Shown here: piece by piece, positions 1 through 64,000 of the stretch
How positions within the stretch are numbered: the stretch's first letter is position 1
Layout: every line of letters begins with the position of its first letter
From: an uncultured Prevotellaceae bacterium
GTDB lineage: Bacteria; Bacteroidota; Bacteroidia; Bacteroidales; Bacteroidaceae
Assembly: GCA_902775475.1 (NCBI GenBank)
Contig: CACYME010000005.1
Coordinates: 29,642-93,641 of the forward strand
Length of the DNA: 64,000 nt
Reading direction: 5' to 3'
Notes under the pieces: model-generated
What the model saw: the letters and a program-made list of their open reading frames with translations, nothing else
What the model was told of the DNA's origin: nothing
Database searches by the model: none
Position numbers and translations under genes: made by a program

Positions 1-2033
1 GTGAGCTGTCCGCCCTCGTCGTAGCCTACGTATCCCGGAGGTGCTCCGATGAGCCTTGAGACGGTGTGTTTCTCCTGATACTCGCTCATGTCGATACGCG
101 TCATCATCGTCTCGTCGTTGAATAGATACTCTGCCAGTGCCTTGGCCAGCTCGGTCTTGCCTACGCCCGTCGTTCCCATGAAGATGAACGAGGCGATAGG
201 CCGCTTGGGGTCTTGCAGTCCGGCACGCGAGCGGCGCACGGCATCGCTGACGGCCTGGATGGCCTCGTCCTGCCCGATGACGCGATGGTGTAGCTCCTCC
301 TCCAGGTGGAGCAGCTTCTCACGCTCGCTCTGCATCATGCGGCTCACGGGGATGCCCGTCCAGCGGGAGACGACCTCGGCGATGTCGTCGGCGGTGACCT
401 CCTCGCGGACGAGGCGGGAGCCCGACGGAGAACCGTCGGGCACTGCTGCCGATTCCAGCTGGGTCTGGATTTGCTTGATGTGATCTTCGAGGGCCTTCAG
501 CTTTGAGTAGCGAATCTCTGCCACACGGCCATAGTCGCCTTCACGCTCAGCACGTTCCGCCTCTAAGCGCAACTGCTCCATCTGCTGCTTGTCCTGCTGG
601 ATGGTGTTGATGAGCTGGCGCTCACCCTCCCAACGGGCGCGGAACTGCGTCTCCTGCTCGCGCAGTTCGGCGATTTCCTGGTCGAGTTGCTGCAGCTTGG
701 TAGGTGCTGTAGGTGTGGTAGGTGTAGTAGGTGAGGTAGGCGTTTCGCGCTTGATGCTCTCGCGCTCTATTTCGAGCTGCGCCAGGCGGCGGGTAATCTC
801 GTCGAGCTCCTCGGGCACCGAGTCGCGCTCCATGCGCAGCTTGGCAGCAGCCTCGTCCATCAGGTCGATGGCCTTGTCGGGCAGGAAGCGCTCGGTAATG
901 TAGCGCTCCGACAGCTTCACGGCGGCGATGCAGGCATCATCCTGGATGCGCACCTTGTGGTGGTTCTCGTAGCGCTCCTTCAGTCCGCGCAGGATGCTGA
1001 TGGCCGACATCTCGTCGGGCTCGTCGACCATCACCGTCTGGAAGCGTCGCTCCAGGGCCTTGTCCTTCTCAAAATATTTCTGATATTCGTTCAGCGTGGT
1101 GGCACCGATGGCGCGCAGTTCTCCTCGTGCCAGTGCCGGCTTCAGGATGTTGGCGGCATCCATGGCCCCTTCGCCACCACCGGCTCCCACGAGCGTGTGA
1201 ATCTCGTCGATAAAGAGGATGATGCGTCCGTCGGCCTTCGTCACCTCGTTGATGACGCTCTTCAGTCGCTCCTCGAACTCGCCTTTGTACTTCGCACCGG
1301 CCACCAGTGCACCCATGTCGAGCGAATAGAGCTGCTTGTCCTTTAGGTTCTCAGGCACGTCGCCGCGCACGATGCGCCCTGCCAGTCCTTCCACGATGGC
1401 GGTCTTACCCGTGCCGGGCTCGCCAATCAGTATGGGGTTGTTCTTCGTGCGACGCGAGAGAATCTGCAGCAGCCGACGTATCTCGTCGTCGCGGCCAATG
1501 ACGGGGTCGAGTTTCCCTGCCCTCGCCAGACTGACCAGGTTCTTGGCATACTTCTCCAGCGACTGGTAGTTGTCCTCAGCCGACTGCGACTGCACCTTCT
1601 GCCCCTGGCGCAGCTCCAGGATGGCCTGCCGCATGTCGCGCTCGGTGGCACCGGCGTCCTTCAGGATGCGGCTCACGGTGCTGTTCACTATGAGGAGAGC
1701 CAATAATACTGGCTCACACGCAACGAACTCGTCGCCCATCTGCTGCGACAGCTCCTGCGCCTTCAGCAGCACCTTGTTGGCGTCGTTGCTCAAATAAGGC
1801 TCGCCACCCTGCACACGGGCCAGGTGCTGCAGCTCCTGCTGGCAGAGCGTCTGTATCTGCTGGGGATTCACGCCCAGCTTCTGGAAGATGAAGCCCACCA
1901 CTTCGGGGGCTTTGGCCTGTAGGGCGAGCATCAGGTGAACAGGCTCGATAGACTGCTGTCCGTTCTGTCGCGCCAGGTTCACAGCCTGCTGCACGGTTTC
2001 CTGCGCCTTGATGGTAAACTTGTCAAGTGTCAT
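1..2033 (-). CDS. clpB: ATP-dependent chaperone ClpB, first ~677 codons (3' end of the gene lies left of the window)
   Basis: The reverse strand from ATG (cat at 2031-2033) reads [34 protein letters not shown]. It has NBD1 Walker [18 protein letters not shown] and NBD2 [21 protein letters not shown]...[18 protein letters not shown] at the window edge. It is absent from the ORF track only because it is open at the edge. Confidence 0.95.
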
Positions 2034-2078
2034 GATTGTTTCTCCTTTCTTCAATGATGATTATTCCATTTTCGTTTG

Positions 2079-2141
2079 AAAATCCGCACTTGGCGATTTT
2101 TGTCCGCTAACCGCGGATTTTCGTCTGCCCACGTCGGATTT
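2079..2141 (-). promoter_or_regulatory. Conserved ~65-nt upstream motif with repeated GGAC(A/G)AAAATCCGC units, 45-110 nt upstream of clpB; a second copy lies upstream of ispH
   Basis: Aligned by eye to the reverse complement of 10748-10820: AAAATCCG..GATTYTTGTCCGSTARCCGCGGATTTTYGTCYGC..CGGATTT. Both copies have the same orientation relative to the downstream gene. Confidence 0.4.
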
Positions 2142-2257
2142 CTACAGAATCTCCCGCAAACGGCATGCCTCAACACCGACTGCGACAAAACGGCAGAAAC
2201 CGACCGACAAGATGACACAAGAACAGAATCAGATAACCATTCGCTGAGCAGGCTCGC

Positions 2258-2685
2258 AGTGTTCAAAATTTCCACTAATTTTCCTGATCAAAAAGTTCAA
2301 AATTCTGAAGCATTTTGGAGTGAAAAATGGACGTTTTGGACGATTTTCGATGGGCGATGAGCGTGGAAGCAGGTGACCGGAGGACCGAAAATGGCACACT
2401 TACGGTGCTTTTGTGCAACTTTTTCCACTTTTTTTGCCTCACTTTTCGCTTTTTTTGCCTCGTTTCGCTCAGTTTTAAGCACGCCAAATTTTCAAAAGTC
2501 AACGCCAAATTTTCAAAAGGCGTTGACTTTTGAAAACAAAAAATCGCCAAATTTTGGTAAAACAAGGATAAACACCAGATAATCAATCATTTAGCAAACC
2601 CTCTCAAAATTCGCGTTTTTTCAGCCAAAAACTTTCTCGCGCGAAATTTTCGCGTATTTTCGAGGGCCGAGTGTTCAATATTTCC
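2258..2685 (+). repeat. Copy A of a ~0.45 kb AT-rich intergenic repeat family (4 copies in the window)
   Basis: Shares with 17888-18355, 27122-27587 and 50141-50556 the core AAGCACGCCAAATTTTCAAAAGTCAACGCC-loop-GGCGTTGACTTTTGAAAA. It also shares a polypurine tract, a TTTCGCGCGAGAAA box and GGAAAWWTTGAACAC ends. It lies between divergent clpB and the A2M gene. Confidence 0.85.
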
Positions 2686-2861
2686 TCATTTTCGTCTCGT
2701 TTTTAACATCGTTTAGCAGTTCGCCAATGGACAGGGAACAGCCGTTCCCCTGCCCTCAGCCCTGCTCCGGGGAGGAGCTGGGAGGGAAGGCACAATTCGC
2801 CCAAATCGTTAAACTTTCTAATATTTATAAGATGTTTGCGCGTAAAGCGGAGAAAAATGCC

Positions 2862-2869
2862 TAACTTTG
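2862..2869 (+). promoter_or_regulatory. Bacteroidota -7 promoter box TAACTTTG for the A2M gene
   Basis: Matches the established TAnnTTTG consensus and sits 34 nt upstream of ATG 2903. TTTG is at 2835-2838. The TTG start at 2867 used by the ORF track lies inside this box. Confidence 0.6.
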
Positions 2870-2902
2870 CGGATTAAAGCGAACAACGACACTCAAAAAG
2901 AA

Positions 2903-5900
2903 ATGAAAAAACTACTCATTGCCATAACCATTCTGATTGCCATGCCCTTCTGGATGAAAGCCCAAACCTATAGCGCCCTGTGGAAGCAGGTGAAAGACGC
3001 CGAGCAGAAAGACCTGCCGCAGACCGCTCAGCAGGTACTCGGCCAGATAGTGACCAAAGCCGGGCAGGAGGCCAACTACGGCCAGCTGCTGAAGGCTGAG
3101 CTGCAGCGCGCCCGCTCGCAGTGCGACGTGGCTCCCGACTCGCTGCGCCCCGTCGTGGAACAGCTGACGGCCAGGGCCGTCCAGGCCGACGGCAACATCC
3201 CCCTGCAGGCCATCTACCACTGTGTGCTGGGCTACATCTACCGGCATAACCGATGGCTCGACGAGGACCATCACCAGGAGATAGCCCACGACTACTTCGA
3301 GAAGGCCCTCGCCCACCCTGCCGAACTGGCACAGGTGAAGGCCACCGGCTACGAACCCTTCGTCATCAAGGGGCAGGACAGCCGCTACTTCGGCGACGAC
3401 CTGCTGAGCCTGATAGGCTACGAGGCGGAGCGCTACGACCTGTTGCGCGACTACTACATGAAGGCGGGCGACCGCATTGCCGCGCTGCTGGCCACCGACA
3501 TGCTGCTCAGCCTTGAGGCCCCCGACGAGATGGAGCCGCTGAACAAGAGCCACCACATACAGCGCATCGACTCGCTCATCGAGGAGTATCAGGACCTGGT
3601 GGAGTGCGGCGAGGCTGCCATCACCCGCTATGACTACATGGACGAATACACCGACGCCACCGCCGAGCAGAAATGGCAGTATATCAACATGGCGCTGGAG
3701 CGCTGGGGCGACTGGCAGGGCATGAACTACCTGCGCAACAAGCAGCGCGAGCTCACCTGTCCCCTGTTCCATGCCGCTGCCAAGAGCATCACCATCCCCC
3801 TGAAGGAGCAGAAGCTGCGTCTCTACGAGCTGCGCAACGTCTCTGACGTGACCCTGCGCATCTACAAGGTACGAGCCGACGGCAACACTGACCTGAACCC
3901 CAGCAGCCAGGAGGGCTACAAGAAGCTGAAGCCGCTGCTGACGGCCTTGCCTCAGCTGACGCAGACGCGCAAGTTCATGGGCAAGCGCCCCTACGAGGTG
4001 TTCGAAGACAGCATGATGCTGCCCGCGCTGCCCGTGGGTGTGTATATGCTGGAGATGGAGAGCCTGCCCGCCACGCAGGTGGTGCGCCAGCTCTACTTCG
4101 TGAGCGACGTGCGCGTGCTCACCCAGTCGCAGCCGGCATCATCGGGCGAGAAAGGAAACGAGCTGCGCATCGTCGTGGTGAACGCCACCACCGGCCAGCC
4201 CATCAAGGGTGCCACGGTGAGGGTGACGCAAAACAGAAACAGAAGCAACGCCAAGACGACAACGCTGACCAGCAGCGAGGGCGGCGAATGCAGCTTCCCC
4301 GGACAGCGAGGCATGGAATGTGAGCTATGGGCCTACACCGCTGACGACAAGGCCTGCCCGCCCTGCAGCCAGTGGGGGATGTTCCTCTTCGACAATGGCG
4401 AGCGCCACGACCGCAAGACCAGCATCTTCACCGACCGTGCCATCTATCGTCCCGGGCAGACCGTCCACGTGGCCGTAGTCCGCTATCGGCAGAAGGACAT
4501 CAGCTTAGAGGCCTGTGCCGGCGAGCAGCTCAATCTCACCCTGAAAGATGCCAACTGGAAGGACGTCAGCGAGCAGCAGGTCACTACCGACCAGTTCGGA
4601 ACGGCCAAGGCCAGCTTCGTCCTGCCCACGTCGGGCCTGACGGGGTCGTTCTCCATCGTTGTCAACAACGAGCAAAGCCAGAACATCAGGGTGGAGGAAT
4701 ACAAGCGGCCCGCCTTCGAGGTCGACATCCCCCGCGTGGCGCAGAACTATGAGGATGGCGACACCGTCGTGGCCCGCGGCACGGCCCGCAGCTATGCCGG
4801 CGTGCCCGTGCAGGGAGCCACCGTCAAGTACAAGGTGGTGCGCCGTCGCGCATTCTGGTGGATGAGCTACTCACGCTACTGGGACATGGGCTACATTGGC
4901 ACCGGCACTGACGACGAGGTGGTGGCCGAGGGCGAGACGACGACCGACGAGCGCGGACAGTTCACGGCCGACATGCCCATGGTGCTACCCAAGACGCGCC
5001 ACACCATGTTCTACAACTTCGTGCTCACGGCCGACGTCACCGACCAGGCCGGCGAGACCCATCAGGGAACCATGTCGCTGCCTCTGGGCAACCGCAAGAC
5101 GGCCTTCACGGCCTCGCTGCCCGAGAAGGTGCTCAACGAGGGCAACACGAAGATGACCTTCCACCTGCAGAACGCCGCCGGCATCGACCTTGAAGGACAG
5201 GTGCGCTATCGCTTCGACAACCAGCGCTGGCAGGAGGCCGCCACGAACGCACTGATAGCCATCCCGCAGCTGAAGAGTGGCAAGCACACGCTCTTTGCCA
5301 CCTGCCAGCAGGACACGCTGGAGCAGGACTTCGTGGTGTTCTCGCTCGACGACCATCGGCCAGCCACTGACACCCGCAGCTGGTTCTACACCAGCCACGA
5401 GGGACGCTTCCCCATGGACGGCGGTCCCGTCACCGTGCAGGCCGGTTCGTCGGACAAGAACGTGCACATGGTCTACAGCGTCATCAGCGGCAACAAGCTG
5501 CTGGAAAGCGGGGCCGTAGACCTGTCGAACGAACTGCTCAACCGCAAGTTCCTCTACCGCGAGGAGTACGGCAACGGCCTGCTGCTCACCTTCGCCTGGA
5601 TGAAGGATGGCGAGACCTACGAATACAGCACCCACATACAGCGCCCCATGCCCGACATGCACCTCGACATGAAGTGGCAGACCTTCCGCAACCGACTGAC
5701 ACCCGGCCAGCAGGAGGAGTGGACGCTGAGCATCACCAAGCCCGACGGCTCGCCCGCCGACGCTCAGCTGGTGGCCACGCTTTACGACAAGAGCCTCGAC
5801 CAGCTGATGCCCCACGAATGGGGCTTCGGCCCGTCGGTGTGGCTACCACTGCCGCAGACCAACTGGAACAAGGGCATCTGGTATCGGAACTCCGCGGTAG

Positions 5901-8524
5901 AATTCAGCGCTGAGAAGCAACAGCAATGGCTCAGCTGGCAGCAGTTGCAGTACAGCCATTTCGACCACGACGTGTATCCCCAGTACAACTTCTACGCCCG
6001 CCGCAGGGTGCTTACAAGAGGCTTGAACGCTGCCTTGTCTGACAACATGGTGATGGCACAAGCTGCCGATGAGGAAGGCGCCAATTTAGAAATTGCCTTC
6101 GGTACGCAAAAGGCCTCGATGACGTCGGGTGCCGTGATGAAGGCCGATGATGCCCTGCAAGGACGCATTGCAGGACTTGACATTCAATCGGCCGACAGCG
6201 GCGAGGGCGAGCAGGCCGCTCCCATGCAGATGCGCGAGAACCTGCAGGAGACTGCCTTCTTCATGCCCCAGCTCGTCTGCGACTCCACGGGTCGTGTCAG
6301 CATGAAGTTCACATTGCCCGAAAGCCTCACCACCTGGCGCTTCCTCGGCGTGGCTCACACCCGTGACATGATGTACGGCTCGATGAGCGACGAGGCCGTG
6401 GCCCGCAAGGACGTGATGATACAGCCCAACATGCCGCGATTCCTCAGGCAGGGCGACCAGGGCACCATCAGCGCCCGCGTGATGAACATGAGCGACCAGC
6501 CGCTCAGCGGCACCACCATGCTGCAGCTCCTCGACCCCGAGACAGAAAAGGTCATCATGGAGCAGAAGCAGCAGGTGACGGTGAAAGACAGCTCCACCGT
6601 CAGCGTCACGTTCCCCGTCGATGCCACCCGTCTTTCCTCGCTCGTCTCTACGCTCTGCATCGCCCGCGTCAGCATCAGCACTCCCAAGCAAAGCGACGGC
6701 GAACAGCACTATCTGCCCATTCTACCCAACGCCGAGCGCGTCACCGTCACCGTGCCCTTCACGCAGAATGGCCCCGGCACCAAAGCCATTGACCTGGAGC
6801 AGCTGATTCCCAAGACTGCCCTGAAATCTCCAACCACAAATCTCCAGCCTCAAATCACCATAGAGTACACCAATAATCCCGCCTGGCTGCTCATCCAGGC
6901 GCTGCCCACCGTGGGGCATCCCCACGACGACTGCGCCGTGTGCCAGGCCGCATCGCTCTATGCCAACAGCATCGGTCGCCACATCCTGGGCCAGAACCCC
7001 ACGGCGAAGCACGTCTTTGAGCTGTGGAAACAGGAGGAGAAGACTGCCATTGCCAATTCTTCACTCACCACTCTTCACTCATCACTTCAGAAGAATCAGT
7101 CGCTGAAGGACCTCGTGCTCAGCGAGACACCCTGGGTGATGGATGCCGACAACGAGCAGGAGCAGCGCCAGCGGCTGGCCGATTTCTTCGACCAGAACCT
7201 GATGGCCCAGCGCATCAGTCAGGCACTGGACAAGCTGGGTAAGCTGCAGCGCACCGACGGCTCGTGGAGCTGGTGGCCCGACATGCCGGGCTCGGTCTAC
7301 ATGACCACCTCGGTCTGCGAGATGCTCGTCAGGCTGAACCAAATGGCCGGCCAGCAGAGCGCAACGGCAAAGATGCTCAGCAGTGCCTTTACCTTCCTGG
7401 GAAAAGACATCGTGGAACTGGTGGACGAGATGAAGAAGGAGGAGAAGAAGGGCCACAAGCAAGTCTTCCCCAGCCACCGCGCCCTTCAGTGGCTCTACAT
7501 CTGCGCCCTCGACGGCCGCGAGCTGCCCGCCAAGGTCAGCGAGGCCAACAGCTACCTGAAGAACCTGCTGAAGAAGGAGACGCAGAGCCAGAGCATCTAC
7601 GAGAAAGCCCTCTCGGCCATCGTGCTGCAGAACAAGACCTACATCCGCAGCCTGAAGGAATGGACGGTGTACAAAGAGGACATGGGCCGCTACTACGACA
7701 CGCAGCGGGCCGGCTACTCCTGGCGCGACTACAAGATTCCCACACAGGTGGCCGCCATCGAGGCGCTGAAGCGACTGACGCCGCAGGACACCGTGACCAT
7801 CAGCGAGATGCAGCGCTGGCTGCTACAGCAGAGGCGCACACAGGCCTGGGACACGCCGCTGAACAGCGCCGACGCCATCTATGCCTTCCTCGACGGCAAC
7901 AGCCAGACGCTGGCCCCGCAGCCGAAGACCACGCTGAGCATCAACGGGAAACCGCTGCCCACCAGCGATGCCACCGCCGGCATCGGCTATGTGAAGACGT
8001 CCGTTGACGCCCAAGGTGCCAAGACCTTCAAGGCCGAAAAGACTTCCACGGGAACGTCGTGGGGTGCCGTCTATGCGCAGTTCATGCAGCCCGCCAGCGA
8101 CATTGCCGACCAGCAGAGCGGCATCAGCGTGAAGCGCGAACTGCTGAATGCCCAGCACTCGGCACTCGACGCTCAACACTCAACACTGCAGGTGGGCGAC
8201 CGCATCATCGTGCGCATCACCATCGAGGCCGACCGCGACTACGACTTTGTGCAGCTGCAAGACAAGCGTGCCGCCTGTCTGGAACCCGTGAAGCAGCTGA
8301 GCGGCTACAACTGGCGCGAAGGCTACTACTGTGCCCCCAAGGACTACACCACCAACTTCTTCTTCGACATGCTGAGCAAGGGTCGTCACGTCATCGAGAC
8401 GGAATACTACGTCGACCGCGAAGGAACCTACGAGACTGGCACCTGCAGCGTACAGTGCACCTACAGCCCCGAGTTCCGCGGCAGCACGAAGTCGATGAAG
8501 ATTGAAGTGAAGAGTCATCAGTGA
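2903..8524 (+). CDS. Alpha-2-macroglobulin family protein (MG-domain giant, 1873 aa), no canonical thioester
   Basis: Signal peptide MKKLLIAITILIAMPFWMKAQ. Family-typical strings are RVEEYKRPAFEVDIP and LQETAFFMPQLVCDSTGRVSMKFTLPESLTTWRFLGVAH, plus a C-terminal receptor-like domain FVQLQDKRAACLEPV...YYVDREGTYETG. No CxEQ is present at the expected TED position. Confidence 0.85.
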   Translation: MKKLLIAITILIAMPFWMKAQTYSALWKQVKDAEQKDLPQTAQQVLGQIVTKAGQEANYGQLLKAELQRARSQCDVAPDSLRPVVEQLTARAVQADGNIPLQAIYHCVLGYIYRHNRWLDEDHHQEIAHDYFEKALAHPAELAQVKATGYEPFVIKGQDSRYFGDDLLSLIGYEAERYDLLRDYYMKAGDRIAALLATDMLLSLEAPDEMEPLNKSHHIQRIDSLIEEYQDLVECGEAAITRYDYMDEYTDATAEQKWQYINMALERWGDWQGMNYLRNKQRELTCPLFHAAAKSITIPLKEQKLRLYELRNVSDVTLRIYKVRADGNTDLNPSSQEGYKKLKPLLTALPQLTQTRKFMGKRPYEVFEDSMMLPALPVGVYMLEMESLPATQVVRQLYFVSDVRVLTQSQPASSGEKGNELRIVVVNATTGQPIKGATVRVTQNRNRSNAKTTTLTSSEGGECSFPGQRGMECELWAYTADDKACPPCSQWGMFLFDNGERHDRKTSIFTDRAIYRPGQTVHVAVVRYRQKDISLEACAGEQLNLTLKDANWKDVSEQQVTTDQFGTAKASFVLPTSGLTGSFSIVVNNEQSQNIRVEEYKRPAFEVDIPRVAQNYEDGDTVVARGTARSYAGVPVQGATVKYKVVRRRAFWWMSYSRYWDMGYIGTGTDDEVVAEGETTTDERGQFTADMPMVLPKTRHTMFYNFVLTADVTDQAGETHQGTMSLPLGNRKTAFTASLPEKVLNEGNTKMTFHLQNAAGIDLEGQVRYRFDNQRWQEAATNALIAIPQLKSGKHTLFATCQQDTLEQDFVVFSLDDHRPATDTRSWFYTSHEGRFPMDGGPVTVQAGSSDKNVHMVYSVISGNKLLESGAVDLSNELLNRKFLYREEYGNGLLLTFAWMKDGETYEYSTHIQRPMPDMHLDMKWQTFRNRLTPGQQEEWTLSITKPDGSPADAQLVATLYDKSLDQLMPHEWGFGPSVWLPLPQTNWNKGIWYRNSAVEFSAEKQQQWLSWQQLQYSHFDHDVYPQYNFYARRRVLTRGLNAALSDNMVMAQAADEEGANLEIAFGTQKASMTSGAVMKADDALQGRIAGLDIQSADSGEGEQAAPMQMRENLQETAFFMPQLVCDSTGRVSMKFTLPESLTTWRFLGVAHTRDMMYGSMSDEAVARKDVMIQPNMPRFLRQGDQGTISARVMNMSDQPLSGTTMLQLLDPETEKVIMEQKQQVTVKDSSTVSVTFPVDATRLSSLVSTLCIARVSISTPKQSDGEQHYLPILPNAERVTVTVPFTQNGPGTKAIDLEQLIPKTALKSPTTNLQPQITIEYTNNPAWLLIQALPTVGHPHDDCAVCQAASLYANSIGRHILGQNPTAKHVFELWKQEEKTAIANSSLTTLHSSLQKNQSLKDLVLSETPWVMDADNEQEQRQRLADFFDQNLMAQRISQALDKLGKLQRTDGSWSWWPDMPGSVYMTTSVCEMLVRLNQMAGQQSATAKMLSSAFTFLGKDIVELVDEMKKEEKKGHKQVFPSHRALQWLYICALDGRELPAKVSEANSYLKNLLKKETQSQSIYEKALSAIVLQNKTYIRSLKEWTVYKEDMGRYYDTQRAGYSWRDYKIPTQVAAIEALKRLTPQDTVTISEMQRWLLQQRRTQAWDTPLNSADAIYAFLDGNSQTLAPQPKTTLSINGKPLPTSDATAGIGYVKTSVDAQGAKTFKAEKTSTGTSWGAVYAQFMQPASDIADQQSGISVKRELLNAQHSALDAQHSTLQVGDRIIVRITIEADRDYDFVQLQDKRAACLEPVKQLSGYNWREGYYCAPKDYTTNFFFDMLSKGRHVIETEYYVDREGTYETGTCSVQCTYSPEFRGSTKSMKIEVKSHQ

Positions 8525-8550
8525 AATGAACGAAAGCCATAATTAAGAAT

Positions 8551-9633
8551 ATGTACAATGTTTTGAAATGGAAAAGGATAGCTAAGGCGACAGCCCTGTC
8601 ATTCCTTCTATTCCATCTATCATTCAGCCCTGCTGCGGCCCAGAAGCTGAGCATCAACAAGACCACCATCGACGTGGGGAAGACGGGCTTCGAAGTGCCC
8701 GTGACCGCCACGTTCGAGTTGCGCAACAAGAGTCTGAGGACGATAGAGATCAGCGAACTGAAGACCGACTGCGGCTGCACCACCGTGGATGCACCCAAGC
8801 AGACCATCGCCCCCGGCGAACGGTTCACCATCTCGCTCACCTACGATGCACGCCTGCTGGGCCATTTCACCAAGCAGGTGGCCGTCTACAGCAATGCCAC
8901 CCGCGAGCCCGTCTACCTGAAGATGAAAGGCGTGGTGCTTGCCGACATGGTAGACTACTCCAACCGCTACCCCTACGATATGGGAGGCATGCTGGCCAGC
9001 GTGAACAACGTGGAGTTCGACGACGTGAAGAAGGGCGAGAACCGCGAAGTGGAAATCAACCTGATGAACAACACCGAAGCCGACATGACGCCCAACATGC
9101 TGCACATGCCGGCCTGGCTCCACGCGCTGGCACTGCCCGAGAAACTGGAGCCCAACCGCAGCGGCAAGATGATCCTGACGCTCAATTCGGAGGAAGTTCA
9201 CAACTACGGCCTGACGCAGGTGTCCATCTATCTGGCGAAGAAACTTGGCGAGAAGATCAGCAGCGAGACGGAGATCCCCGTCTCGGTGGTGCTGCTGCCC
9301 GACATGTCGCAGTTTGAGGGACAGAACCGCGAGCAGGCCCCGAAGCTCCACCTCTCGGCGCAGTCGCTCAACCTGGACCGCCACCACAAGCAGGGCACCA
9401 TCATCCTAACGAACAAGGGACAGTCGAAGCTCAGCATCACGTCGCTGCAGATGTTCACTGGTGGTGTGAAGGTGAAGCTGGCCAAACAGGAGCTGCAACC
9501 CGGCGAATCGACCAAGCTGCGCGTCACCATCATCCCCGAACAGATACGCAAGGCCCGCTCGAAGCCCCGTGTGCTGATGATTACCAACGACCCTGAGAAC
9601 GCAAAAGTAGTAATAACGATAAATGTAGAATAA
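8551..9633 (+). CDS. DUF1573 domain-containing exported protein
   Basis: Signal peptide ...ALSFLLFHLSFSPAAAQ followed by the DUF1573 hallmark ...FELRNKSLRTIEISELKTDCGCTTVDAPKQTIAPGE. A second similar Ig-like half follows (ITSLQMFTGGVKVKLAKQELQPGESTKLRV). Confidence 0.8.
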   Translation: MYNVLKWKRIAKATALSFLLFHLSFSPAAAQKLSINKTTIDVGKTGFEVPVTATFELRNKSLRTIEISELKTDCGCTTVDAPKQTIAPGERFTISLTYDARLLGHFTKQVAVYSNATREPVYLKMKGVVLADMVDYSNRYPYDMGGMLASVNNVEFDDVKKGENREVEINLMNNTEADMTPNMLHMPAWLHALALPEKLEPNRSGKMILTLNSEEVHNYGLTQVSIYLAKKLGEKISSETEIPVSVVLLPDMSQFEGQNREQAPKLHLSAQSLNLDRHHKQGTIILTNKGQSKLSITSLQMFTGGVKVKLAKQELQPGESTKLRVTIIPEQIRKARSKPRVLMITNDPENAKVVITINVE

Positions 9634-10734
9634 ATGGAACACCCAGAGAATAGCAGCGAGTACGCCGGTCTGCAAGTGAACAGCGGCGTGGAGCAGCCCA
9701 GCATCATCAATCCCTATTTGAAGCGCAACCGTTTCCGCCGCCGCGAGCTGTCAGCCGCCGAGATGGTGGAAGGCATCGTGAAGGGCGACGTCACCATCCT
9801 CTCGCAGGCCGTGACGCTCATCGAGAGCGTCAACCCCGACCATCAGGCGAAGGCGCAGGAGGTCATCGAGAAATGCCTGCCCCACAGCGGGCGCAGCGTG
9901 CGCATCGGCATCAGCGGCGTGCCCGGTGCCGGCAAGTCGACCAGCATCGACGTGTTCGGCATCCACCTGCTGAAGGAGAAGGGAGGCCGCCTCGCCGTGC
10001 TGGCCATCGACCCCTCAAGCGAGCGCACCAAGGGCAGCATCCTCGGCGACAAGACGCGCATGGAGAAACTCAGCGTACACCCCGACTCGTTCATCCGTCC
10101 CAGCCCGTCGGCAGGCTCGCTGGGCGGCGTAGCCCGCAAGACGCGTGAGACCATCATCCTCTGCGAGGCCGCCGGCTTCGACAAGATTTTCGTGGAGACC
10201 GTCGGCGTGGGCCAGAGCGAGACCGCCTGCCACTCCATGGTCGACTTCTTCCTGCTCATCCAGGTGGCCGGCACGGGCGACGAGCTGCAGGGCATCAAGC
10301 GCGGCATCATGGAAATCAGCGACGGCATCGTCATCAACAAGTGCGACGGCGACAATGTAGACCGCTGCCACATGGCTGCCACCAACTTCCGCAATGCCCT
10401 GCACTTCTTCCCCATGCCCGAAAGCGGCTGGACGCCGAAGGTGCTGTGCTACTCAGGCTTCTACGGCACGGGCGTGAAGGAGGTGTGGGACATGATATAC
10501 CAGTACTTCGACTTCGTAAAAGCCAACGGCTACTTCGACTACCGACGCAACGAGCAGGCCAAATACTGGATGTACGAGAGCATCAACGAGCACCTGCGCC
10601 TGAACTTCTACAACAACCCGCTCATCCGACAGCAGCTGAAGCTCGCTGAGCAGACAGTCCTGGCCGGACAGAAGACCAGCTTCGTGGCAGCACAGAACCT
10701 GCTCGACCTGTACTATGCCCAGCTAAAAGGATAG
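9634..10734 (+). CDS. meaB: Methylmalonyl-CoA mutase-associated GTPase MeaB/ArgK family
   Basis: P-loop GISGVPGAGKSTSIDVFG with downstream VETVGVGQSE and INKCDGDN motifs. The ATG directly abuts the stop of the upstream gene. Confidence 0.9.
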   Translation: MEHPENSSEYAGLQVNSGVEQPSIINPYLKRNRFRRRELSAAEMVEGIVKGDVTILSQAVTLIESVNPDHQAKAQEVIEKCLPHSGRSVRIGISGVPGAGKSTSIDVFGIHLLKEKGGRLAVLAIDPSSERTKGSILGDKTRMEKLSVHPDSFIRPSPSAGSLGGVARKTRETIILCEAAGFDKIFVETVGVGQSETACHSMVDFFLLIQVAGTGDELQGIKRGIMEISDGIVINKCDGDNVDRCHMAATNFRNALHFFPMPESGWTPKVLCYSGFYGTGVKEVWDMIYQYFDFVKANGYFDYRRNEQAKYWMYESINEHLRLNFYNNPLIRQQLKLAEQTVLAGQKTSFVAAQNLLDLYYAQLKG

Positions 10735-10747
10735 ACCGGACGAAGCG

Positions 10748-10820
10748 TCCGCAAAAATCCGCCCACAGCGGACAAAAATCCGCGGCTACCGGACAAGAAT
10801 CCTACATGGACGGATTTTGG
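10748..10820 (+). promoter_or_regulatory. Second copy of the GGAC(A)AAAATCCGC-repeat upstream motif (upstream of ispH)
   Basis: TCCGCAAAAATCCGCCCACAGCGGACAAAAATCCGCGGCTACCGGACAAGAATCC..GGACGGATTTTGG. It aligns with the reverse complement of 2079-2141. Confidence 0.4.
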
Positions 10821-10849
10821 CGAACCGACACCTGAGAACAAACAACGCA

Positions 10850-11764
10850 ATGCTACAGATTGAAATAGACAGCGGCAGCGGCTTCTGCTTCGGCGTGACC
10901 ACCGCCATCAAGAAGGCCGAGGAAGAACTGGCAGCGGGCGAGGCGCTCTACTGCTTAGGCGACATCGTGCACAACGGCATGGAGTGCGAGCGGCTGCGCC
11001 AGATGGGCCTCGTCACCATCGACCACGAGCAGATGAAACAGCTGCACGGCGTGAAGGTGCTGCTGCGTGCCCATGGCGAGCCGCCCGAGACCTACGAGCT
11101 GGCCCGGCGCAACGACATCGAAATCATCGACGCCACCTGCCCCGTGGTGCTGCAGCTGCAAAGGCGCATCAAGAAGCAGTACGGCGAAGGCCTCAACCCG
11201 CAAATCTCAAATCTCAAACCTCAAACCTCAAATCTCCCTCCCCAAATCGTCATCTTTGGCAAGCGAGGGCACGCCGAGGTGCTCGGCCTTGTGGGGCAGA
11301 CCAGCGGCAACGCCATCGTCATCGAGAACTTCGACGAGGCGAAGCGGCTCGACTTCACCCGCGACATCTACCTCTATTCGCAGACCACGAAGAGCCTCGA
11401 TGAGTTCCACCGCATCATCGACTACATTCAGCAGCACATCGCCACAGGTGCCACCTTCCGCAGTTTCGACACCATCTGCCGCTCCGTGGCCAACCGCATG
11501 CCCAGCATCACGCAGTTTGCCGCCCGCCACGACCTCATTCTCTTCGTCTGCGGACGCAAGAGCAGCAACGGCAAGGTACTCTTCAGCGAGTGCCAGCGCG
11601 TGAACAGCAACACCCACCTCATCGAGGGGCCAGAGGAGATAGACCCGTCCTGGCTCGAAGGCATCAGCTCCGTGGGCATCTGCGGAGCCACCTCCACGCC
11701 CAAATGGCTGATGGAGCAATGTCAGGAGGCCATCTGGAGCATAGTCAACAAGCTAACCCACTAA
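10850..11764 (+). CDS. ispH: 4-hydroxy-3-methylbut-2-enyl diphosphate reductase
   Basis: MLQIEIDSGSGFCFGVTTAIKKAEEEL...DIVHNGME...ATCPVVLQLQRRIKK...GKRGHAEVLGLVGQT...ICGATSTPKWLM. The start is set at ATG 10850 rather than the upstream TTG. The gene contains a heptamer-repeat insertion at 11191-11248. Confidence 0.93.
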   Translation: MLQIEIDSGSGFCFGVTTAIKKAEEELAAGEALYCLGDIVHNGMECERLRQMGLVTIDHEQMKQLHGVKVLLRAHGEPPETYELARRNDIEIIDATCPVVLQLQRRIKKQYGEGLNPQISNLKPQTSNLPPQIVIFGKRGHAEVLGLVGQTSGNAIVIENFDEAKRLDFTRDIYLYSQTTKSLDEFHRIIDYIQQHIATGATFRSFDTICRSVANRMPSITQFAARHDLILFVCGRKSSNGKVLFSECQRVNSNTHLIEGPEEIDPSWLEGISSVGICGATSTPKWLMEQCQEAIWSIVNKLTH

Positions 11765-11777
11765 ACCATCGTATTAT

Positions 11778-13259
11778 ATGAAACGTCGATTACTGTTTCT
11801 GTCATTCATCATCTGCCTTTTACCGCTTAGCCCGGCAAGGGCGCAGTACGACATTATTCCCCTACCCGACCTCATCAGCATCGATGCCAAGGGCCGCACG
11901 CTGCCCGTCGATGCCTCCACTACCGTGCAGGAGAAGCTAAACCCGAAGCTGACATCGCCCGAAGGCTGGCGGCTGACGGTCGACAAGCAGGGCATACTCC
12001 TTGAGAGCAGCACCGAGGCAGGCCTCTTCCACGGTCGCCAGGCCCTGCGTCAGGTGCTCACCGACAGCACGACCTCGCTGCCTTACGCCGTGGTGGAGTC
12101 TACGCCACGCTTTGCCTACCGCGGCATGCACCTCGACATCTGCCGCCATTTCTTCCCGAAGGACGTGGTAAAGAACTACCTCGACATGATGGCCCTGCAC
12201 GGCATGAACACGCTGCACTGGCACCTGAGCGACGACCAGGGCTGGCGCATCGAAATCAAGAAATGGCCACGGCTGACGCAGGTGGGAGCCTGGCGCGACC
12301 GCACCGTCATCGGTCGCAACATGGGTCTCTACGACCACACGATGTACGGCGGATTCTACTCGCAGAAGGACATCCGCGAGATTGTGGAGTATGCGCAGCA
12401 GCGCCACATCACCATCATCCCCGAGATTGACATGCCCGGCCACATGGTGGCTGCCGTCACCGCCTACCCCGAGCTGGGCTGCACGGGCGGTCCCTACGAG
12501 GTGTGGCCCGACTGGGGCGTCAGCGACGACATCCTCTGCGCCGGCAATCCCAGGGTCTACCAGTTCTTAGAGGACGTACTCACCGAGGTGATGGAGCTGT
12601 TCCCCTCGAAAATCATCCATCTGGGTGGCGACGAGGCGCCGAAGGTGCGCTGGAAGGCGTGTCCCAAATGCCAGCAGAAGATGCGTGAGGAGCATCTTGA
12701 CAACGAAGAGCACCTGCAGGGCTACATGGTGCGCCGCATGGAGCAGCTGCTCAGCCAGCACGGCCGACGGCTGATGGGCTGGGACGAGATTATGTACTGC
12801 AACGTTCCCAAGTCGTCGCTCATCATGAACTGGCGCGACTGGCAGGGCGTCGACGACCCCGCCGTAGAGGGCTTCGACTGCGTGCGCACCCCCAACAGCA
12901 CGCTCTACTTCGACCACTACCAGATTCCGCAGAACACCTGGAGCAACACCCTGCTCTTCGGCGGCAACGCCCCGTTGGAGAAGGTCTACAACTACGAGCC
13001 GGCACCCGAAACACTCACCCCCGAGCAGAAGGCGCATGTGGTGGGCGTGCAGGCCAACCTCTGGACGGAGTACATCGCCTACTCCGAGCTGATAGAGTAT
13101 CAGGTACTGCCGCGCATGGCCGCGCTGGCCGAGGTGCAGTGGGCCGCCCCGGAGCAGAAGGACTACGAAGGCTTCAAGAAGCGTCTGCAACGCCTCATCA
13201 GCATCTACGAGGCCGAGGGATGGAAGTATTGTGCGGCCTTCGGCCTAAATAATAAATAA
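11778..13259 (+). CDS. Beta-N-acetylhexosaminidase, glycoside hydrolase family 20
   Basis: Signal peptide, then FAYRGMHLDICRHFF, MNTLHWHLSDDQGWRIEIKKWPRLT and catalytic HLGGDE. Confidence 0.9.
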   Translation: MKRRLLFLSFIICLLPLSPARAQYDIIPLPDLISIDAKGRTLPVDASTTVQEKLNPKLTSPEGWRLTVDKQGILLESSTEAGLFHGRQALRQVLTDSTTSLPYAVVESTPRFAYRGMHLDICRHFFPKDVVKNYLDMMALHGMNTLHWHLSDDQGWRIEIKKWPRLTQVGAWRDRTVIGRNMGLYDHTMYGGFYSQKDIREIVEYAQQRHITIIPEIDMPGHMVAAVTAYPELGCTGGPYEVWPDWGVSDDILCAGNPRVYQFLEDVLTEVMELFPSKIIHLGGDEAPKVRWKACPKCQQKMREEHLDNEEHLQGYMVRRMEQLLSQHGRRLMGWDEIMYCNVPKSSLIMNWRDWQGVDDPAVEGFDCVRTPNSTLYFDHYQIPQNTWSNTLLFGGNAPLEKVYNYEPAPETLTPEQKAHVVGVQANLWTEYIAYSELIEYQVLPRMAALAEVQWAAPEQKDYEGFKKRLQRLISIYEAEGWKYCAAFGLNNK

Positions 13260-13275
13260 TTAATTCTTGCGGGGC

Positions 13276-15456
13276 ATGAACAGGGTTTCTCTTCTTTTAT
13301 TTTATATGCTATTGCTGGTCTCGCCAGCGAGTGCCCAGCAGGCGCAGATGGGCAAGCTGTCATCGTGGCTGCGACAGATTGTGAGGAAGGCAGCCCCCTC
13401 CAACCTCCCACAAAGGAGGGAGGCAGCCCCCCTCAATCCCCCCAACTGGGGGGAAGTGGCTGCGCCGGATTCCGCGGCAGAAGTAACTTCTAAAGCCTCC
13501 CCCAGTTGGGGGAGGTTGGAGGGGGCCGGGGAATCGAGGGGGCCTGCTGTCATCGCCTTCATCCGCCTCACCGCCGATGGCGACGAGGTGCTGGCCGAGC
13601 ACGGCTGCCGCAGTCTGGCCCGCTCCGGCGACATACACATTGCCGAGATTCCCCTCAGCGAGATTCCGCAGATGACGCTCGACCGCCGTGTGCTGCGCAT
13701 AGAGGCCAGCCGCAGCAACCGCCTGCTCACCGACTCGATGGCCATCCACCTGAACGCCACGCAGGCCTATACTGGCAAAGGGCTGCCCAGCATCTACACC
13801 GGACGGGGCGTCGTCATGGGCAGCATGGACGTGGGCTTCGACCTGACACACCCCAACTTCTACAGCCGCGACACCACCACCTATCGCATCCGCCGCTTCT
13901 GGGACCAGATTTCGCAGGACACCATCGGCAGCGACCTGCCCGTGGGCCGCGACTTCACCACGCGTGAGGAGCTGCTCGCCGTGGGCCACTCACGCGACGG
14001 CCTCGACCTCACCCACGGCACCCACACGCTGGGCATCTCCTGCGGCAGTGGCTACGACTCGCCCTACCGCGGCATGGCCCCCGAGGCCGACATCTGCCTG
14101 GTAGCCAACGCGGTGAGCGAAGACCTGCCCTACATCGACTCTGCCGATGTCTACAAGTACACCTTCGCCACCGATGCCCTCGGCTTCAAGTACATCTTCG
14201 ACTACGCCGAGCAGGTGGGCAAGCCCTGCGTCATCTCCTTCAGTGAAGGTAGCCAGCAGGATTTCTACGGCTACGACCAGCTCTACTATGCCCTCCTCAG
14301 CAACCTCACCGGTCCTGGCCGCATCCTCGTGGCCGCTGCCGGCAACGACGGGCACAACCTGAACTATGTGCACAAGACGACCGACCGCCGCAGTGCTGGC
14401 ACATTTATGCGCCGCAGCGCGAAGACGATGGACGTGGTCATCAAGTCGGCCGATGACTTTCTCATCCGTCTGGTCAACTACGACAGCACGCCCGACACGC
14501 TGCTGCTACGCCCACGGCTGGCCCTGCAGCAGCCCGACTCGCTGCTCAGCGACAGCGCCGCCACCTTCGCCGCCGAGGTCTACGCCTACCCGTCGAGCTA
14601 CATCCCCGAGGAGACCTGCTACGACCTCACCGTCAGCTGTCCGTCGAAGGTGGGCGTCAGTCCCCGCCTGTCCATCGAGCTGGTGGGCGACGGTGCCGAC
14701 ATCGAGATGTGGCGTGTGAACGGCCATTTCGACACTTTCGAGGAGAACCCGCGCCTGAGCGACGCCATCACCGCCCACTATATCCACTCGCCCTCTACCG
14801 CCCCCTCGGTCATCAGCGTCGGCGCCACCACCTACCGCGACCATATCGTCAGTCTGGCGGGCGACACCATGACCTACTGGATGGGCACCGGCGGACGCCG
14901 TGCCGACTTCTCGTCGATGGGTCCCACCTTCGACGGGCGCATCAAGCCCGACTGCGTGGCACCCGGCAACAACATCATCTCGAGCTATAGCAGCTTCTTC
15001 CGCGAAACCCACCCCGACTCGAACGACCTGCTCTGGGACGTGGGCGTCTTCGACTTCAACGGACGCACCTACAGCTGGACGTCGAACAGCGGCACGTCGT
15101 CGTCGGCCCCTGCTGTGGGTGGCGCCATCGCCCTGTGGCTGCAGGCCTGCCCCACGCTGTCGCCTGCCGACGTGCTCGGCGTGCTGCAGCGCACCTGCCG
15201 TCATCCCTCAGCAGCGCTCGACTACCCCAACAACGAGTATGGCTACGGCGAGATTGACGTCTACGCCGGACTGCTCGACATCCTCGGCCTGCCCAACCTC
15301 GACGACATCGGCGAGCCCGTCAGCGTGAGCGCCCCGGCAGGTGCCGCTGCCGTCTACAACCTGCAGGGGCAGCGCGTGGCCGACAGCCTGAGCGACGCCT
15401 CGCTGCCTGCCGGACTCTATATCCGCCAGGGCCACAAGGTGGTGAAAAAGAAATAG
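13276..15456 (+). CDS. S8 (subtilisin-like) serine peptidase with a T9SS-type C-terminal tail
   Basis: Signal peptide MNRVSLLLFYMLLLVSPASAQQ. Catalytic triad context is VVMGSMDVGFD, HGTHTLGISCG and NSGTSSSAPAVGGAIALW. C-terminal tail is VYNLQGQRVADSLSDASLPAGLYIRQGHKVVKKK. Confidence 0.88.
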   Translation: MNRVSLLLFYMLLLVSPASAQQAQMGKLSSWLRQIVRKAAPSNLPQRREAAPLNPPNWGEVAAPDSAAEVTSKASPSWGRLEGAGESRGPAVIAFIRLTADGDEVLAEHGCRSLARSGDIHIAEIPLSEIPQMTLDRRVLRIEASRSNRLLTDSMAIHLNATQAYTGKGLPSIYTGRGVVMGSMDVGFDLTHPNFYSRDTTTYRIRRFWDQISQDTIGSDLPVGRDFTTREELLAVGHSRDGLDLTHGTHTLGISCGSGYDSPYRGMAPEADICLVANAVSEDLPYIDSADVYKYTFATDALGFKYIFDYAEQVGKPCVISFSEGSQQDFYGYDQLYYALLSNLTGPGRILVAAAGNDGHNLNYVHKTTDRRSAGTFMRRSAKTMDVVIKSADDFLIRLVNYDSTPDTLLLRPRLALQQPDSLLSDSAATFAAEVYAYPSSYIPEETCYDLTVSCPSKVGVSPRLSIELVGDGADIEMWRVNGHFDTFEENPRLSDAITAHYIHSPSTAPSVISVGATTYRDHIVSLAGDTMTYWMGTGGRRADFSSMGPTFDGRIKPDCVAPGNNIISSYSSFFRETHPDSNDLLWDVGVFDFNGRTYSWTSNSGTSSSAPAVGGAIALWLQACPTLSPADVLGVLQRTCRHPSAALDYPNNEYGYGEIDVYAGLLDILGLPNLDDIGEPVSVSAPAGAAAVYNLQGQRVADSLSDASLPAGLYIRQGHKVVKKK

Positions 15457-15528
15457 GCAGAAAGCGACATCACGTCGGTCTCTGCCCGCTGGTCCAATGA
15501 ACCAGTCTACTATTTACTAACTTTACTA

Positions 15529-17334
15529 TTATTCGTCTGTCTCCATGAGTGCCGGTGCCAAGGCACGCAGCAGGTATTCGGGTGTCTCTACGCGCTGGTA
15601 ATGCACCTCAGACATGAGCTTACCAGCTTCGTAGTTCGTTATCCACATGTGGTTGTCGTATAGGTGCGACACCTCCAGCTCCAGCGGCTCAACGCCCACT
15701 ATGCCCAGCTCCAGTCGCCCATTAGCCAATGAGTGAAAGGTGCTGATCATGCCGCTGCCACCATAGCGGAAACCGTCAACCACCTTGCTGGGGTGCAGAT
15801 TGATGGCCATCATCACCGTGTCGTTCACCAGCAGATAGCCTGCCTCCTTCTTGTCGTCGCCCAGCTTCAGCCAAGTGCCGTCCATTGGCCGTTCGGCACT
15901 GGGGCGTGCCGTATAGGCGGCGCGGAAGGCGGCCACGATGTCCTCGTCTGGCTGGATGCGACTCCACTGCTCGGTGATGTCGGGACCACCGACGCCGGCC
16001 ATCTGCGTGGAGTCCTTCATCCATCGCGAAATGGCGGTGCGCTCATCGGGGAAAGTGTAGTCGGTGGGGCGTCCGTCGGCCGAATAGAGCGTGTCGCCAC
16101 GCCAGATGTAGCCCTCGCCCGAGATGCTGAATGCCATGTTCATGCCATTCTTGCTGAAGTAGCTGAAGCAGAGGAAGGTGCTGTCGTTGTAGAAGCCATA
16201 GTGCATGGCGAAGGGATGCACCTGCTCGCCCGAGCCTGTGTTCGAAATCCAGTCCATAGTCCAGCAGCCCAGCATAGGGTGGTGCTTCACGTTTTCTGTT
16301 AGCGTCCCATTCTTCTCGCGCGTCTGGCAACCAACGGCCAGTGCCATTGTCATGACCAGCGCCAAGGCGCCCACGGCTGCCGCCTGGCGAAAGCGCATGG
16401 TCTTGGGATTCATCGTGGTGTTCATAAATATGATTCGTTGTTTTAGGGGTTTCAGTCCGTAGGCCGTGCGCAGCAGAATCCACTTGCCCTCGCTGACGCA
16501 GACGCGCAGCAGCGACAGCTGGTAGTCCTCGCGGTCGATGCCCTGGCTGAGCACGTCGCCGTCGACCTCCATCTCCTGCTGCAGGCGCATCTCGGCAAAG
16601 AAGAGCCATGCAAAGGGGTTGTACCAGTTGAGGGCGGTGAAGCCTTGCAGCAGGCAGAGTTTCAGGAAGTGGCGCCGGCGGATGTGGGCCAGTTCGTGCA
16701 TCAGCACATAGCGGGTGGTGGCCTCGTCCATCGAGGTGCGCAGGAAGATGTTGCGGCCGAAGGAGAAGGGGGCCAGCTGGTCAGTGTGGTAGATGTTCAC
16801 GCCGTCCTGGCACTCGCCGTGGTACTTCCTGCACAGGGAGTAGAGCCACAGCAGCTGACAGCCGAAGTAGACGAGCACCAGCACCACGCCAATCAGATAG
16901 AGCCTACCCAGCAGGGGCAGCGCATTCTGGAACGCCACCGACGGCGAGAACTCCAGCGCAGCCGCTTCTTTAGCCGTGAGGGCAGAGCCATGCGCAGCCG
17001 CTCCCCGCCCCTCAAGGGGATGGGTCAGGGGTGGGGTCTGTAACTCCCCATCAGCGGCATAGGCTGAGATACCATCGCCAGCTCCGCCACTGGAAGGGAG
17101 GGTAGCAGCTGTTCCGGAGGCATCGCCGGAAACGACGGGAGCTGCCTGCGCCACCACCTCGCGCACCGGGGCCACCAGCTGCACGGCTGTCGTCAGCAGC
17201 AGGGCCACGGCAATGAACACCTGTGCCCATCGGCTGGGGCACTTCAGGCGGAGCACCCACCAGTAGAGTGCAAAGAGTGCTCCGCCCACCAGCAGTCCCA
17301 TTACGGGGAAGAATCCTGTCTCCATCGCGTACAT
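15529..17334 (-). CDS. BlaR1/MecR1-like M56 family membrane metallopeptidase (signal transducer)
   Basis: N-terminal TM helices and the M56 zinc motif YVLMHELAHIRRRHF. It lies immediately downstream of a BlaI-family repressor gene. The C-terminal ~280 aa sensor domain is unassigned. Confidence 0.85.
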   Translation of the reverse strand: MYAMETGFFPVMGLLVGGALFALYWWVLRLKCPSRWAQVFIAVALLLTTAVQLVAPVREVVAQAAPVVSGDASGTAATLPSSGGAGDGISAYAADGELQTPPLTHPLEGRGAAAHGSALTAKEAAALEFSPSVAFQNALPLLGRLYLIGVVLVLVYFGCQLLWLYSLCRKYHGECQDGVNIYHTDQLAPFSFGRNIFLRTSMDEATTRYVLMHELAHIRRRHFLKLCLLQGFTALNWYNPFAWLFFAEMRLQQEMEVDGDVLSQGIDREDYQLSLLRVCVSEGKWILLRTAYGLKPLKQRIIFMNTTMNPKTMRFRQAAAVGALALVMTMALAVGCQTREKNGTLTENVKHHPMLGCWTMDWISNTGSGEQVHPFAMHYGFYNDSTFLCFSYFSKNGMNMAFSISGEGYIWRGDTLYSADGRPTDYTFPDERTAISRWMKDSTQMAGVGGPDITEQWSRIQPDEDIVAAFRAAYTARPSAERPMDGTWLKLGDDKKEAGYLLVNDTVMMAINLHPSKVVDGFRYGGSGMISTFHSLANGRLELGIVGVEPLELEVSHLYDNHMWITNYEAGKLMSEVHYQRVETPEYLLRALAPALMETDE

Positions 17335-17364
17335 AGTTATTAATATAAGGTAGTTTGTTGTTAG

Positions 17365-17748
17365 TTAGTGTCTGCTCTTAATCAACTTCACCAGCTCGTC
17401 GATTTCCTCGTCGCTCAGCTGCTCTTCCTTGGCGAAGAACGATACCAGCGAGGCCGCACTGCCGCCGAAGAACGTGTTCTTCACCTCGGTCATGTACTGG
17501 CGCGTGTACTGGTCGCGGCTCACGGCGGGCATGAAGCGCAGGGCCTTGCCCACCTTCTCGGTCAGTACGTAGCCCTTCTCCCTGAGAATCTTCAGGAAGG
17601 TGAGCAGCGTGGTCATCGCGGGCTTCGGCTCGGGCATGCGCTCCATAATCTCTGCCGAGTTGGCACCTTCCTGGGGCAGGCTCCACAGCGCGTTCATCAC
17701 CTGCTGCTCGGCTCGGGTCAGTTGTTTCTTGGTTTCTTTTAGCTTCAT
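17365..17748 (-). CDS. BlaI/MecI/CopY family transcriptional repressor
   Basis: 127 aa winged-helix protein: LTRAEQQVMNALWSL...MTTLLTFLKILREKGYVLTEKVGKALRFMPAVSRDQY. Confidence 0.88.
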   Translation of the reverse strand: MKLKETKKQLTRAEQQVMNALWSLPQEGANSAEIMERMPEPKPAMTTLLTFLKILREKGYVLTEKVGKALRFMPAVSRDQYTRQYMTEVKNTFFGGSAASLVSFFAKEEQLSDEEIDELVKLIKSRH

Positions 17749-17831
17749 ATTCTAAAGTTTTAGAATTTCACGCTGCAAAGATATTCTAAAATCTTAGAAC
17801 GACCAAATATTTCATTCTAATTCTTTAGAAT
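17749..17831. promoter_or_regulatory. Three ATTCTAA-N3/4-TTAGAAT palindromes: candidate BlaI operator array
   Basis: ATTCTAAAGTTTTAGAAT (17749-17766, abutting the blaI ATG), ATTCTAAAATCTTAGAA (17783-17799, overlapping the -7 box) and ATTCTAATTCTTTAGAAT (17814-17831). Spacing is about 32-34 bp. Confidence 0.5.
17776..17783 (-). promoter_or_regulatory. -7 promoter box TATCTTTG for blaI-blaR1
   Basis: The reverse complement of CAAAGATA matches TAnnTTTG, 28 nt upstream of the blaI ATG. Confidence 0.55.
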
Positions 17832-17887
17832 ATTAATAATTTTTAAGAATATCACGGCCGACCAACGAAAAGTGGCTGTGTAGTTTA

Positions 17888-18355
17888 GAAGCCCTTCACG
17901 AAATCTTAAAAATAAATAATTTTAAGGAAAAATTGAACACTCAACCCTCGAAAATACTCAAAAATTTCGCGCGAGAAAACTTTTGGACGAAAATTAGCGA
18001 GTTTTGAGAGAGTTCGCTAAATATTTGATTAACTGATGCTTACGCTTATTTCATCAAAATTTGGCAGCTTTTCGTTTTCAAAAGTCAACGCCAAATTTTC
18101 AAAAGGCGTTGACTTTTGAAAATTTGGCGTGCTTAAAAATGAGCGAAACGAGCCAAAAAACGCGAAAAAAGAGCGAAAAAAAGCAGAAAAAGATGCACAA
18201 AAAACGTCTCAATTGTGCATTTTTTGGCCTTTCCGACTCCTTCTTCTCAGTTCGGCAAAGAGCAAAAACGGCTCGAAACTCCCATTTTTCACTCCAGAAT
18301 GCATCGGAATTCTGAACTTTTCATTTTAGGAATTTTAAGGAAATTTTGAACACTC
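17888..18355 (-). repeat. Copy B of the ~0.45 kb AT-rich repeat family (loop of the core hairpin inverted relative to the other copies)
   Basis: Collinear with copy C from GAAGCC..GAAATCTTAAAAATAAATAATTTTAAGGAAA to GGAAATTTTGAACACTC. A 23-nt direct repeat AATTTTAAGGAAAWWTTGAACAC occurs at 17918-17940 and 18331-18353. It lies between divergent blaI and argS. Confidence 0.85.
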
Positions 18356-18480
18356 TGAACCATTCTACAAAGAGCAGACGGGGGTTCGTTCGGAGTGGAC
18401 ACCAGCCTCGATTTCGGACTTTTCGCAGCAATTTGCTCACATTTTTATCCCGACAGGCAGAAAATCTCGATTTTTTTATC

Positions 18481-18488
18481 TAATTTTG
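18481..18488 (+). promoter_or_regulatory. -7 promoter box TAATTTTG for argS
   Basis: Matches TAnnTTTG, 29 nt upstream of ATG 18517. Confidence 0.55.
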
Positions 18489-18516
18489 CAGCCGATTATA
18501 ACATTATTAAAGACTC

Positions 18517-20313
18517 ATGAAGATTGAAACACTCATAAGCCAGGCCGCCGCCGAGGCTGTGAAGGTCCTCTACGGTATGGAGGCCACAGAAAAGATGCTG
18601 CAGCTGCAGAAGACGCGTAGCGAGTTTGAAGGAAACCTGACCCTGGTGGTCTTCCCATTCGTGAAGGCTGCCAGGAAATCGCCAGAACAGACGGCGCAGG
18701 AGATAGGCCAATATCTGGTGGAGCATTGTGCCGCCGTGGAGAAGTTCAACGTGGTGAAGGGCTTCCTCAACCTTAGCATCGGCAACGGGGCATGGCTGCA
18801 ACTGCTCGAAGCCATCGACCAGGACGCCAACTTCGGCCGCAAAGCCGTGAACGAAGATTCGCCCCTCGTGATGATTGAATACTCTTCGCCCAACACCAAC
18901 AAGCCGCTCCACCTGGGCCACGTGCGCAACAACCTGCTTGGCTGGAGCCTGGCACAGATCATGGAGGCCAACGGCAACCGTGTGGTGAAGACGAACATCG
19001 TGAACGACCGAGGCATACACATCTGCAAGTCGATGCTCGCCTGGCTGAAGTATGGCAACGGCGAGACGCCGGAGAGCAGCGGCAAGAAGGGCGACCACCT
19101 CATCGGCGACTACTACGTGAGCTTCGACAAGCACTACCGCGAGGAAATCAAGCAGCTCGTGGCCCAGGGCATGGACGAGGAGAAGGCCAAGCAGGAGGCT
19201 CCGCTCATCAAGGAGGCCCACGAGATGCTGGTGAAATGGGAGCAGGGCGACCCCGAGGTGCGCGCACTGTGGGAGAAGATGAACGCATGGGTGTATGCCG
19301 GCTTCGACGAGACCTACAAGAAGATGGGCGTCTCGTTCGACAAGATATACTACGAGAGCCAGACCTACCTGAAGGGTAAGGCCAAGGTGGAGGAGGGGCT
19401 GCAGAAGGGTCTGTTCTTCCGCAAGGACGACGGCTCGGTGTGGGCCGACCTGACGGGCGAGGGACTGGACCAGAAGCTGCTGCTGCGCAGCGACGGCACC
19501 AGCGTCTACATGACGCAGGACATCGGCACCGCCGAGATGCGCTTCCAGGACTACCCCATCGACAAGATGATCTACGTGGTGGGCAACGAGCAGAACTACC
19601 ACTTCCAGGTGCTCAGCATCCTGCTCGACCGTCTCGGCTTCAAGTGGGGCAAGGAGCTGACGCACTTCAGCTACGGCATGGTGGAGCTGCCCAACGGCAA
19701 GATGAAGAGCCGCGAGGGCACCGTCGTTGACGCCGACGACCTGATGGAGCTGATGGTGGAGGATGCCTACAAAACGTCGATGGAGCTGGGCAAGTTCGAC
19801 GATATGACTGAGGAGGAGCGCCGCGAGATAGCCCGCATCGTGGGCATGGGTGCCCTGAAGTATTTCATCCTGAAGGTCGACGCCCGCAAGAACATGCTCT
19901 TTAACCCCGAGGAGAGCATCGACTTCAACGGCAACACAGGGCCCTTCATCCAGTACACGCATGCACGCATCCGCTCAATCCTAAGAAAAAGCGGACTCTC
20001 ACCCTTACCCCTACCTGAGAGGAGGGCGGAACAGGGGGAGAGTCTTCTTCCTAAGGAAATAGAGCTCATCCAGAAGATGAACGAGTTCCCCGCCGCCGTG
20101 GAACAGGCCGGCAAGGACTACTCTCCTTCTGGCATCGCCAACTACTGCTACGAGCTGACAAAGGTCTTCAACCAGTTCTACCACGACTACAGCATCCTCA
20201 ATGAGCCCGATGCCCAGAAGAAGGCCGTCCGCCTCGTCCTGGCCCGCAACGTCGCCAAAATCATCAAGAGCGGCATGAGCCTCCTCGGCATCGAGGTCCC
20301 CGAACGCATGTAG
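18517..20313 (+). CDS. argS: Arginine--tRNA ligase
   Basis: 598 aa with class I HIGH region SSPNTNKPLHLGHVRNN, a KMSK-like GKMKSREG, and the anticodon-binding C-terminus ...ARLVLARNVAKIIKSGMSLLGIEVPERM. Confidence 0.95.
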   Translation: MKIETLISQAAAEAVKVLYGMEATEKMLQLQKTRSEFEGNLTLVVFPFVKAARKSPEQTAQEIGQYLVEHCAAVEKFNVVKGFLNLSIGNGAWLQLLEAIDQDANFGRKAVNEDSPLVMIEYSSPNTNKPLHLGHVRNNLLGWSLAQIMEANGNRVVKTNIVNDRGIHICKSMLAWLKYGNGETPESSGKKGDHLIGDYYVSFDKHYREEIKQLVAQGMDEEKAKQEAPLIKEAHEMLVKWEQGDPEVRALWEKMNAWVYAGFDETYKKMGVSFDKIYYESQTYLKGKAKVEEGLQKGLFFRKDDGSVWADLTGEGLDQKLLLRSDGTSVYMTQDIGTAEMRFQDYPIDKMIYVVGNEQNYHFQVLSILLDRLGFKWGKELTHFSYGMVELPNGKMKSREGTVVDADDLMELMVEDAYKTSMELGKFDDMTEEERREIARIVGMGALKYFILKVDARKNMLFNPEESIDFNGNTGPFIQYTHARIRSILRKSGLSPLPLPERRAEQGESLLPKEIELIQKMNEFPAAVEQAGKDYSPSGIANYCYELTKVFNQFYHDYSILNEPDAQKKAVRLVLARNVAKIIKSGMSLLGIEVPERM

Positions 20314-20356
20314 CTCCTTAACCGTAATATTGCGACTCTGTCGCAATCTCAAAGTC

Positions 20357-20818
20357 ATGCCACAAAACCCTCCTGACTATAGCCACGACACCGTGCTGCC
20401 ACTTCCACCGGAAGTGACAGCCGATGCCTGGGCCGTGGATGCCGCCTGCTCGGGAAACCCGGGGCCGATGGAGTATCAGGCCATCGACCTGCAGACGGGA
20501 TACAGGGTCTTTCACTTCGGCCCCATGAAGGGCACGAACAACATCGGCGAGTTCCTCGCCATCGTCCATGCCCTCGCCCTCTGCTGGCAACATGGCCTAT
20601 ACGCAAAGACCATCTATTCTGACAGCTACAATGCTATTCTCTGGGTGAAGAAGCGCCAGTGCAAGACGAAGCTGGAGCGCACCCCCGAGACGGAGCCGAT
20701 CTACCAGATTATACAGCGCGCAGAAATCTGGCTGCGCACACACGACTATCGCAATCCTATCATCAAATGGGAAACGTCGAAGTGGGGCGAAGTGCCCGCC
20801 GACTTCGGTCGAAAATGA
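20357..20818 (+). CDS. rnhA: Ribonuclease H (type 1)
   Basis: WAVDAACSGNPGPMEYQAIDLQTG...GTNNIGEFLAIVHALALC...IYSDSYNAILWVKKRQCKT. The start is set at ATG 20357. Confidence 0.8.
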   Translation: MPQNPPDYSHDTVLPLPPEVTADAWAVDAACSGNPGPMEYQAIDLQTGYRVFHFGPMKGTNNIGEFLAIVHALALCWQHGLYAKTIYSDSYNAILWVKKRQCKTKLERTPETEPIYQIIQRAEIWLRTHDYRNPIIKWETSKWGEVPADFGRK

Positions 20819-20821
20819 TGA

Positions 20822-20895
20822 GGGTTAAGTGTTGAGAGTTGAGAGACGTTAGACAGGTCGGCAGAACTAACGTCTCTCAACTCTAAACCCTTAAC
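20822..20895. terminator. Long hairpin built from GTTGAGA heptamer words between convergent rnhA and ribD (probable bidirectional terminator / REP-like element)
   Basis: GGGTTAAGTGTTGAGAGTTGAGAGACGTTAG - loop ACAGGTCGGCAGAAC - CTAACGTCTCTCAACTCTAAACCCTTAAC. About 19 bp are perfect next to the loop. The same right-arm unit recurs at 33281 and 33337. Confidence 0.7.
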
Positions 20896-20907
20896 ACAAA
20901 ACAACTT

Positions 20908-21834
20908 TCAACAAGGCAATGGGGCAAAGATGGTGATGGCATTCTGTCCATAGCTGCAGCTGCTCACCACGCGGGCTGGGGCAGGCAGCTGGGGCGCACG
21001 GGTGCCTCCGCTGGCGGTCAGCGCATGGTTCGTCTCCACACGAATCTCGTCCCAAAGACCTTGAATCAGGAAACTCTCAAGCGTCTTGCGGCCTCCCTCG
21101 ACGATGAGCGACTGCACGTTGTGATGATAAAGACTCTCGAGGTTCAGCGGGTGCTGGTGGTCAACGACCAGCCGCTTGGGCGACGGCCCCACCCAGTGGC
21201 GCACGTTCAGCTGCGGATGCTCGCGCTCGTCGGTCACGCGGCCCACAAGGATGGCGTCCTCCTCGGCACGCAGCTTGTGGCTGAGCATCTGCGTGAAGGG
21301 CGACGAGATGGCCAACGCGTGCCCATGATCATCGATGAAGCCATTGGCTGTCTGCGCCCATTTCAAGATGATGTAAGGACGGTGCAGCCGATGGAAGGTG
21401 AAGAAACGGCGGTTCAGCCATCGGCATTCCTCCTCGAGCACGCCCACGGTGACGTCGATGCCGGCATCGCGCAGCTTCTGCACTCCCCTACCCTGCACCT
21501 CGGCAAACTCGTCGATACAGCCCACGACCACACGGCGCACTCCTTTGCTGATGATAAGGTCGGCACAGGGCGGTGTCCTTCCATAGTGCGAACAGGGCTC
21601 CAGCGAGACATACATCGTGGCCTGGCTGAGCAGCGGCTCGTCCTCGGCGCGCACCGAGGCAAAGGCGTTCACCTCCGCATGGCCCTCGCCACAGCGCACG
21701 TGGTAGCCCTCGCCGATGATTCTCCCCTCGGCATTCACGATAACCGCCCCCACCATGGGGTTGGGCTTGGCTGTCTGTCGTCCGTTGGCAGCCAGCTGCA
21801 GGCTGCGGCGCATATATTTTTCGTCTTCACTCAT
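20908..21834 (-). CDS. ribD: Bifunctional riboflavin biosynthesis protein RibD (deaminase/reductase)
   Basis: MSEDEKYMRRSLQLA...NPMVGAVIV...GYHVRCGEGHAEVNAF...SLEPCSHYGRTPPCADLI, then a reductase half. The start is set at the ATG giving MSEDEKYM. Confidence 0.92.
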   Translation of the reverse strand: MSEDEKYMRRSLQLAANGRQTAKPNPMVGAVIVNAEGRIIGEGYHVRCGEGHAEVNAFASVRAEDEPLLSQATMYVSLEPCSHYGRTPPCADLIISKGVRRVVVGCIDEFAEVQGRGVQKLRDAGIDVTVGVLEEECRWLNRRFFTFHRLHRPYIILKWAQTANGFIDDHGHALAISSPFTQMLSHKLRAEEDAILVGRVTDEREHPQLNVRHWVGPSPKRLVVDHQHPLNLESLYHHNVQSLIVEGGRKTLESFLIQGLWDEIRVETNHALTASGGTRAPQLPAPARVVSSCSYGQNAITIFAPLPC

Positions 21835-21865
21835 AAAAAAACTTTGCATTTTGAATAATAATTTG

Positions 21866-21873
21866 TAACTTTG
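21866..21873 (+). promoter_or_regulatory. -7 promoter box TAACTTTG for prmC
   Basis: Matches TAnnTTTG, only 8 nt before ATG 21882, so the leader would be very short. Confidence 0.45.
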
Positions 21874-21881
21874 CATCCGTT

Positions 21882-22727
21882 ATGACCTATATGGAACTGT
21901 GGCACCGACTGACCGCCGTCTATGATGCTGGCGAGGCGAAAGCCGTTGCCCGCATGGTGCTGCAGACGTGCTTCCAGCTGTCGATGACCGACATTCTCAT
22001 CGGCAAAGATACACAATTATCGGCATCCGACCAAGAAGAATTGGAAAAAATATCGCTGCGCCTGCTGCGTGGCGAGCCCGTGCAGTATGTGCTGGGGCGT
22101 GCCGAGTTCGGCGGACGCTGGTTCCGCGTGGAGCCAGGCGTGCTGATTCCCCGCCCCGAGACCTACGAGCTGTGCCAATGGATCATGCGCAGCGAACGGC
22201 GGCGGACGAAGCGCGACCGTCTGCGCATTCTCGACGTGGGCACAGGCAGCGGCTGCATCGCCTGCACGCTGGCCGCCGAGCTGCCGCAGGCCGCAGTAAC
22301 GGCGTGGGACATCAGCGAGCAAGCGCTGATAGTGGCCCGCGACAATGCCGCACGGCTGGGCGTGAAGGTGGCGTTTGAGCGGCAGGACGCCCTCTCCCCG
22401 CCCGATAACCACCAGCACTGGGACGTCATCGTGAGCAATCCGCCCTACGTCTGTGAAAGCGAGAAGGCGCAGATGGCCCGCAACGTGCTCGACCACGAGC
22501 CTGCCGAGGCCCTCTTCGTGCCCGACGACGACCCGCTGCGCTTCTACACCGCCATCGGACGCTATGCCCTGCAGGCGCTGAAGCCTGGCGGCTACGCGCT
22601 CTTCGAAATCAACGCCATGCTGGCCGATGACACGCGCAACGAGCTGCGCCATCTGGGCTTCGGCCACATCAGGCTGATGAAAGACCAGTTCGGCAAGGAC
22701 CGTTTCATCCTTGCTGCCGAACACTAA
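21882..22727 (+). CDS. prmC: Peptide chain release factor N5-glutamine methyltransferase
   Basis: 281 aa with SAM motif ILDVGTGSGCIA and catalytic IVSNPPYV. Confidence 0.9.
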   Translation: MTYMELWHRLTAVYDAGEAKAVARMVLQTCFQLSMTDILIGKDTQLSASDQEELEKISLRLLRGEPVQYVLGRAEFGGRWFRVEPGVLIPRPETYELCQWIMRSERRRTKRDRLRILDVGTGSGCIACTLAAELPQAAVTAWDISEQALIVARDNAARLGVKVAFERQDALSPPDNHQHWDVIVSNPPYVCESEKAQMARNVLDHEPAEALFVPDDDPLRFYTAIGRYALQALKPGGYALFEINAMLADDTRNELRHLGFGHIRLMKDQFGKDRFILAAEH

Positions 22728-22739
22728 ACCATTACAGAC

Positions 22740-23234
22740 ATGCCATACGGAACGAAAAAGGAACTGACAGCCCAGCAAGCCTTCCAGAAGCTGGCTGCCC
22801 TGTGTGCCAAGGGCGAGCACTGCCAGCAGGAGATGCTGGAGAAGATGCGCCAGTGGGGCGTCAGCGAAGAGGAGCAGGCCACGGTGATGGCGCGCCTCGT
22901 CGGCGAGCGTTATGTAGACGACCAGCGCTTCACCCGTGCCTTCGTCAGCGACAAAATCCGGTATAACAAGTGGGGGCGCCGCAAGGTGGAGCAGGCGCTC
23001 TGGCTGAAGCACATCGACAAGGCCATCGTGGCGCAAGTGCTCGACGACATCCCCGACGAGGAATACATCAGCGTGCTGAAGCCCCTGCTGAAGCAGAAAC
23101 ACCGCAGCACCAAGGCCGCGAGCGAGTACGAGCTGACCATGAAGCTCATCAAGTTTGCCATCAGCCGCGGCTTCACCATGGACATCATCAAGCAGTGCAT
23201 CGAAGTGGAGGATGAGGACGAGTTTCTGGACTAA
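22740..23234 (+). CDS. recX: Regulatory protein RecX
   Basis: 164 aa: ALCAKGEHCQQEMLEKMRQWGVSEEEQATVMARLVGERYVDDQRFTRAFVSDKIRYNKWGRRKV. Confidence 0.85.
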   Translation: MPYGTKKELTAQQAFQKLAALCAKGEHCQQEMLEKMRQWGVSEEEQATVMARLVGERYVDDQRFTRAFVSDKIRYNKWGRRKVEQALWLKHIDKAIVAQVLDDIPDEEYISVLKPLLKQKHRSTKAASEYELTMKLIKFAISRGFTMDIIKQCIEVEDEDEFLD

Positions 23235-23910
23235 GCTGCTCGATGTCGTCTCGCCGCGCTGCTGTGTCATCTGCGGCAGCCGCCTCTCGGCTAACGAGCA
23301 GGTGCTCTGTGCATCTTGTCACCTGCACCTGCCGCTCACCCACTACGAGCGGTCACCCCTCGACAACCCGATGGCACGCCTCTTCTGGGGGCAATTCCCC
23401 GTAGAGCGCGCCGCCGCCCTCTTCTTCTACGAGCCGCAATCGGGCGTCAGCCACCTCATCTACGACATGAAATACAACGGCATGTCCGAGATCGCCGAGG
23501 CCATGGGCCAGATTGTAGCCCGCCAGTTTCTTGCCTCAGGCTTCTTCGACGGCATCGAAGCGCTGGTGCCCATGCCCATCACGCGCCTCCGCCAATGGCA
23601 CCGAGGCTACAACCAGAGCATGGAGATAGCCCGTGGCGTGCGGAGCGTCACCGGGCTGCCCATCGTCAGCAAGGCCGTCAGCCGCACGCACTTCAGGCAG
23701 AGTCAGACAACGCAACATGCCTGGGAGCGGCTGCGCAACGTCGACGACGCCTTCCTGCTGAAGGACGCCGACAGCATTGCGGGCCGTCATCTGCTGCTCA
23801 TCGACGACATCGTCACCACCGGGGCCACCATCACCGCCTGCGGCCAGCAACTGGCCAAGGCGCCGCACGTGCGCATCAGCATTCTTTCACTCGGAATTAC
23901 GAAGTATTAG
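23212..23910 (+). CDS. comF: ComF family protein (phosphoribosyltransferase domain)
   Basis: N-terminal zinc finger PRCCVICGSRL...CASCH and PRTase motif HLLLIDDIVTTGATI. The start at ATG 23212 overlaps the recX end by 23 nt. Confidence 0.85.
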   Translation: MRTSFWTKLLDVVSPRCCVICGSRLSANEQVLCASCHLHLPLTHYERSPLDNPMARLFWGQFPVERAAALFFYEPQSGVSHLIYDMKYNGMSEIAEAMGQIVARQFLASGFFDGIEALVPMPITRLRQWHRGYNQSMEIARGVRSVTGLPIVSKAVSRTHFRQSQTTQHAWERLRNVDDAFLLKDADSIAGRHLLLIDDIVTTGATITACGQQLAKAPHVRISILSLGITKY

Positions 23911-23922
23911 TGGCCCACTCCT

Positions 23923-26841
23923 TTAACTCCCTATATTTCTCTCAGTCTTCACCCACTGCAAAGGAGTGGTATTATAAAAACGGCGGAAGACGTGGGTGAA
24001 GTGGGCACTATCCGAGAAGCCGCAACGCTCGGCCACGTCGGCAATTGTCACGTTCGGATAGTCGGCCAGTATCAGGCAGGCCTGCTCCATGCGCCGTCGC
24101 ATGATATACTGTGCCGGCGGTGTGCCCGTCAGGGCCACCAGCTTTCTGCGGAAAGTCGATGGGTGCATGAACAGCTGCGTTGACACATGCTCCAGGTCGG
24201 CCTCACCCTTCGGCATCAGCTCCACGATGATGGCGTCGACCTTCTCCAGGAACTGCTGGTCGAGCGTCGTCGGCAGCACCTCAGCGGCAGGTGCCTGCGG
24301 CTCCGTAGGCTCCTTGGCGCTCATCTGCTGCGAGAACTTCTCGCGCAGCAGTCGCCGCTGCTCCAGCAGCTTCTTCACGCGCACCTTCAGCACCTCTTCC
24401 TCGAAAGGCTTCGTCAGATAGGCATCGGCTCCAGCCTCCAGCCCCTTCACGCGGTCGCCGTCGGCAGCCAGCGCCGTGATGACGATGACGGGCACGTGGC
24501 TCGTCAGCTCGTCGCTGCGCAGCTGTCGGCAGAGTTCCAGTCCGTCGGTGTGCGGCATCATCAGGTCGGTCACGATGATGTCGGGCACCAGCGTGCGGGC
24601 CTTCGCCATGCCATCGGTGCCGTCGGCAGCGTAGCAGACCTCATAGCCCTCCTGGCTGAGCACCTTCCCCACGTAGTAGGCCACGGCCTTGTTGTCTTCC
24701 ACGACGAGCACCCGCTGTCTGCTGGTATCGTCGTCGCCGCTGTCGGTCAGTCTGATGCTGTCGTCGATGCCGACGTCGGCACCATTACTGCTGTCCAATA
24801 CCTCGTCGGCCATGCCTTCCTCAGCCGGTTTGATGTCGGCGATGTCGGTCTGTCGCAGTGGGAGCCTGACGGTGAAGCGCGTTCCCTCGGCCTCGCTGCT
24901 CACGGCGCCGATGGTGCCCTTCATGGCAAGCACGAGCTGCTCCGTCAGCGCCAGTCCGATGCCGGTGCCGTTGGCCATGTCGCCGTCGGAAGCCTGATAG
25001 AACGGCTCGAAGATGTGGGGTAGCACGTCGGGCGCGATGGGCTGGCCCGTATTGCAGACGCTAAGGCGCAGCGCGTCGCCCTCGGCCGTAGCCGTCACCT
25101 CGATGTGTCCGCCTTCGGGCGTATGCTTCAGCGCATTGCCCACCAGGTTGCCCACAATCTTCTGCATGTAGTCGGCCACATAGTCCATCTCCACGATTTT
25201 ATCGTGTTTATAGGAGAATTTTATCCCCCCCATTTTTGCCATGTGGGCGAAGTTTTCAGCCATCATCGTGAGCTGTGGCATCACGTCGCCGTGCACCCAG
25301 CGTGCCATGCCGATGGCCAGTTTCACCTTCGAGATGTCGAGCAGCTGGTTCACCAGCGTCAGCAGCTGCTTGCCCTGCTGTTCAATGATGGCGGCCTCGC
25401 TGGCCACGGTGGCGGTGTCGGCAGCGTGGCCGGCATCTTGCAGCTGTCGGCTCAGCCCCTGGATGACGGTCAGCGGTGTACGGAACTCATGGGTGATGTT
25501 GGTAAAGAACTGTTCGCGTGTGTTCTGTAGCTGCCGCATCGCCTGGTTGGTGCGTTCGCGCAGGCGATTGATATAGAGCAGCACGCCGATGACCGCCAGC
25601 AGCAGAGCACCGATGCCCAGTGCCATGAGCAGAATCTGGCGGTTGCGCCGATGGCTGTCGGCATTGGCCGTCTGCAGCTCGTCGTTGTGCAGCTGTGCAT
25701 TGGCCTGCCCGAGCACCTCGTGCATCTGGGCGTAGTGGATGGAGTCCATCATGCTGGAATAGCGGCGCAGGGCGGCCATGGCCACGCGGGGACTGTCGGG
25801 CTCAAGGGCCTCGGCCAGCGACTTATAGTCGTAGCACACCGACCGCGTGTTGCCCACCTCCTGCTGCAGGGCGATGGCCCGTCTGACGATGGGCACCGCC
25901 TCGGCGTTGCGCTTCATGTCGAGCAGGTTGTAGGCCACATACTCCAGGCTGATGGCCAGCAGGTTACGGTCGATGACAGGCATCTGCTCCACGGTGCTGA
26001 CGGCCTCGCGGGCCATGCGCAGACCGGCCTCGTAGTCACCCTTGCGGTTGTAGGCATAGCTGAGCTGCGCCAAGTGATTGACAACACCCTCGGCATAGCC
26101 AATGTTGCGGGCAGCCTCCACGGCCTGACGGCCATACATGATGGCCGAGTCGGGTACCTTGGCCACGTTGTAGACCTCGCAGGCAATGCCCAGATAGTTG
26201 TGGGTGTTCAGATTGGAGCCCGACTCGCGGTCGGTCTGCAGGGCCTTCTTCACGAAGTGCTTGGCCTCGTCGATACTGTTCAGGCTCAAGTTAATGATGG
26301 CCAGATAGTTGTAGGCCCTGGCCAGCGGCAATAGCAGCTCTTCCTGCTTGGCCAGCCGTTCGGCCTCCATCTCCGCATCCACAGCCTCGGTGTTGTTGCC
26401 AGTCTTGTACAGGCAGTAGCCCTTGTCGCAGAGCAACGTAGCCCTCGTCTCCGCCCTCCCGTGCTGTGTCAGCGGCAGGGCTCGGTCAATCAGGGCGATG
26501 GCCTCGGCAAAGTAGGCATGATTGAAATAGTATCGCTCTGCAGCATACCACACGGCAAGGTCTATCGAGTCGTGCGAAGTGCGCTCGTTGAGGTTCGGCT
26601 TACGGTCGCGAGTCAGGGGGTCGTCGGCCATGCAGCGGTCTATCAGTTTCCTGGCCATAGCAGTCCGCAGGGGTTGGTCTGCCTTCCCGTAGGCCTCCAG
26701 CAGGGAGTCTACTTCGGATGGCGACACGGGATGGGCCTGCCCGATTGCCGGACTGGCAAAGGCCATCAGACACGCCAGCAGGCACACCCATAAGCGTCCG
26801 CCAACACGCGCGAAACAATTAAATAGAAAATTCTTCGCCAT
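23923..26841 (-). CDS. Hybrid sensor histidine kinase / response regulator / AraC-type HTH with an extracytoplasmic TPR sensor region
   Basis: Signal/TM segment, ~380 aa of TPR-like repeats, then TM ILLMALGIGALLLAVIGVLLYI. H-box FFTNITHEFRTPLTVIQG, HATPase GTGIGLALTEQLV, receiver VLVVEDN...DLMMPHTDGLEL...LTKPF, and C-terminal HTH FSDSAHFTHVFRRFYNTTPLQW. Confidence 0.9.
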   Translation of the reverse strand: MAKNFLFNCFARVGGRLWVCLLACLMAFASPAIGQAHPVSPSEVDSLLEAYGKADQPLRTAMARKLIDRCMADDPLTRDRKPNLNERTSHDSIDLAVWYAAERYYFNHAYFAEAIALIDRALPLTQHGRAETRATLLCDKGYCLYKTGNNTEAVDAEMEAERLAKQEELLLPLARAYNYLAIINLSLNSIDEAKHFVKKALQTDRESGSNLNTHNYLGIACEVYNVAKVPDSAIMYGRQAVEAARNIGYAEGVVNHLAQLSYAYNRKGDYEAGLRMAREAVSTVEQMPVIDRNLLAISLEYVAYNLLDMKRNAEAVPIVRRAIALQQEVGNTRSVCYDYKSLAEALEPDSPRVAMAALRRYSSMMDSIHYAQMHEVLGQANAQLHNDELQTANADSHRRNRQILLMALGIGALLLAVIGVLLYINRLRERTNQAMRQLQNTREQFFTNITHEFRTPLTVIQGLSRQLQDAGHAADTATVASEAAIIEQQGKQLLTLVNQLLDISKVKLAIGMARWVHGDVMPQLTMMAENFAHMAKMGGIKFSYKHDKIVEMDYVADYMQKIVGNLVGNALKHTPEGGHIEVTATAEGDALRLSVCNTGQPIAPDVLPHIFEPFYQASDGDMANGTGIGLALTEQLVLAMKGTIGAVSSEAEGTRFTVRLPLRQTDIADIKPAEEGMADEVLDSSNGADVGIDDSIRLTDSGDDDTSRQRVLVVEDNKAVAYYVGKVLSQEGYEVCYAADGTDGMAKARTLVPDIIVTDLMMPHTDGLELCRQLRSDELTSHVPVIVITALAADGDRVKGLEAGADAYLTKPFEEEVLKVRVKKLLEQRRLLREKFSQQMSAKEPTEPQAPAAEVLPTTLDQQFLEKVDAIIVELMPKGEADLEHVSTQLFMHPSTFRRKLVALTGTPPAQYIMRRRMEQACLILADYPNVTIADVAERCGFSDSAHFTHVFRRFYNTTPLQWVKTERNIGS

Positions 26842-26849
26842 AATTTATG

Positions 26850-26857
26850 CAAAGTTA
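26850..26857 (-). promoter_or_regulatory. -7 promoter box TAACTTTG for the hybrid sensor gene
   Basis: Reverse complement of CAAAGTTA, 9 nt upstream of the ATG (cat 26839-26841). Confidence 0.5.
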
Positions 26858-27121
26858 CCAAAACGCTCTCAAACAACCTTGTCTATTTTTTACAAATCTG
26901 CAGTTTGTTAGAGATTCTAAACGAATTTTAATCAATTTTTCACACGTAGGGTCGTTTTGTAGCAACTCCGATGCCAGCGGAAAACATTTAGACATCTGAA
27001 CAAATGAAAGAAATTTTCGTAATTTACACAAGAGCCCACTTGAAACGTACTTTTCGAACGGGGCAGAAAAGGCACGATAAGGTTTCTGTCCTTTTCTGGT
27101 TGGGGGGGGCAGTGTAGCTAT

Positions 27122-27587
27122 GAAGCCTCATTGAAATCTTAAAAATAAATAATTTTAAGGAAATATTGAACACCCGCCCCTCGAAAATACGCGAAAATTT
27201 CGCGCGAGAAAGTTTTTGGCTGAAAAAACGCGAATTTTAAGAGGGCTTTCTAAATGGCTGGTTATCTGATATTTATGATTAATTTGCCAAAATTTTGCGC
27301 TTTTTCGCTTTCAAAAGTCAACGCCTTTTGAAAATTTGGCGTTGACTTTTGAAAATTTGGCGTGCTTAAAAATGAACGAAACAAGGCAAGAAAAGCGAAA
27401 AATGAGGCAAAAAAAGCTGAAAAAGCTGCACAAAACCACCACAAGTGTGCCATTTTCGGCCCTTTCGTCACCTGCTTCCACGCCCATCGCCCATCGAAAA
27501 TCGTCCGAAACGCCCATTTGTCGCTCCAGAATGCTCCTGAATCGTGAACTTTTCATTTAAGGGAATTTAAGGAAATTTTGAACACTC
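27122..27587 (-). repeat. Copy C of the ~0.45 kb AT-rich repeat family; left bracket of the 22-kb cluster
   Basis: Collinear with copy B. The 23-nt end repeats are at 27151-27173 and 27563-27585, and the core hairpin at 27309-27355. It lies between the divergent hybrid sensor and AraC genes. Confidence 0.85.
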
Positions 27588-27612
27588 ACTTAGACAAACA
27601 TCGTATTCTCTT

Positions 27613-27710
27613 AACAACGAATTAAGACGAATGGAACGAATGGCAAGGATTATACGAATTGCACTAATAGCAACGCGCAGCAATTCGTCCAATTCGTTAA
27701 ATTCGTTGTT
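27613..27710. promoter_or_regulatory. ~100-bp palindrome built from ACGAAT / ATTCGT words upstream of the AraC gene
   Basis: AACAACGAATTAAGACGAATGGAACGAATGG..TACGAATTGC - 17 nt - GCAATTCGTCCAATTCGTTAAATTCGTTGTT. The inner 9-bp arms are perfect and the outer 22-nt arms nearly so. Confidence 0.5.
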
Positions 27711-27881
27711 CATATAAATCATTTCGGTGTTTAGAAGGGACTACGAAAACGGGCTAAACGGGTGTTATAAACAGACAAACTCGTTGTATAGAAATGGCAA
27801 ATTGTCTGTTTTTACCTCATTTTGTAAGAAAGCGACAATTTTTTGTAAATTTTAGACAATAAGATTTCTAATAATTCTCAC

Positions 27882-27889
27882 TAACTTTG
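27882..27889 (+). promoter_or_regulatory. -7 promoter box TAACTTTG, the only such box found by eye in front of or inside the 22-kb cluster
   Basis: Matches TAnnTTTG, 13 nt upstream of ATG 27902. The TTG start at 27887 used by the ORF track lies inside the box. Confidence 0.55.
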
Positions 27890-27901
27890 CAACAACAGAA
27901 A

Positions 27902-28315
27902 ATGCTCATTTATGTGTTCATCAAAATGAATCAATTTAAGCATATCGAAGAACAGCTCCATCAGCTCCAGCTGAGCACCGCCGAGAAGGCTTTTCTCGAC
28001 GATGTGAGGACCTACATCCTGAGCAACATGGCCGAGGGTCACCTCTCCGTGGAGTCGGTTGCTGAAGGGCTGTTCATCCACGAGTCTAAACTGCGCCGCC
28101 GCATCGCCCAGTCCACGGGGCTCACCCCCCGGATGTTCCTGGCCGTGGTGCGCATGGAGCGCGCCTGCGAGTTCCTGACCACCTATCCCGCCATGACCAT
28201 CGAGCAGATTGCCTACGAATGCGGCTTCGCCGACCACAGCCACTTCACCCACTCCTTCCGCCGGCTCTTCGGCATGAGCCCCACCAGCTATGCCAGACAG
28301 CTGTCTGCTTCCTGA
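27902..28315 (+). CDS. Small AraC/XylS-family HTH transcriptional regulator (DNA-binding domain plus short N-terminal region)
   Basis: LFIHESKLRRRIAQSTGLTPRMFLAVVRMERACEFLTTYPAMTIEQIAYECGFADHSHFTHSFRRLFGMSPTSYARQ. Confidence 0.85.
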   Translation: MLIYVFIKMNQFKHIEEQLHQLQLSTAEKAFLDDVRTYILSNMAEGHLSVESVAEGLFIHESKLRRRIAQSTGLTPRMFLAVVRMERACEFLTTYPAMTIEQIAYECGFADHSHFTHSFRRLFGMSPTSYARQLSAS

Positions 28316-28343
28316 GAACAATCACCTCCAAAATAAGTGCGAT

Positions 28344-30152
28344 ATGAAAAAGACACTTCTCCTGCTGACCACCCTGCTGAGCCTCGGTCTCGGTGCATAC
28401 GCGCAGAGCGCATGGACCGGGCCCGACGCCCACCAGTATAACGACGAGACCGTCGTCTATGCCACGCTGAGCATCAACGGCCATGCCGCCGGAGCCGACA
28501 ACGCCGACTACGCCGTGGCCGCCTTCATCGGTGACGAATGCCGCGCCGTGGCCGAGGAGGCCATGACGGGTGTCGGCGGCACGACGCTCTTCGTGCTGCG
28601 CGTGGGCGGCGACCGCGAGGCCGACCAGGGCACCACGCTGCGCTTCGAGGCCCGCTACAAGGCCAAAGGCACTACCTACGCCGTCAGCGCCGCCACCGCC
28701 GTCACGTTCAACAGCGAGAGCTGGGGCCGCCCGTCGCTGCCCGTCGTGCTCAGCGGCGAAGGCTACACGCCACACACGTCGGTCACTGGCTTCGAGTGGA
28801 GCCTCAGCGGCCAGCCCTACAACCGCGAGACTGTGCAGCTCAGGCTGACACCACGGCCCGCCAACGCCACGTTCAGTCCGGCCGACCTGCGTTTCCGCTA
28901 CACCTCCGACTACAACTGGGAGCAGGTGTGGCAGATTGTCGACTTGCAGCTGGCCTCGCGCGAACCTCTTATATATAATGTCACGTTCCAGGTGCCCATG
29001 GGCGCCGACATCAAGGCCTACTGGGCCGACGAGCCCGACGTGGAGGTGCCCCTCTGGCCTGCAGGCGAGACCGAGGCCTACTGCGCCATGACAGCGTGGT
29101 TCCGCCTCGACCTCAAGGAGGGCTGGCAGTGGCGCTCCAACCCCTGCGGCTATCTCTGGGACGACGACCTCGAAGCGGGCTTCGGCCCCTACCTCATCGA
29201 GGCCCGCACGCAGGACGAGCTGCTCTACAACGACCCCTCGTGGGGCTACTTCGGCACGATGATGGAAGGCAACGGCATCGACGACAAAATGGCCTACAAG
29301 GTGCGCATGGCCCAGGACTACCGCTCGCGCACTTTCGGCTCCACCGTCGGAACGGGTGGCGACCCCTTCGAGCTGCCCGTCAGCGAAGGATGGACCTGGA
29401 TGCCCTCGCCCTACCTCTACGACCGTCTGCTGCAGAACATCTTCCAGGCCGACCAGCTCGTTGAGGGCATGGTCATCATCTCGAAGGAAGAAGGCTCGGC
29501 CGAATGGAACGGCAGCCAGTGGGAAGGCGACCTCGAAGTGCTGCCCACCGAGCAGAGCTTCCTCCTCTATATGCCTGAAGGAGCCAGCTTCAACCTCCGC
29601 TTCAACCCCGAGCGCTACATGCCGCAGGGCAACGAGACAGCCCCCACCCCCTCGCGCCGCTCTGAGCAGGCTGAGGGCGCTGCCAGCGTAGGCCACGAGG
29701 TGGCCCGCCGCTTCCGCGACAACCTGACCATGGTGGCCACGCTGTCGCTGGCGGCTAATCAGGCTGACTACCAGCTGCGTGCCTACGTCGGCGACGAACT
29801 GCGCGGCGTGGGCCATGCCGGCCAGGCCGACCGCGTGTTCGTCACCGTCCATGCCGATGGTGGCGAGCGCGTCAGTTTCCGTCTGGCCGACCTGCACACG
29901 GGCGCCGAGTATGCCGTCGACGAAACGGTCGTCGTGGCACAGCCGCGCCTCGGCTCGCTGCGACAGCCCGTGGAGCTCCACGCCACAGCACTCACGCAGG
30001 GCATTGCCGACCTCCCCACGGAAGCCACGGCAACAGCCGCCACCCAGCGCTACGACCTGCAGGGCCGCAGCCTGTCCTCCTCTTCCCCTTCGAAGGGCAT
30101 CGTCATCCGCCGTGCTGCCGACGGCAGCGTCCGCAAGGTGGTGCAGCGGTGA
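28344..30152 (+). CDS. Exported protein of unknown function with a T9SS-like C-terminal tail (602 aa), paralog 1
   Basis: Signal peptide MKKTLLLLTTLLSLGLGAYAQS. N- and C-terminal copies of a ~90-aa FxGDECRG module and a central GWQWRSNPCG...GWTWMPSPY domain. Tail is RYDLQGRSLSSSSPSKGIVIRRAADGSVRKVVQR, resembling the S8 peptidase tail at 15340-15456. Confidence 0.7.
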   Translation: MKKTLLLLTTLLSLGLGAYAQSAWTGPDAHQYNDETVVYATLSINGHAAGADNADYAVAAFIGDECRAVAEEAMTGVGGTTLFVLRVGGDREADQGTTLRFEARYKAKGTTYAVSAATAVTFNSESWGRPSLPVVLSGEGYTPHTSVTGFEWSLSGQPYNRETVQLRLTPRPANATFSPADLRFRYTSDYNWEQVWQIVDLQLASREPLIYNVTFQVPMGADIKAYWADEPDVEVPLWPAGETEAYCAMTAWFRLDLKEGWQWRSNPCGYLWDDDLEAGFGPYLIEARTQDELLYNDPSWGYFGTMMEGNGIDDKMAYKVRMAQDYRSRTFGSTVGTGGDPFELPVSEGWTWMPSPYLYDRLLQNIFQADQLVEGMVIISKEEGSAEWNGSQWEGDLEVLPTEQSFLLYMPEGASFNLRFNPERYMPQGNETAPTPSRRSEQAEGAASVGHEVARRFRDNLTMVATLSLAANQADYQLRAYVGDELRGVGHAGQADRVFVTVHADGGERVSFRLADLHTGAEYAVDETVVVAQPRLGSLRQPVELHATALTQGIADLPTEATATAATQRYDLQGRSLSSSSPSKGIVIRRAADGSVRKVVQR

Positions 30153-30223
30153 ACGACTCCTATCGACAGTAAGCATAAAATCAGAAACAATCAATATTAA
30201 CAACCAAAAAAACAGTAACAGTT

Positions 30224-33200
30224 ATGAAAAAGCTATTATCACTGCTGATGGTCTTATGCTGCGCCATCGGAGCATCAGCACAGCAAGGCTGGACAGCCCG
30301 CACGGGCCAGTCGCAGGACAGAACGGTCGTCATAGCCGACTTTTCCGTAACCAATGGTGCGTCTGTCTATGAAGGCAACTGGCGAATTGGCGTCTTCGTC
30401 GGCGGCGAGTGCCGCTTGGTAACGAGTGACAACGCTCAAGGCGTACTGACGCACATGAACAACCAACAGTTCCTGATGCTCGAGGTTCCCGGCAACTTCG
30501 ACGATGAGAACGACGAGGGCAAGGAAATCGTCATCAAAGTCAGTTCATCGATGGGCGACGTCTACACCCTGAAGCCCGACCAGACGCTGACATGGCAGCC
30601 TGAGACCACCTACGGCGTAGGCTCCGGCCCCCGTGTGCAGTTGGCACTCACCCTTCCCGCCGAAGTCACTCTTAGTGGTTTCAGAATCGATGCAGGAAAC
30701 AGTGTCGACCTGACAAACTTCCTGAACGTCAGTCCCGCTAATGCTCAGATTCCTGAGAATCTCATCTGGTACGTTGGCAACAACTACTATCAGCCAGGTG
30801 ACTACGGTCAGTTTGCCACCATCAGCGGCAGCACGCTGACCGCCGTGAAGCCCAACCTGAGCGAAGGCGAGAACCTGCCTATTCCCTACGGCTTCGTCAT
30901 CAATGCAGGCAACTACATGCCACTAATCGTCAATGGCAACCCTGTTGAGAACGCATCTTTCTACATCGAGCAACCCGCTACGACCCTGACCATCGTCACC
31001 GAGACATTTGAGGTAGAGAGGGGCTTTGCTGAGGAACTGACCGTCTTCATGCGCAACCAACACAACTACAAGGCCTACAGCACCACCCCAGAAGAAATTA
31101 CCGACGAGGTGAAGTGGGAAATTGAGGATGCTACCTACATCCAGGAAGATCAGGGCACGTGGGAACCCATCAAGGGCGGCACCACCCGCATCCGCCCCTA
31201 CATTGAGCGCGCTGACGGCAACCTCTACCCCGAGGGCAACAAGTGGATTACGGTCAACATCATCGTGCCCGTAGAAGAAGCTTATTTCAACTGGCCTTAC
31301 GACCCACAGACGCAGCAACAGATCACCTTTAAGTGCAATGTTGGCGACGAGAACATCCTTCAGCACCTAGACCAATATGTGAGAATTCTTCCTTTGGATG
31401 CTACCGACAGGACTTACACCATCACCGACATCAGCTCTTACGGTTCGCCTCAAGAACTTGGCTACAGGCCTGTACTTTATGTCAATTCCGACAATACCAT
31501 CGAAGCCAGTGCGTCTGGTTATGCCGAACTCCTGATTCAACCCAATGGCATTGGTGGCGAAGATTTGGCATTCACTGTATTTGTAGAAGTGGACGATCCT
31601 CTCAAGGAGGTAAGCTTCACCGAGGATCCCCTTACATTCGACTCAGCAACCAACACGCTCGAAACCATCACCAGCGGAATCCGTCGTAACATCATCTGGC
31701 AAGATGAGTACAAGGCCTTGCAATTCGGAACGCTTAGCGTAGCGGGTGTTCTCACTGGCTCTGGTGAATTCTCGGCCAACGGTCCCATGCTGACCCTGAA
31801 CAACACGGAAATCCCAAAGGGCGAGAGCACCATTACCGTCAGACTCGGATGGAATGACTACAGCCAATACGACGGTACGGAAGAGTCCATCGCTCAGCAG
31901 TGGAACGCAGGCCAGAGCTTCAAGGTCGTCATCACCATGGGCCTCGACCACTTCACCATCACCGTCACCCCAAGCAGCGATGATCCCACCCGCGGCACCA
32001 TCACTCTGACGCCCGTGCCTGCTGACGCCGACTTCGACTGGGCCGACTACGCAGACATCCTCACCGTCAGCAGCGATTACTACGATAGCTCTTGGCACAC
32101 CATCGACATCAAGGCTGGAGGCGAAGGCATCTACACCTACGTGGCGCTGCTGCCTGGAATGTTCGCTGCCAACTGCGACCCTGACGAAGAGGACGTGTTT
32201 TTTGAGGTTCCCTACAGGGTCACCTTCGCCAACGGATGGCAGTGGAAGAGTAATCCTTACGGCGATATGATGTCGAACAAGAACCTCTATAGTTACTTTG
32301 GTGACGACCTTGCTGAGGCCCGCACCTACGACAAGCTGCTTTACAACGATACCGAATGGGGCTACTGGGGCTCGCTCTACGACAGCCAAGAAATCGCCAT
32401 CGAGCAGGCTCAGATGTATAAGGTGAAGATGAATGCCGCCCATGAGACCTTCCTATACGGTGGTAATAGTGCAGAATGGAACGAATTTAACGTTGCCAAG
32501 GGCTGGAATTGGATTGGCTCGCCTTACTTCTATAAGCGCACGCTGGATCGCATCACAACTCCCGTCGATGGAATGATCGTCGTGGGCAAGACAGGCTCGG
32601 CCGAATACGACTACAACAGCAACACCTGGAGCGGCGATTTGAAGGCCATCGAGCCTGGACAGGGCTATTACGTCTACATGCCCGCAGAGACAGAGACCGG
32701 AACCATTATTCTGGAATGTGAGGTCTTCGGACACATGAATCAGAGCGACGATGGCGGCGCCGGTGCCCGTGCTGCCCGCCAGAGCGTATGGAGCTACGAT
32801 CACTCGCGCTTCGCCAACAACATGACGATGGTGGCCGAGGTGAGCGACCTTGACAATCCCGAGGAGTACACCATCGGTGCATTCGTCGACGGTGAGTGCC
32901 GCGGTGAGGGTATCTTCGAGGATGGACGCGCCTTCATCACAGTACACACCGACGGCGGCGAGCAGGTGGCACTGCGCCTGCACAACGAGCTCACCGGCGA
33001 ATACACTGACATCGACCAGACCATCAGCACCACGGCCATGCGCCTCGGCTCGCTGAAGGCTCCCGTGCAGCTCACGGCACAAGGCGTCGTCACCGGCATC
33101 AGCACCGTAGAGGGCGCACAGCAGCCGACAGAGCGCTTCGACCTGAACGGACGCACCGTGAAGGGCAACCACAAGGGCATGACCATCGTGCGCCAGGCCG

Positions 33201-33229
33201 ATGGCAGCGTCCGCAAGGTAGTTCGCTAA
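30224..33229 (+). CDS. Exported protein of unknown function with a T9SS-like C-terminal tail (1001 aa), paralog 2
   Basis: Signal peptide MKKLLSLLMVLCCAIGASAQQ. It has the same terminal modules (IGVFVGGECRLV; IGAFVDGECRGEG) and central domain GWQWKSNPYG...GWNWIGSPYFY as paralog 1, plus ~400 extra residues of Ig-like segments. Tail is RFDLNGRTVKGNHKGMTIVRQADGSVRKVVR. Confidence 0.7.
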   Translation: MKKLLSLLMVLCCAIGASAQQGWTARTGQSQDRTVVIADFSVTNGASVYEGNWRIGVFVGGECRLVTSDNAQGVLTHMNNQQFLMLEVPGNFDDENDEGKEIVIKVSSSMGDVYTLKPDQTLTWQPETTYGVGSGPRVQLALTLPAEVTLSGFRIDAGNSVDLTNFLNVSPANAQIPENLIWYVGNNYYQPGDYGQFATISGSTLTAVKPNLSEGENLPIPYGFVINAGNYMPLIVNGNPVENASFYIEQPATTLTIVTETFEVERGFAEELTVFMRNQHNYKAYSTTPEEITDEVKWEIEDATYIQEDQGTWEPIKGGTTRIRPYIERADGNLYPEGNKWITVNIIVPVEEAYFNWPYDPQTQQQITFKCNVGDENILQHLDQYVRILPLDATDRTYTITDISSYGSPQELGYRPVLYVNSDNTIEASASGYAELLIQPNGIGGEDLAFTVFVEVDDPLKEVSFTEDPLTFDSATNTLETITSGIRRNIIWQDEYKALQFGTLSVAGVLTGSGEFSANGPMLTLNNTEIPKGESTITVRLGWNDYSQYDGTEESIAQQWNAGQSFKVVITMGLDHFTITVTPSSDDPTRGTITLTPVPADADFDWADYADILTVSSDYYDSSWHTIDIKAGGEGIYTYVALLPGMFAANCDPDEEDVFFEVPYRVTFANGWQWKSNPYGDMMSNKNLYSYFGDDLAEARTYDKLLYNDTEWGYWGSLYDSQEIAIEQAQMYKVKMNAAHETFLYGGNSAEWNEFNVAKGWNWIGSPYFYKRTLDRITTPVDGMIVVGKTGSAEYDYNSNTWSGDLKAIEPGQGYYVYMPAETETGTIILECEVFGHMNQSDDGGAGARAARQSVWSYDHSRFANNMTMVAEVSDLDNPEEYTIGAFVDGECRGEGIFEDGRAFITVHTDGGEQVALRLHNELTGEYTDIDQTISTTAMRLGSLKAPVQLTAQGVVTGISTVEGAQQPTERFDLNGRTVKGNHKGMTIVRQADGSVRKVVR

Positions 33230-33231
33230 AT

Positions 33232-33385
33232 GTTAAGGGTTGAGTGTTGAGAGTTAAGAGTTGAGAGACTTTAGACTGGGCGGCAGGACTGACGTCTCTC
33301 AACACTAAACACTGATCACTCAACACTCAACCCTAATTCAGCAGAACTAAAGTCTCTCAACTCTCAACCCTAAACACTCAAACCT
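33232..33385. terminator. Three-arm GTTGAGA-word hairpin element (one left arm, two alternative right arms) between paralog 2 and the OMP gene
   Basis: The left arm GTTAAGGGTTGAGTGTTGAGAGTTAAGAGTTGAGAGACTTTAG has two possible partners. One is GTCTCTCAACACTAAACAC..CACTCAACACTCAACCCTAA (33293-33335). The other is CTAAAGTCTCTCAACTCTCAACCCTAAAC (33348-33376). It belongs to the same family as 20822-20895. Confidence 0.6.
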
Positions 33386-33388
33386 AAT

Positions 33389-35188
33389 ATGATGAGCAGG
33401 AAAAATAACAATAAGGTACGCGCGTACATTAAATTTATTCTATGTACCGCAGCAATGCTGACCTCTTCCGGATGGAGGGGGCAGGGGGAGGTCTCGGCCC
33501 AGTCCATCACGCTGGGGCAGAACACCATCTCAAACATCGCCAAAAGCGACCCGCTCATCATCACTGGCGCCATCGGCACGCAGAACACCTATTACCACTC
33601 CTCCATAGGCAATGGCTACCGTTCACCGTGGGCCAACTCGTTCTACGCCGACCTTAACATCTCGCTCTATGGCATCTCCATGCCTTTTGCGTTCTACTAC
33701 AGCAACAACAACTCGTCGTGGAGCTTCCCCCACATCTCGTTCCACATCGACCCTACGTACAAGAACTGGCGCGGCCACTTCGGACGCTCCAATATGGGCA
33801 TGCACCCTTATCTGATGAACATGTCGTTCAACGGTGTGGGCCTGGAGTACAACTCCTCAAAAGTGCGCGTAGGAATCTTCCACGGCGAACTGCGCAATGC
33901 CATCAACGACGACCCCGAAAACCCCAGCGCCCGCAACCCGCAATATCGGCGCATGGGCTGGGGCATCAAGGCTGGCTATGGTTCCGGCCGCAACCACCTC
34001 GACCTGTCGTTTCTGCGAGCCTACGACCGCATCAACTCCATCGACCCGCGCTGGCAGGAAAGGATTAATCCACAAGACAACATCGCCGTGGCCGTAAAGG
34101 GCGGACTCGGCATCACCCGCTGGCTCACACTGCAGGGCAACCTGGCCTGGACAGCCTTCTCATCCGACAAGCGCGCCCAACGCCTGCATACCGAGCAAAC
34201 CGACCGCTGGGACAAGGTGTTCGACGCCCGTTACACCTCGCTGATGCGCATTGCCGGCGACATCTCAGCCACACTCAGCCTGAAGGGCTTCAACACCACT
34301 GTGTTCTATCGCATGGTGCAGCCCGACTACACCACCCTGGGACTCTACTACACCTCGAACAACTACCAGTCGCTGGGCATCAACGCCTCGACCACCCTCT
34401 TCAAGAAAGTAACCCTCTCGGCATCGTTCAGCGGCCAGGAGGACAACATAACGCGCCGCCAGCTCTACACCACGCGCGGCTTCGTCTACAACGCTACGGC
34501 TTCCACATCGCTCACAGAGAACCTCGCCCTCACTGCTGGCTACAGCGGCTATCGGCAGCTGCAATCCGACTGCAAAGCCCGCGTCAACGACACCACGCGT
34601 GTCAACCGCATCATGCACTCACTCTATCTCACCCCCTCCTACACTATCGACGGCGAAACCACCGAGAACACCTTCGCGCTCTCGGCCAGCTTCACCAAGA
34701 ACAAAGACCTGAATCGCTTCGCCACAGGCATCAGCGACGTGACGACATTCTCGGCCGGACTCAGCCACTCCATCATGGTGAAGCCATGGGAGATGTCGTT
34801 CTCGACCTCGCTATCCCACCAGCAGTCGAAGGGCTACCAGACACGCTACTCTTCCGAGATTCTCAGCTTCTCCACGGGACGCTCGTTCCTCAAGGAGAAG
34901 AACCTCTATACGTCGGCTGCCCTGTCGCTCTGCTACAACGACGTCCGCAACCAGCAGCGCAACCTCTCTGTGGGAGCCGACATCACGGCAGGCTATACGC
35001 TGGCCAAGGTGCACCAGTTCTCCTTCGCGGCCGGATTCAACAAATACAGCGACACCAACATCTCGGCCGACTACACTTCCATGGGCACCACCGAGATCAG
35101 CCTATCGCTCAACTACAACTACACCTTCTCGCTGCTCCAGCTGAAGAGCAAAAAGACGGCAGATGCGGCCTCCGGCCAAAATAAATAA
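33389..35188 (+). CDS. Putative outer-membrane beta-barrel protein (599 aa), family not recognised
   Basis: Signal peptide ...CTAAMLTSSGWRGQGEVSAQS. The sequence is Y/S/N/G/T-rich with alternating-hydrophobic strands throughout, e.g. LSASFSGQ, LTAGYSGY, FSAGLSHS and ISLSLNYNYTFSL near the C-terminus. Confidence 0.55.
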   Translation: MMSRKNNNKVRAYIKFILCTAAMLTSSGWRGQGEVSAQSITLGQNTISNIAKSDPLIITGAIGTQNTYYHSSIGNGYRSPWANSFYADLNISLYGISMPFAFYYSNNNSSWSFPHISFHIDPTYKNWRGHFGRSNMGMHPYLMNMSFNGVGLEYNSSKVRVGIFHGELRNAINDDPENPSARNPQYRRMGWGIKAGYGSGRNHLDLSFLRAYDRINSIDPRWQERINPQDNIAVAVKGGLGITRWLTLQGNLAWTAFSSDKRAQRLHTEQTDRWDKVFDARYTSLMRIAGDISATLSLKGFNTTVFYRMVQPDYTTLGLYYTSNNYQSLGINASTTLFKKVTLSASFSGQEDNITRRQLYTTRGFVYNATASTSLTENLALTAGYSGYRQLQSDCKARVNDTTRVNRIMHSLYLTPSYTIDGETTENTFALSASFTKNKDLNRFATGISDVTTFSAGLSHSIMVKPWEMSFSTSLSHQQSKGYQTRYSSEILSFSTGRSFLKEKNLYTSAALSLCYNDVRNQQRNLSVGADITAGYTLAKVHQFSFAAGFNKYSDTNISADYTSMGTTEISLSLNYNYTFSLLQLKSKKTADAASGQNK

Positions 35189-35201
35189 TGATAAATGATA
35201 T

Positions 35202-38200
35202 ATGGCTATGAATAAAAAAGAAAGAATAAAGAGTTTCTGCTCAATGATAAAGGACAGTCGATGGATGATGGCGTTAGCCCTATCATTTATCATTTACCAT
35301 TTGTCATTTAGCCGCGCAGCGGCGCAAGACGTGACCCTCCAGGTGACGCCCGTTCAGAGCGTGCTGCCCCCACAGGCCGGCAAGTATATCGACAACCTGG
35401 GCCGCTACTTCAGGGTGACCGTCATCAACAACACCGATGCCGCCCAGCGCATCTACTTTGGCGTTCAGGTGCAGCAGAAGTTCCCCAACGACGTGCTGTG
35501 GATGTCGACCAACGTGGAGACGATGCACATCCCTCAACAGCCCATCGTGCTCTCGCCCAACCAGCACAAGACGCTCAACAGCATCGAACTGAAGCACCTC
35601 TTCGACCACTTCGACTCGCACGACATCTTTGTGCGCGAAGGCCGCTACAAGAACATCCTCGACTCCGAGTTCGGTCTGCTCGACGAAGGACAATACGAGC
35701 TGCAGCTCACCGCCTACAAGTGGGATCCCGAGCTGTCGTCGCCCGTAGTGCTCAACAACCAAACCGATGGCCTGGCCCTCTTCAACATCTGCTACGAGGC
35801 CGAGGCCCCAACGTTCATCAGCCCTATCCGCTCGTTGGTGCCCGATGGTCTGAGCGACCTGGCCATCACCAAGATTAATAAGAAGCAGGCACAGATACGC
35901 TTTGAGTGGACGCAGCCCACGCTCAATTGCAACGCTACGATGGTGAACTACCGCTATCGCATCCGCTTCGTCGAACTCGGCTCGATGATGCCCGACGAGG
36001 CTATGGAGGAGAACACCATCACCTTCCTTGAGCAACGCGAGCTGCTGACCAACAGCTACAGCATACCAACGCCCTACGTCGCCCAGATGATTGCCGACAC
36101 TGCCGCCTACGGCAAAGTCTACGCCATGCAGGTGACGGCCTACACCCCTTATCAGAACAAAAACTCGCTCAACGTCGCTCTCATCAAGAACGAAGGCAAG
36201 AGCGACATCTTCCTCTTCCAGCTCTACGATCCGGAAAAAGCTGACAGAAGCGTTACGAAGGGCGAGGCGAAAGGCTCCGACGTGATAGCAGAAGACGGCG
36301 GGGTGCTCTACCGCTTCGAGCAGCCCACGCTGACATCACCACAGTTTCCTGACAACAGGAGCCGACTGATGTTTGTTGGCGACAGCATCAAGGTGGAGTG
36401 GCGCAAGGCCTGGTTTGCAGGCGGCAAGGGCGAACGCCAGGACACGGTGAACTTTGAGTACACCGTCAACCTCTTCAAGGGAAATACGGCCGACACCCGC
36501 GAGGTGATACTGAAAACCACCAAGCCCTTCTATACAAAGACCACCAAAGAACTGAAGGACACCATCCGATGGAAGGCCATTCAGTCGGAAATCAAATCTG
36601 GCGACTACTGCATCCTGCGCGTCACCGCCAAGCCCACCAACAAGCCCGACTCCATCTTCAAGATGCAGGGCGACTCACTCAACTTCAAGGACTTCGCCTT
36701 CACCTCGCACTTCGACGAGACCTACATGTGCGGACGCAACACCGCCACGGTGGAGAACAAGGAACCCATTGCCGAGAAGCCCAAGGCCGGCACAAGATAC
36801 AAGATTGGACAGTGGAACCTGGAACTCATCGACGAGCCATCCCGCCCGCTGGAGTTCGACAAGGAAAAGAAGACGCTGAAGGGCTTCGGGCGCATCGAAT
36901 GGAGCGTCATGAAACCCAAGGCCTACATCGCCGTGAAGTTCGACAGCCTGAAAGTCAATACCGACGGCATTGTCTTCGACGGCATCTGCAAGACCTACGC
37001 CAAGAGCAGCCAGAAGGTGGATGGCACCGAGTACACCGAAGAGCAGATTGTAGACTCACTGTTCTCGTTGGCCAGCCTCGACAATATCTTCGGCTCGCTG
37101 TCCATCCCGAAAAGTGTTCAGGACCGTGTCACTGGCTATGCCAAGGACGAGGCCACCAATCTGGCGAAGAGCTACAACCTGGGCAAATACTACACCCAGT
37201 ACAAGAAGGCCGAGACCACTTGGGAAAACTGGCAGAAGGGCGACCTGGGCGACCTCTACTTCCCCTTTGAGGCCCCCGATGAGATCAAGAAGTACCTGCC
37301 CAAGGACTTCAGCCTGCAGATTGGCAACATGACATTCTCGCCGTCGTATTCCGTGATGAACCTCATCGGTGCCATCACGCTGCCCAACAGCGACATCTTT
37401 GAAGACCAGAATGTGCTCGTCTTCGGCGCGCCACGCCTGTGCATCTCGCCCGACCGATTCTTCCCCGAGGACGGCGTGCTGGCTCTGCTGAGCAACTTCG
37501 TCATCAGCGACCCGTCGAGCGACTTCAAGCTTGTCTTCAAGGCTCCCTCCGACCCACTTAATCCCGTCACTGAAGACGGCTGCTTCATCAAGTGGGAGAA
37601 TGACGAGTTCGATGCCCTCGGCATGGAGATTGCCATGACCATCCCCAACACCACGCGCGTCGTCGACGGCAAGACACAGAAGGACGTGCCCGCCCTGCTC
37701 GACCTGTGGACCACCATTGAGGCCGGAGGCAACGCATGCGACTTCATCGCCGAAGGTACCATGACACCCTTCCAGGTGAACGACCTGCCCGACTGGACCT
37801 TCACCGTGGGCAAAAAGATTGTCTTTGACCACCACCTGGAGCGCAACGGCAAGAACATGCCCACCCTAAAGACCGTTGAGGAGTGGAGCAACAACACCTA
37901 CGACCTCAAGGAGGTAACCAACTACAAGAGCTGGGAAGCCTGGCAAGGGGTCTACATCGACGAAATCAGCGTCCAGTTCCCCAAGTGGGCGGTCATTGGC
38001 AACGGCGAGAAGGGTGTCACGCTCGGCGGTCAGCACATGATCTTCGATGCATCGGGCGTCACGGCCAAGTTCTTCGCCAAGGATGTGCTGAATGCTGAGA
38101 CGGGCAAGTGTGGCGGATGGAAGTTCACCATCGACGAAGCCAACGTGCAGATAGTGCAAAACAACTTCGACAACTGCTCCATCAAGGGCGGCTTCGGCGT

Positions 38201-41200
38201 GCCCCTGCTGGGCAAGGTGTCACAAGAGAAAGCTGGCGACAAGGCTGGCGACAAGGCCGGCGGCAAAGATGGCAGCGGAGGAAAGAGTGGCAGCGGCGAC
38301 AAGGGCAAAGAAGAGGAGCACCAGGATACTGACATTGATTATTTCTGCCAGATCCGCAACATGACCGACCCGGAATCCGTCGAGACGTACTACACCTACG
38401 ACAACGATGGCAAGAAGATTGAGCACACTCGCAAGAAGTACTACGAGGAAAAGAACCGCTATGGCTACGTCTTCACCACCCAGAATGCCAGCAAGGCCAA
38501 GCTGGGCCTCAACTTCTATATTGCCGACATGACGCTCCTTGAAAAGCAGACCTACTTCCTCGTGGAGTCGGTTGACACCGTCATCAACAAGGAGGAGACG
38601 CAGTACACGCAGGTGGAGCTGTGCATGGCCGGCGACATCACCATAGCTGGAATCGACCAGCTGAACGGCACCAAGAGCGATAGCCAAAAGAGCAGCTTCG
38701 CCAAGCGCGTGGAGGAAATCAACAAGAGTCTGCCTCTGCCACTCAAGCTGCCCGGCATACACTTCGCTAAGATGCGCCTGTCGAACAAGGCGCTCAATGA
38801 CTGGAAGAATCTGGGCGTTGACTTAGAGAACACCCACCAGAAGGGCATCGAGGCACAAGAGAAATGGGAGCAGGATAACAAGAAGCTCTACGAGTTCAGC
38901 GCCGGCAAGGAAATCGCTTTAGGCAAGGAGTGCTACTTCAACTACGGCGAATGGTCGCTTGCATCGGCCGAAAAGAAGCTGGGCCCCTTCACCTTCACCC
39001 TGAAAGAGTTCAAACCCGACATGAAGGGCGATAGCATCATGCTCGACGTGGAAGGCCAGATAGGCCTCATGGACGGAAAGTTTGCCGTGGGAGCTGGCAT
39101 CAGGCTCCAAGCCATGGCCCACACCCAAGGCTCCATCTCCGATTGGTACGTCGACGATGGCGAAGTGAAGTTCAAGAGCTTCGAAATGAATGTCGACTGG
39201 GAGGTGTTCAAGTTCAGTGGCCGCCTTGACCTTGAAGACTCCGGCACCGACAAGGGCTATGGCGGCAACATCAACCTGGAAATCAAAGACCTCTTCAAAC
39301 TCGACGTTGCCGGCGGCTACTACAATCACAAGGGCATCTCGGAAGAAGAGAAGAAGACAAAGATTGCCGACGCCAAACTTCGCGCTGCCAAAGAAGACCA
39401 CAACGAGAACCTCTACAAGAAATATTACAATCCCGATGAGGACTTCTACTCATGGGGCTACTTCCTCGCCACCGTCGGCGGCCAAGGCCTCCGCATAGAC
39501 CCCATCGTCATCAACCGCATCACGGGCGGCTTCTTCTACAACTGCAATCCCGTCGTAGGGCAGAAGGATGCCAAGGGGCGTCCCTCCTATACTGGTAAGC
39601 CAACGGCAAAATACGGCACCATCGGCGTGGTGTTCGGAGTGGGCATCACAACGTCGGGCGGCGAGGAGACCATCCAGGGCGACTTCGACGTAGTGGTCAT
39701 CTACGACAAGAAGAACAGCCGCATGTCGCACTTCGAGTTCAATGGCGACATATCGGCAGTGGGCGACATCGTCCATGCCAAGGCCAGCATCATCTACGAG
39801 AACAACGACGCCGACCGATACTTCTGCATGAACCTCACCATGACCGTCGGCCTCGACTCCGATGCCATGGTGGAAAAGCTGGGAGTCATCAGCAATGAAC
39901 TGTCAGCCCTGAAGAACGAGCTGGATAAATTCCAAGGCTCCATCAGCAGTGTCGTGATGAAGAAGCCCAGTAAGGATGAGATGAAGGGCGACCTTGACAA
40001 AATGGAAAGCGACTACGGTAACAAGACGAAGAAAGCTGACGAAAACAAGACCGACGAGAAAGTGAGCAAAGGTGCCCAGAAGAGCACGGTATCCTACGGA
40101 AAGACCGACATCTACGTGGAGTTCAAGGTGACCTACCGTGAGAATGGCAGCGATACATACCCGACGAAGTGGCACCTCTACCTGGGCGAGCCCAAGAAGG
40201 AAAAGCGGTGCCTGTTCCAGACCATCGATTACAAGGACGAGAATGGCATTATTGCAGTAAACATCGGCTCCGACGCCTACCTCTGCGTGGGCAACGAGCT
40301 GCCCGGCAACGGACAGCTGCCCGACATCCCGGCAGAGATTACCGAATTCCTCAACGGCCACAAGAACTCAGCCGTCTCCACTGGCGCTGACATGTCGAAG
40401 GTGAACAATGCACGCTCGAAAGTCATCAAGGACATGTTGCAGAATGCTGGCACCAAGGGCGGTGTCATGGTGGGCGCCTCCACATGGGGCTTCGTCAATG
40501 TCGAACTCGGACTGTTCTACGGCTACATGAAGGCCATCGGCGGTTTCGACATCTCGCTCGTCAAATATGCCAACCCGCAGTATTGCGCCAACTACGGCGG
40601 CTACATGGGCATCAACAACTGGTATGCCATGGGACAGCTCTACGCTTACCTCGCTGCCAAGTTTGGACTTCACATCAAGCTGGGCAAGCTCATCGACGAG
40701 CACGTCGACCTGGTTGACGCCGGCATCGGCGGGCTGTTCAAGCTGGGACTGCCATCACCCACATGGATTGAGGGCCAGGCACGCGTGAAGGTGAGCCTAC
40801 TGGGTGGACTGGTGAAGGTCGACAAGGGCTTCAACTTCTCCGCCGGTAGCAAGTGCGTGCCCTTCAAGGGCAATGCCCTCGACGACTTTGCACTCTTTGG
40901 CGATTTTACCGTGGCCGACGACGACGTCAATGAAGGCTGGAAGAAAGAGAACGCCGTCAGCGTCAAGGATGCCAAGAACATCCAGTTCAGCACCTACGCC
41001 AACCTCGGCGAGCGCTACCGACTCTACGACCCCACCACGGGCGGTGAGCTCAGCGAAGAGACGGGCTACAGCGAGGATCAGATGAGCCTCTATGCCTCGC
41101 GCACCTACATCTTCGACATCAACAAAGCCCGCGTCTTGGAGGAGAACAAAAATGCGAATTATAACATAAGCCTCGGAGCAAGACTCTACGAAATACCATT

Positions 41201-44200
41201 GGATGCCGACATCATTGTCGACCGAAAAACTTACAATTACTATAAAAATGGAACATTTACTGGCAATGGCTTCAAAGGTGTCGTAAAGCCCAATGACGAC
41301 AATTTCTTGAAATATTTATACAAAAACGACAAAGGCGGTTTGTATTCTTGGAACAATGCCATCATGAGCCGCTGGATGAAAAATCAGAATCTGGACTGTC
41401 AGGAGAAAGAAATGAATGAAGATGACTTTGAAGGGGATGAGGCATTATGGAATGTGAGATACTGGAAAGGCTATAACTTAAAGCGCGAATCGGAAAGAGA
41501 GACATGGCATGATCACTATGATGGTGTGGAAGAAATGATTAAGCCCTTCCTCGTTGCAGACACTATGCAATACCAGATAATGCCTGGGTTTTATTTACCT
41601 CTCCTGGTTCCTGGCGGTGTGACCATCAAGGAAAGCACCGGGCGTAATTTCCACCTGACGCTGTCTAACCTTAAGCCAGGCAAGCTTTATATCCTGGAAC
41701 TGAACGGCCAGGCCTTCGAGGTGCTCAACGGCAAGCGTGTGTGGACGAAAATGACAGTGACGACCAAAAAGAAGGGCAAAGAAAAGATGCGCGAGGAATA
41801 CGTGCGCTGGGAGCAGAAGCGCCTGGTGTTCTTCCGCACGAAGACCGAGGCGGAGGAGCAGGAAGCTATCCCCAACAACCCAACCGACATCCAGCCATAC
41901 GTGGCACTGGCCTACCCCTCGGCACCTGGCAACAAGCTCTTCCAGACCAAGGCAGAAGGAGAGAAGAACAGGGCCAACATCGTAGACATCAAGCGTCCCA
42001 CCATCGCCTTGAACACCGACATACGCTCGAAACTCTCGAGCGGAAAGCTGGAATGGGTGCTACAGGGATATGCCTACAACTCCACCGGTACGAGAGCCAT
42101 CAAGCAACAAACGATAGAAAACGAATTCAAGGATGTCAGCGGCTGCGTGAACATGCAGCCCAAGAAGGATTTCGACCTCTCCTCATTGCAGAACACGTAT
42201 CCTGAACTTGATGACTTCCAAATCTTGCTGAAACACACCTATCCCGTCTACAAGGGAACGACCAAGGTGGCTGCATCGGGAGAGTCTATGGATGAATTGA
42301 CAGCAAGATATGCGGCCGTGCACGGAGAGGGAGCATTGTACGATTATATCATTAATTACTATAACAATCTTGTCAGCGACGAAGCGAAGCTTGACATGAG
42401 CGGAGCTACGCTTGACAAAAAGGAAGCGACTTGCTTTGGGATAATATTGGGATTATATTTGGCAGGTAGTCAGCAGGCCGTAAACGACCTTCAAACCAAT
42501 TTATTAAGCTTATTGGGTACTCGATTTGTTGACCAAGAAGTTTACAAAGACACCACCGTCTATCTGGCCAACATGTGGTTCAAGGGTTTGCCCGAAGCCT
42601 CCTGGCATTTGGGCAACAATGGCCCTACGGCTTACGAGAAGCAGTTTGTGGGCATCCGCCCGTTCAACACGCCAGAATTTACCTTTGGCGGCTGGAACCC
42701 TGACGATGACTACACCACAGGCAACCAAAGTGAAGAGAACGGACAGCCGATGAGAATTGCCGACCCCTACCTCTATTTCGCCTACCTGTCGAAACATGTG
42801 TTCATCGGCGACGTGGCACTCGACAAATACGATTTCGACGATGTGAAAGTGCCGCACGCCAGCGAATCGCTCACCTTCAGCTTCAATGGCCACGGCATCT
42901 CAGGCTCGCTCATCCCAGGCAGCAAATACCGCGACAAACGCATGTCAACGCTACGCGGAGAGATGTACGACACCTGGAGGAAAGCCTGGTACTATAAAAA
43001 CAACACCAACTACTCTGACTTGGTCTATCCGCTGCCCCTGTATCCGGACGAAGACTGGGGACTGACAAGCAACAACCAGACGTTCATCTCGCAACGATAC
43101 AATAAGTTCAACAACTGGGATGTCAATTATGTTGGCTCGGCCGTCAGGCGGAGCGATAAGACAAAGGACGGCAAAGGCGGCAAATACCTGGCTCAGCAGT
43201 TCACCGCACCTTACTACATCGCCGAGACTTTGAGTAGACAAATGGGAAAGATTGCCAACCAGATTTATAATATCTACAAATCATCTTCCGACAACAAGAC
43301 AGTGAACAAGGCTATGATTGCCTGGCAGAATCTGCATCGCGGTCAATATCTGTCGGTGAGCAGTTGCGGTTTTGAGGTGAAAGTGCCCTACTATCAGTTC
43401 CCGCTCATCTTCGGCGACTGTCTCAGCGGCGACCGCACGTTCAGCAAGTCCATCAAGGACAATGCCGACAACCTCATCACCAAGTTCAGGAACGACAGGA
43501 AGACGTCCAACCTGTACTTCTTCCGCCTGATGGGAGGAACGCCATTAGACAAATACGATAAGAAAAATTATCCCTACATCTACAATTCCTCTGGCAATGT
43601 AACACAAGATTTATTCAGTGCTTCCGCAGCATTAAAAACAGTAAAGAAATTCGACTACCTGGCCTATCGCGTCAACAGCTACGACCTGTCAACCAATCGG
43701 TATGAGTACAATACCGGCATTGGCAATAATGGCACGTACGCTGGGACATATCCCAATACTGACGTGAGCGTCACGCTTGTCGACAATAACAACAACAATA
43801 CTAATGGTTACTACATCAATATGGAGTATGCCATGCGCACGTTGGGCCAACCGGATGTCTACATCAACGGGGTTCCCAATCAGAATTGGGGCGATGGCAA
43901 CAGTGCCATAGTGACCGCTACCGCATTGTCCAACCTCTCCCGATGGATGCAGGACAACGTGCCCGACCTCTATGCCATCTATAAGGAAAGTAACAATGCC
44001 AACAAGATCAAGATGCTGCAGGAATGGGCCAAGGCAAACGACCCGACGCTGGGCAAGGAGAACAAGGCCCTACACGATATCATGTTATGGGACAAAAATG
44101 CGGTTTCTTATTATAAAGTACAAAACCAGATTAATCTGATATATGGCATGCCTGCTACTTACCCCGAATCGGAACCCAAATTCCCCAACACGCTCTTCAA

Positions 44201-44237
44201 AGACATCATCTCACATAAATATGGAATTATATGGTAA
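35202..44237 (+). CDS. Giant exported protein, 3011 aa, unknown function
   Basis: A single uninterrupted ORF starting 13 nt after the OMP stop. Signal peptide-like MMALALSFIIYHLSFSRAAAQD. Charged low-complexity linkers occur, such as EKAGDKAGDKAGGKDGSGGKSGSGDKGKEEEH at 38217-38335. No catalytic motif was recognised by eye. Confidence 0.8.
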   Translation: MAMNKKERIKSFCSMIKDSRWMMALALSFIIYHLSFSRAAAQDVTLQVTPVQSVLPPQAGKYIDNLGRYFRVTVINNTDAAQRIYFGVQVQQKFPNDVLWMSTNVETMHIPQQPIVLSPNQHKTLNSIELKHLFDHFDSHDIFVREGRYKNILDSEFGLLDEGQYELQLTAYKWDPELSSPVVLNNQTDGLALFNICYEAEAPTFISPIRSLVPDGLSDLAITKINKKQAQIRFEWTQPTLNCNATMVNYRYRIRFVELGSMMPDEAMEENTITFLEQRELLTNSYSIPTPYVAQMIADTAAYGKVYAMQVTAYTPYQNKNSLNVALIKNEGKSDIFLFQLYDPEKADRSVTKGEAKGSDVIAEDGGVLYRFEQPTLTSPQFPDNRSRLMFVGDSIKVEWRKAWFAGGKGERQDTVNFEYTVNLFKGNTADTREVILKTTKPFYTKTTKELKDTIRWKAIQSEIKSGDYCILRVTAKPTNKPDSIFKMQGDSLNFKDFAFTSHFDETYMCGRNTATVENKEPIAEKPKAGTRYKIGQWNLELIDEPSRPLEFDKEKKTLKGFGRIEWSVMKPKAYIAVKFDSLKVNTDGIVFDGICKTYAKSSQKVDGTEYTEEQIVDSLFSLASLDNIFGSLSIPKSVQDRVTGYAKDEATNLAKSYNLGKYYTQYKKAETTWENWQKGDLGDLYFPFEAPDEIKKYLPKDFSLQIGNMTFSPSYSVMNLIGAITLPNSDIFEDQNVLVFGAPRLCISPDRFFPEDGVLALLSNFVISDPSSDFKLVFKAPSDPLNPVTEDGCFIKWENDEFDALGMEIAMTIPNTTRVVDGKTQKDVPALLDLWTTIEAGGNACDFIAEGTMTPFQVNDLPDWTFTVGKKIVFDHHLERNGKNMPTLKTVEEWSNNTYDLKEVTNYKSWEAWQGVYIDEISVQFPKWAVIGNGEKGVTLGGQHMIFDASGVTAKFFAKDVLNAETGKCGGWKFTIDEANVQIVQNNFDNCSIKGGFGVPLLGKVSQEKAGDKAGDKAGGKDGSGGKSGSGDKGKEEEHQDTDIDYFCQIRNMTDPESVETYYTYDNDGKKIEHTRKKYYEEKNRYGYVFTTQNASKAKLGLNFYIADMTLLEKQTYFLVESVDTVINKEETQYTQVELCMAGDITIAGIDQLNGTKSDSQKSSFAKRVEEINKSLPLPLKLPGIHFAKMRLSNKALNDWKNLGVDLENTHQKGIEAQEKWEQDNKKLYEFSAGKEIALGKECYFNYGEWSLASAEKKLGPFTFTLKEFKPDMKGDSIMLDVEGQIGLMDGKFAVGAGIRLQAMAHTQGSISDWYVDDGEVKFKSFEMNVDWEVFKFSGRLDLEDSGTDKGYGGNINLEIKDLFKLDVAGGYYNHKGISEEEKKTKIADAKLRAAKEDHNENLYKKYYNPDEDFYSWGYFLATVGGQGLRIDPIVINRITGGFFYNCNPVVGQKDAKGRPSYTGKPTAKYGTIGVVFGVGITTSGGEETIQGDFDVVVIYDKKNSRMSHFEFNGDISAVGDIVHAKASIIYENNDADRYFCMNLTMTVGLDSDAMVEKLGVISNELSALKNELDKFQGSISSVVMKKPSKDEMKGDLDKMESDYGNKTKKADENKTDEKVSKGAQKSTVSYGKTDIYVEFKVTYRENGSDTYPTKWHLYLGEPKKEKRCLFQTIDYKDENGIIAVNIGSDAYLCVGNELPGNGQLPDIPAEITEFLNGHKNSAVSTGADMSKVNNARSKVIKDMLQNAGTKGGVMVGASTWGFVNVELGLFYGYMKAIGGFDISLVKYANPQYCANYGGYMGINNWYAMGQLYAYLAAKFGLHIKLGKLIDEHVDLVDAGIGGLFKLGLPSPTWIEGQARVKVSLLGGLVKVDKGFNFSAGSKCVPFKGNALDDFALFGDFTVADDDVNEGWKKENAVSVKDAKNIQFSTYANLGERYRLYDPTTGGELSEETGYSEDQMSLYASRTYIFDINKARVLEENKNANYNISLGARLYEIPLDADIIVDRKTYNYYKNGTFTGNGFKGVVKPNDDNFLKYLYKNDKGGLYSWNNAIMSRWMKNQNLDCQEKEMNEDDFEGDEALWNVRYWKGYNLKRESERETWHDHYDGVEEMIKPFLVADTMQYQIMPGFYLPLLVPGGVTIKESTGRNFHLTLSNLKPGKLYILELNGQAFEVLNGKRVWTKMTVTTKKKGKEKMREEYVRWEQKRLVFFRTKTEAEEQEAIPNNPTDIQPYVALAYPSAPGNKLFQTKAEGEKNRANIVDIKRPTIALNTDIRSKLSSGKLEWVLQGYAYNSTGTRAIKQQTIENEFKDVSGCVNMQPKKDFDLSSLQNTYPELDDFQILLKHTYPVYKGTTKVAASGESMDELTARYAAVHGEGALYDYIINYYNNLVSDEAKLDMSGATLDKKEATCFGIILGLYLAGSQQAVNDLQTNLLSLLGTRFVDQEVYKDTTVYLANMWFKGLPEASWHLGNNGPTAYEKQFVGIRPFNTPEFTFGGWNPDDDYTTGNQSEENGQPMRIADPYLYFAYLSKHVFIGDVALDKYDFDDVKVPHASESLTFSFNGHGISGSLIPGSKYRDKRMSTLRGEMYDTWRKAWYYKNNTNYSDLVYPLPLYPDEDWGLTSNNQTFISQRYNKFNNWDVNYVGSAVRRSDKTKDGKGGKYLAQQFTAPYYIAETLSRQMGKIANQIYNIYKSSSDNKTVNKAMIAWQNLHRGQYLSVSSCGFEVKVPYYQFPLIFGDCLSGDRTFSKSIKDNADNLITKFRNDRKTSNLYFFRLMGGTPLDKYDKKNYPYIYNSSGNVTQDLFSASAALKTVKKFDYLAYRVNSYDLSTNRYEYNTGIGNNGTYAGTYPNTDVSVTLVDNNNNNTNGYYINMEYAMRTLGQPDVYINGVPNQNWGDGNSAIVTATALSNLSRWMQDNVPDLYAIYKESNNANKIKMLQEWAKANDPTLGKENKALHDIMLWDKNAVSYYKVQNQINLIYGMPATYPESEPKFPNTLFKDIISHKYGIIW

Positions 44238-46540
44238 GCAATAAGAATATCCTCGTTGTTGGGGCCACGCTGCTCATGAGCGGCTCCACGGCCATGGCCC
44301 AGTCTACTGACAGCATTGCCAGCCCAGACATCCTGACGGTAGCCGACAGTACCCAGCATCGTCAGCTGGTCGACGCCGACACCATCATCTACCAGGAGCC
44401 ATCCATCATCACCACGAAGATTCGCGCCCTGGCCCGCACCTATGGCGACAGCATCGCGCTGCGGTGGGTGCCCGAAGACTACGTGTCATGGCGCTACCTC
44501 TGCCAGACGGGCGTCAACATCCTTCGCACGGAGAGCAACGCCGAGACCTTTGCCATCGACACGCTGGCCTATGCGCTGAAGCCCCTCAGCGAGGAAGCGT
44601 TCAGGGCGAAGTATGCGCCCAACGACAGCAACGCGCTGGTGGCTCAGGGCATCCTCTATGGCGAGGGTCGCCTGGGTGCCAACCAGACCGAGAACTTCCC
44701 TGGCTCCATGGGGGCTTCGATGGAATACAACAACGAGCAGGATCTCTCATTTGCCTTCGCCATGCTCGTGGCCGAATGGCGCCCCGACCTGGCCCGCGAC
44801 ATGGCCGTAGGCTTCCTCGACCGCACCGCGCAGCCCGGCAAGATGTACGACTACTACATCCAGCCCACGCAGTGGGACACCGACGGCCGCCTCATCTTCG
44901 AGCCTGGTGTGGCTGAGCGCGTGAGAAACCATGAATACACGCCCGACATCTTCGACCCTCGGATGGTAGACTCCATCTCCAGTCCGCGCCGCCACGTGCT
45001 GGGCTGGTGGGACGACAAGTACTCCACTTATGACATCTATCGTCGCCACGTGAGCGATGCCGATGGCAATCCCGTTGACGGGACGTGGAAGCGCATCAAC
45101 CAAAAGCCCTATCTCTCCATCATCGAGCTGCCAGAGGGCGACGACTACAAAGCCTACTCCGACTCCGTGCCCAGCTTCGGCGTCTACGAATACTTTGTTG
45201 TGGGCCACGACCCCTTCGGCACCGCCAACCCATCGCTCCACCATCTCAAGGTGAACGTCTACGACAACGAGCCGCCATCGGCACCACAGCTGAAGGGTAT
45301 CGTCGTCGACTACCCCGACGACGACATCCGCGGACGAACGCGGGCACACATCATCTGGGAGAAGGACACGATAGAGGGCGACCTACAGGGCTACGTGGTC
45401 AGATACTACAACGCGAAGATCAGCGGCGAGACTTGGATAGAGCTGAACGACAAGATGATTCCCCCGACGGACACGATGTTTGTGGCCGACGTCACCGGCC
45501 TGCGCACGGGCATGCTGCAGGTGGCGGCCTACGACCTGTCGGGCAACGAGGCCACGTCGTTTTCGCAGCTCATCGAGCTACACGACTTCAAGGCTCCCGC
45601 CCCCCCTGACTCACTAACGGCACAGGTGGTGGTGCCACAACTGACACCGCTCTACAAGAAAGAGATGAAGCATGCCTACGTCATCCTACGCTGGAAGCCC
45701 AACCCTGCCGACGACGACATCATGCACTACGACATCGCCTTCGCCAACGACACCACCCACGCCTTCCAGCGACTCAACGAGCAGTCCATCAACGCCCAGT
45801 GGTTCATCGACTCGCTGGCCCTCGACGCCAACCAGAAATACATCTACTACAAGGTGCGCGCCACCGACTATTCTACCAACGAGGGCGAGTGGAGCCCCTG
45901 GATTCAGGTGAAGCGCCCACACCTCACACCGCCCACACAGCCCCACTTGGAACGCTCGAACAACAGCGACGAGGAGGGCATCCACATGGAGTGGGTGATA
46001 GGAACTGATGCCGACATGGAGTATCACAAAGCCTTCCGCCGCCGTGGCGAGGTGGGTGAATGGGAGCTGATAGGCCGCTACGACCACGACTCGCTGACGG
46101 CCCACAGCTACACCATCGTCATCGACGACCGGCCAGAGTTCGACCGCCAGCAGCGCTACTACTACTACGTGGAGTCGTTCAACTCGTCGCCCTTCACCTC
46201 GAAGAGCCTCGCCGTGAGCTTCCTCTTCCAGGGCCCGAAGATATGGGACGTCAGCCTGAAACTCATCGGCGACTACGACGAGAAGACGAACCTGACGCGA
46301 CTGGTGTGGGACACGGGCAAGCTGCCCTTCGATGCCCCCTACTACTACTGCATCTACCGGCGAGCCGCTGGCGAGGAGCGCTATGAATACATGGGCAACG
46401 TGCCAGCTGACACACAGGAATTCACCGACCAGCGCCTGAAGCCGGGCGAGCAGGCCGAGTACTATGTGATGATACAGTGGCGCGACGGACGGCAGAGCAC
46501 ACTGTCGAATACCATCACGGTGAAGAGAAGTGAAAAGTGA
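44231..46540 (+). CDS. Exported protein made of repeated fibronectin-type-III-like modules (769 aa)
   Basis: The start overlaps the giant gene stop (ATGGTAA). Signal peptide NILVVGATLLMSGSTAMAQS. There are 4-5 repeats of a W..(D/P)..D..GY..Y......W......Y.Y.V.A.D..GNE pattern, e.g. AHIIWEKDTIEGDLQGYVVRYY...LQVAAYDLSGNEATS and YVILRWKPNP...IYYKVRATDYSTNEGEWS. Confidence 0.6.
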   Translation: MVSNKNILVVGATLLMSGSTAMAQSTDSIASPDILTVADSTQHRQLVDADTIIYQEPSIITTKIRALARTYGDSIALRWVPEDYVSWRYLCQTGVNILRTESNAETFAIDTLAYALKPLSEEAFRAKYAPNDSNALVAQGILYGEGRLGANQTENFPGSMGASMEYNNEQDLSFAFAMLVAEWRPDLARDMAVGFLDRTAQPGKMYDYYIQPTQWDTDGRLIFEPGVAERVRNHEYTPDIFDPRMVDSISSPRRHVLGWWDDKYSTYDIYRRHVSDADGNPVDGTWKRINQKPYLSIIELPEGDDYKAYSDSVPSFGVYEYFVVGHDPFGTANPSLHHLKVNVYDNEPPSAPQLKGIVVDYPDDDIRGRTRAHIIWEKDTIEGDLQGYVVRYYNAKISGETWIELNDKMIPPTDTMFVADVTGLRTGMLQVAAYDLSGNEATSFSQLIELHDFKAPAPPDSLTAQVVVPQLTPLYKKEMKHAYVILRWKPNPADDDIMHYDIAFANDTTHAFQRLNEQSINAQWFIDSLALDANQKYIYYKVRATDYSTNEGEWSPWIQVKRPHLTPPTQPHLERSNNSDEEGIHMEWVIGTDADMEYHKAFRRRGEVGEWELIGRYDHDSLTAHSYTIVIDDRPEFDRQQRYYYYVESFNSSPFTSKSLAVSFLFQGPKIWDVSLKLIGDYDEKTNLTRLVWDTGKLPFDAPYYYCIYRRAAGEERYEYMGNVPADTQEFTDQRLKPGEQAEYYVMIQWRDGRQSTLSNTITVKRSEK

Positions 46541-46581
46541 AGAGTGAAGATTTTGCTTCCGCTGAAAAAACGCAAAAGGAT

Positions 46582-47379
46582 ATGAAAAGGAGAATGTTTT
46601 GGCTTCAGAAGCGCTGGGCATCGTCACTCAGCCTGATAGCGATAAGTGCATTGTTGGTCGCCTGCGGCGAATACTGGGAGGGCGGCGAGCCCGTGGCTGC
46701 CCGGAAGATGACGCTGGGGCGAAAGGTGGTGAACATGGTGGTGGGCGACCGCTACCGCATTCCCGTCTTCTTCGAGCCCGACACGCTCTCGAACCGCGCC
46801 GTGTTCTGGCAGACGGAGGACAATGAGATAGCCCTGGTGGAGAACGACACGGTAGTAGCCGTCAACGTGGGCCTCACACGGGCCTACGCACTGAGCGTCA
46901 GCGACCGACAGACGGACTCATGCTGGGTGAACGTGTTGCCACCGATGTACATCAACTCTAAGCTGTACCCCTACGACATGGTCATCTATGCCGACGTCAC
47001 CATCCATGGCCACCACTACACCCAGGCCGACGAAGACTCGCTCATCATCGCCGCCTACTCTGGCGATGACCTGCGGGGCATCGGCAAGATGCGCCAGTGG
47101 AACGACAAAGACTACATGGAGCTGCGCATCTGGAGCCCCATCCGCTATGGCGGCGAAGTGCAGCTGCGCTGCTACTACCGGGGCAAGGCCCTGGCCGAGG
47201 TATTCCCCGACGTGCTGGAGTTCGACGGCGACGCTCACGGCACGCTCTCGAACCTCTACCCGCTGGTGCTCGACAACAACGCCGAGGAATACCTGCCCGC
47301 CATCGACCCCGACGACTACGACCCCTACCACGAAGATGGCGATACCATCCATGTGGTCATAACCGACCCAGAACCTTAA
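46582..47379 (+). CDS. Lipoprotein with a Big_2-like Ig domain and one copy of the FxGDECRG-type module (265 aa)
   Basis: Lipobox MKRRMFWLQKRWASSLSLIAISALLVAC. Big_2-like segment VVNMVVGDRYRIPVFFEPDTLSNRAVFWQTEDNEIALVENDTVVAVNVGLTRAYAL. Module is LIIAAYSGDDLRGIG...MELRIWSPIRYGGEVQLRCYY. An alternative GTG start at 46537 would overlap the upstream stop. Confidence 0.65.
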   Translation: MKRRMFWLQKRWASSLSLIAISALLVACGEYWEGGEPVAARKMTLGRKVVNMVVGDRYRIPVFFEPDTLSNRAVFWQTEDNEIALVENDTVVAVNVGLTRAYALSVSDRQTDSCWVNVLPPMYINSKLYPYDMVIYADVTIHGHHYTQADEDSLIIAAYSGDDLRGIGKMRQWNDKDYMELRIWSPIRYGGEVQLRCYYRGKALAEVFPDVLEFDGDAHGTLSNLYPLVLDNNAEEYLPAIDPDDYDPYHEDGDTIHVVITDPEP

Positions 47380-47396
47380 AAAAAAGCATAACCATT

Positions 47397-49832
47397 ATGA
47401 AGACGATCATATCCCGACTCTGCTGCTTCATAGGCCTCACGGCCATGATGGCCTCATGCAACCTCTTCATCGACGACGACGAGCTGGAGGCCAACGAGTT
47501 CAGAAACGTTCCCGTGCATTCGGGCGAAGGCTACGACGCCCCAGTAAAAGAACACGAAGGCGGCTGCGACATTGAATATCAGTTCAATGAAGACGTGCGG
47601 GTGGTGGCGGCCGAGACGCAGGATGCCTACATCACCAGCGTCAAAGCGGACGAAGACAACATGTCGCTCATCGTGAGCTTCCGCGCCGACACGCCAAAGG
47701 AACTGCTTCCAAAAGCCGGTGAAATTTTCCTCAGCACAGCGACCAACAAGTTCCCCATGGGAGCCAACCACCGAGTACTGGAGTGCGAGAAGGAGGGCGA
47801 TGGCTACCAATGCGTGATGGCCTTCGCCAAGCTGGAGGAAACGTTCAAGACGCTGCACATCAATGGAAGCGTGGACTTTGGAACAGACTCTTTCCAAGTT
47901 GCCAGTCCACCTTACGAGGAAGAAGCTGGTGCACGCACAAGAGCCGAGGGTGATGACGCCTCCGTTACGGCTGATGTGAAATGCGAAGGAAACGAAATAT
48001 CCTTCAGCTTGCCTTTTAGCTTTAGCCTCAACTACCTCCACCCTAACGGACTTCATGGTGAAGCTACTGCAAGCAAGGAAAAGAATTTCTATAAGGTGAC
48101 CAACGAATTCAAGTTCGACGATTTCTCGCTCGACAACATGAAGGCCGACTTTGTTCAGACCATAGAGGAGAGTGCAGGCATCGTTATCTCCGGCGGGTTC
48201 ACAAAGTCAGTCAGACTGACCAAGAATTCCTTATATATCCTGAGGAACAAGCCCGTTCTCATCGGATCCGTGTTGGTATTGGTATTTTGGATCTCCGCCG
48301 ATGTGTATCTTGACTTGGATCTTTCCGCCACTATCACCATCAGCAAGCACAAGAAATACCAAAACATCTACCACCTCGACCTATACGAGCAAAAGTTAAC
48401 CAAGGAGACCAAAGTGCTGATTGACAAAGAGTGGCATCTGGATGCGAGCATCGATGGCAGCTTTGGCCTAAGAGTGGAACTGACAATCGGCATAGGCATT
48501 TATGGAAAAGTGCTTTCCGTCAGATTCATTCCTACGCTTAGGGCGATGTTCACACTCACCACTCCCATCGTCTCACACGAATCAGGTCAGTTGTGGTTCG
48601 ATCTCTCTAATGCTGCGGGACTAACCTTCACAATTGATTTCTCAGTAAAACTTGGCGTATTCCTCGATTTGTCACTGAAAACTTTGTTTGGTGACAGTAG
48701 TAAACCCATGAAGAATAAGGAACTGATAGACAAAGTGAAGAAGGGAGACCCAGAAGCAAAGAAAAAGTTCGACGAATTGGCCAATCAAGCCAGCAACAAT
48801 GACCATATTGACGAAAAGGGTGCATACCTCAACTTAGGGCCATGGATACTCTTCACCAAAACGTTTACATGGTATCCCAAATTGGACGACAAATCATTCC
48901 AAATCATCAGGTCATGGGACAAAGACAATAAGCAGATGACGTTCTCTGCCCAATACAAGCTCTCAAAATGGGGGTTTTGGACATCCATCATGGGCAGGCA
49001 TTTCACGCCAGGTTTGATGATTAAGAGGGGGAAAAAATACATCACCACTATCTTCCCCAATGAAGGAGGAACAGAGGCGACATGCTCGCTCGATAAAACA
49101 TACACCTTCGACATCCCTATCGACTATGATGAAAAAGACATCATGTACACAGCATATCCATGCTTCTTCGAATTGCCATGGAAGAGCAATATGCCCGATG
49201 CTTTCGACAAAGGTCTCCCCTTCTGTAACACCTCGCCCGAAATAGTTATCAACGAAGTAGTACCCTACGACCTGCATAAGGAGTGGCTCTCCGAGAATGG
49301 AGAGTTAGTTTTTGTTGAAGACGATTTCTATGACTACGCTTACACCTTTGATATCAAGACTCTTACCGCCATCAAAGGCGCAGCGAATATAGATTCTTGG
49401 CAAATCAATGAGTTATACACGGGAACAAAGCATAAATACAGTTCGAAAAAAGACAAAAAGAAAGACGGCATATACATTATGTACTGGGACTTCACGGTAT
49501 ACCGGAAAAACGACAAGAAATTTCCTATGTACCTGTCTTTCTACCCGATATTTTCGCTCAAGGATAGCAATAGTTCATGGACGACAGGAAGGAAATACGA
49601 TATGACAATATGGAGCAACAGGACTTATGAAGTGACACAAGACAGCTACGGAGGCAGCTTTACAGACACTTTCTCGCGCATGCGAGATGCCAATCCAGAC
49701 AGCGACGACGAGAAGAGCGTGACGAAATGCCAGTTGAATGCCATTGAATGCGACGGCGAAATCATCTGGCAACGGCCCGGCAGCAACTTCCAGAAGCCCG
49801 AACCATCGACCACGCCGTTCCAAAAGCTTTAA
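47397..49832 (+). CDS. Lipoprotein of unknown function (811 aa), mostly AT-rich coding sequence
   Basis: Lipobox MKTIISRLCCFIGLTAMMASC at ATG 47397. The upstream 100 codons in the ORF track overlap the previous gene and are Arg/Pro-rich shadow. The beta-rich middle reads VLVFWISADVYLDLDLSATITIS...GLRVELTIGIGIYGKVLSVRF. Confidence 0.7.
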   Translation: MKTIISRLCCFIGLTAMMASCNLFIDDDELEANEFRNVPVHSGEGYDAPVKEHEGGCDIEYQFNEDVRVVAAETQDAYITSVKADEDNMSLIVSFRADTPKELLPKAGEIFLSTATNKFPMGANHRVLECEKEGDGYQCVMAFAKLEETFKTLHINGSVDFGTDSFQVASPPYEEEAGARTRAEGDDASVTADVKCEGNEISFSLPFSFSLNYLHPNGLHGEATASKEKNFYKVTNEFKFDDFSLDNMKADFVQTIEESAGIVISGGFTKSVRLTKNSLYILRNKPVLIGSVLVLVFWISADVYLDLDLSATITISKHKKYQNIYHLDLYEQKLTKETKVLIDKEWHLDASIDGSFGLRVELTIGIGIYGKVLSVRFIPTLRAMFTLTTPIVSHESGQLWFDLSNAAGLTFTIDFSVKLGVFLDLSLKTLFGDSSKPMKNKELIDKVKKGDPEAKKKFDELANQASNNDHIDEKGAYLNLGPWILFTKTFTWYPKLDDKSFQIIRSWDKDNKQMTFSAQYKLSKWGFWTSIMGRHFTPGLMIKRGKKYITTIFPNEGGTEATCSLDKTYTFDIPIDYDEKDIMYTAYPCFFELPWKSNMPDAFDKGLPFCNTSPEIVINEVVPYDLHKEWLSENGELVFVEDDFYDYAYTFDIKTLTAIKGAANIDSWQINELYTGTKHKYSSKKDKKKDGIYIMYWDFTVYRKNDKKFPMYLSFYPIFSLKDSNSSWTTGRKYDMTIWSNRTYEVTQDSYGGSFTDTFSRMRDANPDSDDEKSVTKCQLNAIECDGEIIWQRPGSNFQKPEPSTTPFQKL

Positions 49833-49865
49833 TCGTCCTTTACAGAGGACAACACCACACCTACT

Positions 49866-49919
49866 CCCCGCTGCCATTCCTCCACTCACAATGTGGCAAG
49901 GATGACAGCGGGCTTTTTC
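49866..49919 (+). terminator. Hairpin plus T-run terminating the cluster
   Basis: CCCCGCTGCCAT - 27 nt - ATGACAGCGGG followed by CTTTTT, 34 nt after the stop at 49832. There is one mismatch in an 11-bp stem. Confidence 0.5.
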
Positions 49920-50140
49920 GACCTATTCGGTTGAATCGCGATGCAAAGGCGTTTCCAACCGAATATACCGCAGAGGCTTTTTCACTCCGTTAAAAGTAGG
50001 AAATCACCTTATGTAATTCTGTCCTGCGGCATGTTGTGCGGCGTTAGACAAGCTAACGCCCTACAGCGGCGGAGAAGCGGCGGAGAAAATACAGCGAGAC
50101 TTGGATTGATTTTCGTTTTTGAACATACCGACGGATTAAA

Positions 50141-50556
50141 ATTGTCAAAATATTTCACAAAAAAACAGCTCACGGCAACGAGGCAAAATTTGGCGAAAAA
50201 TGGCCGTTTTGGGGGCTTAGAGAACCCATGGGGAGCCTCTCTTAAAGAAAGATTAAGTAAAATAATCTTAATTATTGCACAAACCCCCTAATTTTGCGCA
50301 CGTTTTTCTCGCATTTTTTGCCCATTTTCGCGTTTCTGTAAGCACGCCAAATTTTCAAAAGTCAACGCCAAATTTTCAAAAGGCGTTGACTTTTTTTTCT
50401 CAACGAACGCCTTTTTTCGCAAAAATCAGCCCAATATACTAAAAATCAATCATTTAACAAACCCTCTCAAAACTCGCTCATTTTCGTCCAAAAGTTTTTT
50501 CGTGGAGAATTTTCGAAATATGGAGGCCAAAAATGGCCATTTTGTCAATATCTTTC
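50141..50556 (+). repeat. Copy D (most diverged) of the ~0.45 kb AT-rich repeat family; right bracket of the 22-kb cluster
   Basis: The core at 50344-50394 is identical to copy A (AAGCACGCCAAATTTTCAAAAGTCAACGCCAAATTTTCAAAAGGCGTTGACTTTT), here followed by a T-run. The ends are TTGTCAAAATATTTC and TTGTCAATATCTTTC. Confidence 0.7.
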
Positions 50557-50745
50557 AAAAAAAATACATCCTCGTCCTGGCAGTTTTTTTTCGCTTTTAG
50601 TAACCATAAAAACCGCAACAATTCTGTGGTGGCACGCTATTTATCACAATTAGTGAAAAGGACATTTTGGCTGCGCCGAAGGTACTCCCGTTTGGAAAAG
50701 CAAAAGAAAAAGGTGTTTTTCTTTTGCTTTTCGCTCACTTATTCG

Positions 50746-50753
50746 TACCTTTG
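50746..50753 (+). promoter_or_regulatory. -7 promoter box TACCTTTG for pyrE
   Basis: Matches TAnnTTTG, 37 nt upstream of ATG 50790. Confidence 0.5.
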
Positions 50754-50789
50754 CAGAAAATTTTGAAGGAACATTATTATATAATATAT

Positions 50790-51440
50790 ATGAATAGCAA
50801 CATGGATAGCATCAAGAAAATCTTTGCAAAGAAGCTGCTTGAGGTGAAGGCCGTCAAGCTGCAACCCCAGGAGCCGTTCACATGGGCCAGCGGCTGGAAG
50901 TCGCCCATCTACACCGATAACCGCAAGACGCTGTCGTTTCCCTCGCTGCGCTCGTTCGTCAAGCTGGAGCTCTGCCACCTCATCCTGGAGAACTTCCCCG
51001 AGGCCGAGGCAGTGGCCGGCGTAGCTACAGGAGCCATTGCCCAGGGTGCGCTGGTGGCCGACCAGCTGGGCCTGCCCTTCTCGTATGTGAGGCCGAAGCC
51101 GAAGGACCACGGCATGGGCAACCAGATTGAGGGCGAGGTGAAGAAGGGTGCCAAGGTGGTGGTGGTGGAAGACCTCATCTCTACTGGCGGCAGCAGCCTG
51201 AAGGCTGTGCAGGCCCTGCGCGACTACGGCGTAGAGGTGGTCGGCATGGTGGCGTCGTTCACCTACGGGTTCCCCGTGGCCGAGGAGGCTTTCCGCGAGG
51301 CCGGCGTCAGACTGCTGACGCTGAGCGACTATGAGCACGTGGTCAGCGAGGCCGCGAAAACGGGCTACATCCGCGAAGAGGACATGCCCGTGCTGGCCGA
51401 ATGGCGCAAGAACCCCGGGGAATGGAAAAGCACGGAATAA
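50790..51440 (+). CDS. pyrE: Orotate phosphoribosyltransferase
   Basis: MNSNMDSIKKIFAKKLLEVKAVKLQPQEPFTWASGWKSPIYTDNRKTL... with PRPP motif VVVVEDLISTGGSS. Confidence 0.92.
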   Translation: MNSNMDSIKKIFAKKLLEVKAVKLQPQEPFTWASGWKSPIYTDNRKTLSFPSLRSFVKLELCHLILENFPEAEAVAGVATGAIAQGALVADQLGLPFSYVRPKPKDHGMGNQIEGEVKKGAKVVVVEDLISTGGSSLKAVQALRDYGVEVVGMVASFTYGFPVAEEAFREAGVRLLTLSDYEHVVSEAAKTGYIREEDMPVLAEWRKNPGEWKSTE

Positions 51441-51458
51441 ACGAAAACAGATGATAGT

Positions 51459-51875
51459 ATGAGCAAGTACGAGAGTAGCATCAAGACGGTGCCCTATCCG
51501 CAGGAGGCGGTCTATCGCAACATCAGCGACCTGAGCAACCTGGCTCGCATCCGCGACCGCATACCCAGCGACAAGGTGCAGGAGTTCACCTTCGACCAGG
51601 ACAGCGTGTCGGTGAGCGTGCCGCCCGTGGGGCAGATCACCCTACGCATCGTGGAACGCGAGGAGCCGAAGTGCATCAAGTTCGAGGCCGTGCAGAGTCC
51701 CCTACCCTTCAACCTCTGGGTGCAGATTCTGCCCATTGACGAGCAGACGTCGAAGATGAAGGTCACCGTAGACGCCGATATCCCCATGATGCTGAAGCCC
51801 ATGGTGAGCGGCCCGCTGCAGGACGGCGTGGAGAAGGTGGCCGACGCACTGGCACTCATTGACTACAGAGATTGA
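51459..51875 (+). CDS. SRPBCC-like small protein (138 aa), function unknown
   Basis: The size and pattern (KYESSIKTVPYPQEAVYRNISDLSNL...KMKVTVDADIPMMLKPMVSGPLQDGVEKVADALA) resemble SRPBCC/START-fold proteins. The assignment is tentative. Confidence 0.45.
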   Translation: MSKYESSIKTVPYPQEAVYRNISDLSNLARIRDRIPSDKVQEFTFDQDSVSVSVPPVGQITLRIVEREEPKCIKFEAVQSPLPFNLWVQILPIDEQTSKMKVTVDADIPMMLKPMVSGPLQDGVEKVADALALIDYRD

Positions 51876-51954
51876 CGACAGACTATTGACTGAAAGACCA
51901 TAGTCTGAAGCTCCAAGTCAACAAACAAAAGTCGCAATTAATATTTGTCGGAAC

Positions 51955-53289
51955 ATGAAACTGTGGGAGAAAGATTTTGAAATCAACAGCGAGATAGAGC
52001 GGTTCACCGTGGGCCGCGACCGCGAGCTGGACCTCTACCTGGCCCCCTACGACGTGCTGGGGTCGATGGCCCACGTGACGATGCTGGAGTCGATAGGCCT
52101 CATCGGGAAGGACGAGTTGCCCGTGCTGCTGCGCGAGCTGCGCGCCATCTACGAGCAGACGCAGCGAGGCGAGTTCGTCATCGAGGACGGCATCGAGGAT
52201 GTGCACTCGCAGGTGGAGCTGATGCTGACGCGCCGTCTGGGCGACATGGGCAAGAAGATTCACTCGGGTCGGTCGCGCAACGACCAGGTGCTCGTCGACC
52301 TGAAGCTCTTCACACGCCATCAGCTACAGTTGGTGGCCGAGGCGGTGAAGGACCTCTTCGACCAGCTCATCCAGAAGAGCGAGCAGTACAAGGACGTGCT
52401 CATGCCCGGCTACACCCACCTGCAGGTGGCCATGCCCAGCTCGTTCGGCCTGTGGTTCGGAGCCTACGCCGAGAGCCTGGCCGACGACATGCTCTTCCTG
52501 CATGCGGCCTACAGGATGACCAACCGCAACCCCTTGGGGTCGGCAGCGGGCTATGGCTCCAGCTTCCCCCTGAACCGCCAGATGACCACCGACCTGCTGG
52601 GCTTCGACTCGATGGACTACAACGTGGTTTACGCCCAGATGGGCCGTGGCAAGACGGAGCGCAACGTGGGCTTCGCCCTCGCCACCATCGCCGGCACCAT
52701 GGCCAAGCTGGCCTTCGACGCCTGTCTGTTCAACTCGCAGAACTTCGGCTTCGTCCGTCTGCCCAAGGAGTGCACCACGGGCAGCAGCATCATGCCCCAC
52801 AAGAAGAACCCCGACGTGTTTGAGCTGATTCGCGCCAAGAGCAACAAGCTGCAGGCACTGCCGCAGCAGGTGACGCTCATCATGAACAACCTGCCCGTGG
52901 GCTACTTCCGCGACCTGCAAATCATCAAGGAGGTGTTTCTTCCGGCCTTCGACGAGCTGCTCGACTGCCTGCGCATGACGGCCTACATCATCAACCGCAT
53001 TGAGGTGAACGACCACATCCTCGACGACCCGCGTTACGACCCGATGTTCAGCGTGGAGGAGGTGAACCGCCTGGCAGCCGAGGGCATGCCTTTCCGCGAT
53101 GCCTACAAGAAGGTAGGCCTCGACATCGAGGCGGGACGCTTCACGCCCTGCAAGGACATCCACCACACCCACGAGGGCAGCATCGGCAACCTCTGCAACG
53201 ACCGCATCAAGGCACTCATGGACGAGACCATGCGCCAGTTCGGCTTCGAACGCGTTTCAAAAGCAGAAAAAAAGCTCATCTATGCGTAG
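51955..53289 (+). CDS. argH: Argininosuccinate lyase
   Basis: MKLWEKDFEINSEIERFTVGRD...GYTHLQVAMPSSFG... with the fumarate-lyase signature GSSIMPHKKNPDVFELIR. Confidence 0.93.
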   Translation: MKLWEKDFEINSEIERFTVGRDRELDLYLAPYDVLGSMAHVTMLESIGLIGKDELPVLLRELRAIYEQTQRGEFVIEDGIEDVHSQVELMLTRRLGDMGKKIHSGRSRNDQVLVDLKLFTRHQLQLVAEAVKDLFDQLIQKSEQYKDVLMPGYTHLQVAMPSSFGLWFGAYAESLADDMLFLHAAYRMTNRNPLGSAAGYGSSFPLNRQMTTDLLGFDSMDYNVVYAQMGRGKTERNVGFALATIAGTMAKLAFDACLFNSQNFGFVRLPKECTTGSSIMPHKKNPDVFELIRAKSNKLQALPQQVTLIMNNLPVGYFRDLQIIKEVFLPAFDELLDCLRMTAYIINRIEVNDHILDDPRYDPMFSVEEVNRLAAEGMPFRDAYKKVGLDIEAGRFTPCKDIHHTHEGSIGNLCNDRIKALMDETMRQFGFERVSKAEKKLIYA

Positions 53290-53845
53290 GCTACTGTTGG
53301 GTTTCTTGCTTTGCCTGCTGGCGGCTTGCCAGACCGACAACATGTACAGTTCGGCCTATTGCCGCTTCACGTTCAACGCCTCGCTCTATCCCTCGAGCGC
53401 CCTCACCCGTGCCGTTGGCTCTGCTGGCGGCGACTTCTGCATCGTGAAGGCATCGGTGAGGAACGGCATCACCCACCTGCTGCTGACGCCTAACCGCGGC
53501 ACTTACGCCCAGACCGACCTGGACCTGCCGATGAACACCGCCATCAGCGGCGAGCGCACCAGCTATGCCGCCATGGGCTATCGTCAGGGGCTTATTATCG
53601 GTCGCTCACTCTATGGACAGCTGCGCTGCTACGACCTGATGTGCCCCAATTGCGATAACATCAACGAGCTGAAATGGAGCGAGGAGCAGACGCTCGACCT
53701 GGTGTGCGGCAAGTGCCACCGCACCTACAACATCGACGGCGAGTATGGCTACGTGAAGTCGGGCGAAAAGGGCCGCGCACTGACGCTCTACCGCAACATC
53801 AGCTACGCTCCCGACAGCGGCATGCTCATCGTTAGCAATCCGTAA
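53282..53845 (+). CDS. Lipoprotein with a CxxC...CxxC zinc-ribbon-like motif, function unknown
   Basis: Lipobox MRRLLLGFLLCLLAAC and DLMCPNCDNINELKWSEEQTLDLVCGKCHRTY. The start overlaps the argH stop by 8 nt. Confidence 0.6.
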   Translation: MRRLLLGFLLCLLAACQTDNMYSSAYCRFTFNASLYPSSALTRAVGSAGGDFCIVKASVRNGITHLLLTPNRGTYAQTDLDLPMNTAISGERTSYAAMGYRQGLIIGRSLYGQLRCYDLMCPNCDNINELKWSEEQTLDLVCGKCHRTYNIDGEYGYVKSGEKGRALTLYRNISYAPDSGMLIVSNP

Positions 53846-53858
53846 GCGGCGCTACGCG

Positions 53859-53939
53859 CCTAAATAATAAATGACAAATGATAAATGACGGGGCTGCTCA
53901 AGCCTGCTATCATTTATCATTTGTCATTTATCATTTAGG
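53859..53939. terminator. 30-bp-stem hairpin built from AAATGAY heptamer words, between the lipoprotein gene end and the tRNA-Leu 3' end (bidirectional terminator candidate)
   Basis: CCTAAATAATAAATGACAAATGATAAATGAC - loop - TATCATTTATCATTTGTCATTTATCATTTAGG, with one mismatch. Confidence 0.7.
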
Positions 53940-53955
53940 ACGAAGCACGCAATCC

Positions 53956-54043
53956 TGGTGCCGCGAGCGGGACTCGAACCCGCACAACCCTTCCGGGTCA
54001 AGGGATTTTAAGTCCCTCGTGTCTACCATTCCACCATCGCGGC
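53956..54043 (-). tRNA. tRNA-Leu (anticodon UAA), long variable arm, CCA encoded
   Basis: The reverse strand reads GCCGCGATGGTGGAATGGTAGACACGAGGGACTTAAAATCCCTTGACCCGGAAGGGTTGTGCGGGTTCGAGTCCCGCTCGCGGCACCA. Acceptor GCCGCGA/TCGCGGC, anticodon stem AGGGA/TCCCT with loop CTTAAAA, and T-loop GGTTCGAGTCC. Confidence 0.93.
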
Positions 54044-54068
54044 ATCCATTTCGCGTTGAAATCGGCTG

Positions 54069-54076
54069 CAAAGGTA
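54069..54076 (-). promoter_or_regulatory. -7 promoter box TACCTTTG for tRNA-Leu
   Basis: Reverse complement of CAAAGGTA, 26 nt upstream of the tRNA 5' end. Confidence 0.5.
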
Positions 54077-54081
54077 ATAAA

Positions 54082-54170
54082 AAGTTAGGAGTTAGGAGTT
54101 AGGAGTTAGGAGTTTTTGCTCCTCCCTTAATTATTTTTAACTCGCAACCTCAAACTGCCAACTCCTAACT
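54082..54170. terminator. GTTAGGA x4 heptamer tract with a partial complementary arm directly after the GH28 stop
   Basis: AAGTTAGGAGTTAGGAGTTAGGAGTTAGGAGTTTTT ... CCAACTCCTAACTC. About 12 bp of complementarity, plus a local AGGAG-TTTTTG-CTCCT hairpin. Confidence 0.45.
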
Positions 54171-55510
54171 CATTCAATGGTCTCTCCATTCACCACGACG
54201 TTCTTCAGCATCAGGTTGTCGATGGGGCGCTGGGAGAAGGCTTTCTCCTTGGCGTAGTCCTTCACGTCAATATCTTCAAACGCGAAGTCCTTCAGCGCAT
54301 ACTTGTCGGAGCCGGTGACATTGAAGAACACGTTGCACGTCATCTGGATATTGCGGAACGTGACGTTGTTGCACTGCGAGAGCGGCATGTCGAGGCGCTC
54401 CTGCTTCTCGTAGAACTGAGTCCAAGGGCGCACGAGCAGGAAGTTGCGGCACTTGCCCGTGAAGCCTTCCACGTGGACATATTCGTAGTGCTGCGGCGTG
54501 TCGGGACGCATCTTCAGCCAGAGCACGTTGTTCGTGTCGTCGGCCACGCAGTTGCGCATGATGACGTTCCAGTCGTGGACGCTCTCCGAGCCTAAGGTCA
54601 TGCAGCCATGCACCATGCCGTAGTGGCAGTTCTCCACCAGGATGTTGTAGCAGGGGCCATTCTCGGGAGCCTGGTCGGCGAAGGTGCCCTTGCCGCCCTT
54701 CAGCACCACGGCATCGTCGTTCACGTTCATGTAGCAGCCTCGCACCACCACGTCGTGGCACACGTCGATGTCGATGGCATCGGTCGACGGGCCCTTGATG
54801 CCCGTGGTGGACGAATAGATGTAGAGGTCGAGGTAGCGCACGTGGTCGCAGCGGTAGATATGGTTCGTCCAGAAGGGCGAGTTGATGAGCCGCACATCCT
54901 GGATGGTGACATTCTTGCAGTTCGAGATGTAGGTCAGGCGTGGCCGCTGGGCATCCTTGTTGGTGCACTGCGGATTCCACTGGCGGCGAATCCAGAACTC
55001 CTCCCAGTAGTCCTGTCCGTTGCCGTCGATGGTGCCCTTGCCGGTGATGGTGAAGCCGTCGAGGCCGTCGGCATTGACGAGTGCCACGAAGTACTTGCAC
55101 GTCTGGCCCTCAATGCGCGTCTCGCGGATTTCGAAGTCGTGCACGCGGTCGCTGCCTTTCAGCACGGCGCCCTCCTGCAAGTGCAAGTGTGTGCCCTGCT
55201 TGAAGAACAGGCTGCCGCTGAAGAACGTTCCCTTCGGCACAACGATGACGCCGCCACCCTCGGCAGCCGCCTTGTCGATGACGGCCTGAATCTCGCGCGT
55301 CTGGATGTCCGTCGTGCCCTGACGCACGCCATAGTTAGTCAGCACATACTGCTTGCCCAGCGTACTGACATCCACCTTCGCCGTGTCCGTGAACCAGGCA
55401 TCCATCACCTCGCCGTTGGGCCACAGCTCTTGTTTCACCACTTTTTTCTTTCCCATGGCCACCGTGCACAGCATCAGCATCACGAGGCCCATCAGTAGTC
55501 TCTGTCTCAT
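54170..55510 (-). CDS. Glycoside hydrolase family 28 (polygalacturonase-like)
   Basis: Signal peptide MRQRLLMGLVMLMLCTVAMG. Parallel beta-helix motifs are STDAIDIDVCHDVVVRGC, NVNDDAVVLKGGKG and HGCMTLGSE. The start is set at ATG (cat 55508-55510). Confidence 0.85.
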   Translation of the reverse strand: MRQRLLMGLVMLMLCTVAMGKKKVVKQELWPNGEVMDAWFTDTAKVDVSTLGKQYVLTNYGVRQGTTDIQTREIQAVIDKAAAEGGGVIVVPKGTFFSGSLFFKQGTHLHLQEGAVLKGSDRVHDFEIRETRIEGQTCKYFVALVNADGLDGFTITGKGTIDGNGQDYWEEFWIRRQWNPQCTNKDAQRPRLTYISNCKNVTIQDVRLINSPFWTNHIYRCDHVRYLDLYIYSSTTGIKGPSTDAIDIDVCHDVVVRGCYMNVNDDAVVLKGGKGTFADQAPENGPCYNILVENCHYGMVHGCMTLGSESVHDWNVIMRNCVADDTNNVLWLKMRPDTPQHYEYVHVEGFTGKCRNFLLVRPWTQFYEKQERLDMPLSQCNNVTFRNIQMTCNVFFNVTGSDKYALKDFAFEDIDVKDYAKEKAFSQRPIDNLMLKNVVVNGETIE

Positions 55511-55542
55511 GTGTAAGTTTGTTTTGATTTGTTTAGCCGCGA

Positions 55543-55550
55543 CAAAGGTA
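55543..55550 (-). promoter_or_regulatory. -7 promoter box TACCTTTG for the GH28 gene
   Basis: Reverse complement of CAAAGGTA, 33 nt upstream of the ATG. Confidence 0.5.
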
Positions 55551-55561
55551 ATAAAAAACGA

Positions 55562-55603
55562 GGGAAACGCAAAAGAAAAGCGGGCTTTTCTTTTGCGTTT
55601 CCC
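55562..55603 (-). terminator. Perfect 19-bp hairpin downstream of the inositol-3-phosphate synthase gene
   Basis: GGGAAACGCAAAAGAAAAG-CGGG-CTTTTCTTTTGCGTTTCCC, 25 nt beyond the stop at 55628. Confidence 0.75.
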
Positions 55604-55627
55604 TACACCTGTCAATGACGGCGAGGC

Positions 55628-56971
55628 TTAATCGACCTCCTCGTCAGCCTCGTAGCCGCCCATCTCGCGGATGGCGTTTTTCAGCATGGTGTACTGCTGG
55701 TAGAGGTTGTTCACCGGCTCCTCGCCTGTGGTGTAGTCGTGCTGCGGCGACTTCAGGAAGAAGGAGAGGAAGCGCTGCGTGCCGTAGCGGCCAGCACGTG
55801 CTGCAAGGTCGGAGAGCAGGGTGAGGTCGAGGCAGAGCGGAGCGGCAAGGATGCTGTCGCGGCAGAGGAAGTTAATCTTAATCTGCATGGGATAGCCCAG
55901 CCAGCCGAAGATGTCGATGTTATCCCATCCCTCCTTGTTGTCGTTGCGGGGCGGATAGTAGTTGATGCGCACCTTGTGGTAGTACTGCGTGTCATCGTCG
56001 TTGCCGTGGCCATAGAGGTCGGGCTGCCAGTCGGGCTTCAGGATGGTCTCCAGCGTGGAGAGCTTCGACACCTCCTTGGTGCGGAAGTTGGCAGGCTCGT
56101 CGAGCACGAGGCCGTCGCGGTTGCCGAGGATATTGGTTGAGAACCAGCCGCTGAGTCCCAGCGAGCGCACACCGATGATGGGTGCGAAGCCGCTCTTCAC
56201 CAGCGTCTGCCCCGTCTTGAAGTCTTTGCCGGCGATGGGCATTCGCGTCTGCTCGGCCAACTGCCACATGGCGGGAATGTCGACGGTGGTGTTCGGAGCG
56301 CCCATGATGAAGGGAGCGCCCTCCTGCAGGGCAGCGTAGGCATAGCACATCGAGGGTGCCACGTGCTCGCGGTCGTCGGCCTTCATGGCGGCTTCGAGGT
56401 CGCTCAGCTGATAGTGCACCTGCTTGTCGACAGGCACGTAAATCTCCGTCGAGGCAGCCCAGAGCACCACCACGCGCTCCACCTGCTTCTCTTCCTTGAA
56501 GCGGCGGATGTCCTCGCGCAGCATCTCCACCATCTCCCAGCGGGTGGGCAGGGCTCCTTCCCGGGAGGCTTTCACGTTGTCGCCGTCGAGTCGCTTGGCA
56601 TAGTTCTTGTCGAAGGCGGCCTTCATGGGCACTATCTGCTCCAGCTCGTCGCGCACCTGGTTGATGTCCTTCTCCTTCAGCACCTCGGCATACATGGCTG
56701 CCTGATAGGCGTTCTGCGGATAGACATCCCAGCAGCCGAACACGATGTCGTTGAGACTGGCCAGCGGCACGATGCTGCCCACGGGCAGATACTGCTTGTC
56801 GGCCCCACGGCCCACGCGGATTTTGTCATACTGAGTGAATGATCCCACGGGCTTGCCCAGCCCCTTGCGGGCCAGGAGGACACCCGTCATAAACGTGGTG
56901 GAGACTGCGCCGCAGCCCACGACCAGGATACCCAATTTGCCAGATGCTGGCTTTACTTTTGAAGTTTCCAT
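55628..56971 (-). CDS. Inositol-3-phosphate synthase (myo-inositol-1-phosphate synthase)
   Basis: METSKVKPASGKLGILVVGCGAVSTTFMTGV...WAASTEIY...GKDFKTGQTLVKS...SILAAPLCLDL, typical of the bacterial MIPS family. The start is set at the ATG giving METSKV. Confidence 0.85.
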   Translation of the reverse strand: METSKVKPASGKLGILVVGCGAVSTTFMTGVLLARKGLGKPVGSFTQYDKIRVGRGADKQYLPVGSIVPLASLNDIVFGCWDVYPQNAYQAAMYAEVLKEKDINQVRDELEQIVPMKAAFDKNYAKRLDGDNVKASREGALPTRWEMVEMLREDIRRFKEEKQVERVVVLWAASTEIYVPVDKQVHYQLSDLEAAMKADDREHVAPSMCYAYAALQEGAPFIMGAPNTTVDIPAMWQLAEQTRMPIAGKDFKTGQTLVKSGFAPIIGVRSLGLSGWFSTNILGNRDGLVLDEPANFRTKEVSKLSTLETILKPDWQPDLYGHGNDDDTQYYHKVRINYYPPRNDNKEGWDNIDIFGWLGYPMQIKINFLCRDSILAAPLCLDLTLLSDLAARAGRYGTQRFLSFFLKSPQHDYTTGEEPVNNLYQQYTMLKNAIREMGGYEADEEVD

Positions 56972-57007
56972 TACAACGAATTTACAAATAATTAGTAAAA
57001 CTGACGG

Positions 57008-57015
57008 CAAAGTTA
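57008..57015 (-). promoter_or_regulatory. -7 promoter box TAACTTTG for the inositol-3-phosphate synthase gene
   Basis: Reverse complement of CAAAGTTA, 37 nt upstream of the ATG. Confidence 0.5.
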
Positions 57016-57173
57016 CAGCTTATTTATCGAACAACACCATTTTCCGCCAACTTTTTACTCCTATCAGGAAGAAAAAGAACATTTCAGACACGATTTGAAA
57101 CATTTGAATCATGAAACAGACCGTTTTTCAAAATCTTTTTCCCAATCATGGAAGCTGATTGCGTTTTTTTTCG

Positions 57174-57181
57174 TAACTTTG
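57174..57181 (+). promoter_or_regulatory. -7 promoter box TAACTTTG for the Cys/His-rich protein / TBDR / DUF4625 unit
   Basis: Matches TAnnTTTG. It lies inside the 5' end of the 57148 ORF as drawn in the track, which implies a downstream GTG start. Confidence 0.5.
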
Positions 57182-57186
57182 CCGCC

Positions 57187-57531
57187 GTGAACGTGAAGAC
57201 TAAACGACATATCGCTTCTTGGTTGCTGTTGGCCGTATTCGTGCCAATGCTATTGCTGTCGTCGCTTCACATTCACGAAGCCGTACAATCAGAACTGACA
57301 TCCTGCGCCGAATGCGTCCAACATCATTGTGGCGGACATCTGGGCCAGCAGGCCATTGCGCTGCACGCCTGCGTGCTCTGCCAGTTCCTCACCCTGCCCA
57401 TGCTGGCCGTGGCCGTGGCCACCCTTCTTATATTTAATAATGTGTGCAAGGCGGCACCCTTCACCTGGCGGCGCAGCGTCTGCGTGGCCCATCTCAGCAT
57501 GGTCGGGCTGCGCGGCCCACCTGCTGTTTGA
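57187..57531 (+). CDS. Small Cys/His-rich membrane protein (about 114 aa), possible metal-binding partner of the downstream TonB-dependent receptor
   Basis: TM helix ASWLLLAVFVPMLLLSS, then HIHEAVQSELTSCAECVQHHCGGHLGQQAIALHACVLCQF and a second TM helix. The start is uncertain: GTG 57187 or 57193 given the -7 box, or ATG 57148 in the ORF track. Confidence 0.55.
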   Translation: MNVKTKRHIASWLLLAVFVPMLLLSSLHIHEAVQSELTSCAECVQHHCGGHLGQQAIALHACVLCQFLTLPMLAVAVATLLIFNNVCKAAPFTWRRSVCVAHLSMVGLRGPPAV

Positions 57532-57575
57532 TTCCTTCAGTACCATCTCGTCTTACGAATCAAACAGCATGAATC

Positions 57576-59663
57576 ATGATCAGCAACATAGTGGCTGCAG
57601 CACTCTTGTCGTGCGCAGTCAATGACACCGTGGTCACGCTCGATGCCGTGACCGTCACGGGTCAGCAGCGCCACGACTACCAGATGCGCTCGTCGCAGAG
57701 CGCCGTTCAGGTGAGCGGCGACTATCTCCAACAGCATTTCGCTGGCAGCCTGATGCAGACGCTGGAAGGCATCCCCGGCGTGAAGGCCATGGCCATCGGC
57801 TCCGGGCAGTCGAAGCCCGCCATCCGCGGCCTGGGCTTCAACCGCCTGGCCGTCAGCGAGGACGGCGTGAAGCACGAGGGCCAGCAGTGGGGCGACGACC
57901 ACGGACTGGAGATAGACCAGTTTGCCATCGACCGCGCCGAGGTCATCAAGGGCCCCGCCGCCATCCTCTATGGCAGCGACGCCATCGGCGGCGTGCTCAG
58001 CCTCTACACCAACCACGTGCCGACGAAGCCGCTGGAGGGTGCCGTGCAGCTCTTCGGCCGCACGAACAACGAGCAGCTGGGCCTCTCGGCCAAGGTGGGC
58101 GGCCGTCACGGCAAGTTCTTCTACCGCGCCAACGCCACGTTCATCGACTATGCCGACTACCGCGTGCCGACGGACAGCATCCAGTACTACTCCTACTGGA
58201 TTAAGCTGAAGGACCAGCGGCTGCGCAACACCGCCGGCACAGAGCGCGACGGCAGCCTGATGCTGGGCTACGCCGGCTACAACTTCCACACCGACGTGCG
58301 CCTGAGCGACAGCTACTCGAAGAGTGGCTTCTTCGCCAACGCCCACGGGCTGGAGGTTCGCCTGAGCGACATCGACTACGACCACTCGCGGCGCGACGTC
58401 GACCTGCCCCGCCAGTGGGTGAACCACCTGAAGGTGCTCAGCCACACCACCTGGCGCAGCGAGGCCACGTCGGCAGAGCTGAACCTGGCCTACCAGAACA
58501 ACCTGCGCGAAGAGCTGTCGGAGCCCGTCAGCCACGGCTACATGCCCACCCCACCCAACTCCTTAGAGCGCCGCTTCAACAAGCACACCTACACCGCCTC
58601 GCTCTCGCTGCGCCAGCAGCTGGGGCGGCACGAGCTGCAAGGGGGCATCAGCGGCGAGCTGCAGCACAACCGCCGCGACGGATGGGGGTTCATCATCCCC
58701 GACTTCGAGACGGCCACCGCCGGACTCTTCGTCTTCGACCGCTTCACCCTGCGCGAGAACCTGGCGGTGAACGCCGGACTGCGCTACGACCATGCGAAGA
58801 CCCACATCCACAGTTATCAGGACTGGTACCAGACTCCCTCGGAAGAGGGGGAGGCCTACCAGCAGCGCTCAGCCGACCGCAGGCGCCACTTCAACAGCAT
58901 CACGTGGTCGGCAGGCGTGAACTACAGCACGGGGCAGTGGGTGATGAAGGCCAACGTGGGCAAGTCGTTCCGCGTGCCCATCGCCAAGGAGCTGGGAGCC
59001 AACGGCGTGAACTACCACATCTTCCGCTACGAGCGGGGCAACGCACAGCTCGATCCTGAAGAGTCTTACCAGATAGATGCCACCGTGAGCTGGAGCAACG
59101 ACCGCTGGGAAGTGCAGGCAGAGCCCTACCTAAACTTTTTTCCCAACTACATCTACCTGAACCCCACGGCGCAGTATGTAGAAGGACTGCAGCTCTATCA
59201 CTACACCCAGGCCCGCGTCCTGCGCTACGGCCTGGAGGCCCAGGCCACCTGCCACATCAGCCGTCGCTGGCAGGCCCACGTGCAAGGCGAATACCTCTAT
59301 GCACGTCAGCGGTCGGGCGAGAAGAAGGGCTACACCCTACCCTTCTCCACCCCGTGGTCAACCGATGTAGGGCTGCGCTATGCCTTCGCCCCCAATGACG
59401 AGGGATTCGTGGCGCTGAACGCCCACATCGTTGGCCGACAAGACGAGATTGTACCCCCCGAGAAACCTACCGACGGCTACTGGACGCTGAACCTCTCGGC
59501 AGGGAAACGCTTCCCGCTGAAGGGCAGCACGACGCTCAACGTGGCGCTCCATGCAGACAACCTGCTCGACCGCCGCTACTACGACCACACTAGCTACTAC
59601 CGCCTCATCGACGTGCCCGAACCGGGGCGCAACGTCGCACTGAAGGTAGGGCTGGAGTTTTAG
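57576..59663 (+). CDS. TonB-dependent receptor (695 aa)
   Basis: Plug region LDAVTVTGQQ...LEGIPGVKAMAIGSGQSKPAIRGLGFNRLAVSEDGVKHEGQQWG...AEVIKGPAAILYGSDAIGGVL. The barrel ends NVALKVGLEF. Confidence 0.9.
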   Translation: MISNIVAAALLSCAVNDTVVTLDAVTVTGQQRHDYQMRSSQSAVQVSGDYLQQHFAGSLMQTLEGIPGVKAMAIGSGQSKPAIRGLGFNRLAVSEDGVKHEGQQWGDDHGLEIDQFAIDRAEVIKGPAAILYGSDAIGGVLSLYTNHVPTKPLEGAVQLFGRTNNEQLGLSAKVGGRHGKFFYRANATFIDYADYRVPTDSIQYYSYWIKLKDQRLRNTAGTERDGSLMLGYAGYNFHTDVRLSDSYSKSGFFANAHGLEVRLSDIDYDHSRRDVDLPRQWVNHLKVLSHTTWRSEATSAELNLAYQNNLREELSEPVSHGYMPTPPNSLERRFNKHTYTASLSLRQQLGRHELQGGISGELQHNRRDGWGFIIPDFETATAGLFVFDRFTLRENLAVNAGLRYDHAKTHIHSYQDWYQTPSEEGEAYQQRSADRRRHFNSITWSAGVNYSTGQWVMKANVGKSFRVPIAKELGANGVNYHIFRYERGNAQLDPEESYQIDATVSWSNDRWEVQAEPYLNFFPNYIYLNPTAQYVEGLQLYHYTQARVLRYGLEAQATCHISRRWQAHVQGEYLYARQRSGEKKGYTLPFSTPWSTDVGLRYAFAPNDEGFVALNAHIVGRQDEIVPPEKPTDGYWTLNLSAGKRFPLKGSTTLNVALHADNLLDRRYYDHTSYYRLIDVPEPGRNVALKVGLEF

Positions 59664-59696
59664 CAGACCCCTCCAACAAAAAAAACGAACAAAACA

Positions 59697-60200
59697 ATGA
59701 AAACAAATAAGAAATATCTGAGCCTCATGATGGCTCTTGTGGCTACATTCACCTTTGGTTTTGCTGCCTGCAGCGACGATGACAACGAGGAGAAGGACAT
59801 GACCTATCCCGAAATCAGCAGCCAGGGCATCGCCGCCAACCCCATCGACTGCCAAGTCTATGAACGCGGCAGCGTCATCCCCTTCTGCTACGTCTTCACC
59901 GACAACCAGGAGCTGGGCAACTACAACATCGAGATTCACACCAACGCCGACCACCACTCGCACAGCACGTCGGCTACCGAATGCGAGGAGGACGAGGACC
60001 ACGACCACGAGCAGCCCTCGGTGAAGCCCTGGGTGTTCAACCAGGACTACGCCATCCCCACAGGTCAGAAGGCCTACACAGCCCGCTTCGACATTCCCAT
60101 CCCCGATGACATCGACGCTGGCGACTACCACTTTATGATTCGCCTCACCGACCGTGCCGGATGGCAGCAGCTGAAGGCCGTGGCCATCAGGATTGAATAA
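59697..60200 (+). CDS. DUF4625-like lipoprotein with a His/Asp/Glu-rich loop
   Basis: Lipobox LMMALVATFTFGFAAC. Other segments are IEIHTNADHHSHSTSATECEEDEDHDHEQ and DAGDYHFMIRLTDRAGW. Confidence 0.65.
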   Translation: MKTNKKYLSLMMALVATFTFGFAACSDDDNEEKDMTYPEISSQGIAANPIDCQVYERGSVIPFCYVFTDNQELGNYNIEIHTNADHHSHSTSATECEEDEDHDHEQPSVKPWVFNQDYAIPTGQKAYTARFDIPIPDDIDAGDYHFMIRLTDRAGWQQLKAVAIRIE

Positions 60201-60488
60201 AACAGGGCAACAGCTATATTATTGCGCACAAAGAAAAGCCAAGCAGGTTGAAAGACCTCGCGTTTCCACACAGCAGCAGGGAGGAGAGGAAAAAGGCGGC
60301 GACAATTTGGGACCCGGCCATACCGGAGTGGGAAAAAGGGCACGCCTTTTCCGTTTGCAGCGGACGGGGACGATATTGGCAGCGGCCGCTGCCAATAATG
60401 GCAGCGGGCGGGAAAATTAATGGCAGCGCCCGCTGCCTTCCCTGCTGAGAACAGCTGCGCACAAATAGGTCAACTGCTATATCATTGC

Positions 60489-60541
60489 CAAAAAAAGAGT
60501 ATCTCCATCGGTGTGGAAGCCTACACGCCGATGGAGATACT
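60489..60541 (-). terminator. Rho-independent terminator for the hydrolase gene remnant
   Basis: On the minus strand AGTATCTCCATCGGCGTG-loop-CACACCGATGGAGATACT is followed by CTTTTTTT. The stem is 18 bp with one mismatch. Confidence 0.75.
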
Positions 60542-60590
60542 ATGAATGCTCTGACCAGCTCTTGCAGCGGCCTATGCTGCACGGTTTCTA

Positions 60591-60806
60591 CTACTTGTAG
60601 TTCTTGTGTTGTATGGAGAAGCCGTCATAGCCAGTGAGGTCGCCGCCGATGAAGAGTTTTTCGCTTTCCTTATTGCCCTTCAGTTGCCAGTCGAGCCATG
60701 CCTTCACCATGCGGGCGTTGGCACCACCGCTGGGCTGCTCGTAGGTGCCACCATGACCACTCTGGGTGTTGTCGGCCAGCACCACGGGCACCCGCTTGAT
60801 GGCCGA
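60591..60806 (-). pseudogene. 3'-terminal remnant (~70 codons) of an alpha/beta-hydrolase (dienelactone hydrolase/cutinase-like) gene
   Basis: The minus-strand frame reads ...IKRVPVVLADNTQSGHGGTYEQPSGGANARMVKAWLDWQLKGNKESEKLFIGGDLTGYDGFSIQHKNYK*. This looks like the catalytic-His region and C-terminus of such esterases. Upstream it runs straight into the sppA promoter and antisense sppA with no plausible N-terminal part. Confidence 0.4.
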
Positions 60807-60870
60807 TGGCGCTTTTGCGTAAAATTGCGTTTTTTTTCGCCTTTTTGTAGTATAGTACGAAAAAAAAGTG

Positions 60871-60878
60871 TAACTTTG
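60871..60878 (+). promoter_or_regulatory. -7 promoter box TAACTTTG for sppA
   Basis: Matches TAnnTTTG, 31 nt upstream of ATG 60909. TTTG is at 60844-60847. Confidence 0.55.
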
Positions 60879-60908
60879 CGCGTGAATTATCATTAAACCA
60901 TTTTTCAG

Positions 60909-62705
60909 ATGAAAGATTTTTTCAAATACATGATGGCCACGATATGCGGCATCATCGTACTGATTATCGTTGGCGGCATCCTCTTCGCACTCACGCTGAT
61001 GGGCATGCTCGCCGGAGGTGACACCAAGGTGAAGGCCAAGGAGAACAGCGTCTTCGTCCTCCAGCTGAACGGCTCGGTGAGCGAGCGGGTTGAGGACAAC
61101 GGCCCCCTCTCCATCCTGCTCGGCTCGGCTGGCATGGACGAGATGGGACTCGACGACATCGTGAACGCCATCCGTCTGGCCCGCGACGAGGAGAACATCA
61201 AGGGCATCTACATAGAGGGGGGAGCCGCCATGTTCGACTCGCCCGCCACGGCCCAGCAGGTGCGCGATGCGCTGGCCGACTTCAAGAAGAGCGGCAAGTG
61301 GGTGCTGGCCTACGCCGACCAGATGATGCAGGCCAGCTACTACGTGAGCTCGGTGGCCGACAGCCTCTTCCTGAACAAGACGGGCATGATCGACTTCAAG
61401 GGCCTGGGCGGCAAGCATGAGTACATGACCGGCCTCTACGAGAAGCTCGGCGTGAAGTATCAGGCTGCCCGCGTGGGGAAGTACAAGAGCTACGTGGAGA
61501 GCGTCACCCGCAAGGACATGAGCGCCGAGGACCGCGAGCAGCGCGAGGCCTACCTGAAGGGCATCTGGCAGCAGTGGACGACACAGATGGCCGAGAGCCG
61601 CCACCTTGCCGCAGAGCAGCTGGACCAGCTGGCCAACGACAGCATCATCTTGTTCGCTTCGGTCGACGACTACCTGAAGGCCGGCCTCATCGACCGCGCT
61701 TTCTATCCCGAGGAGATGAAGCAGGTGGTGCGCCGGAAGCTGAAGATTGACAAGGACGACGACATCAACCAGCTGACGCTGACCGACATGCGCAACCTGA
61801 AGCCCGCCAAGAAGGTGAAGCAGAAGGGTGGCGAGGTGGCCGTCTACTATGCCTATGGCGAAATCGTCGACGAGGTGGCGAGCGGCTTCATGAGCGGCCA
61901 TAGCATCGTGGGCAACACCACCGTGGAAGACCTGCAGCAGCTGGCCGACGACGACAATGTGAAGGCCGTGGTGCTGCGCGTGAACAGCGGTGGCGGCAGT
62001 GCCGTGGCCAGCGAGCAGATAGCCCATGCCATCGACTTGCTGAAGGCCAAGAAGCCCGTGGTGGTGTCGATGGGCGGAGCAGCTGCTTCGGGCGGCTACA
62101 TGATCAGCTGCGGTGCCAACTACATCTTTGCCGAGCCTACGACCATCACCGGCTCCATCGGCATCTTCGGACTTATCCCCAACTTCAGCGGACTCGTCAC
62201 CGACAAGCTGGGCATCACCTGGGACGGCGTCAGCACCAACAAATACTCCGACTACGAGACGAGCCTCATCTTCGGCTCGGAAAACAGCGACGAGATGCGC
62301 TATCTGCAGGGCTACACAGACCGCGGCTACGAGAAGTTCCTCGACATCGTGGGTAAGGGCCGCAGCATGACCAAGGACGAGGTGAACGAGATAGCCCAGG
62401 GCCGCGTGTGGCTGGCCACCGATGCCCTCGGCATCAAGCTCGTCGACCAGCTGGGCTCGCTCAACGATGCCGTGAAGAAGGCTGCCGAGCTGGCCTCGCT
62501 GCAGGAGTATCACACTGCCGCCTATCCTGCCAAGACCGAATGGATTGACAACCTGCTGAACAGCGATGAAAAGAAGGGCAGCTACCTCGACAGCCAGCTG
62601 CGCCAGGCACTGGGCGACCTCTATGAGCCCGTCATGCAGCTCCGCCTCGACCAGATGCGCAACCGCCTGCAGGCCCGCCTGCCCTACAGCATCGCGGTCA
62701 GATAG
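60909..62705 (+). CDS. sppA: Signal peptide peptidase SppA, 67K type
   Basis: N-terminal TM MMATICGIIVLIIVGGILFAL and two ClpP-fold halves. The second half reads VVLRVNSGGGSAVASEQI...VVVSMGGAAASGGYMISCGANYIFAEPTTITGSIGIFG. Confidence 0.92.
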   Translation: MKDFFKYMMATICGIIVLIIVGGILFALTLMGMLAGGDTKVKAKENSVFVLQLNGSVSERVEDNGPLSILLGSAGMDEMGLDDIVNAIRLARDEENIKGIYIEGGAAMFDSPATAQQVRDALADFKKSGKWVLAYADQMMQASYYVSSVADSLFLNKTGMIDFKGLGGKHEYMTGLYEKLGVKYQAARVGKYKSYVESVTRKDMSAEDREQREAYLKGIWQQWTTQMAESRHLAAEQLDQLANDSIILFASVDDYLKAGLIDRAFYPEEMKQVVRRKLKIDKDDDINQLTLTDMRNLKPAKKVKQKGGEVAVYYAYGEIVDEVASGFMSGHSIVGNTTVEDLQQLADDDNVKAVVLRVNSGGGSAVASEQIAHAIDLLKAKKPVVVSMGGAAASGGYMISCGANYIFAEPTTITGSIGIFGLIPNFSGLVTDKLGITWDGVSTNKYSDYETSLIFGSENSDEMRYLQGYTDRGYEKFLDIVGKGRSMTKDEVNEIAQGRVWLATDALGIKLVDQLGSLNDAVKKAAELASLQEYHTAAYPAKTEWIDNLLNSDEKKGSYLDSQLRQALGDLYEPVMQLRLDQMRNRLQARLPYSIAVR

Positions 62706-62720
62706 TGTTGAGTGTTGAAT

Positions 62721-62808
62721 GTTTGTTGTTGAGTGACTATAGACAAGGCTATGGATTTCAACTACAGGAAGCTCAAGGCCTCATTCCTAAAGTCACTCAA
62801 CAATAAAC
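62721..62808. terminator. Word-type hairpin after sppA (18-bp stem, one mismatch, ~52-nt loop)
   Basis: GTTTGTTGTTGAGTGACT ... AGTCACTCAACAATAAAC, preceded by GTGTTGAGTGTTGAATG words. Confidence 0.5.
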
Positions 62809-62828
62809 TAAAAACAATAAACTGAGTA

Positions 62829-64000
62829 ATGGAGGGTGACTTTATAAAGATACGGGAGAGCCTGCTGCCGCTGAGCTGGATCTACGGCTGCGGGGTAAGC
62901 CTGCGCAACTTCTGCTTCGACGTGGGGCTGCTGAAGAGCCACGCGTTCCACGTGCCCGTCATTGCCGTGGGCAACATCACCGTGGGAGGAACGGGCAAGA
63001 CCCCCCACGTGGAGCACCTCATCCGACTGCTGCAAAACAGGTTCAAGGTGGCTGTGCTCAGCCGGGGCTACAAGCGGAAGACGAAAGGCTTCCAGCAGGC
63101 CGACAGCAGCACCACCGCCAAGGACATCGGCGACGAGCCCTTCCAGATGAAACGGAAATACCCCGGCATCACCGTGGCCGTGGACAAGAAGCGCGTGCAC
63201 GGCATACAGCAGCTCACCGACGACGATGCACAGCTCGACGTGGTGCTGCTCGATGATGCCTTCCAGCATCGCTACGTGAAGCCCGGCGTGAACATCCTGC
63301 TGGTGGACTATCACCGCCTCATCATCTACGACAAGCTGCTGCCTGCCGGCCGCCTGCGCGAGCCACTGAAAGGCAAGAACCGCGCCGACCTGGTCATCGT
63401 CACGAAGTGCCCCCGCGAGCTGAAGCCCATGGAGTTCCGCGTCATCACCAAGGCCATGGACCTCTATCCCTATCAGCACCTCTTCTTCACCACGCTCAGC
63501 TACGATGAGCTGCAGCCCGTCTTCGGCAACGGTGCCCCGGCACCACTATCCGGAGGACTCGACGTTCTGAAGGGGCAGAACGTGCTGCTGCTCTCGGGTA
63601 TCGCCTCGCCCCGACAGCTGGAGGAAGACCTGAAGACGCTGGCCGCTCCGGCACAGCTGACACCCCTCGTCTACCCCGACCACCACAGCTTCCGCCGCAA
63701 GGACGTGGAGCGCATCAACAGCACCTTCGCCGCCATGCCCTCGCCCAAGTGCATCGTCACAACAGAGAAAGATGCGGCCCGGCTGACCAGCGTCAGCGGA
63801 CTGAGCGACGAGGTGCGGAGAAACCTCTATGCCCTGCCCGTGCGCATCACGTTCATGCAGCCCGAACAGGAGGAGAAGTTCAACGAGACCATCGTAGGCT
63901 ATGTGCTGAAGAACTCACGAAACAGCATCCTCGTGAAGGGCAAGGACGACAGCAAGCCCCACGACAGCCAGCACACGGGCAACAAGCCACGCACCATCAG
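62829..64000 (+). CDS. lpxK: Tetraacyldisaccharide 4'-kinase (open at the right window edge)
   Basis: MEGDFIKIRESLLPLSWIYGCGVSLRNFCFD...VPVIAVGNITVGGTGKTPHVEHLIRLL...VLSRGYKRKTKGF...VVLLDDAFQH. It is not in the ORF track because no stop is reached. Confidence 0.9.
   Translation, partial: MEGDFIKIRESLLPLSWIYGCGVSLRNFCFDVGLLKSHAFHVPVIAVGNITVGGTGKTPHVEHLIRLLQNRFKVAVLSRGYKRKTKGFQQADSSTTAKDIGDEPFQMKRKYPGITVAVDKKRVHGIQQLTDDDAQLDVVLLDDAFQHRYVKPGVNILLVDYHRLIIYDKLLPAGRLREPLKGKNRADLVIVTKCPRELKPMEFRVITKAMDLYPYQHLFFTTLSYDELQPVFGNGAPAPLSGGLDVLKGQNVLLLSGIASPRQLEEDLKTLAAPAQLTPLVYPDHHSFRRKDVERINSTFAAMPSPKCIVTTEKDAARLTSVSGLSDEVRRNLYALPVRITFMQPEQEEKFNETIVGYVLKNSRNSILVKGKDDSKPHDSQHTGNKPRTI

Follow-up and report, generated by a model that had tools for sequence, protein, structure and literature searches.

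The window analysed here, a 64-kb stretch of DNA, carries four full-length copies of an AT-rich, non-coding repeat of 430–510 nt, and a search with nhmmer, using a profile built from 18 family members, finds no more than these. Copy A (2256–2701, + strand) lies between clpB (−) and an A2M-like gene (+), copy B (17909–18357, −) between blaI (−) and argS (+), copy C (27140–27587, −) between a hybrid sensor/AraC-type regulator (−) and the small AraC gene (+) at the head of a 22-kb cluster, and copy D (50116–50607, +; nhmmer match 50131–50578) between the final gene of that cluster and pyrE. Both the four repeats of about 0.45 kb and their gene context are thus as the preliminary description had them, with its coordinates off by about 10–40 nt. 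A, B and C belong to one subfamily (subfamily 1) and D to another (subfamily 2). A matches C at 87% over 429 nt, their homology spanning exactly the distance from direct repeat to direct repeat (2257–2685); B and C are 81–90% identical in blocks. D aligns in blocks only and, with 53–54% identity to A–C in pairwise comparison, is indeed the most diverged copy. The distance from each of the four to the neighbouring promoter or gene start downstream is 75–170 nt, and the end that faces the gene is always the same; the copies are upstream of, not within, the neighbouring promoters.

The order of parts in the element is a terminal direct repeat, a TGCACA-N13/14-TGTGCA inverted repeat, T-tracts, a core, a right-hand box and a second terminal direct repeat. 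Across the family the terminal direct repeats measure 15–23 nt. The 23-nt repeat previously ascribed to every copy is found in B (right repeat 17918–17940, −; partner 18331–18353) and C (right repeat 27151–27173, −; partner 27563–27585) only, while A and D have shorter or different pairs. In A, the left repeat GTGTTCAAAATTTCC (2259–2273, +) has its partner at 2671–2685, and a 15–17-nt core GTGTTCAAwaTTTCC is present at both ends. The pair in D, TTGTCAAAATATTTCA (left inner repeat, 50142–50157, +) and TTGTCAATATCTTTCA (50542–50557), differs from, yet is homologous to, that of the other copies.

The core is made up of ACGCCAAATTTTCAAAAG-like units of about 21 nt, including TAAGCACGCC, and a perfect 13–18-bp palindrome with a 12-nt spacer. 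Written as AAAAGTCAACGCC-N12-GGCGTTGACTTTT, the palindrome occurs four times in the window and never in 100 shuffles. A perfect hairpin of 17–18 bp, as first proposed, is present in A, B and C but not in D; the stem common to all four is 13 bp long. In A the core (2476–2531, +) runs from TAAGCACGCC through a pre-stem copy of the loop into the palindrome; it lies at 18080–18135 (−) in B, at 27313–27368 (−) in C, where it gives −20.8 kcal/mol and z = −6.1 when folded as single-stranded DNA, and at 50339–50394 (+) in D, where it is identical to the cores of A–C though the remainder of D is 53% identical. Altogether 44 nt (TAAGCACGCC plus both stem arms) are invariant in A–D, copies that are 53–87% identical overall. 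The invariance of the stem in a further set of copies, L001–L016, arises because these were found by searching with the stem itself as the pattern.

The inverted repeat (GGCACA-N13-TGTGCA in C) and phased T-tracts occupy 27369–27453 (−) in C, with 77 nt from TTTTGTGCA to AGCACGCC; the same region is at about 2391–2475 in A, at 18136–18220 in B and at about 50274–50338 in D (57 nt). What had been read as a polypurine tract of about 100 nt is in fact a 57–77-nt run of T-tracts (A-tracts on the opposite strand), with 4–7 helically phased tracts per element, spaced about 10.5–11 bp. The right-hand conserved box of C (27192–27260, −) reads ..TTTAGnAAnCCCTCTyAAAAyTCGC..TTTTCnnCCAAAAnyTTTyTCG.., with equivalents at 2581–2652 in A, 17958–18030 in B and 50444–50516 in D.

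Several features of this arrangement bear on the level at which the element is constrained. In B the 12-nt loop, TTTTGAAAATTT, is flipped, corresponding exactly to the reverse complement of the loop that A, C and D share, and with the pre-stem it yields an alternative hairpin of 16 bp. Of about 20 independent copies, 6 show exact reverse-complementation of the loop, that is, its inversion across the palindrome. The TTTTGTGCA–AGCACGCC spacer takes only the lengths 56/57, 67 or 77 nt, corresponding to zero, one or two extra helical turns (L016 included), and TT periodicity peaks at 10–11 bp in nearly all copies. The TGCACA hairpin is unstable as a single strand (z = −0.9). RNAalifold returns two invariant hairpins only, with no covariation outside the palindrome. 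The loop flips, the quantised spacer and the TT periodicity, together with this lack of covariation, therefore point to DNA-level rather than RNA-level constraints. The element may act, or may once have acted, as double- or single-stranded DNA, and its layout would be that of a site for protein assembly on bent DNA.

The window copies are part of a dispersed, multi-copy and multi-species family that is intergenic and non-coding, and not a local segmental duplication. At least 12 copies are present in the rumen Prevotellaceae MAG RUG13587, with others in the Prevotella MAGs RGIG1450 and RGIG3793. In four metagenomes, exact core unitigs of C reach 66–71 times flank depth at ≥98% identity; at ≥85% identity the core rises to about 400 times flank depth and is about 10 times commoner than the rest of the element. 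The repeat is absent from 624 kb of related Prevotella sequence, as against four copies in 64 kb here. The family thus numbers tens of copies per genome and is restricted to some rumen Prevotellaceae. Its members fall into groups ({A, B, C}, {D, L013, L012...}, {L008, L011, L007} and {L014, L009, L005}) that are 76–94% identical within and 45–63% between. Two subfamilies are common to both species, D being closer to RUG13587 copies (67–72%) than to A–C, and the subfamily split is older than the species. Such structure is as expected from bursts of copying.

As noted before, domains of a transposase or recombinase are absent from the roughly 30 window ORFs scanned, and the seven ORFs of the cluster match no family at all. 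Around 16 copies there is no protein that recurs, and no solo terminal repeat, as a possible target, was found in relatives. The earlier suggestion of a MITE- or PATE-like element is not supported: neither terminal inverted repeats nor target-site duplications were found at the copies, and the hairpin is central, not subterminal. Terminal repeats that are direct, not inverted, fit no standard transposition chemistry, and boundaries vary between copies. Copy B is present in 21 of 21 same-species contigs read and D in L101, L102 and L121, with no presence/absence polymorphism or empty site at any syntenic position in the contigs compared; both copies are fixed in this species. The source metagenomes hold nothing ≥98% identical to the left half of C, and no young copies were seen. 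In the source species the copies are now fixed and mutually diverged. The differences between D of L121 and D of the window are clustered, with five of them at the inverted repeat inside a stretch of about 45 nt (50252–50297) and three more located in the pre-stem, against 99.1% identity in the neighbouring gene. Together with the A–C type core that D carries despite its other subfamily, these clusters suggest that copies change by short-patch conversion between copies. In two strains about 99% identical in the neighbouring gene, the TGCACA/TGTGCA of D has lost a different arm in each.

Two further candidates were rejected. An ORF of 68–81 codons in A and C, with 13 of 68 residues differing against 13% DNA divergence, meets a stop after 12 codons in B and is frame-broken in D, leaving no conserved ORF across A–D and no case for a protein-coding element. 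A promoter cassette was discarded because the Bacteroidetes promoter TTTG-N17-23-TAnnTTTG is not conserved inside the element, and the canonical promoters of blaI (TTTG-N20-TATCTTTG, 17776–17807, −, about 100 nt past the right end of B) and pyrE (TTTG-N19-TACCTTTG, 50723–50753, +) lie outside copies B and D.

We consider it very improbable that the copies form a small or cis-regulatory RNA family, being transcribed with the hairpin and A/T runs serving as a bidirectional intrinsic terminator or processing site, as the mention of structured RNAs in the preliminary description would imply. The hairpin is strong and is flanked by TTTTCAAAA and TTTTGAAAA, and one pair just beyond the invariant stem shows six compensatory changes. 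However, Rfam gives no family at gathering score or at E up to 10, covariation stops at the palindrome, loop orientation is free, and no canonical promoter is present inside. The hairpin is not called by a terminator scan either, because its loop is 12 nt and its T run only 4. In four metatranscriptomes, RNA depth (from assembled contigs of these low-coverage, unstranded libraries) is about zero over A and B, with clpB, argS and A2M covered, although the DNA core stands at 70–400 times flank depth. One 248-nt metatranscriptome contig does lie on the left half of C, but its depth of 2 equals the background over all genes in that library. Abundant RNA from the family is not detectable. Likewise very improbable is the proposal that C and D, and with them A and B, serve as inverted ends with a function, be it as the limits of a 22-kb composite mobile unit or as substrates of programmed large inversions. 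C and D are inverted on both sides of the AraC-headed cluster, although the exact enclosure claimed is loose: 300 nt separate the end of C from the AraC start, and D begins about 290 nt past the last gene. Part of the cluster has a G+C content of 43–52% against about 60%, a 97%-identical relative (L108) is unrelated left of 50666, upstream of pyrE, and A and C, themselves inverted, are similar enough for homologous recombination. Against this, C and D belong to separate subfamilies and are 53% identical, target duplication and transposase are absent, and every contig crossing B or D is collinear with the window, with no inversion isomers. The inverted orientation of C/D and A/B is accounted for by the right end of each copy pointing toward the start of the gene beside it. 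In two other Prevotella species the homologous cluster stops 82–166 nt short of an unrelated gene, and the repeat is absent within 10 kb, so the bracketing is incidental; the L122 homologue has only a short core-like fragment. The reading as functional ends, that of a transposon carrying the cluster included, is, in sum, weakly refuted.

On balance, we think it somewhat probable that the repeat is an old, DNA-level element of the PINSR/BIME kind, interspersed and non-autonomous. It may have spread through copying by an enzyme encoded elsewhere, which would recognise the core and/or the terminal repeats, and mobilisation of a non-autonomous element in trans is the most economical origin. A perfect core in copies differing by 13–47% elsewhere also fits host selection at each site. 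The copies could then be architectural or regulatory DNA sites used by the host, with a putative sequence-specific dimeric protein on the palindromic core and a second factor on TGCACA-N13-TGTGCA, on the same helical face and aided by the intrinsic bend; about 70 such nucleoprotein sites per chromosome would act as insulators or transcription terminators between neighbouring genes, or help to organise the nucleoid, roles of the sort proposed for BIME/RIP. The excess of cores over the rest of the element is consistent with such a role, as are spacer steps of about 10.5 nt, T-tract phasing kept while the intervening sequence varies, and the gene-facing position of all four window copies; about 7 of 15 copies having both neighbours called lie between divergent genes, by crude gene calls. 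We nevertheless regard host use as rather unlikely. In other genomes about 6 of 12 copies have that orientation relative to the next gene, the loss of different arms in D suggests decay, not constraint, and in close relatives the element is missing both upstream of argS and where the homologous cluster ends. Core identity can be kept by conversion between copies without selection, and the site has no known binding protein. If the copies are interspersed repeats of the kind we favour, bidirectional termination, insulation or curvature effects on neighbouring genes are a plausible by-product.

Like MITEs and PATEs, the element is small, AT-rich, intergenic and multi-copy, with subfamilies and no coding capacity; it differs from them in lacking terminal inverted repeats and target-site duplication, and from IS200/IS605 derivatives in its central hairpin, which in those is subterminal at both ends. 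What it shares with iteron-type replication origins and attP-type recombination sites is a set of direct repeats, each about 21 nt or two helical turns long, adjoining an inverted repeat, together with an A+T-rich segment that is intrinsically bent and, on the flanks, repeated motifs resembling binding sites. The resemblance is one of layout only: plasmid, phage and viral collections yielded no match to the repeat, the copies have neither a Rep nor an integrase gene beside them, and with about 70 chromosomal copies per genome they cannot all be origins or attachment sites. BOX of Streptococcus pneumoniae (100–300 nt, boxA-B-C) and NIME/dRS3 of Neisseria are likewise intergenic and modular, with short conserved repeats, inverted in dRS3, marking the limits of each module; their boundaries vary between copies and they encode no transposase. 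The present element has no sequence relation to these, and its bounding repeats are direct. The enterobacterial BIME/RIP are extragenic mosaics of palindromic units and a DNA-bending (IHF) site in tens to hundreds of copies, with proposed roles in termination, mRNA stabilisation and nucleoid structure; their REP units are imperfect palindromes of about 35 nt, often in inverted pairs, linked to RAYT transposases. The present repeat has instead one perfect palindrome per 430-nt unit and bending that is intrinsic, via phased T-tracts, not through an IHF consensus; no RAYT is known for it. PINSR is a 188-bp repeat of oral Prevotella species, with 177–184 copies in P. intermedia (PMC4755523). The present repeat is longer (430–510 bp) and from rumen species, the two being compared by description, as the PINSR sequence is given only in a figure, and its palindrome, phased tracts and direct repeats are not described for PINSR (PMC4755523). 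Neither has terminal inverted repeats, and so neither is a MITE. Both are non-coding, strictly intergenic and present in many copies in one Prevotella sublineage, with most copies conserved in position between strains (PMC4755523).

Searched with a profile built from 18 family members, the window holds exactly four full-length copies of the AT-rich non-coding repeat and no fragments of it: copy A at 2256–2701 on the plus strand, B at 17909–18357 and C at 27140–27587 on the minus strand, and D at 50131–50578 on the plus strand. In a repeat search of the same DNA, A and C form an inverted pair of 429 nt with 87% identity, B and C have three direct blocks in common (81–90%), and D matches the other copies only block-wise. 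The palindrome AAAAGTCAACGCC-N12-GGCGTTGACTTTT occurs four times, as against no occurrence in 100 shuffles. The four copies of the preliminary description are borne out by the repeat search and the profile search, and its outline of their parts stands with three corrections, one of them on the loop of B (see below). The 23-nt terminal direct repeat that it assigned to every copy is present in B and C only, with a 15–17-nt core in A and a different, homologous pair in D, and what it took for a polypurine tract is actually a run of phased T-tracts of 57–77 nt. Its gene context is confirmed by Pfam, the neighbours being ClpB and A2M-like genes (A), BlaI and ArgS (B), a hybrid sensor with an AraC HTH and a small AraC protein (C), and the last gene of a 22-kb AraC-headed cluster and a PyrE-like gene (D). 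Transposase or recombinase domains are, as it stated, absent among the ~30 window ORFs scanned.

The copies belong to a dispersed family and are not the product of local segmental duplication. With one genome scanned per species for the exact pattern, the palindrome is found at no fewer than 12 positions in the rumen Prevotellaceae MAG RUG13587 and, among the matches listed, at three in two Prevotella MAGs (RGIG1450 and RGIG3793) and on one Clostridia-binned contig. A homologous element surrounds the palindrome in all 16 loci listed outside the window; it is full-length (about 410–450 nt) in 11 of them, the others being shorter matches. These loci are 65–77% identical to the window copies, and their flanks have no match to the window. 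In four bovine/rumen metagenome runs containing 95–99% of the window's words, the depth of palindrome unitigs is 66, 69, 70 and 71 times that of single-copy flank (at ≥98% identity). This corresponds to ~70 exact cores (conserved box plus palindrome) per genome equivalent, a figure to be read as a maximum, since the same 34–37-mer may occur in further species of the samples; the copy number is established to within an order of magnitude. At ≥85% identity, depth relative to the flank is ~400-fold for the core, as against ~40-fold for the right half and ~4–9-fold for the left half, and the core is therefore by far the best-conserved part of the repeat family-wide. No copy is present in 624 kb of sequence from relatives, made up of 80 argS loci (ArgS 75–91% identical) and six loci with cluster homologues, and the family is restricted to some rumen Prevotellaceae. 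All of the copies are intergenic (19/19). The repeat thus has the features of an interspersed intergenic repeat, being non-coding, intergenic, dispersed in many copies per genome and lineage-restricted; no earlier description of it was found in the literature searched. The Clostridia-binned copy (L002) lies on a reindeer contig, CAJOLX010000015.1, assigned to an "uncultured Clostridia bacterium", a placement for which a binning error is more likely than transfer.

Alignments and pairwise identities of 19 copies divide the family into subfamilies that are 45–63% identical to one another. A, B and C form one of these (76–87% identity within it), while D groups with L013, L012/L001/L004/L006 and L003 from other genomes (66–92%). 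Two more consist of L008, L011 and L007 (87–94%) and of L014, L009 and L005 (76–87%), and L010 and L016 are single copies. D is nearer to the RUG13587 copies (67–72%) than to A–C of its own genome (53–54%), and A–C are nearest to L008/L011/L007, indicating that the subfamilies predate the species. A pattern of this kind would be expected if master copies had been copied in bursts, and the repeat copies in this species are old.

Three blocks are conserved across subfamilies: TTTTGCACA-N13/14-TTTTGTGCA, then TAAGCACGCC with the palindrome, and TTTAGCAAACCCTCTCAAAAyTCGC..TTTTCG.CCAAAAGTTTTCTCG. The palindrome is perfect and single within a conserved unit of 430 nt in 19 of 19 copies. Terminal direct repeats occur as a pair in each subfamily, the two ends co-varying in sequence: they are GTGTTCAAAATTTCC and GTGTTCAATATTTCC in subfamily 1 (that of A–C), and TTGTCAAAATATTTCA and TTGTCAATATCTTTCA in subfamily 2 (that of D). 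Both ends of A, B and C are direct copies of GTGTTCAAwaTTTCC, and both ends of D are direct copies of TTGTCAAwATnTTTCA. The limits of A/C homology coincide exactly with the terminal direct repeats; in other copies homology extends 35–70 nt further, with boundaries that vary from copy to copy.

The constraints on the repeat are those of DNA, not RNA. The 12-nt loop of the palindrome is exactly reverse-complemented, relative to their closest relatives, in B, L007, L010, L016, L002 and L015 (in B it is the exact reverse complement of the loop in the other window copies), and its orientation is constant among strains at any given locus; loop orientation is free and the arms alone matter. Between TTTTGTGCA and AGCACGCC there are 4–7 T-tracts whose centres are 10–12 nt apart, and TT periodicity has its maximum at 10–11 nt in nearly every copy, by a shuffle test that is liberal because mononucleotide shuffling breaks up T runs. 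The spacer between these two motifs falls into three length classes: 14 copies have 56–57 nt, L002 and L016 have 67 nt, and the window copies A, B and C have 77 nt. Its length changes in steps of one or two helical turns only, and the sequence between the T-tracts varies freely. An inverted repeat, a phased bend with whole-turn length steps and a palindromic core of 21-nt units make up the conserved module.

A structured RNA, one of the possibilities raised in the preliminary description, would agree with the stable fold of the core (−20.8 kcal/mol, z = −6.1). The TGCACA/TGTGCA pair, by comparison, forms no stable hairpin (z = −0.9). RNAalifold, run on 18 copies, predicts two hairpins comprising 21 pairs, of which 19 lack compensatory change (17 being invariant or nearly so); covariation is confined to the two outermost pairs, and the covariation term is +0.18. 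A curated Rfam RNA is rejected: the single match at gathering score in the whole window is a tRNA-Leu, and with the threshold relaxed to E = 10 the hairpin attracts nothing beyond chance matches to miRNAs and snoRNAs. Transcription was assessed from assembled contigs of four same-habitat metatranscriptomes, which carry no strand information. Contig depth over A and B is 0–0.5, as compared with 10–550 over clpB and argS and 1–8 over the A2M gene, and one depth-2 RNA contig on C equals the background level over all genes of that library. These unstranded, contig-level depths rule out an abundant RNA; a rare one may be made. No intrinsic terminator is called in 26800–27950, where the loop is 12 nt long and the T run (TTTTGAAA) has only four residues instead of the at least five required. 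Nor is there a conserved ORF, the ORF of A and C not being kept at the protein level and being broken in B and D.

The preliminary description also considered a MITE- or PATE-like element mobilized in trans. A MITE is rejected on the grounds that the ends are direct, with no terminal inverted repeats, and that there is no target-site duplication: no duplicated short sequence is common to the flanks of the seven copies examined (A, B, C, L012, L001, L004 and L006), and no common target was seen outside the repeat ends. A PATE or other IS200/IS605 derivative fits no better, as the sole strong hairpin is central, ~240 nt from either end, and no fixed tetranucleotide flanks it. REP or REPIN elements are rejected too, being 20–40-nt imperfect palindromes, usually in inverted doublets, as opposed to one perfect palindrome in a 430-nt unit. 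The terminal direct repeat is not a duplicated host target, since solo sites (at ≤1 mismatch) are absent both from the 624 kb of element-free relatives and from the rest of the window. An origin from a tandem or circular template copied beyond unit length is rejected because the sequences after the right and left ends are alike over only ~8 nt, and a phage, plasmid or viral origin because no match was found in viral, phage or plasmid collections. No recurrent neighbour protein that could be a transposase emerged among 78 ORFs beside 16 copies. Direct evidence of movement was found neither in strain contigs, flanks and relatives nor in neighbour proteins and element collections. B is present in every same-species contig that spans its site, as is D (L101, L102 and L121), both copies being fixed within the species, and no contig skipping a repeat copy was found. 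The element is missing upstream of argS in 80 related loci, but homology there begins precisely at the start codon of argS and there is no blaI, and for that reason these loci provide no syntenic empty site.

The closest described kind of repeat is PINSR of P. intermedia, compared here by its description, the consensus being given only in a figure (PMC4755523). PINSR is 188 bp long, has ~180 copies that are intergenic and mostly fixed between strains, and has no inverted ends and no known function (PMC4755523). The present family is a second, much larger example of these barely studied Prevotella lineage-specific repeats without inverted ends. Taken together, the results support a non-autonomous interspersed repeat that is old, is found in some rumen Prevotellaceae and acts as DNA. 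Such a family would have been spread by a trans-acting enzyme, its core and terminal repeats would be recognized by proteins, and its copies may have some effect on neighbouring transcription. Its layout of palindrome and bend is presumably akin to that of BIME and RIP elements, and we take the repeated units to be comparable to those of iteron or attP-type nucleoprotein sites.

A further-reaching reading, which we regard as rather unlikely, is that the module is the assembly site of a new sequence-specific DNA-binding or processing protein of rumen Prevotellaceae, with ~70 sites per chromosome for whose upkeep the host or a domesticated enzyme would be responsible; these sites could then serve as insulators, chromosome-architecture sites or recombination sites. 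If this were true, the family would be a Bacteroidota counterpart of REP/RAYT or BIME with a different chemistry, that of direct terminal repeats, and the protein, if it exists, would make a new case in Bacteroidota of a genome-wide repeat with its partner. The constraint on DNA geometry (helical phasing, whole-turn spacer and flippable loop) provides a handle for finding the recognizing protein. The invariance of the core is not taken as proof of host function, because conversion between copies could preserve it without selection. Such conversion is suggested by two observations. Relative to D of the window, D of the same-species contig L121 has clustered changes, five of them within ~45 nt (50252–50297) at the inverted repeat and three more in the pre-stem (the loop copy before the stem), next to a gene that is 99.1% identical; and D has the core, pre-stem and loop of A–C despite belonging to the other subfamily.

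C and D lie in inverted orientation on either side of the AraC-headed cluster, which had been read as a functional bracket. However, they are only 53% identical, homologous clusters exist without the repeat, and spanning contigs are collinear with the window. Two other Prevotella species (loci L115 and L118) have the cluster genes in the same order (about 3000, 770, 270 and 810 aa). In one of them the cluster is followed after 166 nt by an asparagine-synthase-like gene, in the other after 82 nt by a topoisomerase gene, and no repeat was found within 10 kb. A composite transposon around the cluster is rejected on the same low C/D identity, the absence of a transposase and these repeat-free homologues. 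The suggestion that the copies are substrates for large inversions found no support either, contigs spanning B or D containing no inverted arrangement. In annotation, the repeat is not to be taken as a transposon boundary of the adjacent cluster. The clusters form a graded series in what they carry at the 3′ end: a full D in this species and in L121, a fragment in L122 and nothing in L115 and L118. The fragment in L122 (3430–3501), a locus of 78% nucleotide identity, is core-like and ~40–55 nt long, with two direct units of ~21 nt (GAAAATTTGGTAACGAC and TTTTTGAATTTTGGCGTTGAC) and a short stretch past the right arm. It may be what a deletion has left of D, or else a minimal core form.

In L108, a 97%-identical relative, the sequence to the left of 50666 is unrelated, and D and the cluster are absent upstream of pyrE. 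Since this junction falls beyond D and the gene on its left is unrelated, the difference is a rearrangement and not a clean empty site, excision or insertion; the region upstream of pyrE is variable. Contigs carrying the sensor gene all end at C, no sibling of C's left half at ≥98% identity was found in the metagenomes examined, and no record was found of the AraC protein as delimited here. Short-read contigs of rumen Prevotellaceae end within the repeat, which breaks assemblies of these abundant organisms and should be masked or modelled.

The cluster itself (28290–49832) has seven ORFs, of 620, 1001, 599, 3011, 769, 280 and 811 aa, none of which matched a Pfam or NCBIfam model. The order of its last four genes is kept in two other species, and the cluster is an operon for very large proteins that is specific to this lineage. 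Among 5.8 billion proteins, no more than 24 homologues of the 811-aa protein exist, and those that are named come from Prevotella MAGs. Between the window (47397–49832) and L121 (1045–3477), its gene is 86.8% identical (84% as protein), as compared with 99.1% for the adjacent 280-aa gene, and codon positions 1 and 2 are nearly as diverged as position 3. It is a hypervariable or recombined allele, of the kind that a surface protein under diversifying selection would show. The 620-aa and 1001-aa proteins share a C-terminal peptide, KG[IM]x[IV]xRxADGSVRKVV (30093–30142 and 33173–33222), which we take to resemble the last residues of a type IX secretion C-terminal sorting domain; scanned in full against NCBIfam, neither protein matched a family.

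The repeat does not act as a mobile promoter cassette, as no TTTG-N17-23-TAnnTTTG is conserved on either strand in 19 copies, and a sigma-70 promoter scan gave matches at chance level. The exact Bacteroidetes promoter consensus occurs four times in the window, against 0.2 expected. Two of the four are the promoters of blaI (17776–17807, minus strand) and pyrE (50723–50753), which lie between element and gene, and the element is therefore upstream of these promoters and not their source; the TAATTTTG box of argS is also outside the element. In all four window copies the same end faces the next gene start, and in other genomes it does so in about six of 12 copies, by crude ORF calls.

Several minor observations concern these upstream regions. 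Near C, a 9-nt ACGAATGGA insertion at 27626 is polymorphic among strains, and a short stretch at 27675–27710 that contains GCAGCAATTCG (within 27652–27715) has raised depth in DNA and RNA contigs. A similar sequence, GCAGCAATTTG, lies upstream of argS, and the two may belong to a further short motif that divergent genes have conserved in their leaders. Upstream of argS in L030, a relative with a 90% identical ArgS, phased T-tracts are followed by an AATCACTTAGCAAAAC…TTTCGCG box (780–910). This region resembles the right half of the repeat but lacks the palindrome, and it may represent a sister family. The argS gene of L030 (1040–1090) and pyrE in the window (50729–50755) are both preceded by the same extended promoter, TTCGCTCACTTATTCGTACCTTTGCA.

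The window also contains a second, unrelated family of palindromic repeats, of the form …GTTGAGAGTTGAGAGAC…GTCTCTCAAC… and about 85–140 nt long, at 20814–20903, 33236–33377 and 62704–62817. Each copy is directly 3′ of a gene (an RNase H-like gene, the 1001-aa cluster gene and an S49 peptidase gene, respectively), and the family may be a REP-like or terminator-type repeat. Finally, a CATTTAn-rich inverted pair of 50 nt (35276–35325 and 53846–53895) is 82% complementary; its arms lie close to the start of the 3011-aa gene and next to the tRNA-Leu gene (53956–54043), respectively.

Follow-up and report, generated by a model that had tools for sequence, protein, structure and literature searches.

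Several described systems pair a large outer-membrane barrel with another protein. In MtrCAB, whose barrel is MtrB, and in LptD/LptE, a wide barrel carries its partner in the lumen, and adjoining genes encode the partner and a surface lipoprotein; in the chaperone-usher pathway the large barrels FimD and PapC hold and display an adhesive structure; and in two-partner secretion (TpsB/TpsA, FhaC/FHA, CdiB/CdiA) a giant protein with a conserved N-terminus and a variable C-terminus is encoded beside its dedicated outer-membrane barrel. Prevotellaceae are dominant in the rumen and in many human guts, and their attachment to fibre, to host surfaces and to each other is poorly known. Here we describe a Prevotellaceae gene cluster that shares features with these systems and is probably an undescribed means of building a cell-surface binding structure, because none of its components fits a described system. 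It lies in a 64-kb window, the whole stretch of DNA analysed, and has the following features.

23923-26841, minus strand: hybrid sensor of 972 aa, divergent from the cluster, with TPR, HisKA/HATPase, receiver and AraC HTH domains (Pfam)
26842-27901, no strand: divergent control region, AT-rich (GC 0.38) and repeat-bearing
27882-27889, plus strand: Bacteroidetes -7 box TAACTTTG
27902-28315, plus strand: AraC-family regulator, HTH-only, 137 aa (HTH_18 match)
28344-30152, plus strand: T9SS cargo paralogue 1 (P2), 602 aa (short-CTD motifs, module, paralogy)
30224-33229, plus strand: T9SS cargo paralogue 2 (P3), 1001 aa, with ends as in P2 and a longer middle
33230-33388, plus strand: intra-operon hairpin at the boundary between cargo genes and machinery genes (MFE -57.9 kcal/mol, z -6.4)
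33389-35188, plus strand: predicted 26-strand outer-membrane beta-barrel protein, 599 aa (AF2 model, Foldseek)
35202-44237, plus strand: giant exported protein, 3011 aa (signal peptide, conservation profile, core model)
44231-46540, plus strand: exported tandem-FN3 protein, 769 aa (PF00041, profile against PDB)
46582-47379, plus strand: lipoprotein of 265 aa (lipobox LVAC followed by GEYW), with an Ig-like domain and then the shared module (aa 127-233)
47397-49832, plus strand: lipoprotein of 811 aa (lipobox MASC followed by NLFIDDDE), with no detectable family
49867-49919, plus strand: terminator-like hairpin and T-run

The eight open reading frames at 27902-49832 are all on the plus strand, with spacers of 28, 71, 159, 13, -7, 41 and 17 nt, and the tight co-directional packing reported in the first-pass annotation was reproduced in all its coordinates and gaps. 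The single TAnnTTTG box placed ahead of the cluster is TAACTTTG at 27882, the only such sequence on the plus strand among all intergenic spaces of the cluster. The hairpin and T-run placed behind it were likewise recovered, nucleotides 49867-49912 folding to -24.4 kcal/mol with CTTTTT directly after. In the control region an 18-nt sequence is repeated in tandem, one of 20 nt recurs as a direct repeat, and there is a perfect inverted repeat of 17 bp. The 137-aa regulator matches PF12833 at 82.1 bits (cut-off 33.6) and PF00165 at 52.2 bits; in Pfam it has the double helix-turn-helix of the AraC/XylS family and no sensing domain. With 38% identity to the hybrid sensor's output domain, it is an HTH-only paralogue of that domain. 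In 34 of 80 related loci a homologue of the sensor, in most cases near full-length, is encoded immediately upstream of the cargo genes in the same or the divergent orientation; the neighbour that had been proposed as a possible regulatory partner is therefore conserved. The repeat-rich control region of 1 kb would be the target of both the divergent sensor and its HTH-only paralogue, which would set expression. A hairpin with z ≤ -4 recurs at the position equivalent to 33230-33388 in approximately 45 of 68 related loci, and this strong structure 3' of the cargo genes may fix the ratio of cargo to machinery transcripts.

Every product after the regulator had been said to carry an export signal, and our reading by eye agrees: five proteins have SPI-type signal peptides, with Gln next after each, and two have lipoboxes, defined as a signal peptide ending in [LVI][ASTVI][GAS]C. 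The two latter, of 265 aa (LVAC, then G) and 811 aa (MASC, then N), are bacterial lipoproteins by sequence. Searches of Pfam, NCBIfam, PADLOC, PHROGs and PDB recognised only generic parts, namely the AraC HTH, FN3 arrays, Ig domains and T9SS tails; the barrel protein, the giant and the 811-aa lipoprotein had been left without a named family, and they matched none in these collections. The 769-aa protein had been described as composed of FN3-like repeats, and tandem FN3 domains are recognised in it by PF00041 (E 1.4e-5) and by the match of the family profile to the FN3 arrays of titin and RPTP-delta at positions ~256-603 (E 1.3e-11). No placement of the cluster in a characterised system was found, there being no above-threshold match of its proteins to TamAB, SprA/Sov, ushers or known adhesin operons. 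These results support the products being envelope proteins without a place in any named system.

P2 and P3 are indeed the paralogous exported proteins first described (BLASTP E 7e-64). P2 consists of a signal peptide, a module (aa 30-136), two GW-type beta domains, a second copy of the module (aa 449-547) and a short CTD (aa 553-602), and in P3 the module occupies aa 28-140 and again 855-952, with a short CTD at aa 958-1001. Their tails are 50 and 44 aa long, counted from Q/GI and T/GI, respectively (the slash marks cleavage). These tails had been called T9SS-like, which is correct but too weak, because they fit the short-CTD class of T9SS cargo validated experimentally in P. intermedia (PMC11969387). 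Compared by eye with that class, they show the whole Prevotella pattern of 40-55 aa, x/GI cleavage and motifs B, D and E: Y/F-D-L-x-G-R (motif B; RYDLQGR in P2, RFDLNGR in P3), K-G-x-x-I (motif D; KGIVI and KGMTI) and the basic motif E, RKVV(Q)R. The two tails have no match to TIGR04183 at its cut-off and none to PF18962; three syntenic cargo homologues exceed the C-terminal sorting domain cut-off of 23 bits (L026, 37.9; L045, 32.4; L038, 23.7), and the cargo family profile matches the solved gingipain CTDs 5hfs and 7pq4 (E 7e-4 and 9e-4). Among 44 cargo relatives, Big_2 occurs in 13, Por_Secre_tail (PF18962) in five, and SusE/F-like or hyaluronate-lyase beta domains in single cases. The module seen earlier in the cargo and one lipoprotein proved to be about 100 residues long and to be present in both cargo proteins, twice in each, and once in the 265-aa lipoprotein; profile-profile comparison relates the copies with hhalign E values of 1.8e-10, 1.5e-12 and 3.3e-16. 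The sortase PorU would anchor the cargo proteins on the cell surface, and they would join the apparatus through this module. None of the T9SS core genes (PorK/L/M/N, Sov, PorV, PorU) lies within the window; the T9SS core is present in Prevotella generally.

The 599-aa protein, noted at first as beta-barrel-like, has 874 homologues, every one unnamed, and belongs to no Pfam or NCBIfam family. Its AF2 model (pLDDT 74) predicts a barrel of 26 strands that takes up all 599 aa, and thus there is neither a plug nor an N- or C-terminal periplasmic domain. The best Foldseek match is MtrB (6r2q_B; E 4e-13, TM 0.51), and FimD/PapC (E 2e-11, TM 0.43) and LptD are further top matches; all of these barrels hold another protein, and the model places the 599-aa protein in their size class. 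However, there is no sequence homology to MtrCAB or to LptD/LptE, and the cluster has zero CxxCH motifs and no cytochromes; the N-terminal jellyroll of LptD is lacking, and there is no OstA match. In contrast to both systems, the putative partner here is a protein of 3,011 aa. The chaperone-usher pathway was rejected because there are no Usher, PapD or fimbrial Pfam matches, no plug or periplasmic domains, and no chaperone or pilin genes. Two-partner secretion (T5bSS) was rejected on the absence of ShlB, POTRA and TPS matches in Pfam and NCBIfam, on 26 strands as opposed to 16, and on the absence of a periplasmic domain; the cluster also differs from it in having the barrel gene first and three further conserved exported proteins.

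The giants encoded at the related loci have a signal peptide and 2,000-4,900 residues. In the window giant, a conserved N-terminal part of about 2000 aa, with a core of beta-hairpins and helices, is followed by a variable C-terminus of about 1000 aa with low GC. In many relatives this C-terminus is a BspA-type LRR array (DUF285, in 10 stretches at residues ~3500-4400) or an Ig array, whereas the C-terminal 1,000 residues of the window giant contain no recognisable domain. The LRR-bearing giants resemble BspA-type LRR proteins but, unlike BspA-type T9SS cargo, they have no CTD, and a CTD-like tail is absent from all 98 giant relatives examined. From the domain types in these relatives, we infer that the C-terminus is surface-exposed. 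The first-pass annotation assigned the barrel protein, giant and lipoproteins to a base on which the cargo would dock through the shared module; because many relatives have a BspA-type LRR array as their variable C-terminus, the giant is more likely a displayed binding element than part of such a base. Neither the window giant nor its distant relatives match DUF6603 (PF20248), an uncharacterised family of which our literature search found no mention; two relatives score below its cut-off of 27 bits (L066, 22.2; L038, 18.8), and there is a precomputed match for P0240. Clustered at 50% identity, the core sequences fall into at least 1,792 groups.

The model of the giant core (pLDDT 75) contains about 24 long amphipathic strands, in a sheet that long helices split into four blocks, and may represent a stalk, a plug, an amphipathic sheet or a membrane barrel. 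Its best PDB matches in Foldseek are the 36-strand SprA (8gl6_A; E 1e-4, probability 0.98) and the 30-strand SlpA. These matches and the strand count would suit a giant that forms a very large outer-membrane barrel in its own right, a new pore for the cargo or other proteins to which the 599-aa barrel would be accessory. We regard this as very unlikely: TM-scores are only 0.19-0.20, so that none of the matches is convincing as a structural relative of the core (TM ≤ 0.2), the helices part the sheet, the cargo already bears T9SS signals, and the C-terminus is variable instead of ending in a conserved beta-signal. The SprA/Sov translocon was likewise rejected, no SprA_N match being found in Pfam or NCBIfam and the TM-score with 8gl6_A being 0.19. 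The amphipathic hairpins, a weak Foldseek match to the lipid-wrapping beta-belt of ApoB100 and the pairing with an outer-membrane barrel, as of TamB with TamA, could instead be read as an AsmA/TamB-like periplasm-spanning beta-sheet groove, set on the barrel and moving lipids or proteins to the outer membrane. This too is highly improbable, since there is no AsmA, TamB, DUF490 or Omp85/POTRA match, the barrel has 26 strands as against 16, and multiple copies, a variable LRR-bearing C-terminus, sensor control and T9SS adhesin neighbours are ill-suited to a housekeeping function. Neither the window giant nor 14 relatives matched the TamB (DUF490) or AsmA domains, and TamB, YhdP and LetB structures are absent from the top 50 Foldseek matches of the core.

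The start of the FN3 gene overlaps the stop of the giant gene at ATGGTAA, and the overlap suggests that the two are translationally coupled. The sequence C-G-E-Y-F/W is kept in six homologues of the 265-aa lipoprotein. The genes had been expected to travel together if they form a system, and they do. The giant gene is directly downstream of the barrel gene in all 77 loci with room for it (of 80 related loci), a T9SS-tailed cargo gene is directly upstream of the barrel gene in 76 of 76, and the order giant, FN3 protein, ~260-aa lipoprotein, ~800-aa lipoprotein, then unrelated genes, recurs in all six contexts compared, the ~800-aa lipoprotein gene being the last in each. This synteny supports the view that the cluster is one conserved functional unit. 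The barrel, giant and FN3 genes keep constant company in constant order; within the Prevotella lineage, genes for one or two T9SS-tailed Ig-like proteins come before them and two lipoprotein genes after. The reduced core of these three genes persists in distant metagenomic relatives: at locus L089 the barrel protein is 27% identical (E 3e-56), and the giant core (E 2e-38) and FN3 protein (E 1e-39) are recognisable, while L090 and L091 are similar in gene order and size only. No homologue of the lipoproteins was detected at L089, and their role may therefore be peripheral. These comparisons refine the picture, suggesting a deeply conserved core of barrel, giant and FN3 protein to which the lipoproteins and cargo are lineage-level additions.

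At least 144 cluster loci were found in one-genome-per-species data. The carriers are nearly all rumen or gut Prevotellaceae, and single MAGs hold two or three divergent copies; one carrier, Hallella seregens ATCC 51272, is in culture. The multiple copies, together with low-GC variable parts, a conserved N-terminus of ~2,000 aa before a variable C-terminus and a dedicated outer-membrane partner gene, would accord with contact-dependent competition, with the barrel exporting the giant as in two-partner secretion and the C-terminus delivered as an effector. We consider this improbable: no match to toxins, TPS, POTRA/ShlB, Rhs or PADLOC models was found, those variable regions with a recognisable fold are binding modules (LRR or Ig arrays), and the downstream genes encode conserved exported proteins, unlike small, variable, cytoplasmic immunity genes.

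Hybrid sensors with AraC output are the classic regulators of polysaccharide utilisation loci (PULs). The conservation of such a sensor beside the cluster, the Reg_prop/Y_Y_Y sensor domains of the neighbouring kinase at L089, the rumen and gut habitat and the domains of the cargo relatives would all accord with a substrate-capture complex, in which the giant, cargo and lipoproteins bind plant fibre or host glycans and the 26-strand barrel, having no plug, serves as the channel for uptake, in a PUL-like locus with an HTCS-like sensor but without SusC/SusD. We judge it unlikely, because no glycoside hydrolase, CBM family, TonB-dependent transporter or SusD was found in the seven proteins or the 44 cargo relatives, the window sensor has TPRs in place of a glycan-sensing propeller, and an uptake channel leaves unexplained why the barrel is invariably paired with a protein of 2-5 kaa. 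Plug, TonB_dep_Rec and SusD are absent from every cluster protein in Pfam and NCBIfam. A true PUL was rejected for want of a SusC-like transporter and a SusD-like lipoprotein, the regulator type being the sole resemblance.

Our preferred reading, offered tentatively, is an apparatus that displays a polymorphic giant adhesin by way of the barrel and independently of the T9SS, on which T9SS cargo docks and which the TPR hybrid sensor and AraC protein control. The giant would be exported by Sec, and its conserved N-terminal part would then engage the wide barrel as conduit or anchor, a link predicted from gene adjacency alone and modelled on MtrB sheathing MtrA, LptD holding LptE and the usher holding its pilus. 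The variable C-terminal head would lie outside and bind substrate, host surface or other cells, and the FN3 protein and lipoproteins would form a periplasmic or surface scaffold. A bolder proposal, possible but rather doubtful at present, is that barrel, giant and FN3 protein constitute an unrecognised T9SS-independent display or secretion pathway of Bacteroidota for adhesins of 2,000-4,900 residues, with heads exchanged as cassettes (LRR, Ig and unknown folds) and T9SS-anchored partners attached via the ~100-residue docking module.

If the barrel does display the giant, the cluster would give Bacteroidota a new means of surface delivery in addition to the T9SS and lipoprotein export, and the giants would be a big reservoir of strain-specific adhesins with a bearing on colonisation, aggregation and recognition by phages and the immune system. 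The presence of the cluster in cultured H. seregens allows the display idea to be tested directly.

The cluster consists of eight co-directional genes, as the first-pass annotation had claimed, and an ORF scan recovered all of them on the + strand, with exactly the intergenic gaps given there (28, 71, 159, 13, -7, 41 and 17 nt). SPI-type signal peptides were read by eye at five of the gene starts:

27902-28315, + strand: small AraC protein, 137 aa
28344-30152, + strand: cargo protein P2, 602 aa; SPI-type signal peptide
30224-33229, + strand: cargo protein P3, 1001 aa; SPI-type signal peptide
33389-35188, + strand: outer-membrane barrel, 599 aa; SPI-type signal peptide
35202-44237, + strand: giant protein, 3011 aa; SPI-type signal peptide
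44231-46540, + strand: FN3 protein, 769 aa; SPI-type signal peptide
46582-47379, + strand: lipoprotein, 265 aa
47397-49832, + strand: lipoprotein lipo8, 811 aa

The -7 gap is an ATGGTAA overlap between the stop codon of the giant and the start codon of the FN3 protein, read directly from the sequence. A single promoter-like box had been placed in front of the cluster; TAACTTTG at 27882 is indeed the sole + strand TAnnTTTG in all of its intergenic spaces. A generic scan for sigma-70 promoters and terminators carries no information for Bacteroidetes. The hairpin and T-run expected behind the last gene lie at 49867-49912 (-24.4 kcal/mol), followed by CTTTTT. The export signals also stood up to re-reading: besides the five SPI-type peptides, the two lipoproteins carry lipoboxes (LVAC/G and MASC/N, by eye). 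In Bacteroidetes, the "Q-rule" states that glutamine follows the signal-peptide cleavage site, giving pyroglutamate N-termini. The five SPI products fit this rule, as Gln occupies position +1 in all of them (AYA/Q, ASA/Q, VSA/Q, AAA/Q and AMA/Q).

The cluster is flanked by ordinary chromosomal genes, encoding ArgRS, RibD, LytB, MeaB, GH20 and alpha-2-macroglobulin. A phage origin was rejected because these flanks are housekeeping genes and the PHROG matches are generic Ig/FN3. The bacterial alpha-2-macroglobulin-like gene, within 2867-9633, encodes 1885 aa with MG2, A2M and bMG10 domains; next after it comes a gene for a DUF1573/HYDIN-like Ig protein, and this pair appears unrelated to the cluster.

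A one-genome-per-species scan found at least 144 related loci, 80 of which (L001-L080) were kept for comparison; almost all are from rumen or gut Prevotellaceae MAGs, together with the cultured Hallella seregens ATCC 51272, whose locus is L038. The neighbourhood check proposed in the first-pass annotation showed that the genes do travel together: in all 77 loci with room for one, a giant homologue is the next gene after the barrel, and a P2/P3-like gene immediately precedes the barrel gene in 76 of 76. In 51 loci, the FN3 gene is in view as well; in the others the 10-kb flank ends before it. Six different contexts, reached through lipo8 homologues with identities down to 29%, have the order giant, FN3 protein (735-810 aa), lipoprotein of about 260 aa and lipoprotein of about 760-850 aa. 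Unrelated genes follow lipo8 every time, and therefore the cluster ends where it had been said to end. Some MAGs have the system in two or three divergent copies (L002/L008/L011 in RUG12472, L012/L013, L015/L018 and L017/L019), and their giants are 32-59% identical to that of the window.

More distant relatives delimit a smaller unit. In locus L089, a response regulator and a Reg_prop/Y_Y_Y kinase are followed by a barrel (560 aa, 27% identity, E 3e-56), a giant of 1,979 aa, an FN3 protein (694 aa, E 1e-39), a lipoprotein of 182 aa and a 577-aa protein that has no detectable relationship to lipo8; no T9SS cargo gene lies upstream of the barrel. Loci L091 and L090 have similar reduced layouts, judged by gene order and size. 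Thus, the deep core is the barrel, the giant and the FN3 protein, and the cargo genes and two lipoproteins were added in the Prevotella lineage. In L090 (1-6011), the core variant (606 aa, 336 aa and a 1895-aa giant) adjoins two tyrosine-integrase genes, a hint that some versions reside on mobile elements.

The barrel has 874 homologues, all unnamed. Its AF2 model (pLDDT 74, from a 26-sequence alignment) shows 26 strands and lacks any further domain. A Foldseek search with this model placed MtrB first (E 4e-13, TM 0.51), followed by FimD/PapC ushers and LptD, all of them wide barrels that hold another protein; on the model, the likeness is one of fold class and not homology.

A profile of the giant core, searched against 1.84 billion representative proteins, matched at least 1,792 of them at E <= 1e-3, of which 863 reach E <= 1e-30; the matches span about 1,900 to 4,970 aa. 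An alignment of 14 giant relatives is good across the first ~2,000 residues, where conservation peaks at 1700-1900, and poor beyond them, and the mature N-terminus Q-(D/E)-V-T-V-x-V-x-P-V-Q-x-V-L-P-P-Q is kept across relatives. For residues 1100-2000, the AF2 model (48 sequences, pLDDT 75) is built of four blocks, each with 4-7 long amphipathic antiparallel strands and then a long helix. The amphipathicity of the strands did not distinguish a membrane barrel from a sandwich sheet. Foldseek searches of the core against PDB and BFVD returned the giant barrels SprA and SlpA and the ApoB100 beta-belt (TM <= 0.2), along with phage tail-fibre-like models (TM about 0.12); at such TM values, none was accepted as a fold assignment.

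The C-terminal part of the giant varies in content. In many relatives of 4,300-4,700 aa it is extended by BspA-type LRR arrays (ten DUF285 stretches, about residues 3500-4400), and in one relative by Ig/filamin-like arrays. In the giant relatives P0149, P0156 and similar proteins of this length, as well as in L086 (1-6663), ten or more DUF285/BspA-type LRR stretches lie near the C-terminus. The LRR-bearing giants lack a T9SS C-terminal domain, whereas typical BspA-type cargo has one; a T9SS-type tail was found at the C-terminus in none of 98 giant relatives. The G+C content drops from about 0.56-0.59 to 0.49 where the giant becomes variable (C-terminal third, 41000-44000) and to 0.455 in the C-terminal half of lipo8 (48000-50000). 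The low values suggest cassette exchange with lower-GC relatives.

The first-pass annotation had placed neither the barrel, the giant, the FN3 protein nor lipo8 in a named family, and our searches agree. Across all products of the cluster, Pfam and NCBIfam recognised nothing but the AraC HTH (82 bits) and, weakly, fn3 in the 769-aa protein; PADLOC and PHROGs added generic Ig/FN3 matches and nothing else. The FN3 assignment itself proved sound, since the family profile matches the FN3 arrays of titin and RPTP (E 1e-11, about 350 positions). PDB sequence searches with the barrel and giant gave nothing credible (one chance-level barrel match, E 0.21), the giant-family profile gave one chance-level match (E 0.38), and the lipo8-family profile gave none. 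When the 14 giant relatives and five distant relatives were searched singly, Pfam returned DUF6603 in two giants only, below threshold (18.8 and 22.2 bits against a cut-off of 27); DUF6603 was absent from the literature searched. For lipo8, 24 homologue clusters are detectable and no family, Pfam searches of 21 relatives one by one gave noise, and a comparison with the hairpin core of the giant showed no resemblance.

P2 and P3 are paralogues, as suspected (E 7e-64). Among 44 syntenic cargo relatives, Big_2 occurs in 13 and Por_Secre_tail in five. Solved gingipain CTDs (5hfs and 7pq4) are matched by the family profile. TIGR04183 is above its cut-off in three syntenic homologues but not in P2 and P3 of the window. 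Their tails extend 50 and 44 residues beyond Q/GI and T/GI and contain the motifs RYDLQGR/RFDLNGR, KGIVI/KGMTI and RKVV. By eye, these tails fit the "short CTD" class of Prevotella intermedia, for which cleavage and glycosylation were shown by mass spectrometry (PMC11969387). The module said to be shared by cargo and lipoprotein is likewise real: an HMM of the C-terminal domain of the 265-aa lipoprotein finds P2 among 482 six-frame window ORFs (domain E 1e-7). Profile-profile comparison relates the lipoprotein domain to the C-terminal cargo copy (96.9%, E 1.8e-10) and the N-terminal cargo copy (97.7%, E 1.5e-12), and the two cargo copies to each other (98.7%, E 3.3e-16). No relative of the module was found in PDB.

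The divergent gene at 23923-26841 (- strand) encodes a 972-aa hybrid sensor with TPR, HisKA/HATPase, receiver and AraC HTH domains. In 34 of 80 loci, the cargo genes have a homologue of this sensor immediately upstream of them, near full-length in most cases and either co-directional or divergent. The small AraC protein (27902-28315) is an HTH-only paralogue of the sensor's output domain, with 38% identity to it and no sensor domain, and could compete or cooperate with it at the same operators. Between the two genes is a divergent, AT-rich control region of 1 kb (26842-27901, GC 0.38), which contains two tandem copies of the 18-nt repeat CTTTTGAAAATTTGGCGT, with a perfect 17-bp inverted repeat (27309-27354) overlapping them, as well as a 20-nt sequence repeated directly at 27154 and 27566. 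All of these repeats are candidate operators for AraC-type regulators. The 159-nt spacer between cargo and barrel genes (33230-33388) forms a hairpin of about 45 bp (-57.9 kcal/mol, z -6.4). About 45 of 68 related loci also have a hairpin with z <= -4 here, although the sequences differ, which suggests a conserved intra-operon attenuator or mRNA-stability element at the boundary between cargo and machinery. The GTTGAGAG...CTCTCAAC arms of the window's own hairpin recur at 20831-20881, between two convergent genes, and may belong to a genome-wide terminator or REP-like element. Rfam gave no match in the cluster and control region.

Of the novel surface system proposed in the first-pass annotation, the description was correct, the unit is real and the interpretation is supported in part: synteny, architecture, variability, module homology and the CTD relationship stand as results, and from here on we infer how the giant is oriented and exposed at the surface, and all physical contacts. 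The best-supported reading, which we hold tentatively, is a giant displayed via the barrel, with cargo joined through the module and control by the sensor and AraC protein. The giant would be exported by Sec; its conserved N-terminal part would engage the 26-strand barrel dedicated to it, either as a conduit or as an anchor, and its replaceable C-terminal head would be held out for binding. The lipoproteins, together with the translationally coupled FN3 protein, would scaffold the assembly, T9SS cargo proteins would join it via the shared module, and expression would depend on the hybrid sensor and AraC. In outline, this "barrel plus partner" arrangement resembles MtrCAB, LptDE, ushers and two-partner secretion. 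Membership of the Mtr systems was considered and rejected, and TamAB, SprA, usher, TPS and PUL membership was rejected because every testable feature failed in the cluster. Among rival readings, we regard a PUL-like substrate-capture complex as unlikely and a contact-dependent effector system as rather improbable, and give very little probability to an AsmA/TamB-like bridge or to the giant as a pore of its own.

In a limited literature search, no account of a comparable Bacteroidota cluster was found. Since the tested memberships fail, the recognisable pieces (AraC HTH, FN3, Ig, short T9SS CTD and, in relatives, LRR) are generic and that search yielded no description, we rate the barrel-giant-FN3 core, with its putative function, as a categorically new family and system within the scope of fold searches of PDB and BFVD. 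As a whole, the cluster is a genuine envelope system, widespread and uncharacterised.

What the first reader, a model, noticed from the sequence alone, without database searches (positions are those of the whole stretch)
28440..47274. A ~90-aa FxGDECRG module occurs five times in three proteins, linking T9SS-tailed cargo to a lipoprotein of the same cluster
The copies are at about 28440-28751 and 29721-29980 (paralog 1, N- and C-terminal), 30317-30645 and 32815-33080 (paralog 2, N- and C-terminal), and 46972-47274 (265-aa lipoprotein). A shared pattern is visible in the translations. A hydrophobic strand comes first (NLTMVATLSL / NMTMVAEVSD / YDMVIYADVTI / ETVVYATLSI / RTVVIADFSV). Then comes Y-x-[IL]-[GAR]-A-[FY]-[VI]-G-[DG]-[ED]-[CL]-R-G (AVAAFIGDECRAV, LRAYVGDELRGVG, IGVFVGGECRLV, IGAFVDGECRGEG, IIAAYSGDDLRGIG). 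Next is F-[IVL]-x-V and then GGE-x-V-x-[FL]-R (GGERVSFRL, GGEQVALRL, GGEVQLRCYY). The module ends in GSL[KR]xPV[EQ]L. The two T9SS paralogs also share a central domain (GWQWRSNPCG...EARTQDELLYNDPSWGYFG...GWTWMPSPYLY versus GWQWKSNPYG...EARTYDKLLYNDTEWGYWG...GWNWIGSPYFY). In the cargo the module sits at both termini, directly before the sorting tail. This suggests a docking or self-association function.
Basis: seen in the sequence. Interest (0 to 1): 0.65.

Follow-up and report, generated by a model that had tools for sequence, protein, structure and literature searches.

The report
Unannotated beta-sandwich domain of T9SS proteins
The five copies of a ~95-residue beta-sandwich domain are real and sit in two secreted surface proteins and a lipoprotein of a conserved rumen-Prevotella operon, but the domain is a widespread, unnamed building block of such secreted proteins, so a specific cargo-to-lipoprotein docking role is not shown.

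Summary
Exactly five copies of one domain are in the 64-kb window, at the stated places. An HMM built only from unrelated proteins of other taxa finds these five and nothing else. AlphaFold2 predicts a seven-strand beta-sandwich (pLDDT 91). It has no Pfam, NCBIfam or PDB sequence match and only weak fold matches.

The domain is not special to this locus. At least 4,643 protein clusters (50% identity) carry it, with up to 9 copies per protein, in T9SS-tailed adhesin-like proteins of Bacteroidales, Rhodothermia and Cloacimonadota. It is usually the first domain after the signal peptide. It also usually follows a second unnamed "double-GW" domain.

The gene linkage is real and old. The order AraC-HTH, 1-2 cargo, OMP, ~3000-aa giant, FN3 protein, lipoprotein, 811-aa lipoprotein recurs in all 8 distinct cargo loci and 21 of 22 informative lipoprotein loci, down to 25-33% identity.

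The three module subtypes (N-cap, pre-tail, lipoprotein) are deeply diverged, all acidic, and no closer to each other than to copies elsewhere. They are nevertheless better conserved than neighbouring spacer domains.

Most likely this is a constrained surface-display or binding end-domain. Direct cargo-lipoprotein docking is possible but untested.

The parts
23923..26841 (-). Hybrid sensor (TPR - HisKA/HATPase - receiver - AraC HTH), divergent from the cluster; candidate regulator
   Evidence: Pfam hits. A split TPR/AraC gene plus an HK-RR gene also lie upstream of the homologous operon in L025.
27902..28315 (+). Small AraC-type HTH protein (~130 aa), first gene of the cluster
   Evidence: HTH_18 3.6e-23. 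A 134-aa HTH_18 gene sits in the same position in L022-L024.
28344..30152 (+). Cargo paralog P1 (602 aa): signal peptide, N module, Ig-like spacer, double-GW domain, C module, short T9SS CTD
   Evidence: Translation. AF2 model pLDDT 85. 142 homolog clusters, all named 'hypothetical protein', from Prevotella and Bacteroidaceae.
28437..28754 (+). Module copy 1 (N-cap subtype) of P1
   Evidence: HMM hits.
29121..29612 (+). Double-GW central domain of P1 (internally duplicated ~80-aa unit, unannotated)
29712..29981 (+). Module copy 2 (pre-CTD subtype) of P1
   Evidence: HMM hits.
30000..30152 (+). Short T9SS C-terminal signal of P1 (50 aa from the predicted Q|GI cleavage site)
   Evidence: Motif comparison with PMC11969387. 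No Pfam or TIGRFAM hit.
30224..33229 (+). Cargo paralog P2 (1001 aa): same plan as P1 with a ~500-aa Ig-like middle region
30314..30646 (+). Module copy 3 (N-cap subtype) of P2
32234..32725 (+). Double-GW central domain of P2
32810..33076 (+). Module copy 4 (pre-CTD subtype) of P2; this copy was modelled
   Evidence: AF2 model: seven strands, pLDDT 91.4.
33095..33229 (+). Short T9SS C-terminal signal of P2 (44 aa from T|GI)
33389..35188 (+). 599-aa outer-membrane-protein-like gene, always between cargo and giant
   Evidence: 52-87% identical orthologs in the same position in 8 loci. Only a faint OMP_b-brl hit, in L035.
35202..44237 (+). 3011-aa giant protein with signal peptide; no CTD motif seen by eye; no Pfam or PDB match
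   Evidence: Conserved upstream of FN3 and LP.
44231..46540 (+). 769-aa FN3-repeat protein with signal peptide
   Evidence: fn3 1.4e-5. Directly upstream of LP in 23 of 24 loci.
46582..47379 (+). 265-aa lipoprotein LP: lipobox LLVAC (Cys at 46663), Big_2-like domain (46708-46941), module, variable acidic tail
   Evidence: Homologs P0034, P0371 and P0376 carry PF02368.
46966..47277 (+). Module copy 5 (lipoprotein subtype)
   Evidence: It is the only module in each of 21 related 20-kb loci.
47397..49832 (+). 811-aa lipoprotein (MKTIISRLCCFIGLTAMMASC...), last gene of the cluster. The listed 911-aa ORF is over-extended into LP.

Best explanation
The five segments are copies of one previously unnamed domain of ~90-105 residues that folds as a seven-strand beta-sandwich.

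The domain is a general building block of T9SS-secreted surface proteins across the FCB group. It is typically the first domain after the signal peptide. It is also typically the domain that follows a second unnamed 'double-GW' domain in front of the secretion tail.

In this window it occurs as three old, orthologously conserved subtypes. They lie inside a conserved Prevotellaceae operon: AraC-HTH, 1-2 cargo, OMP, giant, FN3 protein, lipoprotein, 811-aa lipoprotein.

Most likely mechanism, with shown and inferred steps marked:
1. The cargo is exported by Sec and then by the T9SS (inferred from the signal peptide and short-CTD motifs).
2. The tail is cut at T/Q|GI, a few residues behind the last strand of the C copy, and the new C-terminus is coupled to a surface glycolipid, as shown for Prevotella intermedia cargo (inferred by analogy).
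3. The C copy therefore becomes the cell-proximal pedestal of the double-GW head, and the N copy becomes the distal tip (inferred).
4. The lipoprotein holds its own copy on a Big_2 stalk (shown by sequence and by homologs).

I read the module as a constrained end-domain for display or ligand binding. Its conserved A-F-x-G-x-E-x-R-G hairpin would contact a common kind of ligand or neighbouring domain. On this reading the three proteins share the module because they belong to the same envelope assembly, not because the copies bind each other.
For: - Homology and copy count.
- Fold.
- No curated family, even for proteins made only of modules.
- Breadth: 4,643 clusters at E <= 1e-3 and 1,750 at E <= 1e-10.
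- Partner domains include Por_Secre_tail, CHU_C, Flg_new_2, cadherin, Big_9 and fn3.
- Taxa include Cloacimonadota, Bacteroidales and Rhodothermia.
- Tandem arrays of 4-9 copies occur. The first copy starts within 60 aa of the N-terminus in 34 of 44 multi-copy proteins.
- A module follows the double-GW domain within 21-60 aa in 11 of 13 unrelated proteins and 196 of 197 family proteins.
- Other module proteins lie in loci without giant, OMP, FN3 or LP genes.
- Subtypes are no closer to each other than to the general pool, and all are acidic.
- The whole cargo model resembles a Bacteroides surface glycan-binding protein, SGBP-B 6e57, E = 2e-5.
- Tail motifs and lengths fit Prevotella short CTDs.
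Against: - The modules are not behaving like plain spacers. The C copy is the best-conserved part of P2-like proteins (52% against 23-32% elsewhere). The N and C copies of P1-like proteins are 45-48% conserved against 28% for the adjacent Ig spacer. The lipoprotein copy is 62% conserved.
- A nearly invariant Arg/Glu pair is unusual for a purely structural Ig-like domain.
- The lipoprotein is the only non-T9SS context seen for the module. It is strictly tied to the operon in 23 of 24 loci. That pattern would also fit a specific partner.
- No binding, topology or localisation data exist. The lipoprotein's mature N-terminus, CG[DE][YF]W[DE]GG[DE]P, does not match the known surface-export signal.
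Confidence: 0.45

Rival explanations
1. Docking module. The copies on cargo and lipoprotein bind each other heterotypically, or all bind one operon-encoded partner (giant, FN3 protein or OMP). Secreted cargo would then be tethered non-covalently to an operon-specific envelope complex.
For: - Module-bearing cargo and module-bearing lipoprotein co-occur strictly in one operon down to 25-33% identity.
- The modules are more conserved than spacer domains, and the lipoprotein subtype is very conserved, with mean within-class score 122 bits against 60-80 for the other two.
- The lipoprotein is the only lipid-anchored context found among the proteins examined.
- The P1 model's pTM of 0.67 hints at a packed rather than beads-on-a-string arrangement.
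Against: - The domain is widespread in proteins and loci that lack any lipoprotein, giant or OMP partner, and it occurs in arrays of up to 9 copies.
- All subtypes are acidic, with no charge complementarity.
- Subtypes are not closer to each other than to the general pool.
- It is not established that the lipoprotein and the mature cargo are on the same side of the outer membrane.
- No interaction test was possible.
Confidence: 0.25
2. Carbohydrate-binding module. The beta-sandwich binds dietary, host or the cell's own surface glycans. The cargo would be T9SS-displayed glycan-binding proteins, and the lipoprotein a lipid-anchored one, analogous to SGBPs.
For: - The best PDB fold matches are CBM20 and CBM25 starch-binding domains.
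- The whole cargo model best matches B. ovatus SGBP-B.
- Conserved aromatic, Glu and Arg residues sit in one hairpin.
- Tandem repetition and terminal position are typical of CBMs.
- The organisms are rumen and gut polysaccharide degraders.
Against: - The fold matches are weak (E >= 0.04, TM <= 0.54, 5-14% identity).
- No CAZyme, SusC/D or PUL genes are in the operon.
- No CBM family HMM matches.
Confidence: 0.15
3. Plain structural spacer. This is an Ig-like stalk domain with no partner, and its presence in the lipoprotein is incidental domain shuffling.
For: Promiscuous architectures, tandem arrays, a generic beta-sandwich fold and an acidic extracellular composition.
Against: - It is markedly better conserved than the true spacer regions of the same proteins.
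- It carries invariant charged residues.
- It shows strong positional preference: first domain, and after the double-GW domain.
- Three subtypes have been conserved for the whole history of the operon.
Confidence: 0.15

Closest known systems
IgSF domain of gingipains RgpB/Kgp (PDB 1cvr, 4ief, 4rbm, 6i9a), the beta-sandwich between the functional domain and the T9SS CTD
   Same: It is a beta-sandwich placed immediately N-terminal to a T9SS C-terminal signal in a Bacteroidales cargo. It appears among the Foldseek hits (prob 0.91-0.95).
   Different: There is no sequence similarity. The structural match is weak (TM 0.38-0.47, E 0.11-0.18). The module also caps N-termini, forms arrays and occurs in a lipoprotein.
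CBM20 / CBM25 starch-binding modules (PDB 1cqy, 8x8k, 2c3w)
   Same: They are the top PDB fold matches. They are small beta-sandwiches of similar size and are often terminal or tandem.
   Different: E >= 0.038, TM <= 0.5, 7-14% identity. There is no CBM HMM match. Sugar-binding residues were not assessed. No CAZyme context is present.
Bacteroides surface glycan-binding protein SGBP-B (PDB 6e57)
   Same: It is the best match to the whole P1 model (E = 2e-5). Both are a chain of Ig-like domains ending in a binding domain and are displayed on a Bacteroidota surface.
   Different: SGBP-B is a lipoprotein of a PUL, whereas P1 and P2 are T9SS cargo of a non-PUL operon. TM is only 0.14-0.20, so this is an overall multi-domain resemblance only.
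Prevotella intermedia T9SS cargo with 'short' CTDs (Ye et al. 2025, PMC11969387)
   Same: The tail is 44-50 aa, within the reported 40-51 range. It has the x|GI cleavage motif, a motif B Y/F-D-L-x-G-R, a G..I motif D and a basic motif E.
   Different: The motif D tyrosine or asparagine is replaced (KGIVI, KGMTI). The paper's HMMs were not available here. Standard PF18962 and TIGR04183 models do not hit.
Repeat domains of large bacterial surface proteins: Big_2 (PF02368), tandem-95 repeat (NF012211), InlB B-repeat (PF18998)
   Same: They are found in the same proteins, have similar size, form tandem arrays and are extracellular.
   Different: The HMMs do not match the module. In P0159 and P0162 the tandem-95 hits lie outside the module copies.
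Shared localisation modules such as cohesin-dockerin or SLH domains
   Same: This is a conceptual parallel for one module shared by several proteins of one surface assembly.
   Different: There is no sequence or fold evidence of relatedness, and no interaction has been shown.

Membership tests
T9SS type-A cargo with Prevotella 'short' CTD | N-terminal Sec signal peptide | tested here: met
   MKKTLLLLTTLLSLGLGAYAQ|S and MKKLLSLLMVLCCAIGASAQ|Q, read from the translations. No predictor was run.
T9SS type-A cargo with Prevotella 'short' CTD | C-terminal signal of 40-51 aa after an x|GI cleavage motif, with motifs B (Y..G + basic), D (GxY/N-I) and E (K/R) | tested here: inconclusive
   Lengths are 50 and 44 aa. 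Q|GI and T|GI, RYDLQGR / RFDLNGR and DGSVRKVV are present. Motif D reads KGIVI / KGMTI, without the Y/N. This is a motif comparison by eye, not the authors' HMM.
T9SS type-A cargo with Prevotella 'short' CTD | Match to Por_Secre_tail (PF18962 / TIGR04183) | tested here: not met
   No hit at E <= 0.1 for P1 or P2. Module-bearing relatives P0037, P0161, P0162 and P0177 do match.
T9SS type-A cargo with Prevotella 'short' CTD | T9SS-dependent secretion, CTD cleavage and glycan attachment | not testable with these tools
   Needs proteomics or mutants. No T9SS machinery genes are in the window.
Ig-like / CBM-like beta-sandwich fold | Two-sheet sandwich of about 7 strands | tested here: met
   AF2 model of the P2 C copy: 7 strands, pLDDT 91.4, pTM 0.79. 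The same strand pattern appears for both copies in the P1 model.
Ig-like / CBM-like beta-sandwich fold | Significant structural match to a classified member | tested here: inconclusive
   Best PDB hit E = 0.038, TM <= 0.54. Best viral hit is an uncharacterised marine-virus protein, E = 2.4e-4, TM 0.73.
CBM20/CBM25 | Family HMM match and conserved sugar-binding aromatic sites | tested here: not met
   No Pfam hit at E <= 10 for the five copies, or at E <= 5 for module-only proteins. Binding sites were not assessed.
Big_2 (PF02368) / tandem-95 (NF012211) | HMM match over the module | tested here: not met
   The Big_2 signal in LP homologs lies upstream of the module (P0034).
Bacterial outer-membrane lipoprotein (LP) | Lipobox with invariant Cys after a signal peptide | tested here: met
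   ALLVAC|GEYW. The CG[DE][YF]W[DE]GG[DE]P segment is conserved in the 73 full-length LP-family members aligned.
Surface-exposed Bacteroidota lipoprotein | Lipoprotein export signal: polar or basic residue followed by two or more consecutive acidic residues at +3 to +6 (PMC5080379) | tested here: not met
   LP has single acidic residues at +3, +6 and +9 only. Its topology is therefore open.

The most novel reading that the evidence does not exclude
The operon (AraC-HTH, cargo, OMP, ~3000-aa giant, FN3 protein, two lipoproteins) encodes a previously unrecognised envelope apparatus of Prevotellaceae and Segatella. In it, the unnamed module acts as an address or docking domain that fixes T9SS-delivered cargo to an operon-specific lipoprotein/OMP/giant complex. 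This would be a non-covalent alternative or supplement to LPS anchoring.
Probability: 0.2. Interest if true: 0.75.

Novelty: new variant of a known kind. Interest (0 to 1): 0.45.

Why it matters
Two domain families, the module and the double-GW domain, lack any Pfam or NCBIfam model. Together they occupy the two ends and the core of P1; P2 adds a ~500-aa Ig-like middle region. These proteins belong to a family of T9SS surface proteins in dominant rumen and gut Prevotellaceae, including one cluster with 6,813 member sequences (P0124) recovered from metagenome assemblies whose host was not identified here.

Naming these domains would improve annotation of thousands of 'hypothetical' secreted proteins across the FCB group.

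The conserved ~22-kb operon with a 3,000-residue protein of unknown function is itself an uncharacterised surface or envelope system. It appears transcribed in the sheep gut, although the run stores assembled contigs and DNA carry-over cannot be excluded.

If the module proves to be a docking or ligand-binding unit, it would show how T9SS cargo is organised after secretion.

Tried and rejected
- **Curated family searches.** Pfam and NCBIfam scans of P1, P2, LP, the giant, the OMP, the five copies and module-only proteins gave nothing relevant.
- **PDB sequence searches.** The module profile, P1, the giant, the OMP and the double-GW profile gave nothing.
- **Fold searches.** Foldseek of the module against the PDB gave only weak generic Ig/CBM hits. 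Against BFVD it gave one uncharacterised marine-virus protein.
- **A sixth copy.** I looked in the giant, FN3, OMP and 811-aa proteins and in the rest of the window with five different HMMs and --max. None was found.
- **Tandem-95 repeat.** I considered that the module is this repeat, because relatives carry that name. Rejected: those hits lie elsewhere in the proteins.
- **Donor strand.** I considered a donor-strand role for the lipoprotein's C-terminal 'VVITD' tail. Rejected: the tail is variable and only 30% conserved.
- **Charge complementarity between subtypes.** Absent.
- **Recent in-locus duplication as the origin of the lipoprotein copy.** Rejected.
- **Word-indexed search with the module profile.** It returned only proteins of 191 aa or less, mostly contig-end fragments, so it says little about distribution.
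- **Metagenome scan with the giant as anchor.** It gave only 5 loci.
- **Literature.** I found no description of the module or the operon.
- **Not possible.** No multimer prediction was available.
Full report
**1. The observation**

The region holds same-strand genes:
- P1 (ORF 28290-30152, true start 28344)
- P2 (30224-33229)
- a 599-aa OMP-like gene
- a 3011-aa giant
- a 769-aa FN3 protein
- a lipoprotein LP (46582-47379)
- a further lipoprotein whose listed 911-aa ORF is over-extended (true start 47397)

Pairwise similarity between the copies is modest, so I tested it three ways.
- Leave-one-out HMMs against all 818 six-frame segments of the window recover the omitted copy as the best non-training hit each time. 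The E-values are 1.7e-9, 5.5e-12, 0.01, 1.6e-3 and 2.1e-4.
- An HMM made only from copies in unrelated multi-copy proteins of other organisms finds exactly these five segments, with E from 5e-13 to 3e-5, and nothing else.
- Profile-profile comparison of the subtype alignments gives 97.8-99.8% probability.

The shared central domain of P1 and P2 is also real: 35% identity over 448 aa, E = 1e-64.

**2. What the module is**

AlphaFold2 on a 23-sequence alignment predicts a seven-strand beta-sandwich with pLDDT 91.4 and pTM 0.79. The same strand pattern appears for both copies in a full-length P1 model with pLDDT 85.

Neither Pfam-A nor NCBIfam matches the module. This holds even for proteins made almost wholly of tandem modules. 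A PDB sequence-profile search is empty.

Foldseek gives only weak matches:
- CBM20 and CBM25 starch-binding modules, Ig V domains and the gingipain IgSF domain in the PDB, with E >= 0.038 and TM <= 0.54
- one uncharacterised marine-virus protein in BFVD, with TM 0.73

It is therefore a new sequence family within a very common fold class.

**3. How widespread it is**

An exhaustive HMM search of 1.84 billion cluster representatives finds 4,643 proteins at E <= 1e-3 and 1,750 at E <= 1e-10. Some carry up to nine copies.

Partner domains include Por_Secre_tail, CHU_C, InlB B-repeats, cadherin, Big_9 and fn3. Named members come from Cloacimonadota, Bacteroidales and Rhodothermia. They are annotated as T9SS sorting-domain, PKD-domain or tandem-95 proteins, never for the module itself. 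The tandem-95 hits lie outside the module copies.

Among 44 proteins with three or more copies:
- the first copy starts within 60 residues of the N-terminus in 34
- the last copy ends 40-115 residues from the C-terminus in 16

The family-wide signature is A-F-x-G-x-E-x-R-G in the strand 2-3 hairpin, plus a late G...P. The Arg is 98% conserved.

Four other module-bearing proteins that I looked up lie among other T9SS cargo genes or next to a PorP/SprF gene. None has a homolog of the giant, OMP, FN3 or LP genes nearby. The module is therefore common and promiscuous.

**4. A second unnamed domain and a cassette**

The central domain (P1 29121-29612, P2 32234-32725) is an internally duplicated unit. 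Its pattern is GW.W...[KR].Q...GW.G.L...PG.GY. It has no Pfam or PDB match.

It recurs in unrelated module-bearing proteins. A module follows it within 21-45 residues in 11 of 13 such cases. In the P1/P2 family a module follows within 23-60 residues in 196 of 197 cases. One caveat applies: the set was selected for having modules.

So 'module directly before the sorting tail' is more exactly a [double-GW - module] cassette placed before the tail.

**5. The tails and the lipoprotein**

Standard CTD models do not hit P1 or P2. However, their last 50 and 44 residues fit the 'short CTD' class described for Prevotella intermedia. That class is 40-51 aa with an x|GI cleavage motif, motif B Y..G plus a basic residue, motif D G.. 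then I, and a basic motif E. Cleavage and C-terminal glycan attachment were shown experimentally for it (PMC11969387).

Here the motifs are Q|GI and T|GI, RYDLQGR / RFDLNGR, KGIVI / KGMTI and DGSVRKVV. They are nearly invariant in 36 homologs. The motif D tyrosine is missing.

LP has a lipobox (LLVAC), a Big_2-like domain (PF02368 in homologs P0034, P0371 and P0376), the module and a variable acidic tail. Its conserved mature N-terminus is CG[DE][YF]W[DE]GG[DE]P. This lacks the run of acidic residues that defines the Bacteroidota lipoprotein export signal (PMC5080379). Surface exposure of LP is therefore not established.

**6. The operon**

Twenty-one loci from rumen Prevotella and Prevotellaceae MAGs encode an LP relative.
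- 18 show giant - FN3 - LP - 811-aa lipoprotein.
- 2 are cut by contig ends but are consistent with that order.
- 1 (L007) lacks the giant.
- LP relatives at only 31-33% identity sit in the same context.
- Each 20-kb locus holds exactly one module, the one in LP.

Starting from cargo relatives, all 8 distinct loci show 1-2 cargo genes with N and C modules, followed by the OMP and the giant. This includes relatives at 25-29% identity and one cluster with 6,813 member sequences.

One contig, JAFUEP010000005.1, carries the whole series (L003 + L022). Cargo and LP relatives also share contigs or near-adjacent locus tags in at least four further assemblies.

A small AraC-type HTH gene precedes the cargo here (27902-28315) and in L022. 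A TPR-kinase-receiver-AraC hybrid sensor lies divergently upstream, with split equivalents in L025.

Contigs of a sheep gut metatranscriptome cover the whole cluster. This suggests transcription, although DNA carry-over cannot be excluded.

**7. Bearing on function**

Against specific cargo-LP docking:
- The three subtypes are deeply diverged. Mean BLAST bits are N-C 21, N-LP 19 and C-LP 13, against 60, 80 and 122 within the classes.
- Each subtype is at least as close to the general pool as to the others. The LP copy is therefore not a duplicate of its neighbours.
- All subtypes are acidic, net -5 to -10.
- Arrays of up to nine copies look like adhesin stalks or multivalent binders.

For a specific, constrained role:
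- In P2-like proteins the C copy is the best-conserved segment: 52%, against 23-32% for the rest and 38% for the CTD.
- In P1-like proteins the N and C copies are 45-48% conserved, against 28% for the adjacent Ig spacer.
- The LP copy is 62% conserved.
- The invariant Glu/Arg hairpin and the positional rules also argue against a mere spacer.

The whole P1 model best matches a Bacteroides surface glycan-binding protein, 6e57, at E = 2e-5, followed by Fab-like tandem Ig chains.

**8. Conclusion**

The best reading is a new family of beta-sandwich end-domains of T9SS surface proteins.
- The pre-tail copy, paired with the double-GW domain, would form the cell-proximal base after tail removal.
- The N copy would form the distal cap.
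- The lipoprotein copy sits on a Big_2 stalk.

The three proteins share the module because they belong to one conserved envelope operon, and they probably contact a common kind of ligand. My confidence in this reading is 0.45.

The alternatives remain open:
- direct or partner-mediated docking, 0.25
- a glycan-binding role, 0.15
- a plain spacer, 0.15

They need multimer prediction and experiments that I could not run.

Noticed in passing
window 29121-29612 and 32234-32725: The 'central domain' is an internally duplicated ~80-aa unit (GW.W...[KR].Q...GW.G.L...PG.GY). It has no Pfam or PDB match. It recurs in unrelated T9SS proteins and is almost always followed by a module within 21-60 residues.
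   Followed up: partly
window 27902-28315: A small AraC-type HTH gene (HTH_18, 3.6e-23) lies directly upstream of P1, so the listed P1 ORF start (28290) is over-extended and the true start is 28344. A similar small HTH gene precedes the cargo in L022, and precedes other module-bearing T9SS genes in L040.
   Followed up: partly
window 23923-26841 (- strand): A hybrid TPR - histidine kinase - receiver - AraC sensor is divergent from the cluster. In L025 a TPR/AraC protein and a separate kinase-receiver protein occupy the equivalent upstream region, which suggests a conserved regulatory link.
   Followed up: no
window 35202-44237: The 3011-aa protein has a signal peptide, no CTD motif seen by eye, a Lys/Gly/Asp-rich low-complexity stretch (KAGDKAGDKAGGKDGSGGKSGSGDKGK) and no Pfam, NCBIfam or PDB sequence match. 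It is conserved with the 599-aa OMP-like gene in every related locus. Its function is unknown.
   Followed up: partly
window 47097-49832: The 911-aa ORF overlaps LP in another frame for its first ~100 codons. The real gene starts at 47397 and encodes an 811-aa lipoprotein (MKTIISRLCCFIGLTAMMASC|NLFIDDDELE) with an acidic run after the Cys. It is conserved downstream of LP.
   Followed up: partly
L002/L013/L021, L003/L007/L012, L001/L015: Single MAGs (RUG12472, RGIG4424, RGIG3793) carry two or three paralogous copies of the operon's downstream half. L007 has LP and the downstream lipoprotein but no giant and only an FN3 remnant.
   Followed up: no
window 26842-27900: A ~1-kb AT-rich intergenic region (GC ~0.47 against ~0.58 around it) holds a perfect 17-nt palindrome (27309-27325 / 27338-27354) overlapping a tandem 18-nt direct repeat (27325-27342, 27346-27363). 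It could be a terminator or an operator.
   Followed up: no
window 28000-47999 (run X15): Sheep gut metatranscriptome contigs cover the whole cluster. Local depth peaks occur near 34670-35336 (OMP end / giant start) and 46009-46675 (FN3 end / LP start). Most contigs are 90-95% identical, so they come from related strains.
   Followed up: no
window 2867-9633; L025 9501-9962: The window also encodes a bacterial alpha-2-macroglobulin (1885 aa) followed by a DUF1573 protein. In L025 a DUF1573 gene lies immediately upstream of the cargo gene.
   Followed up: no
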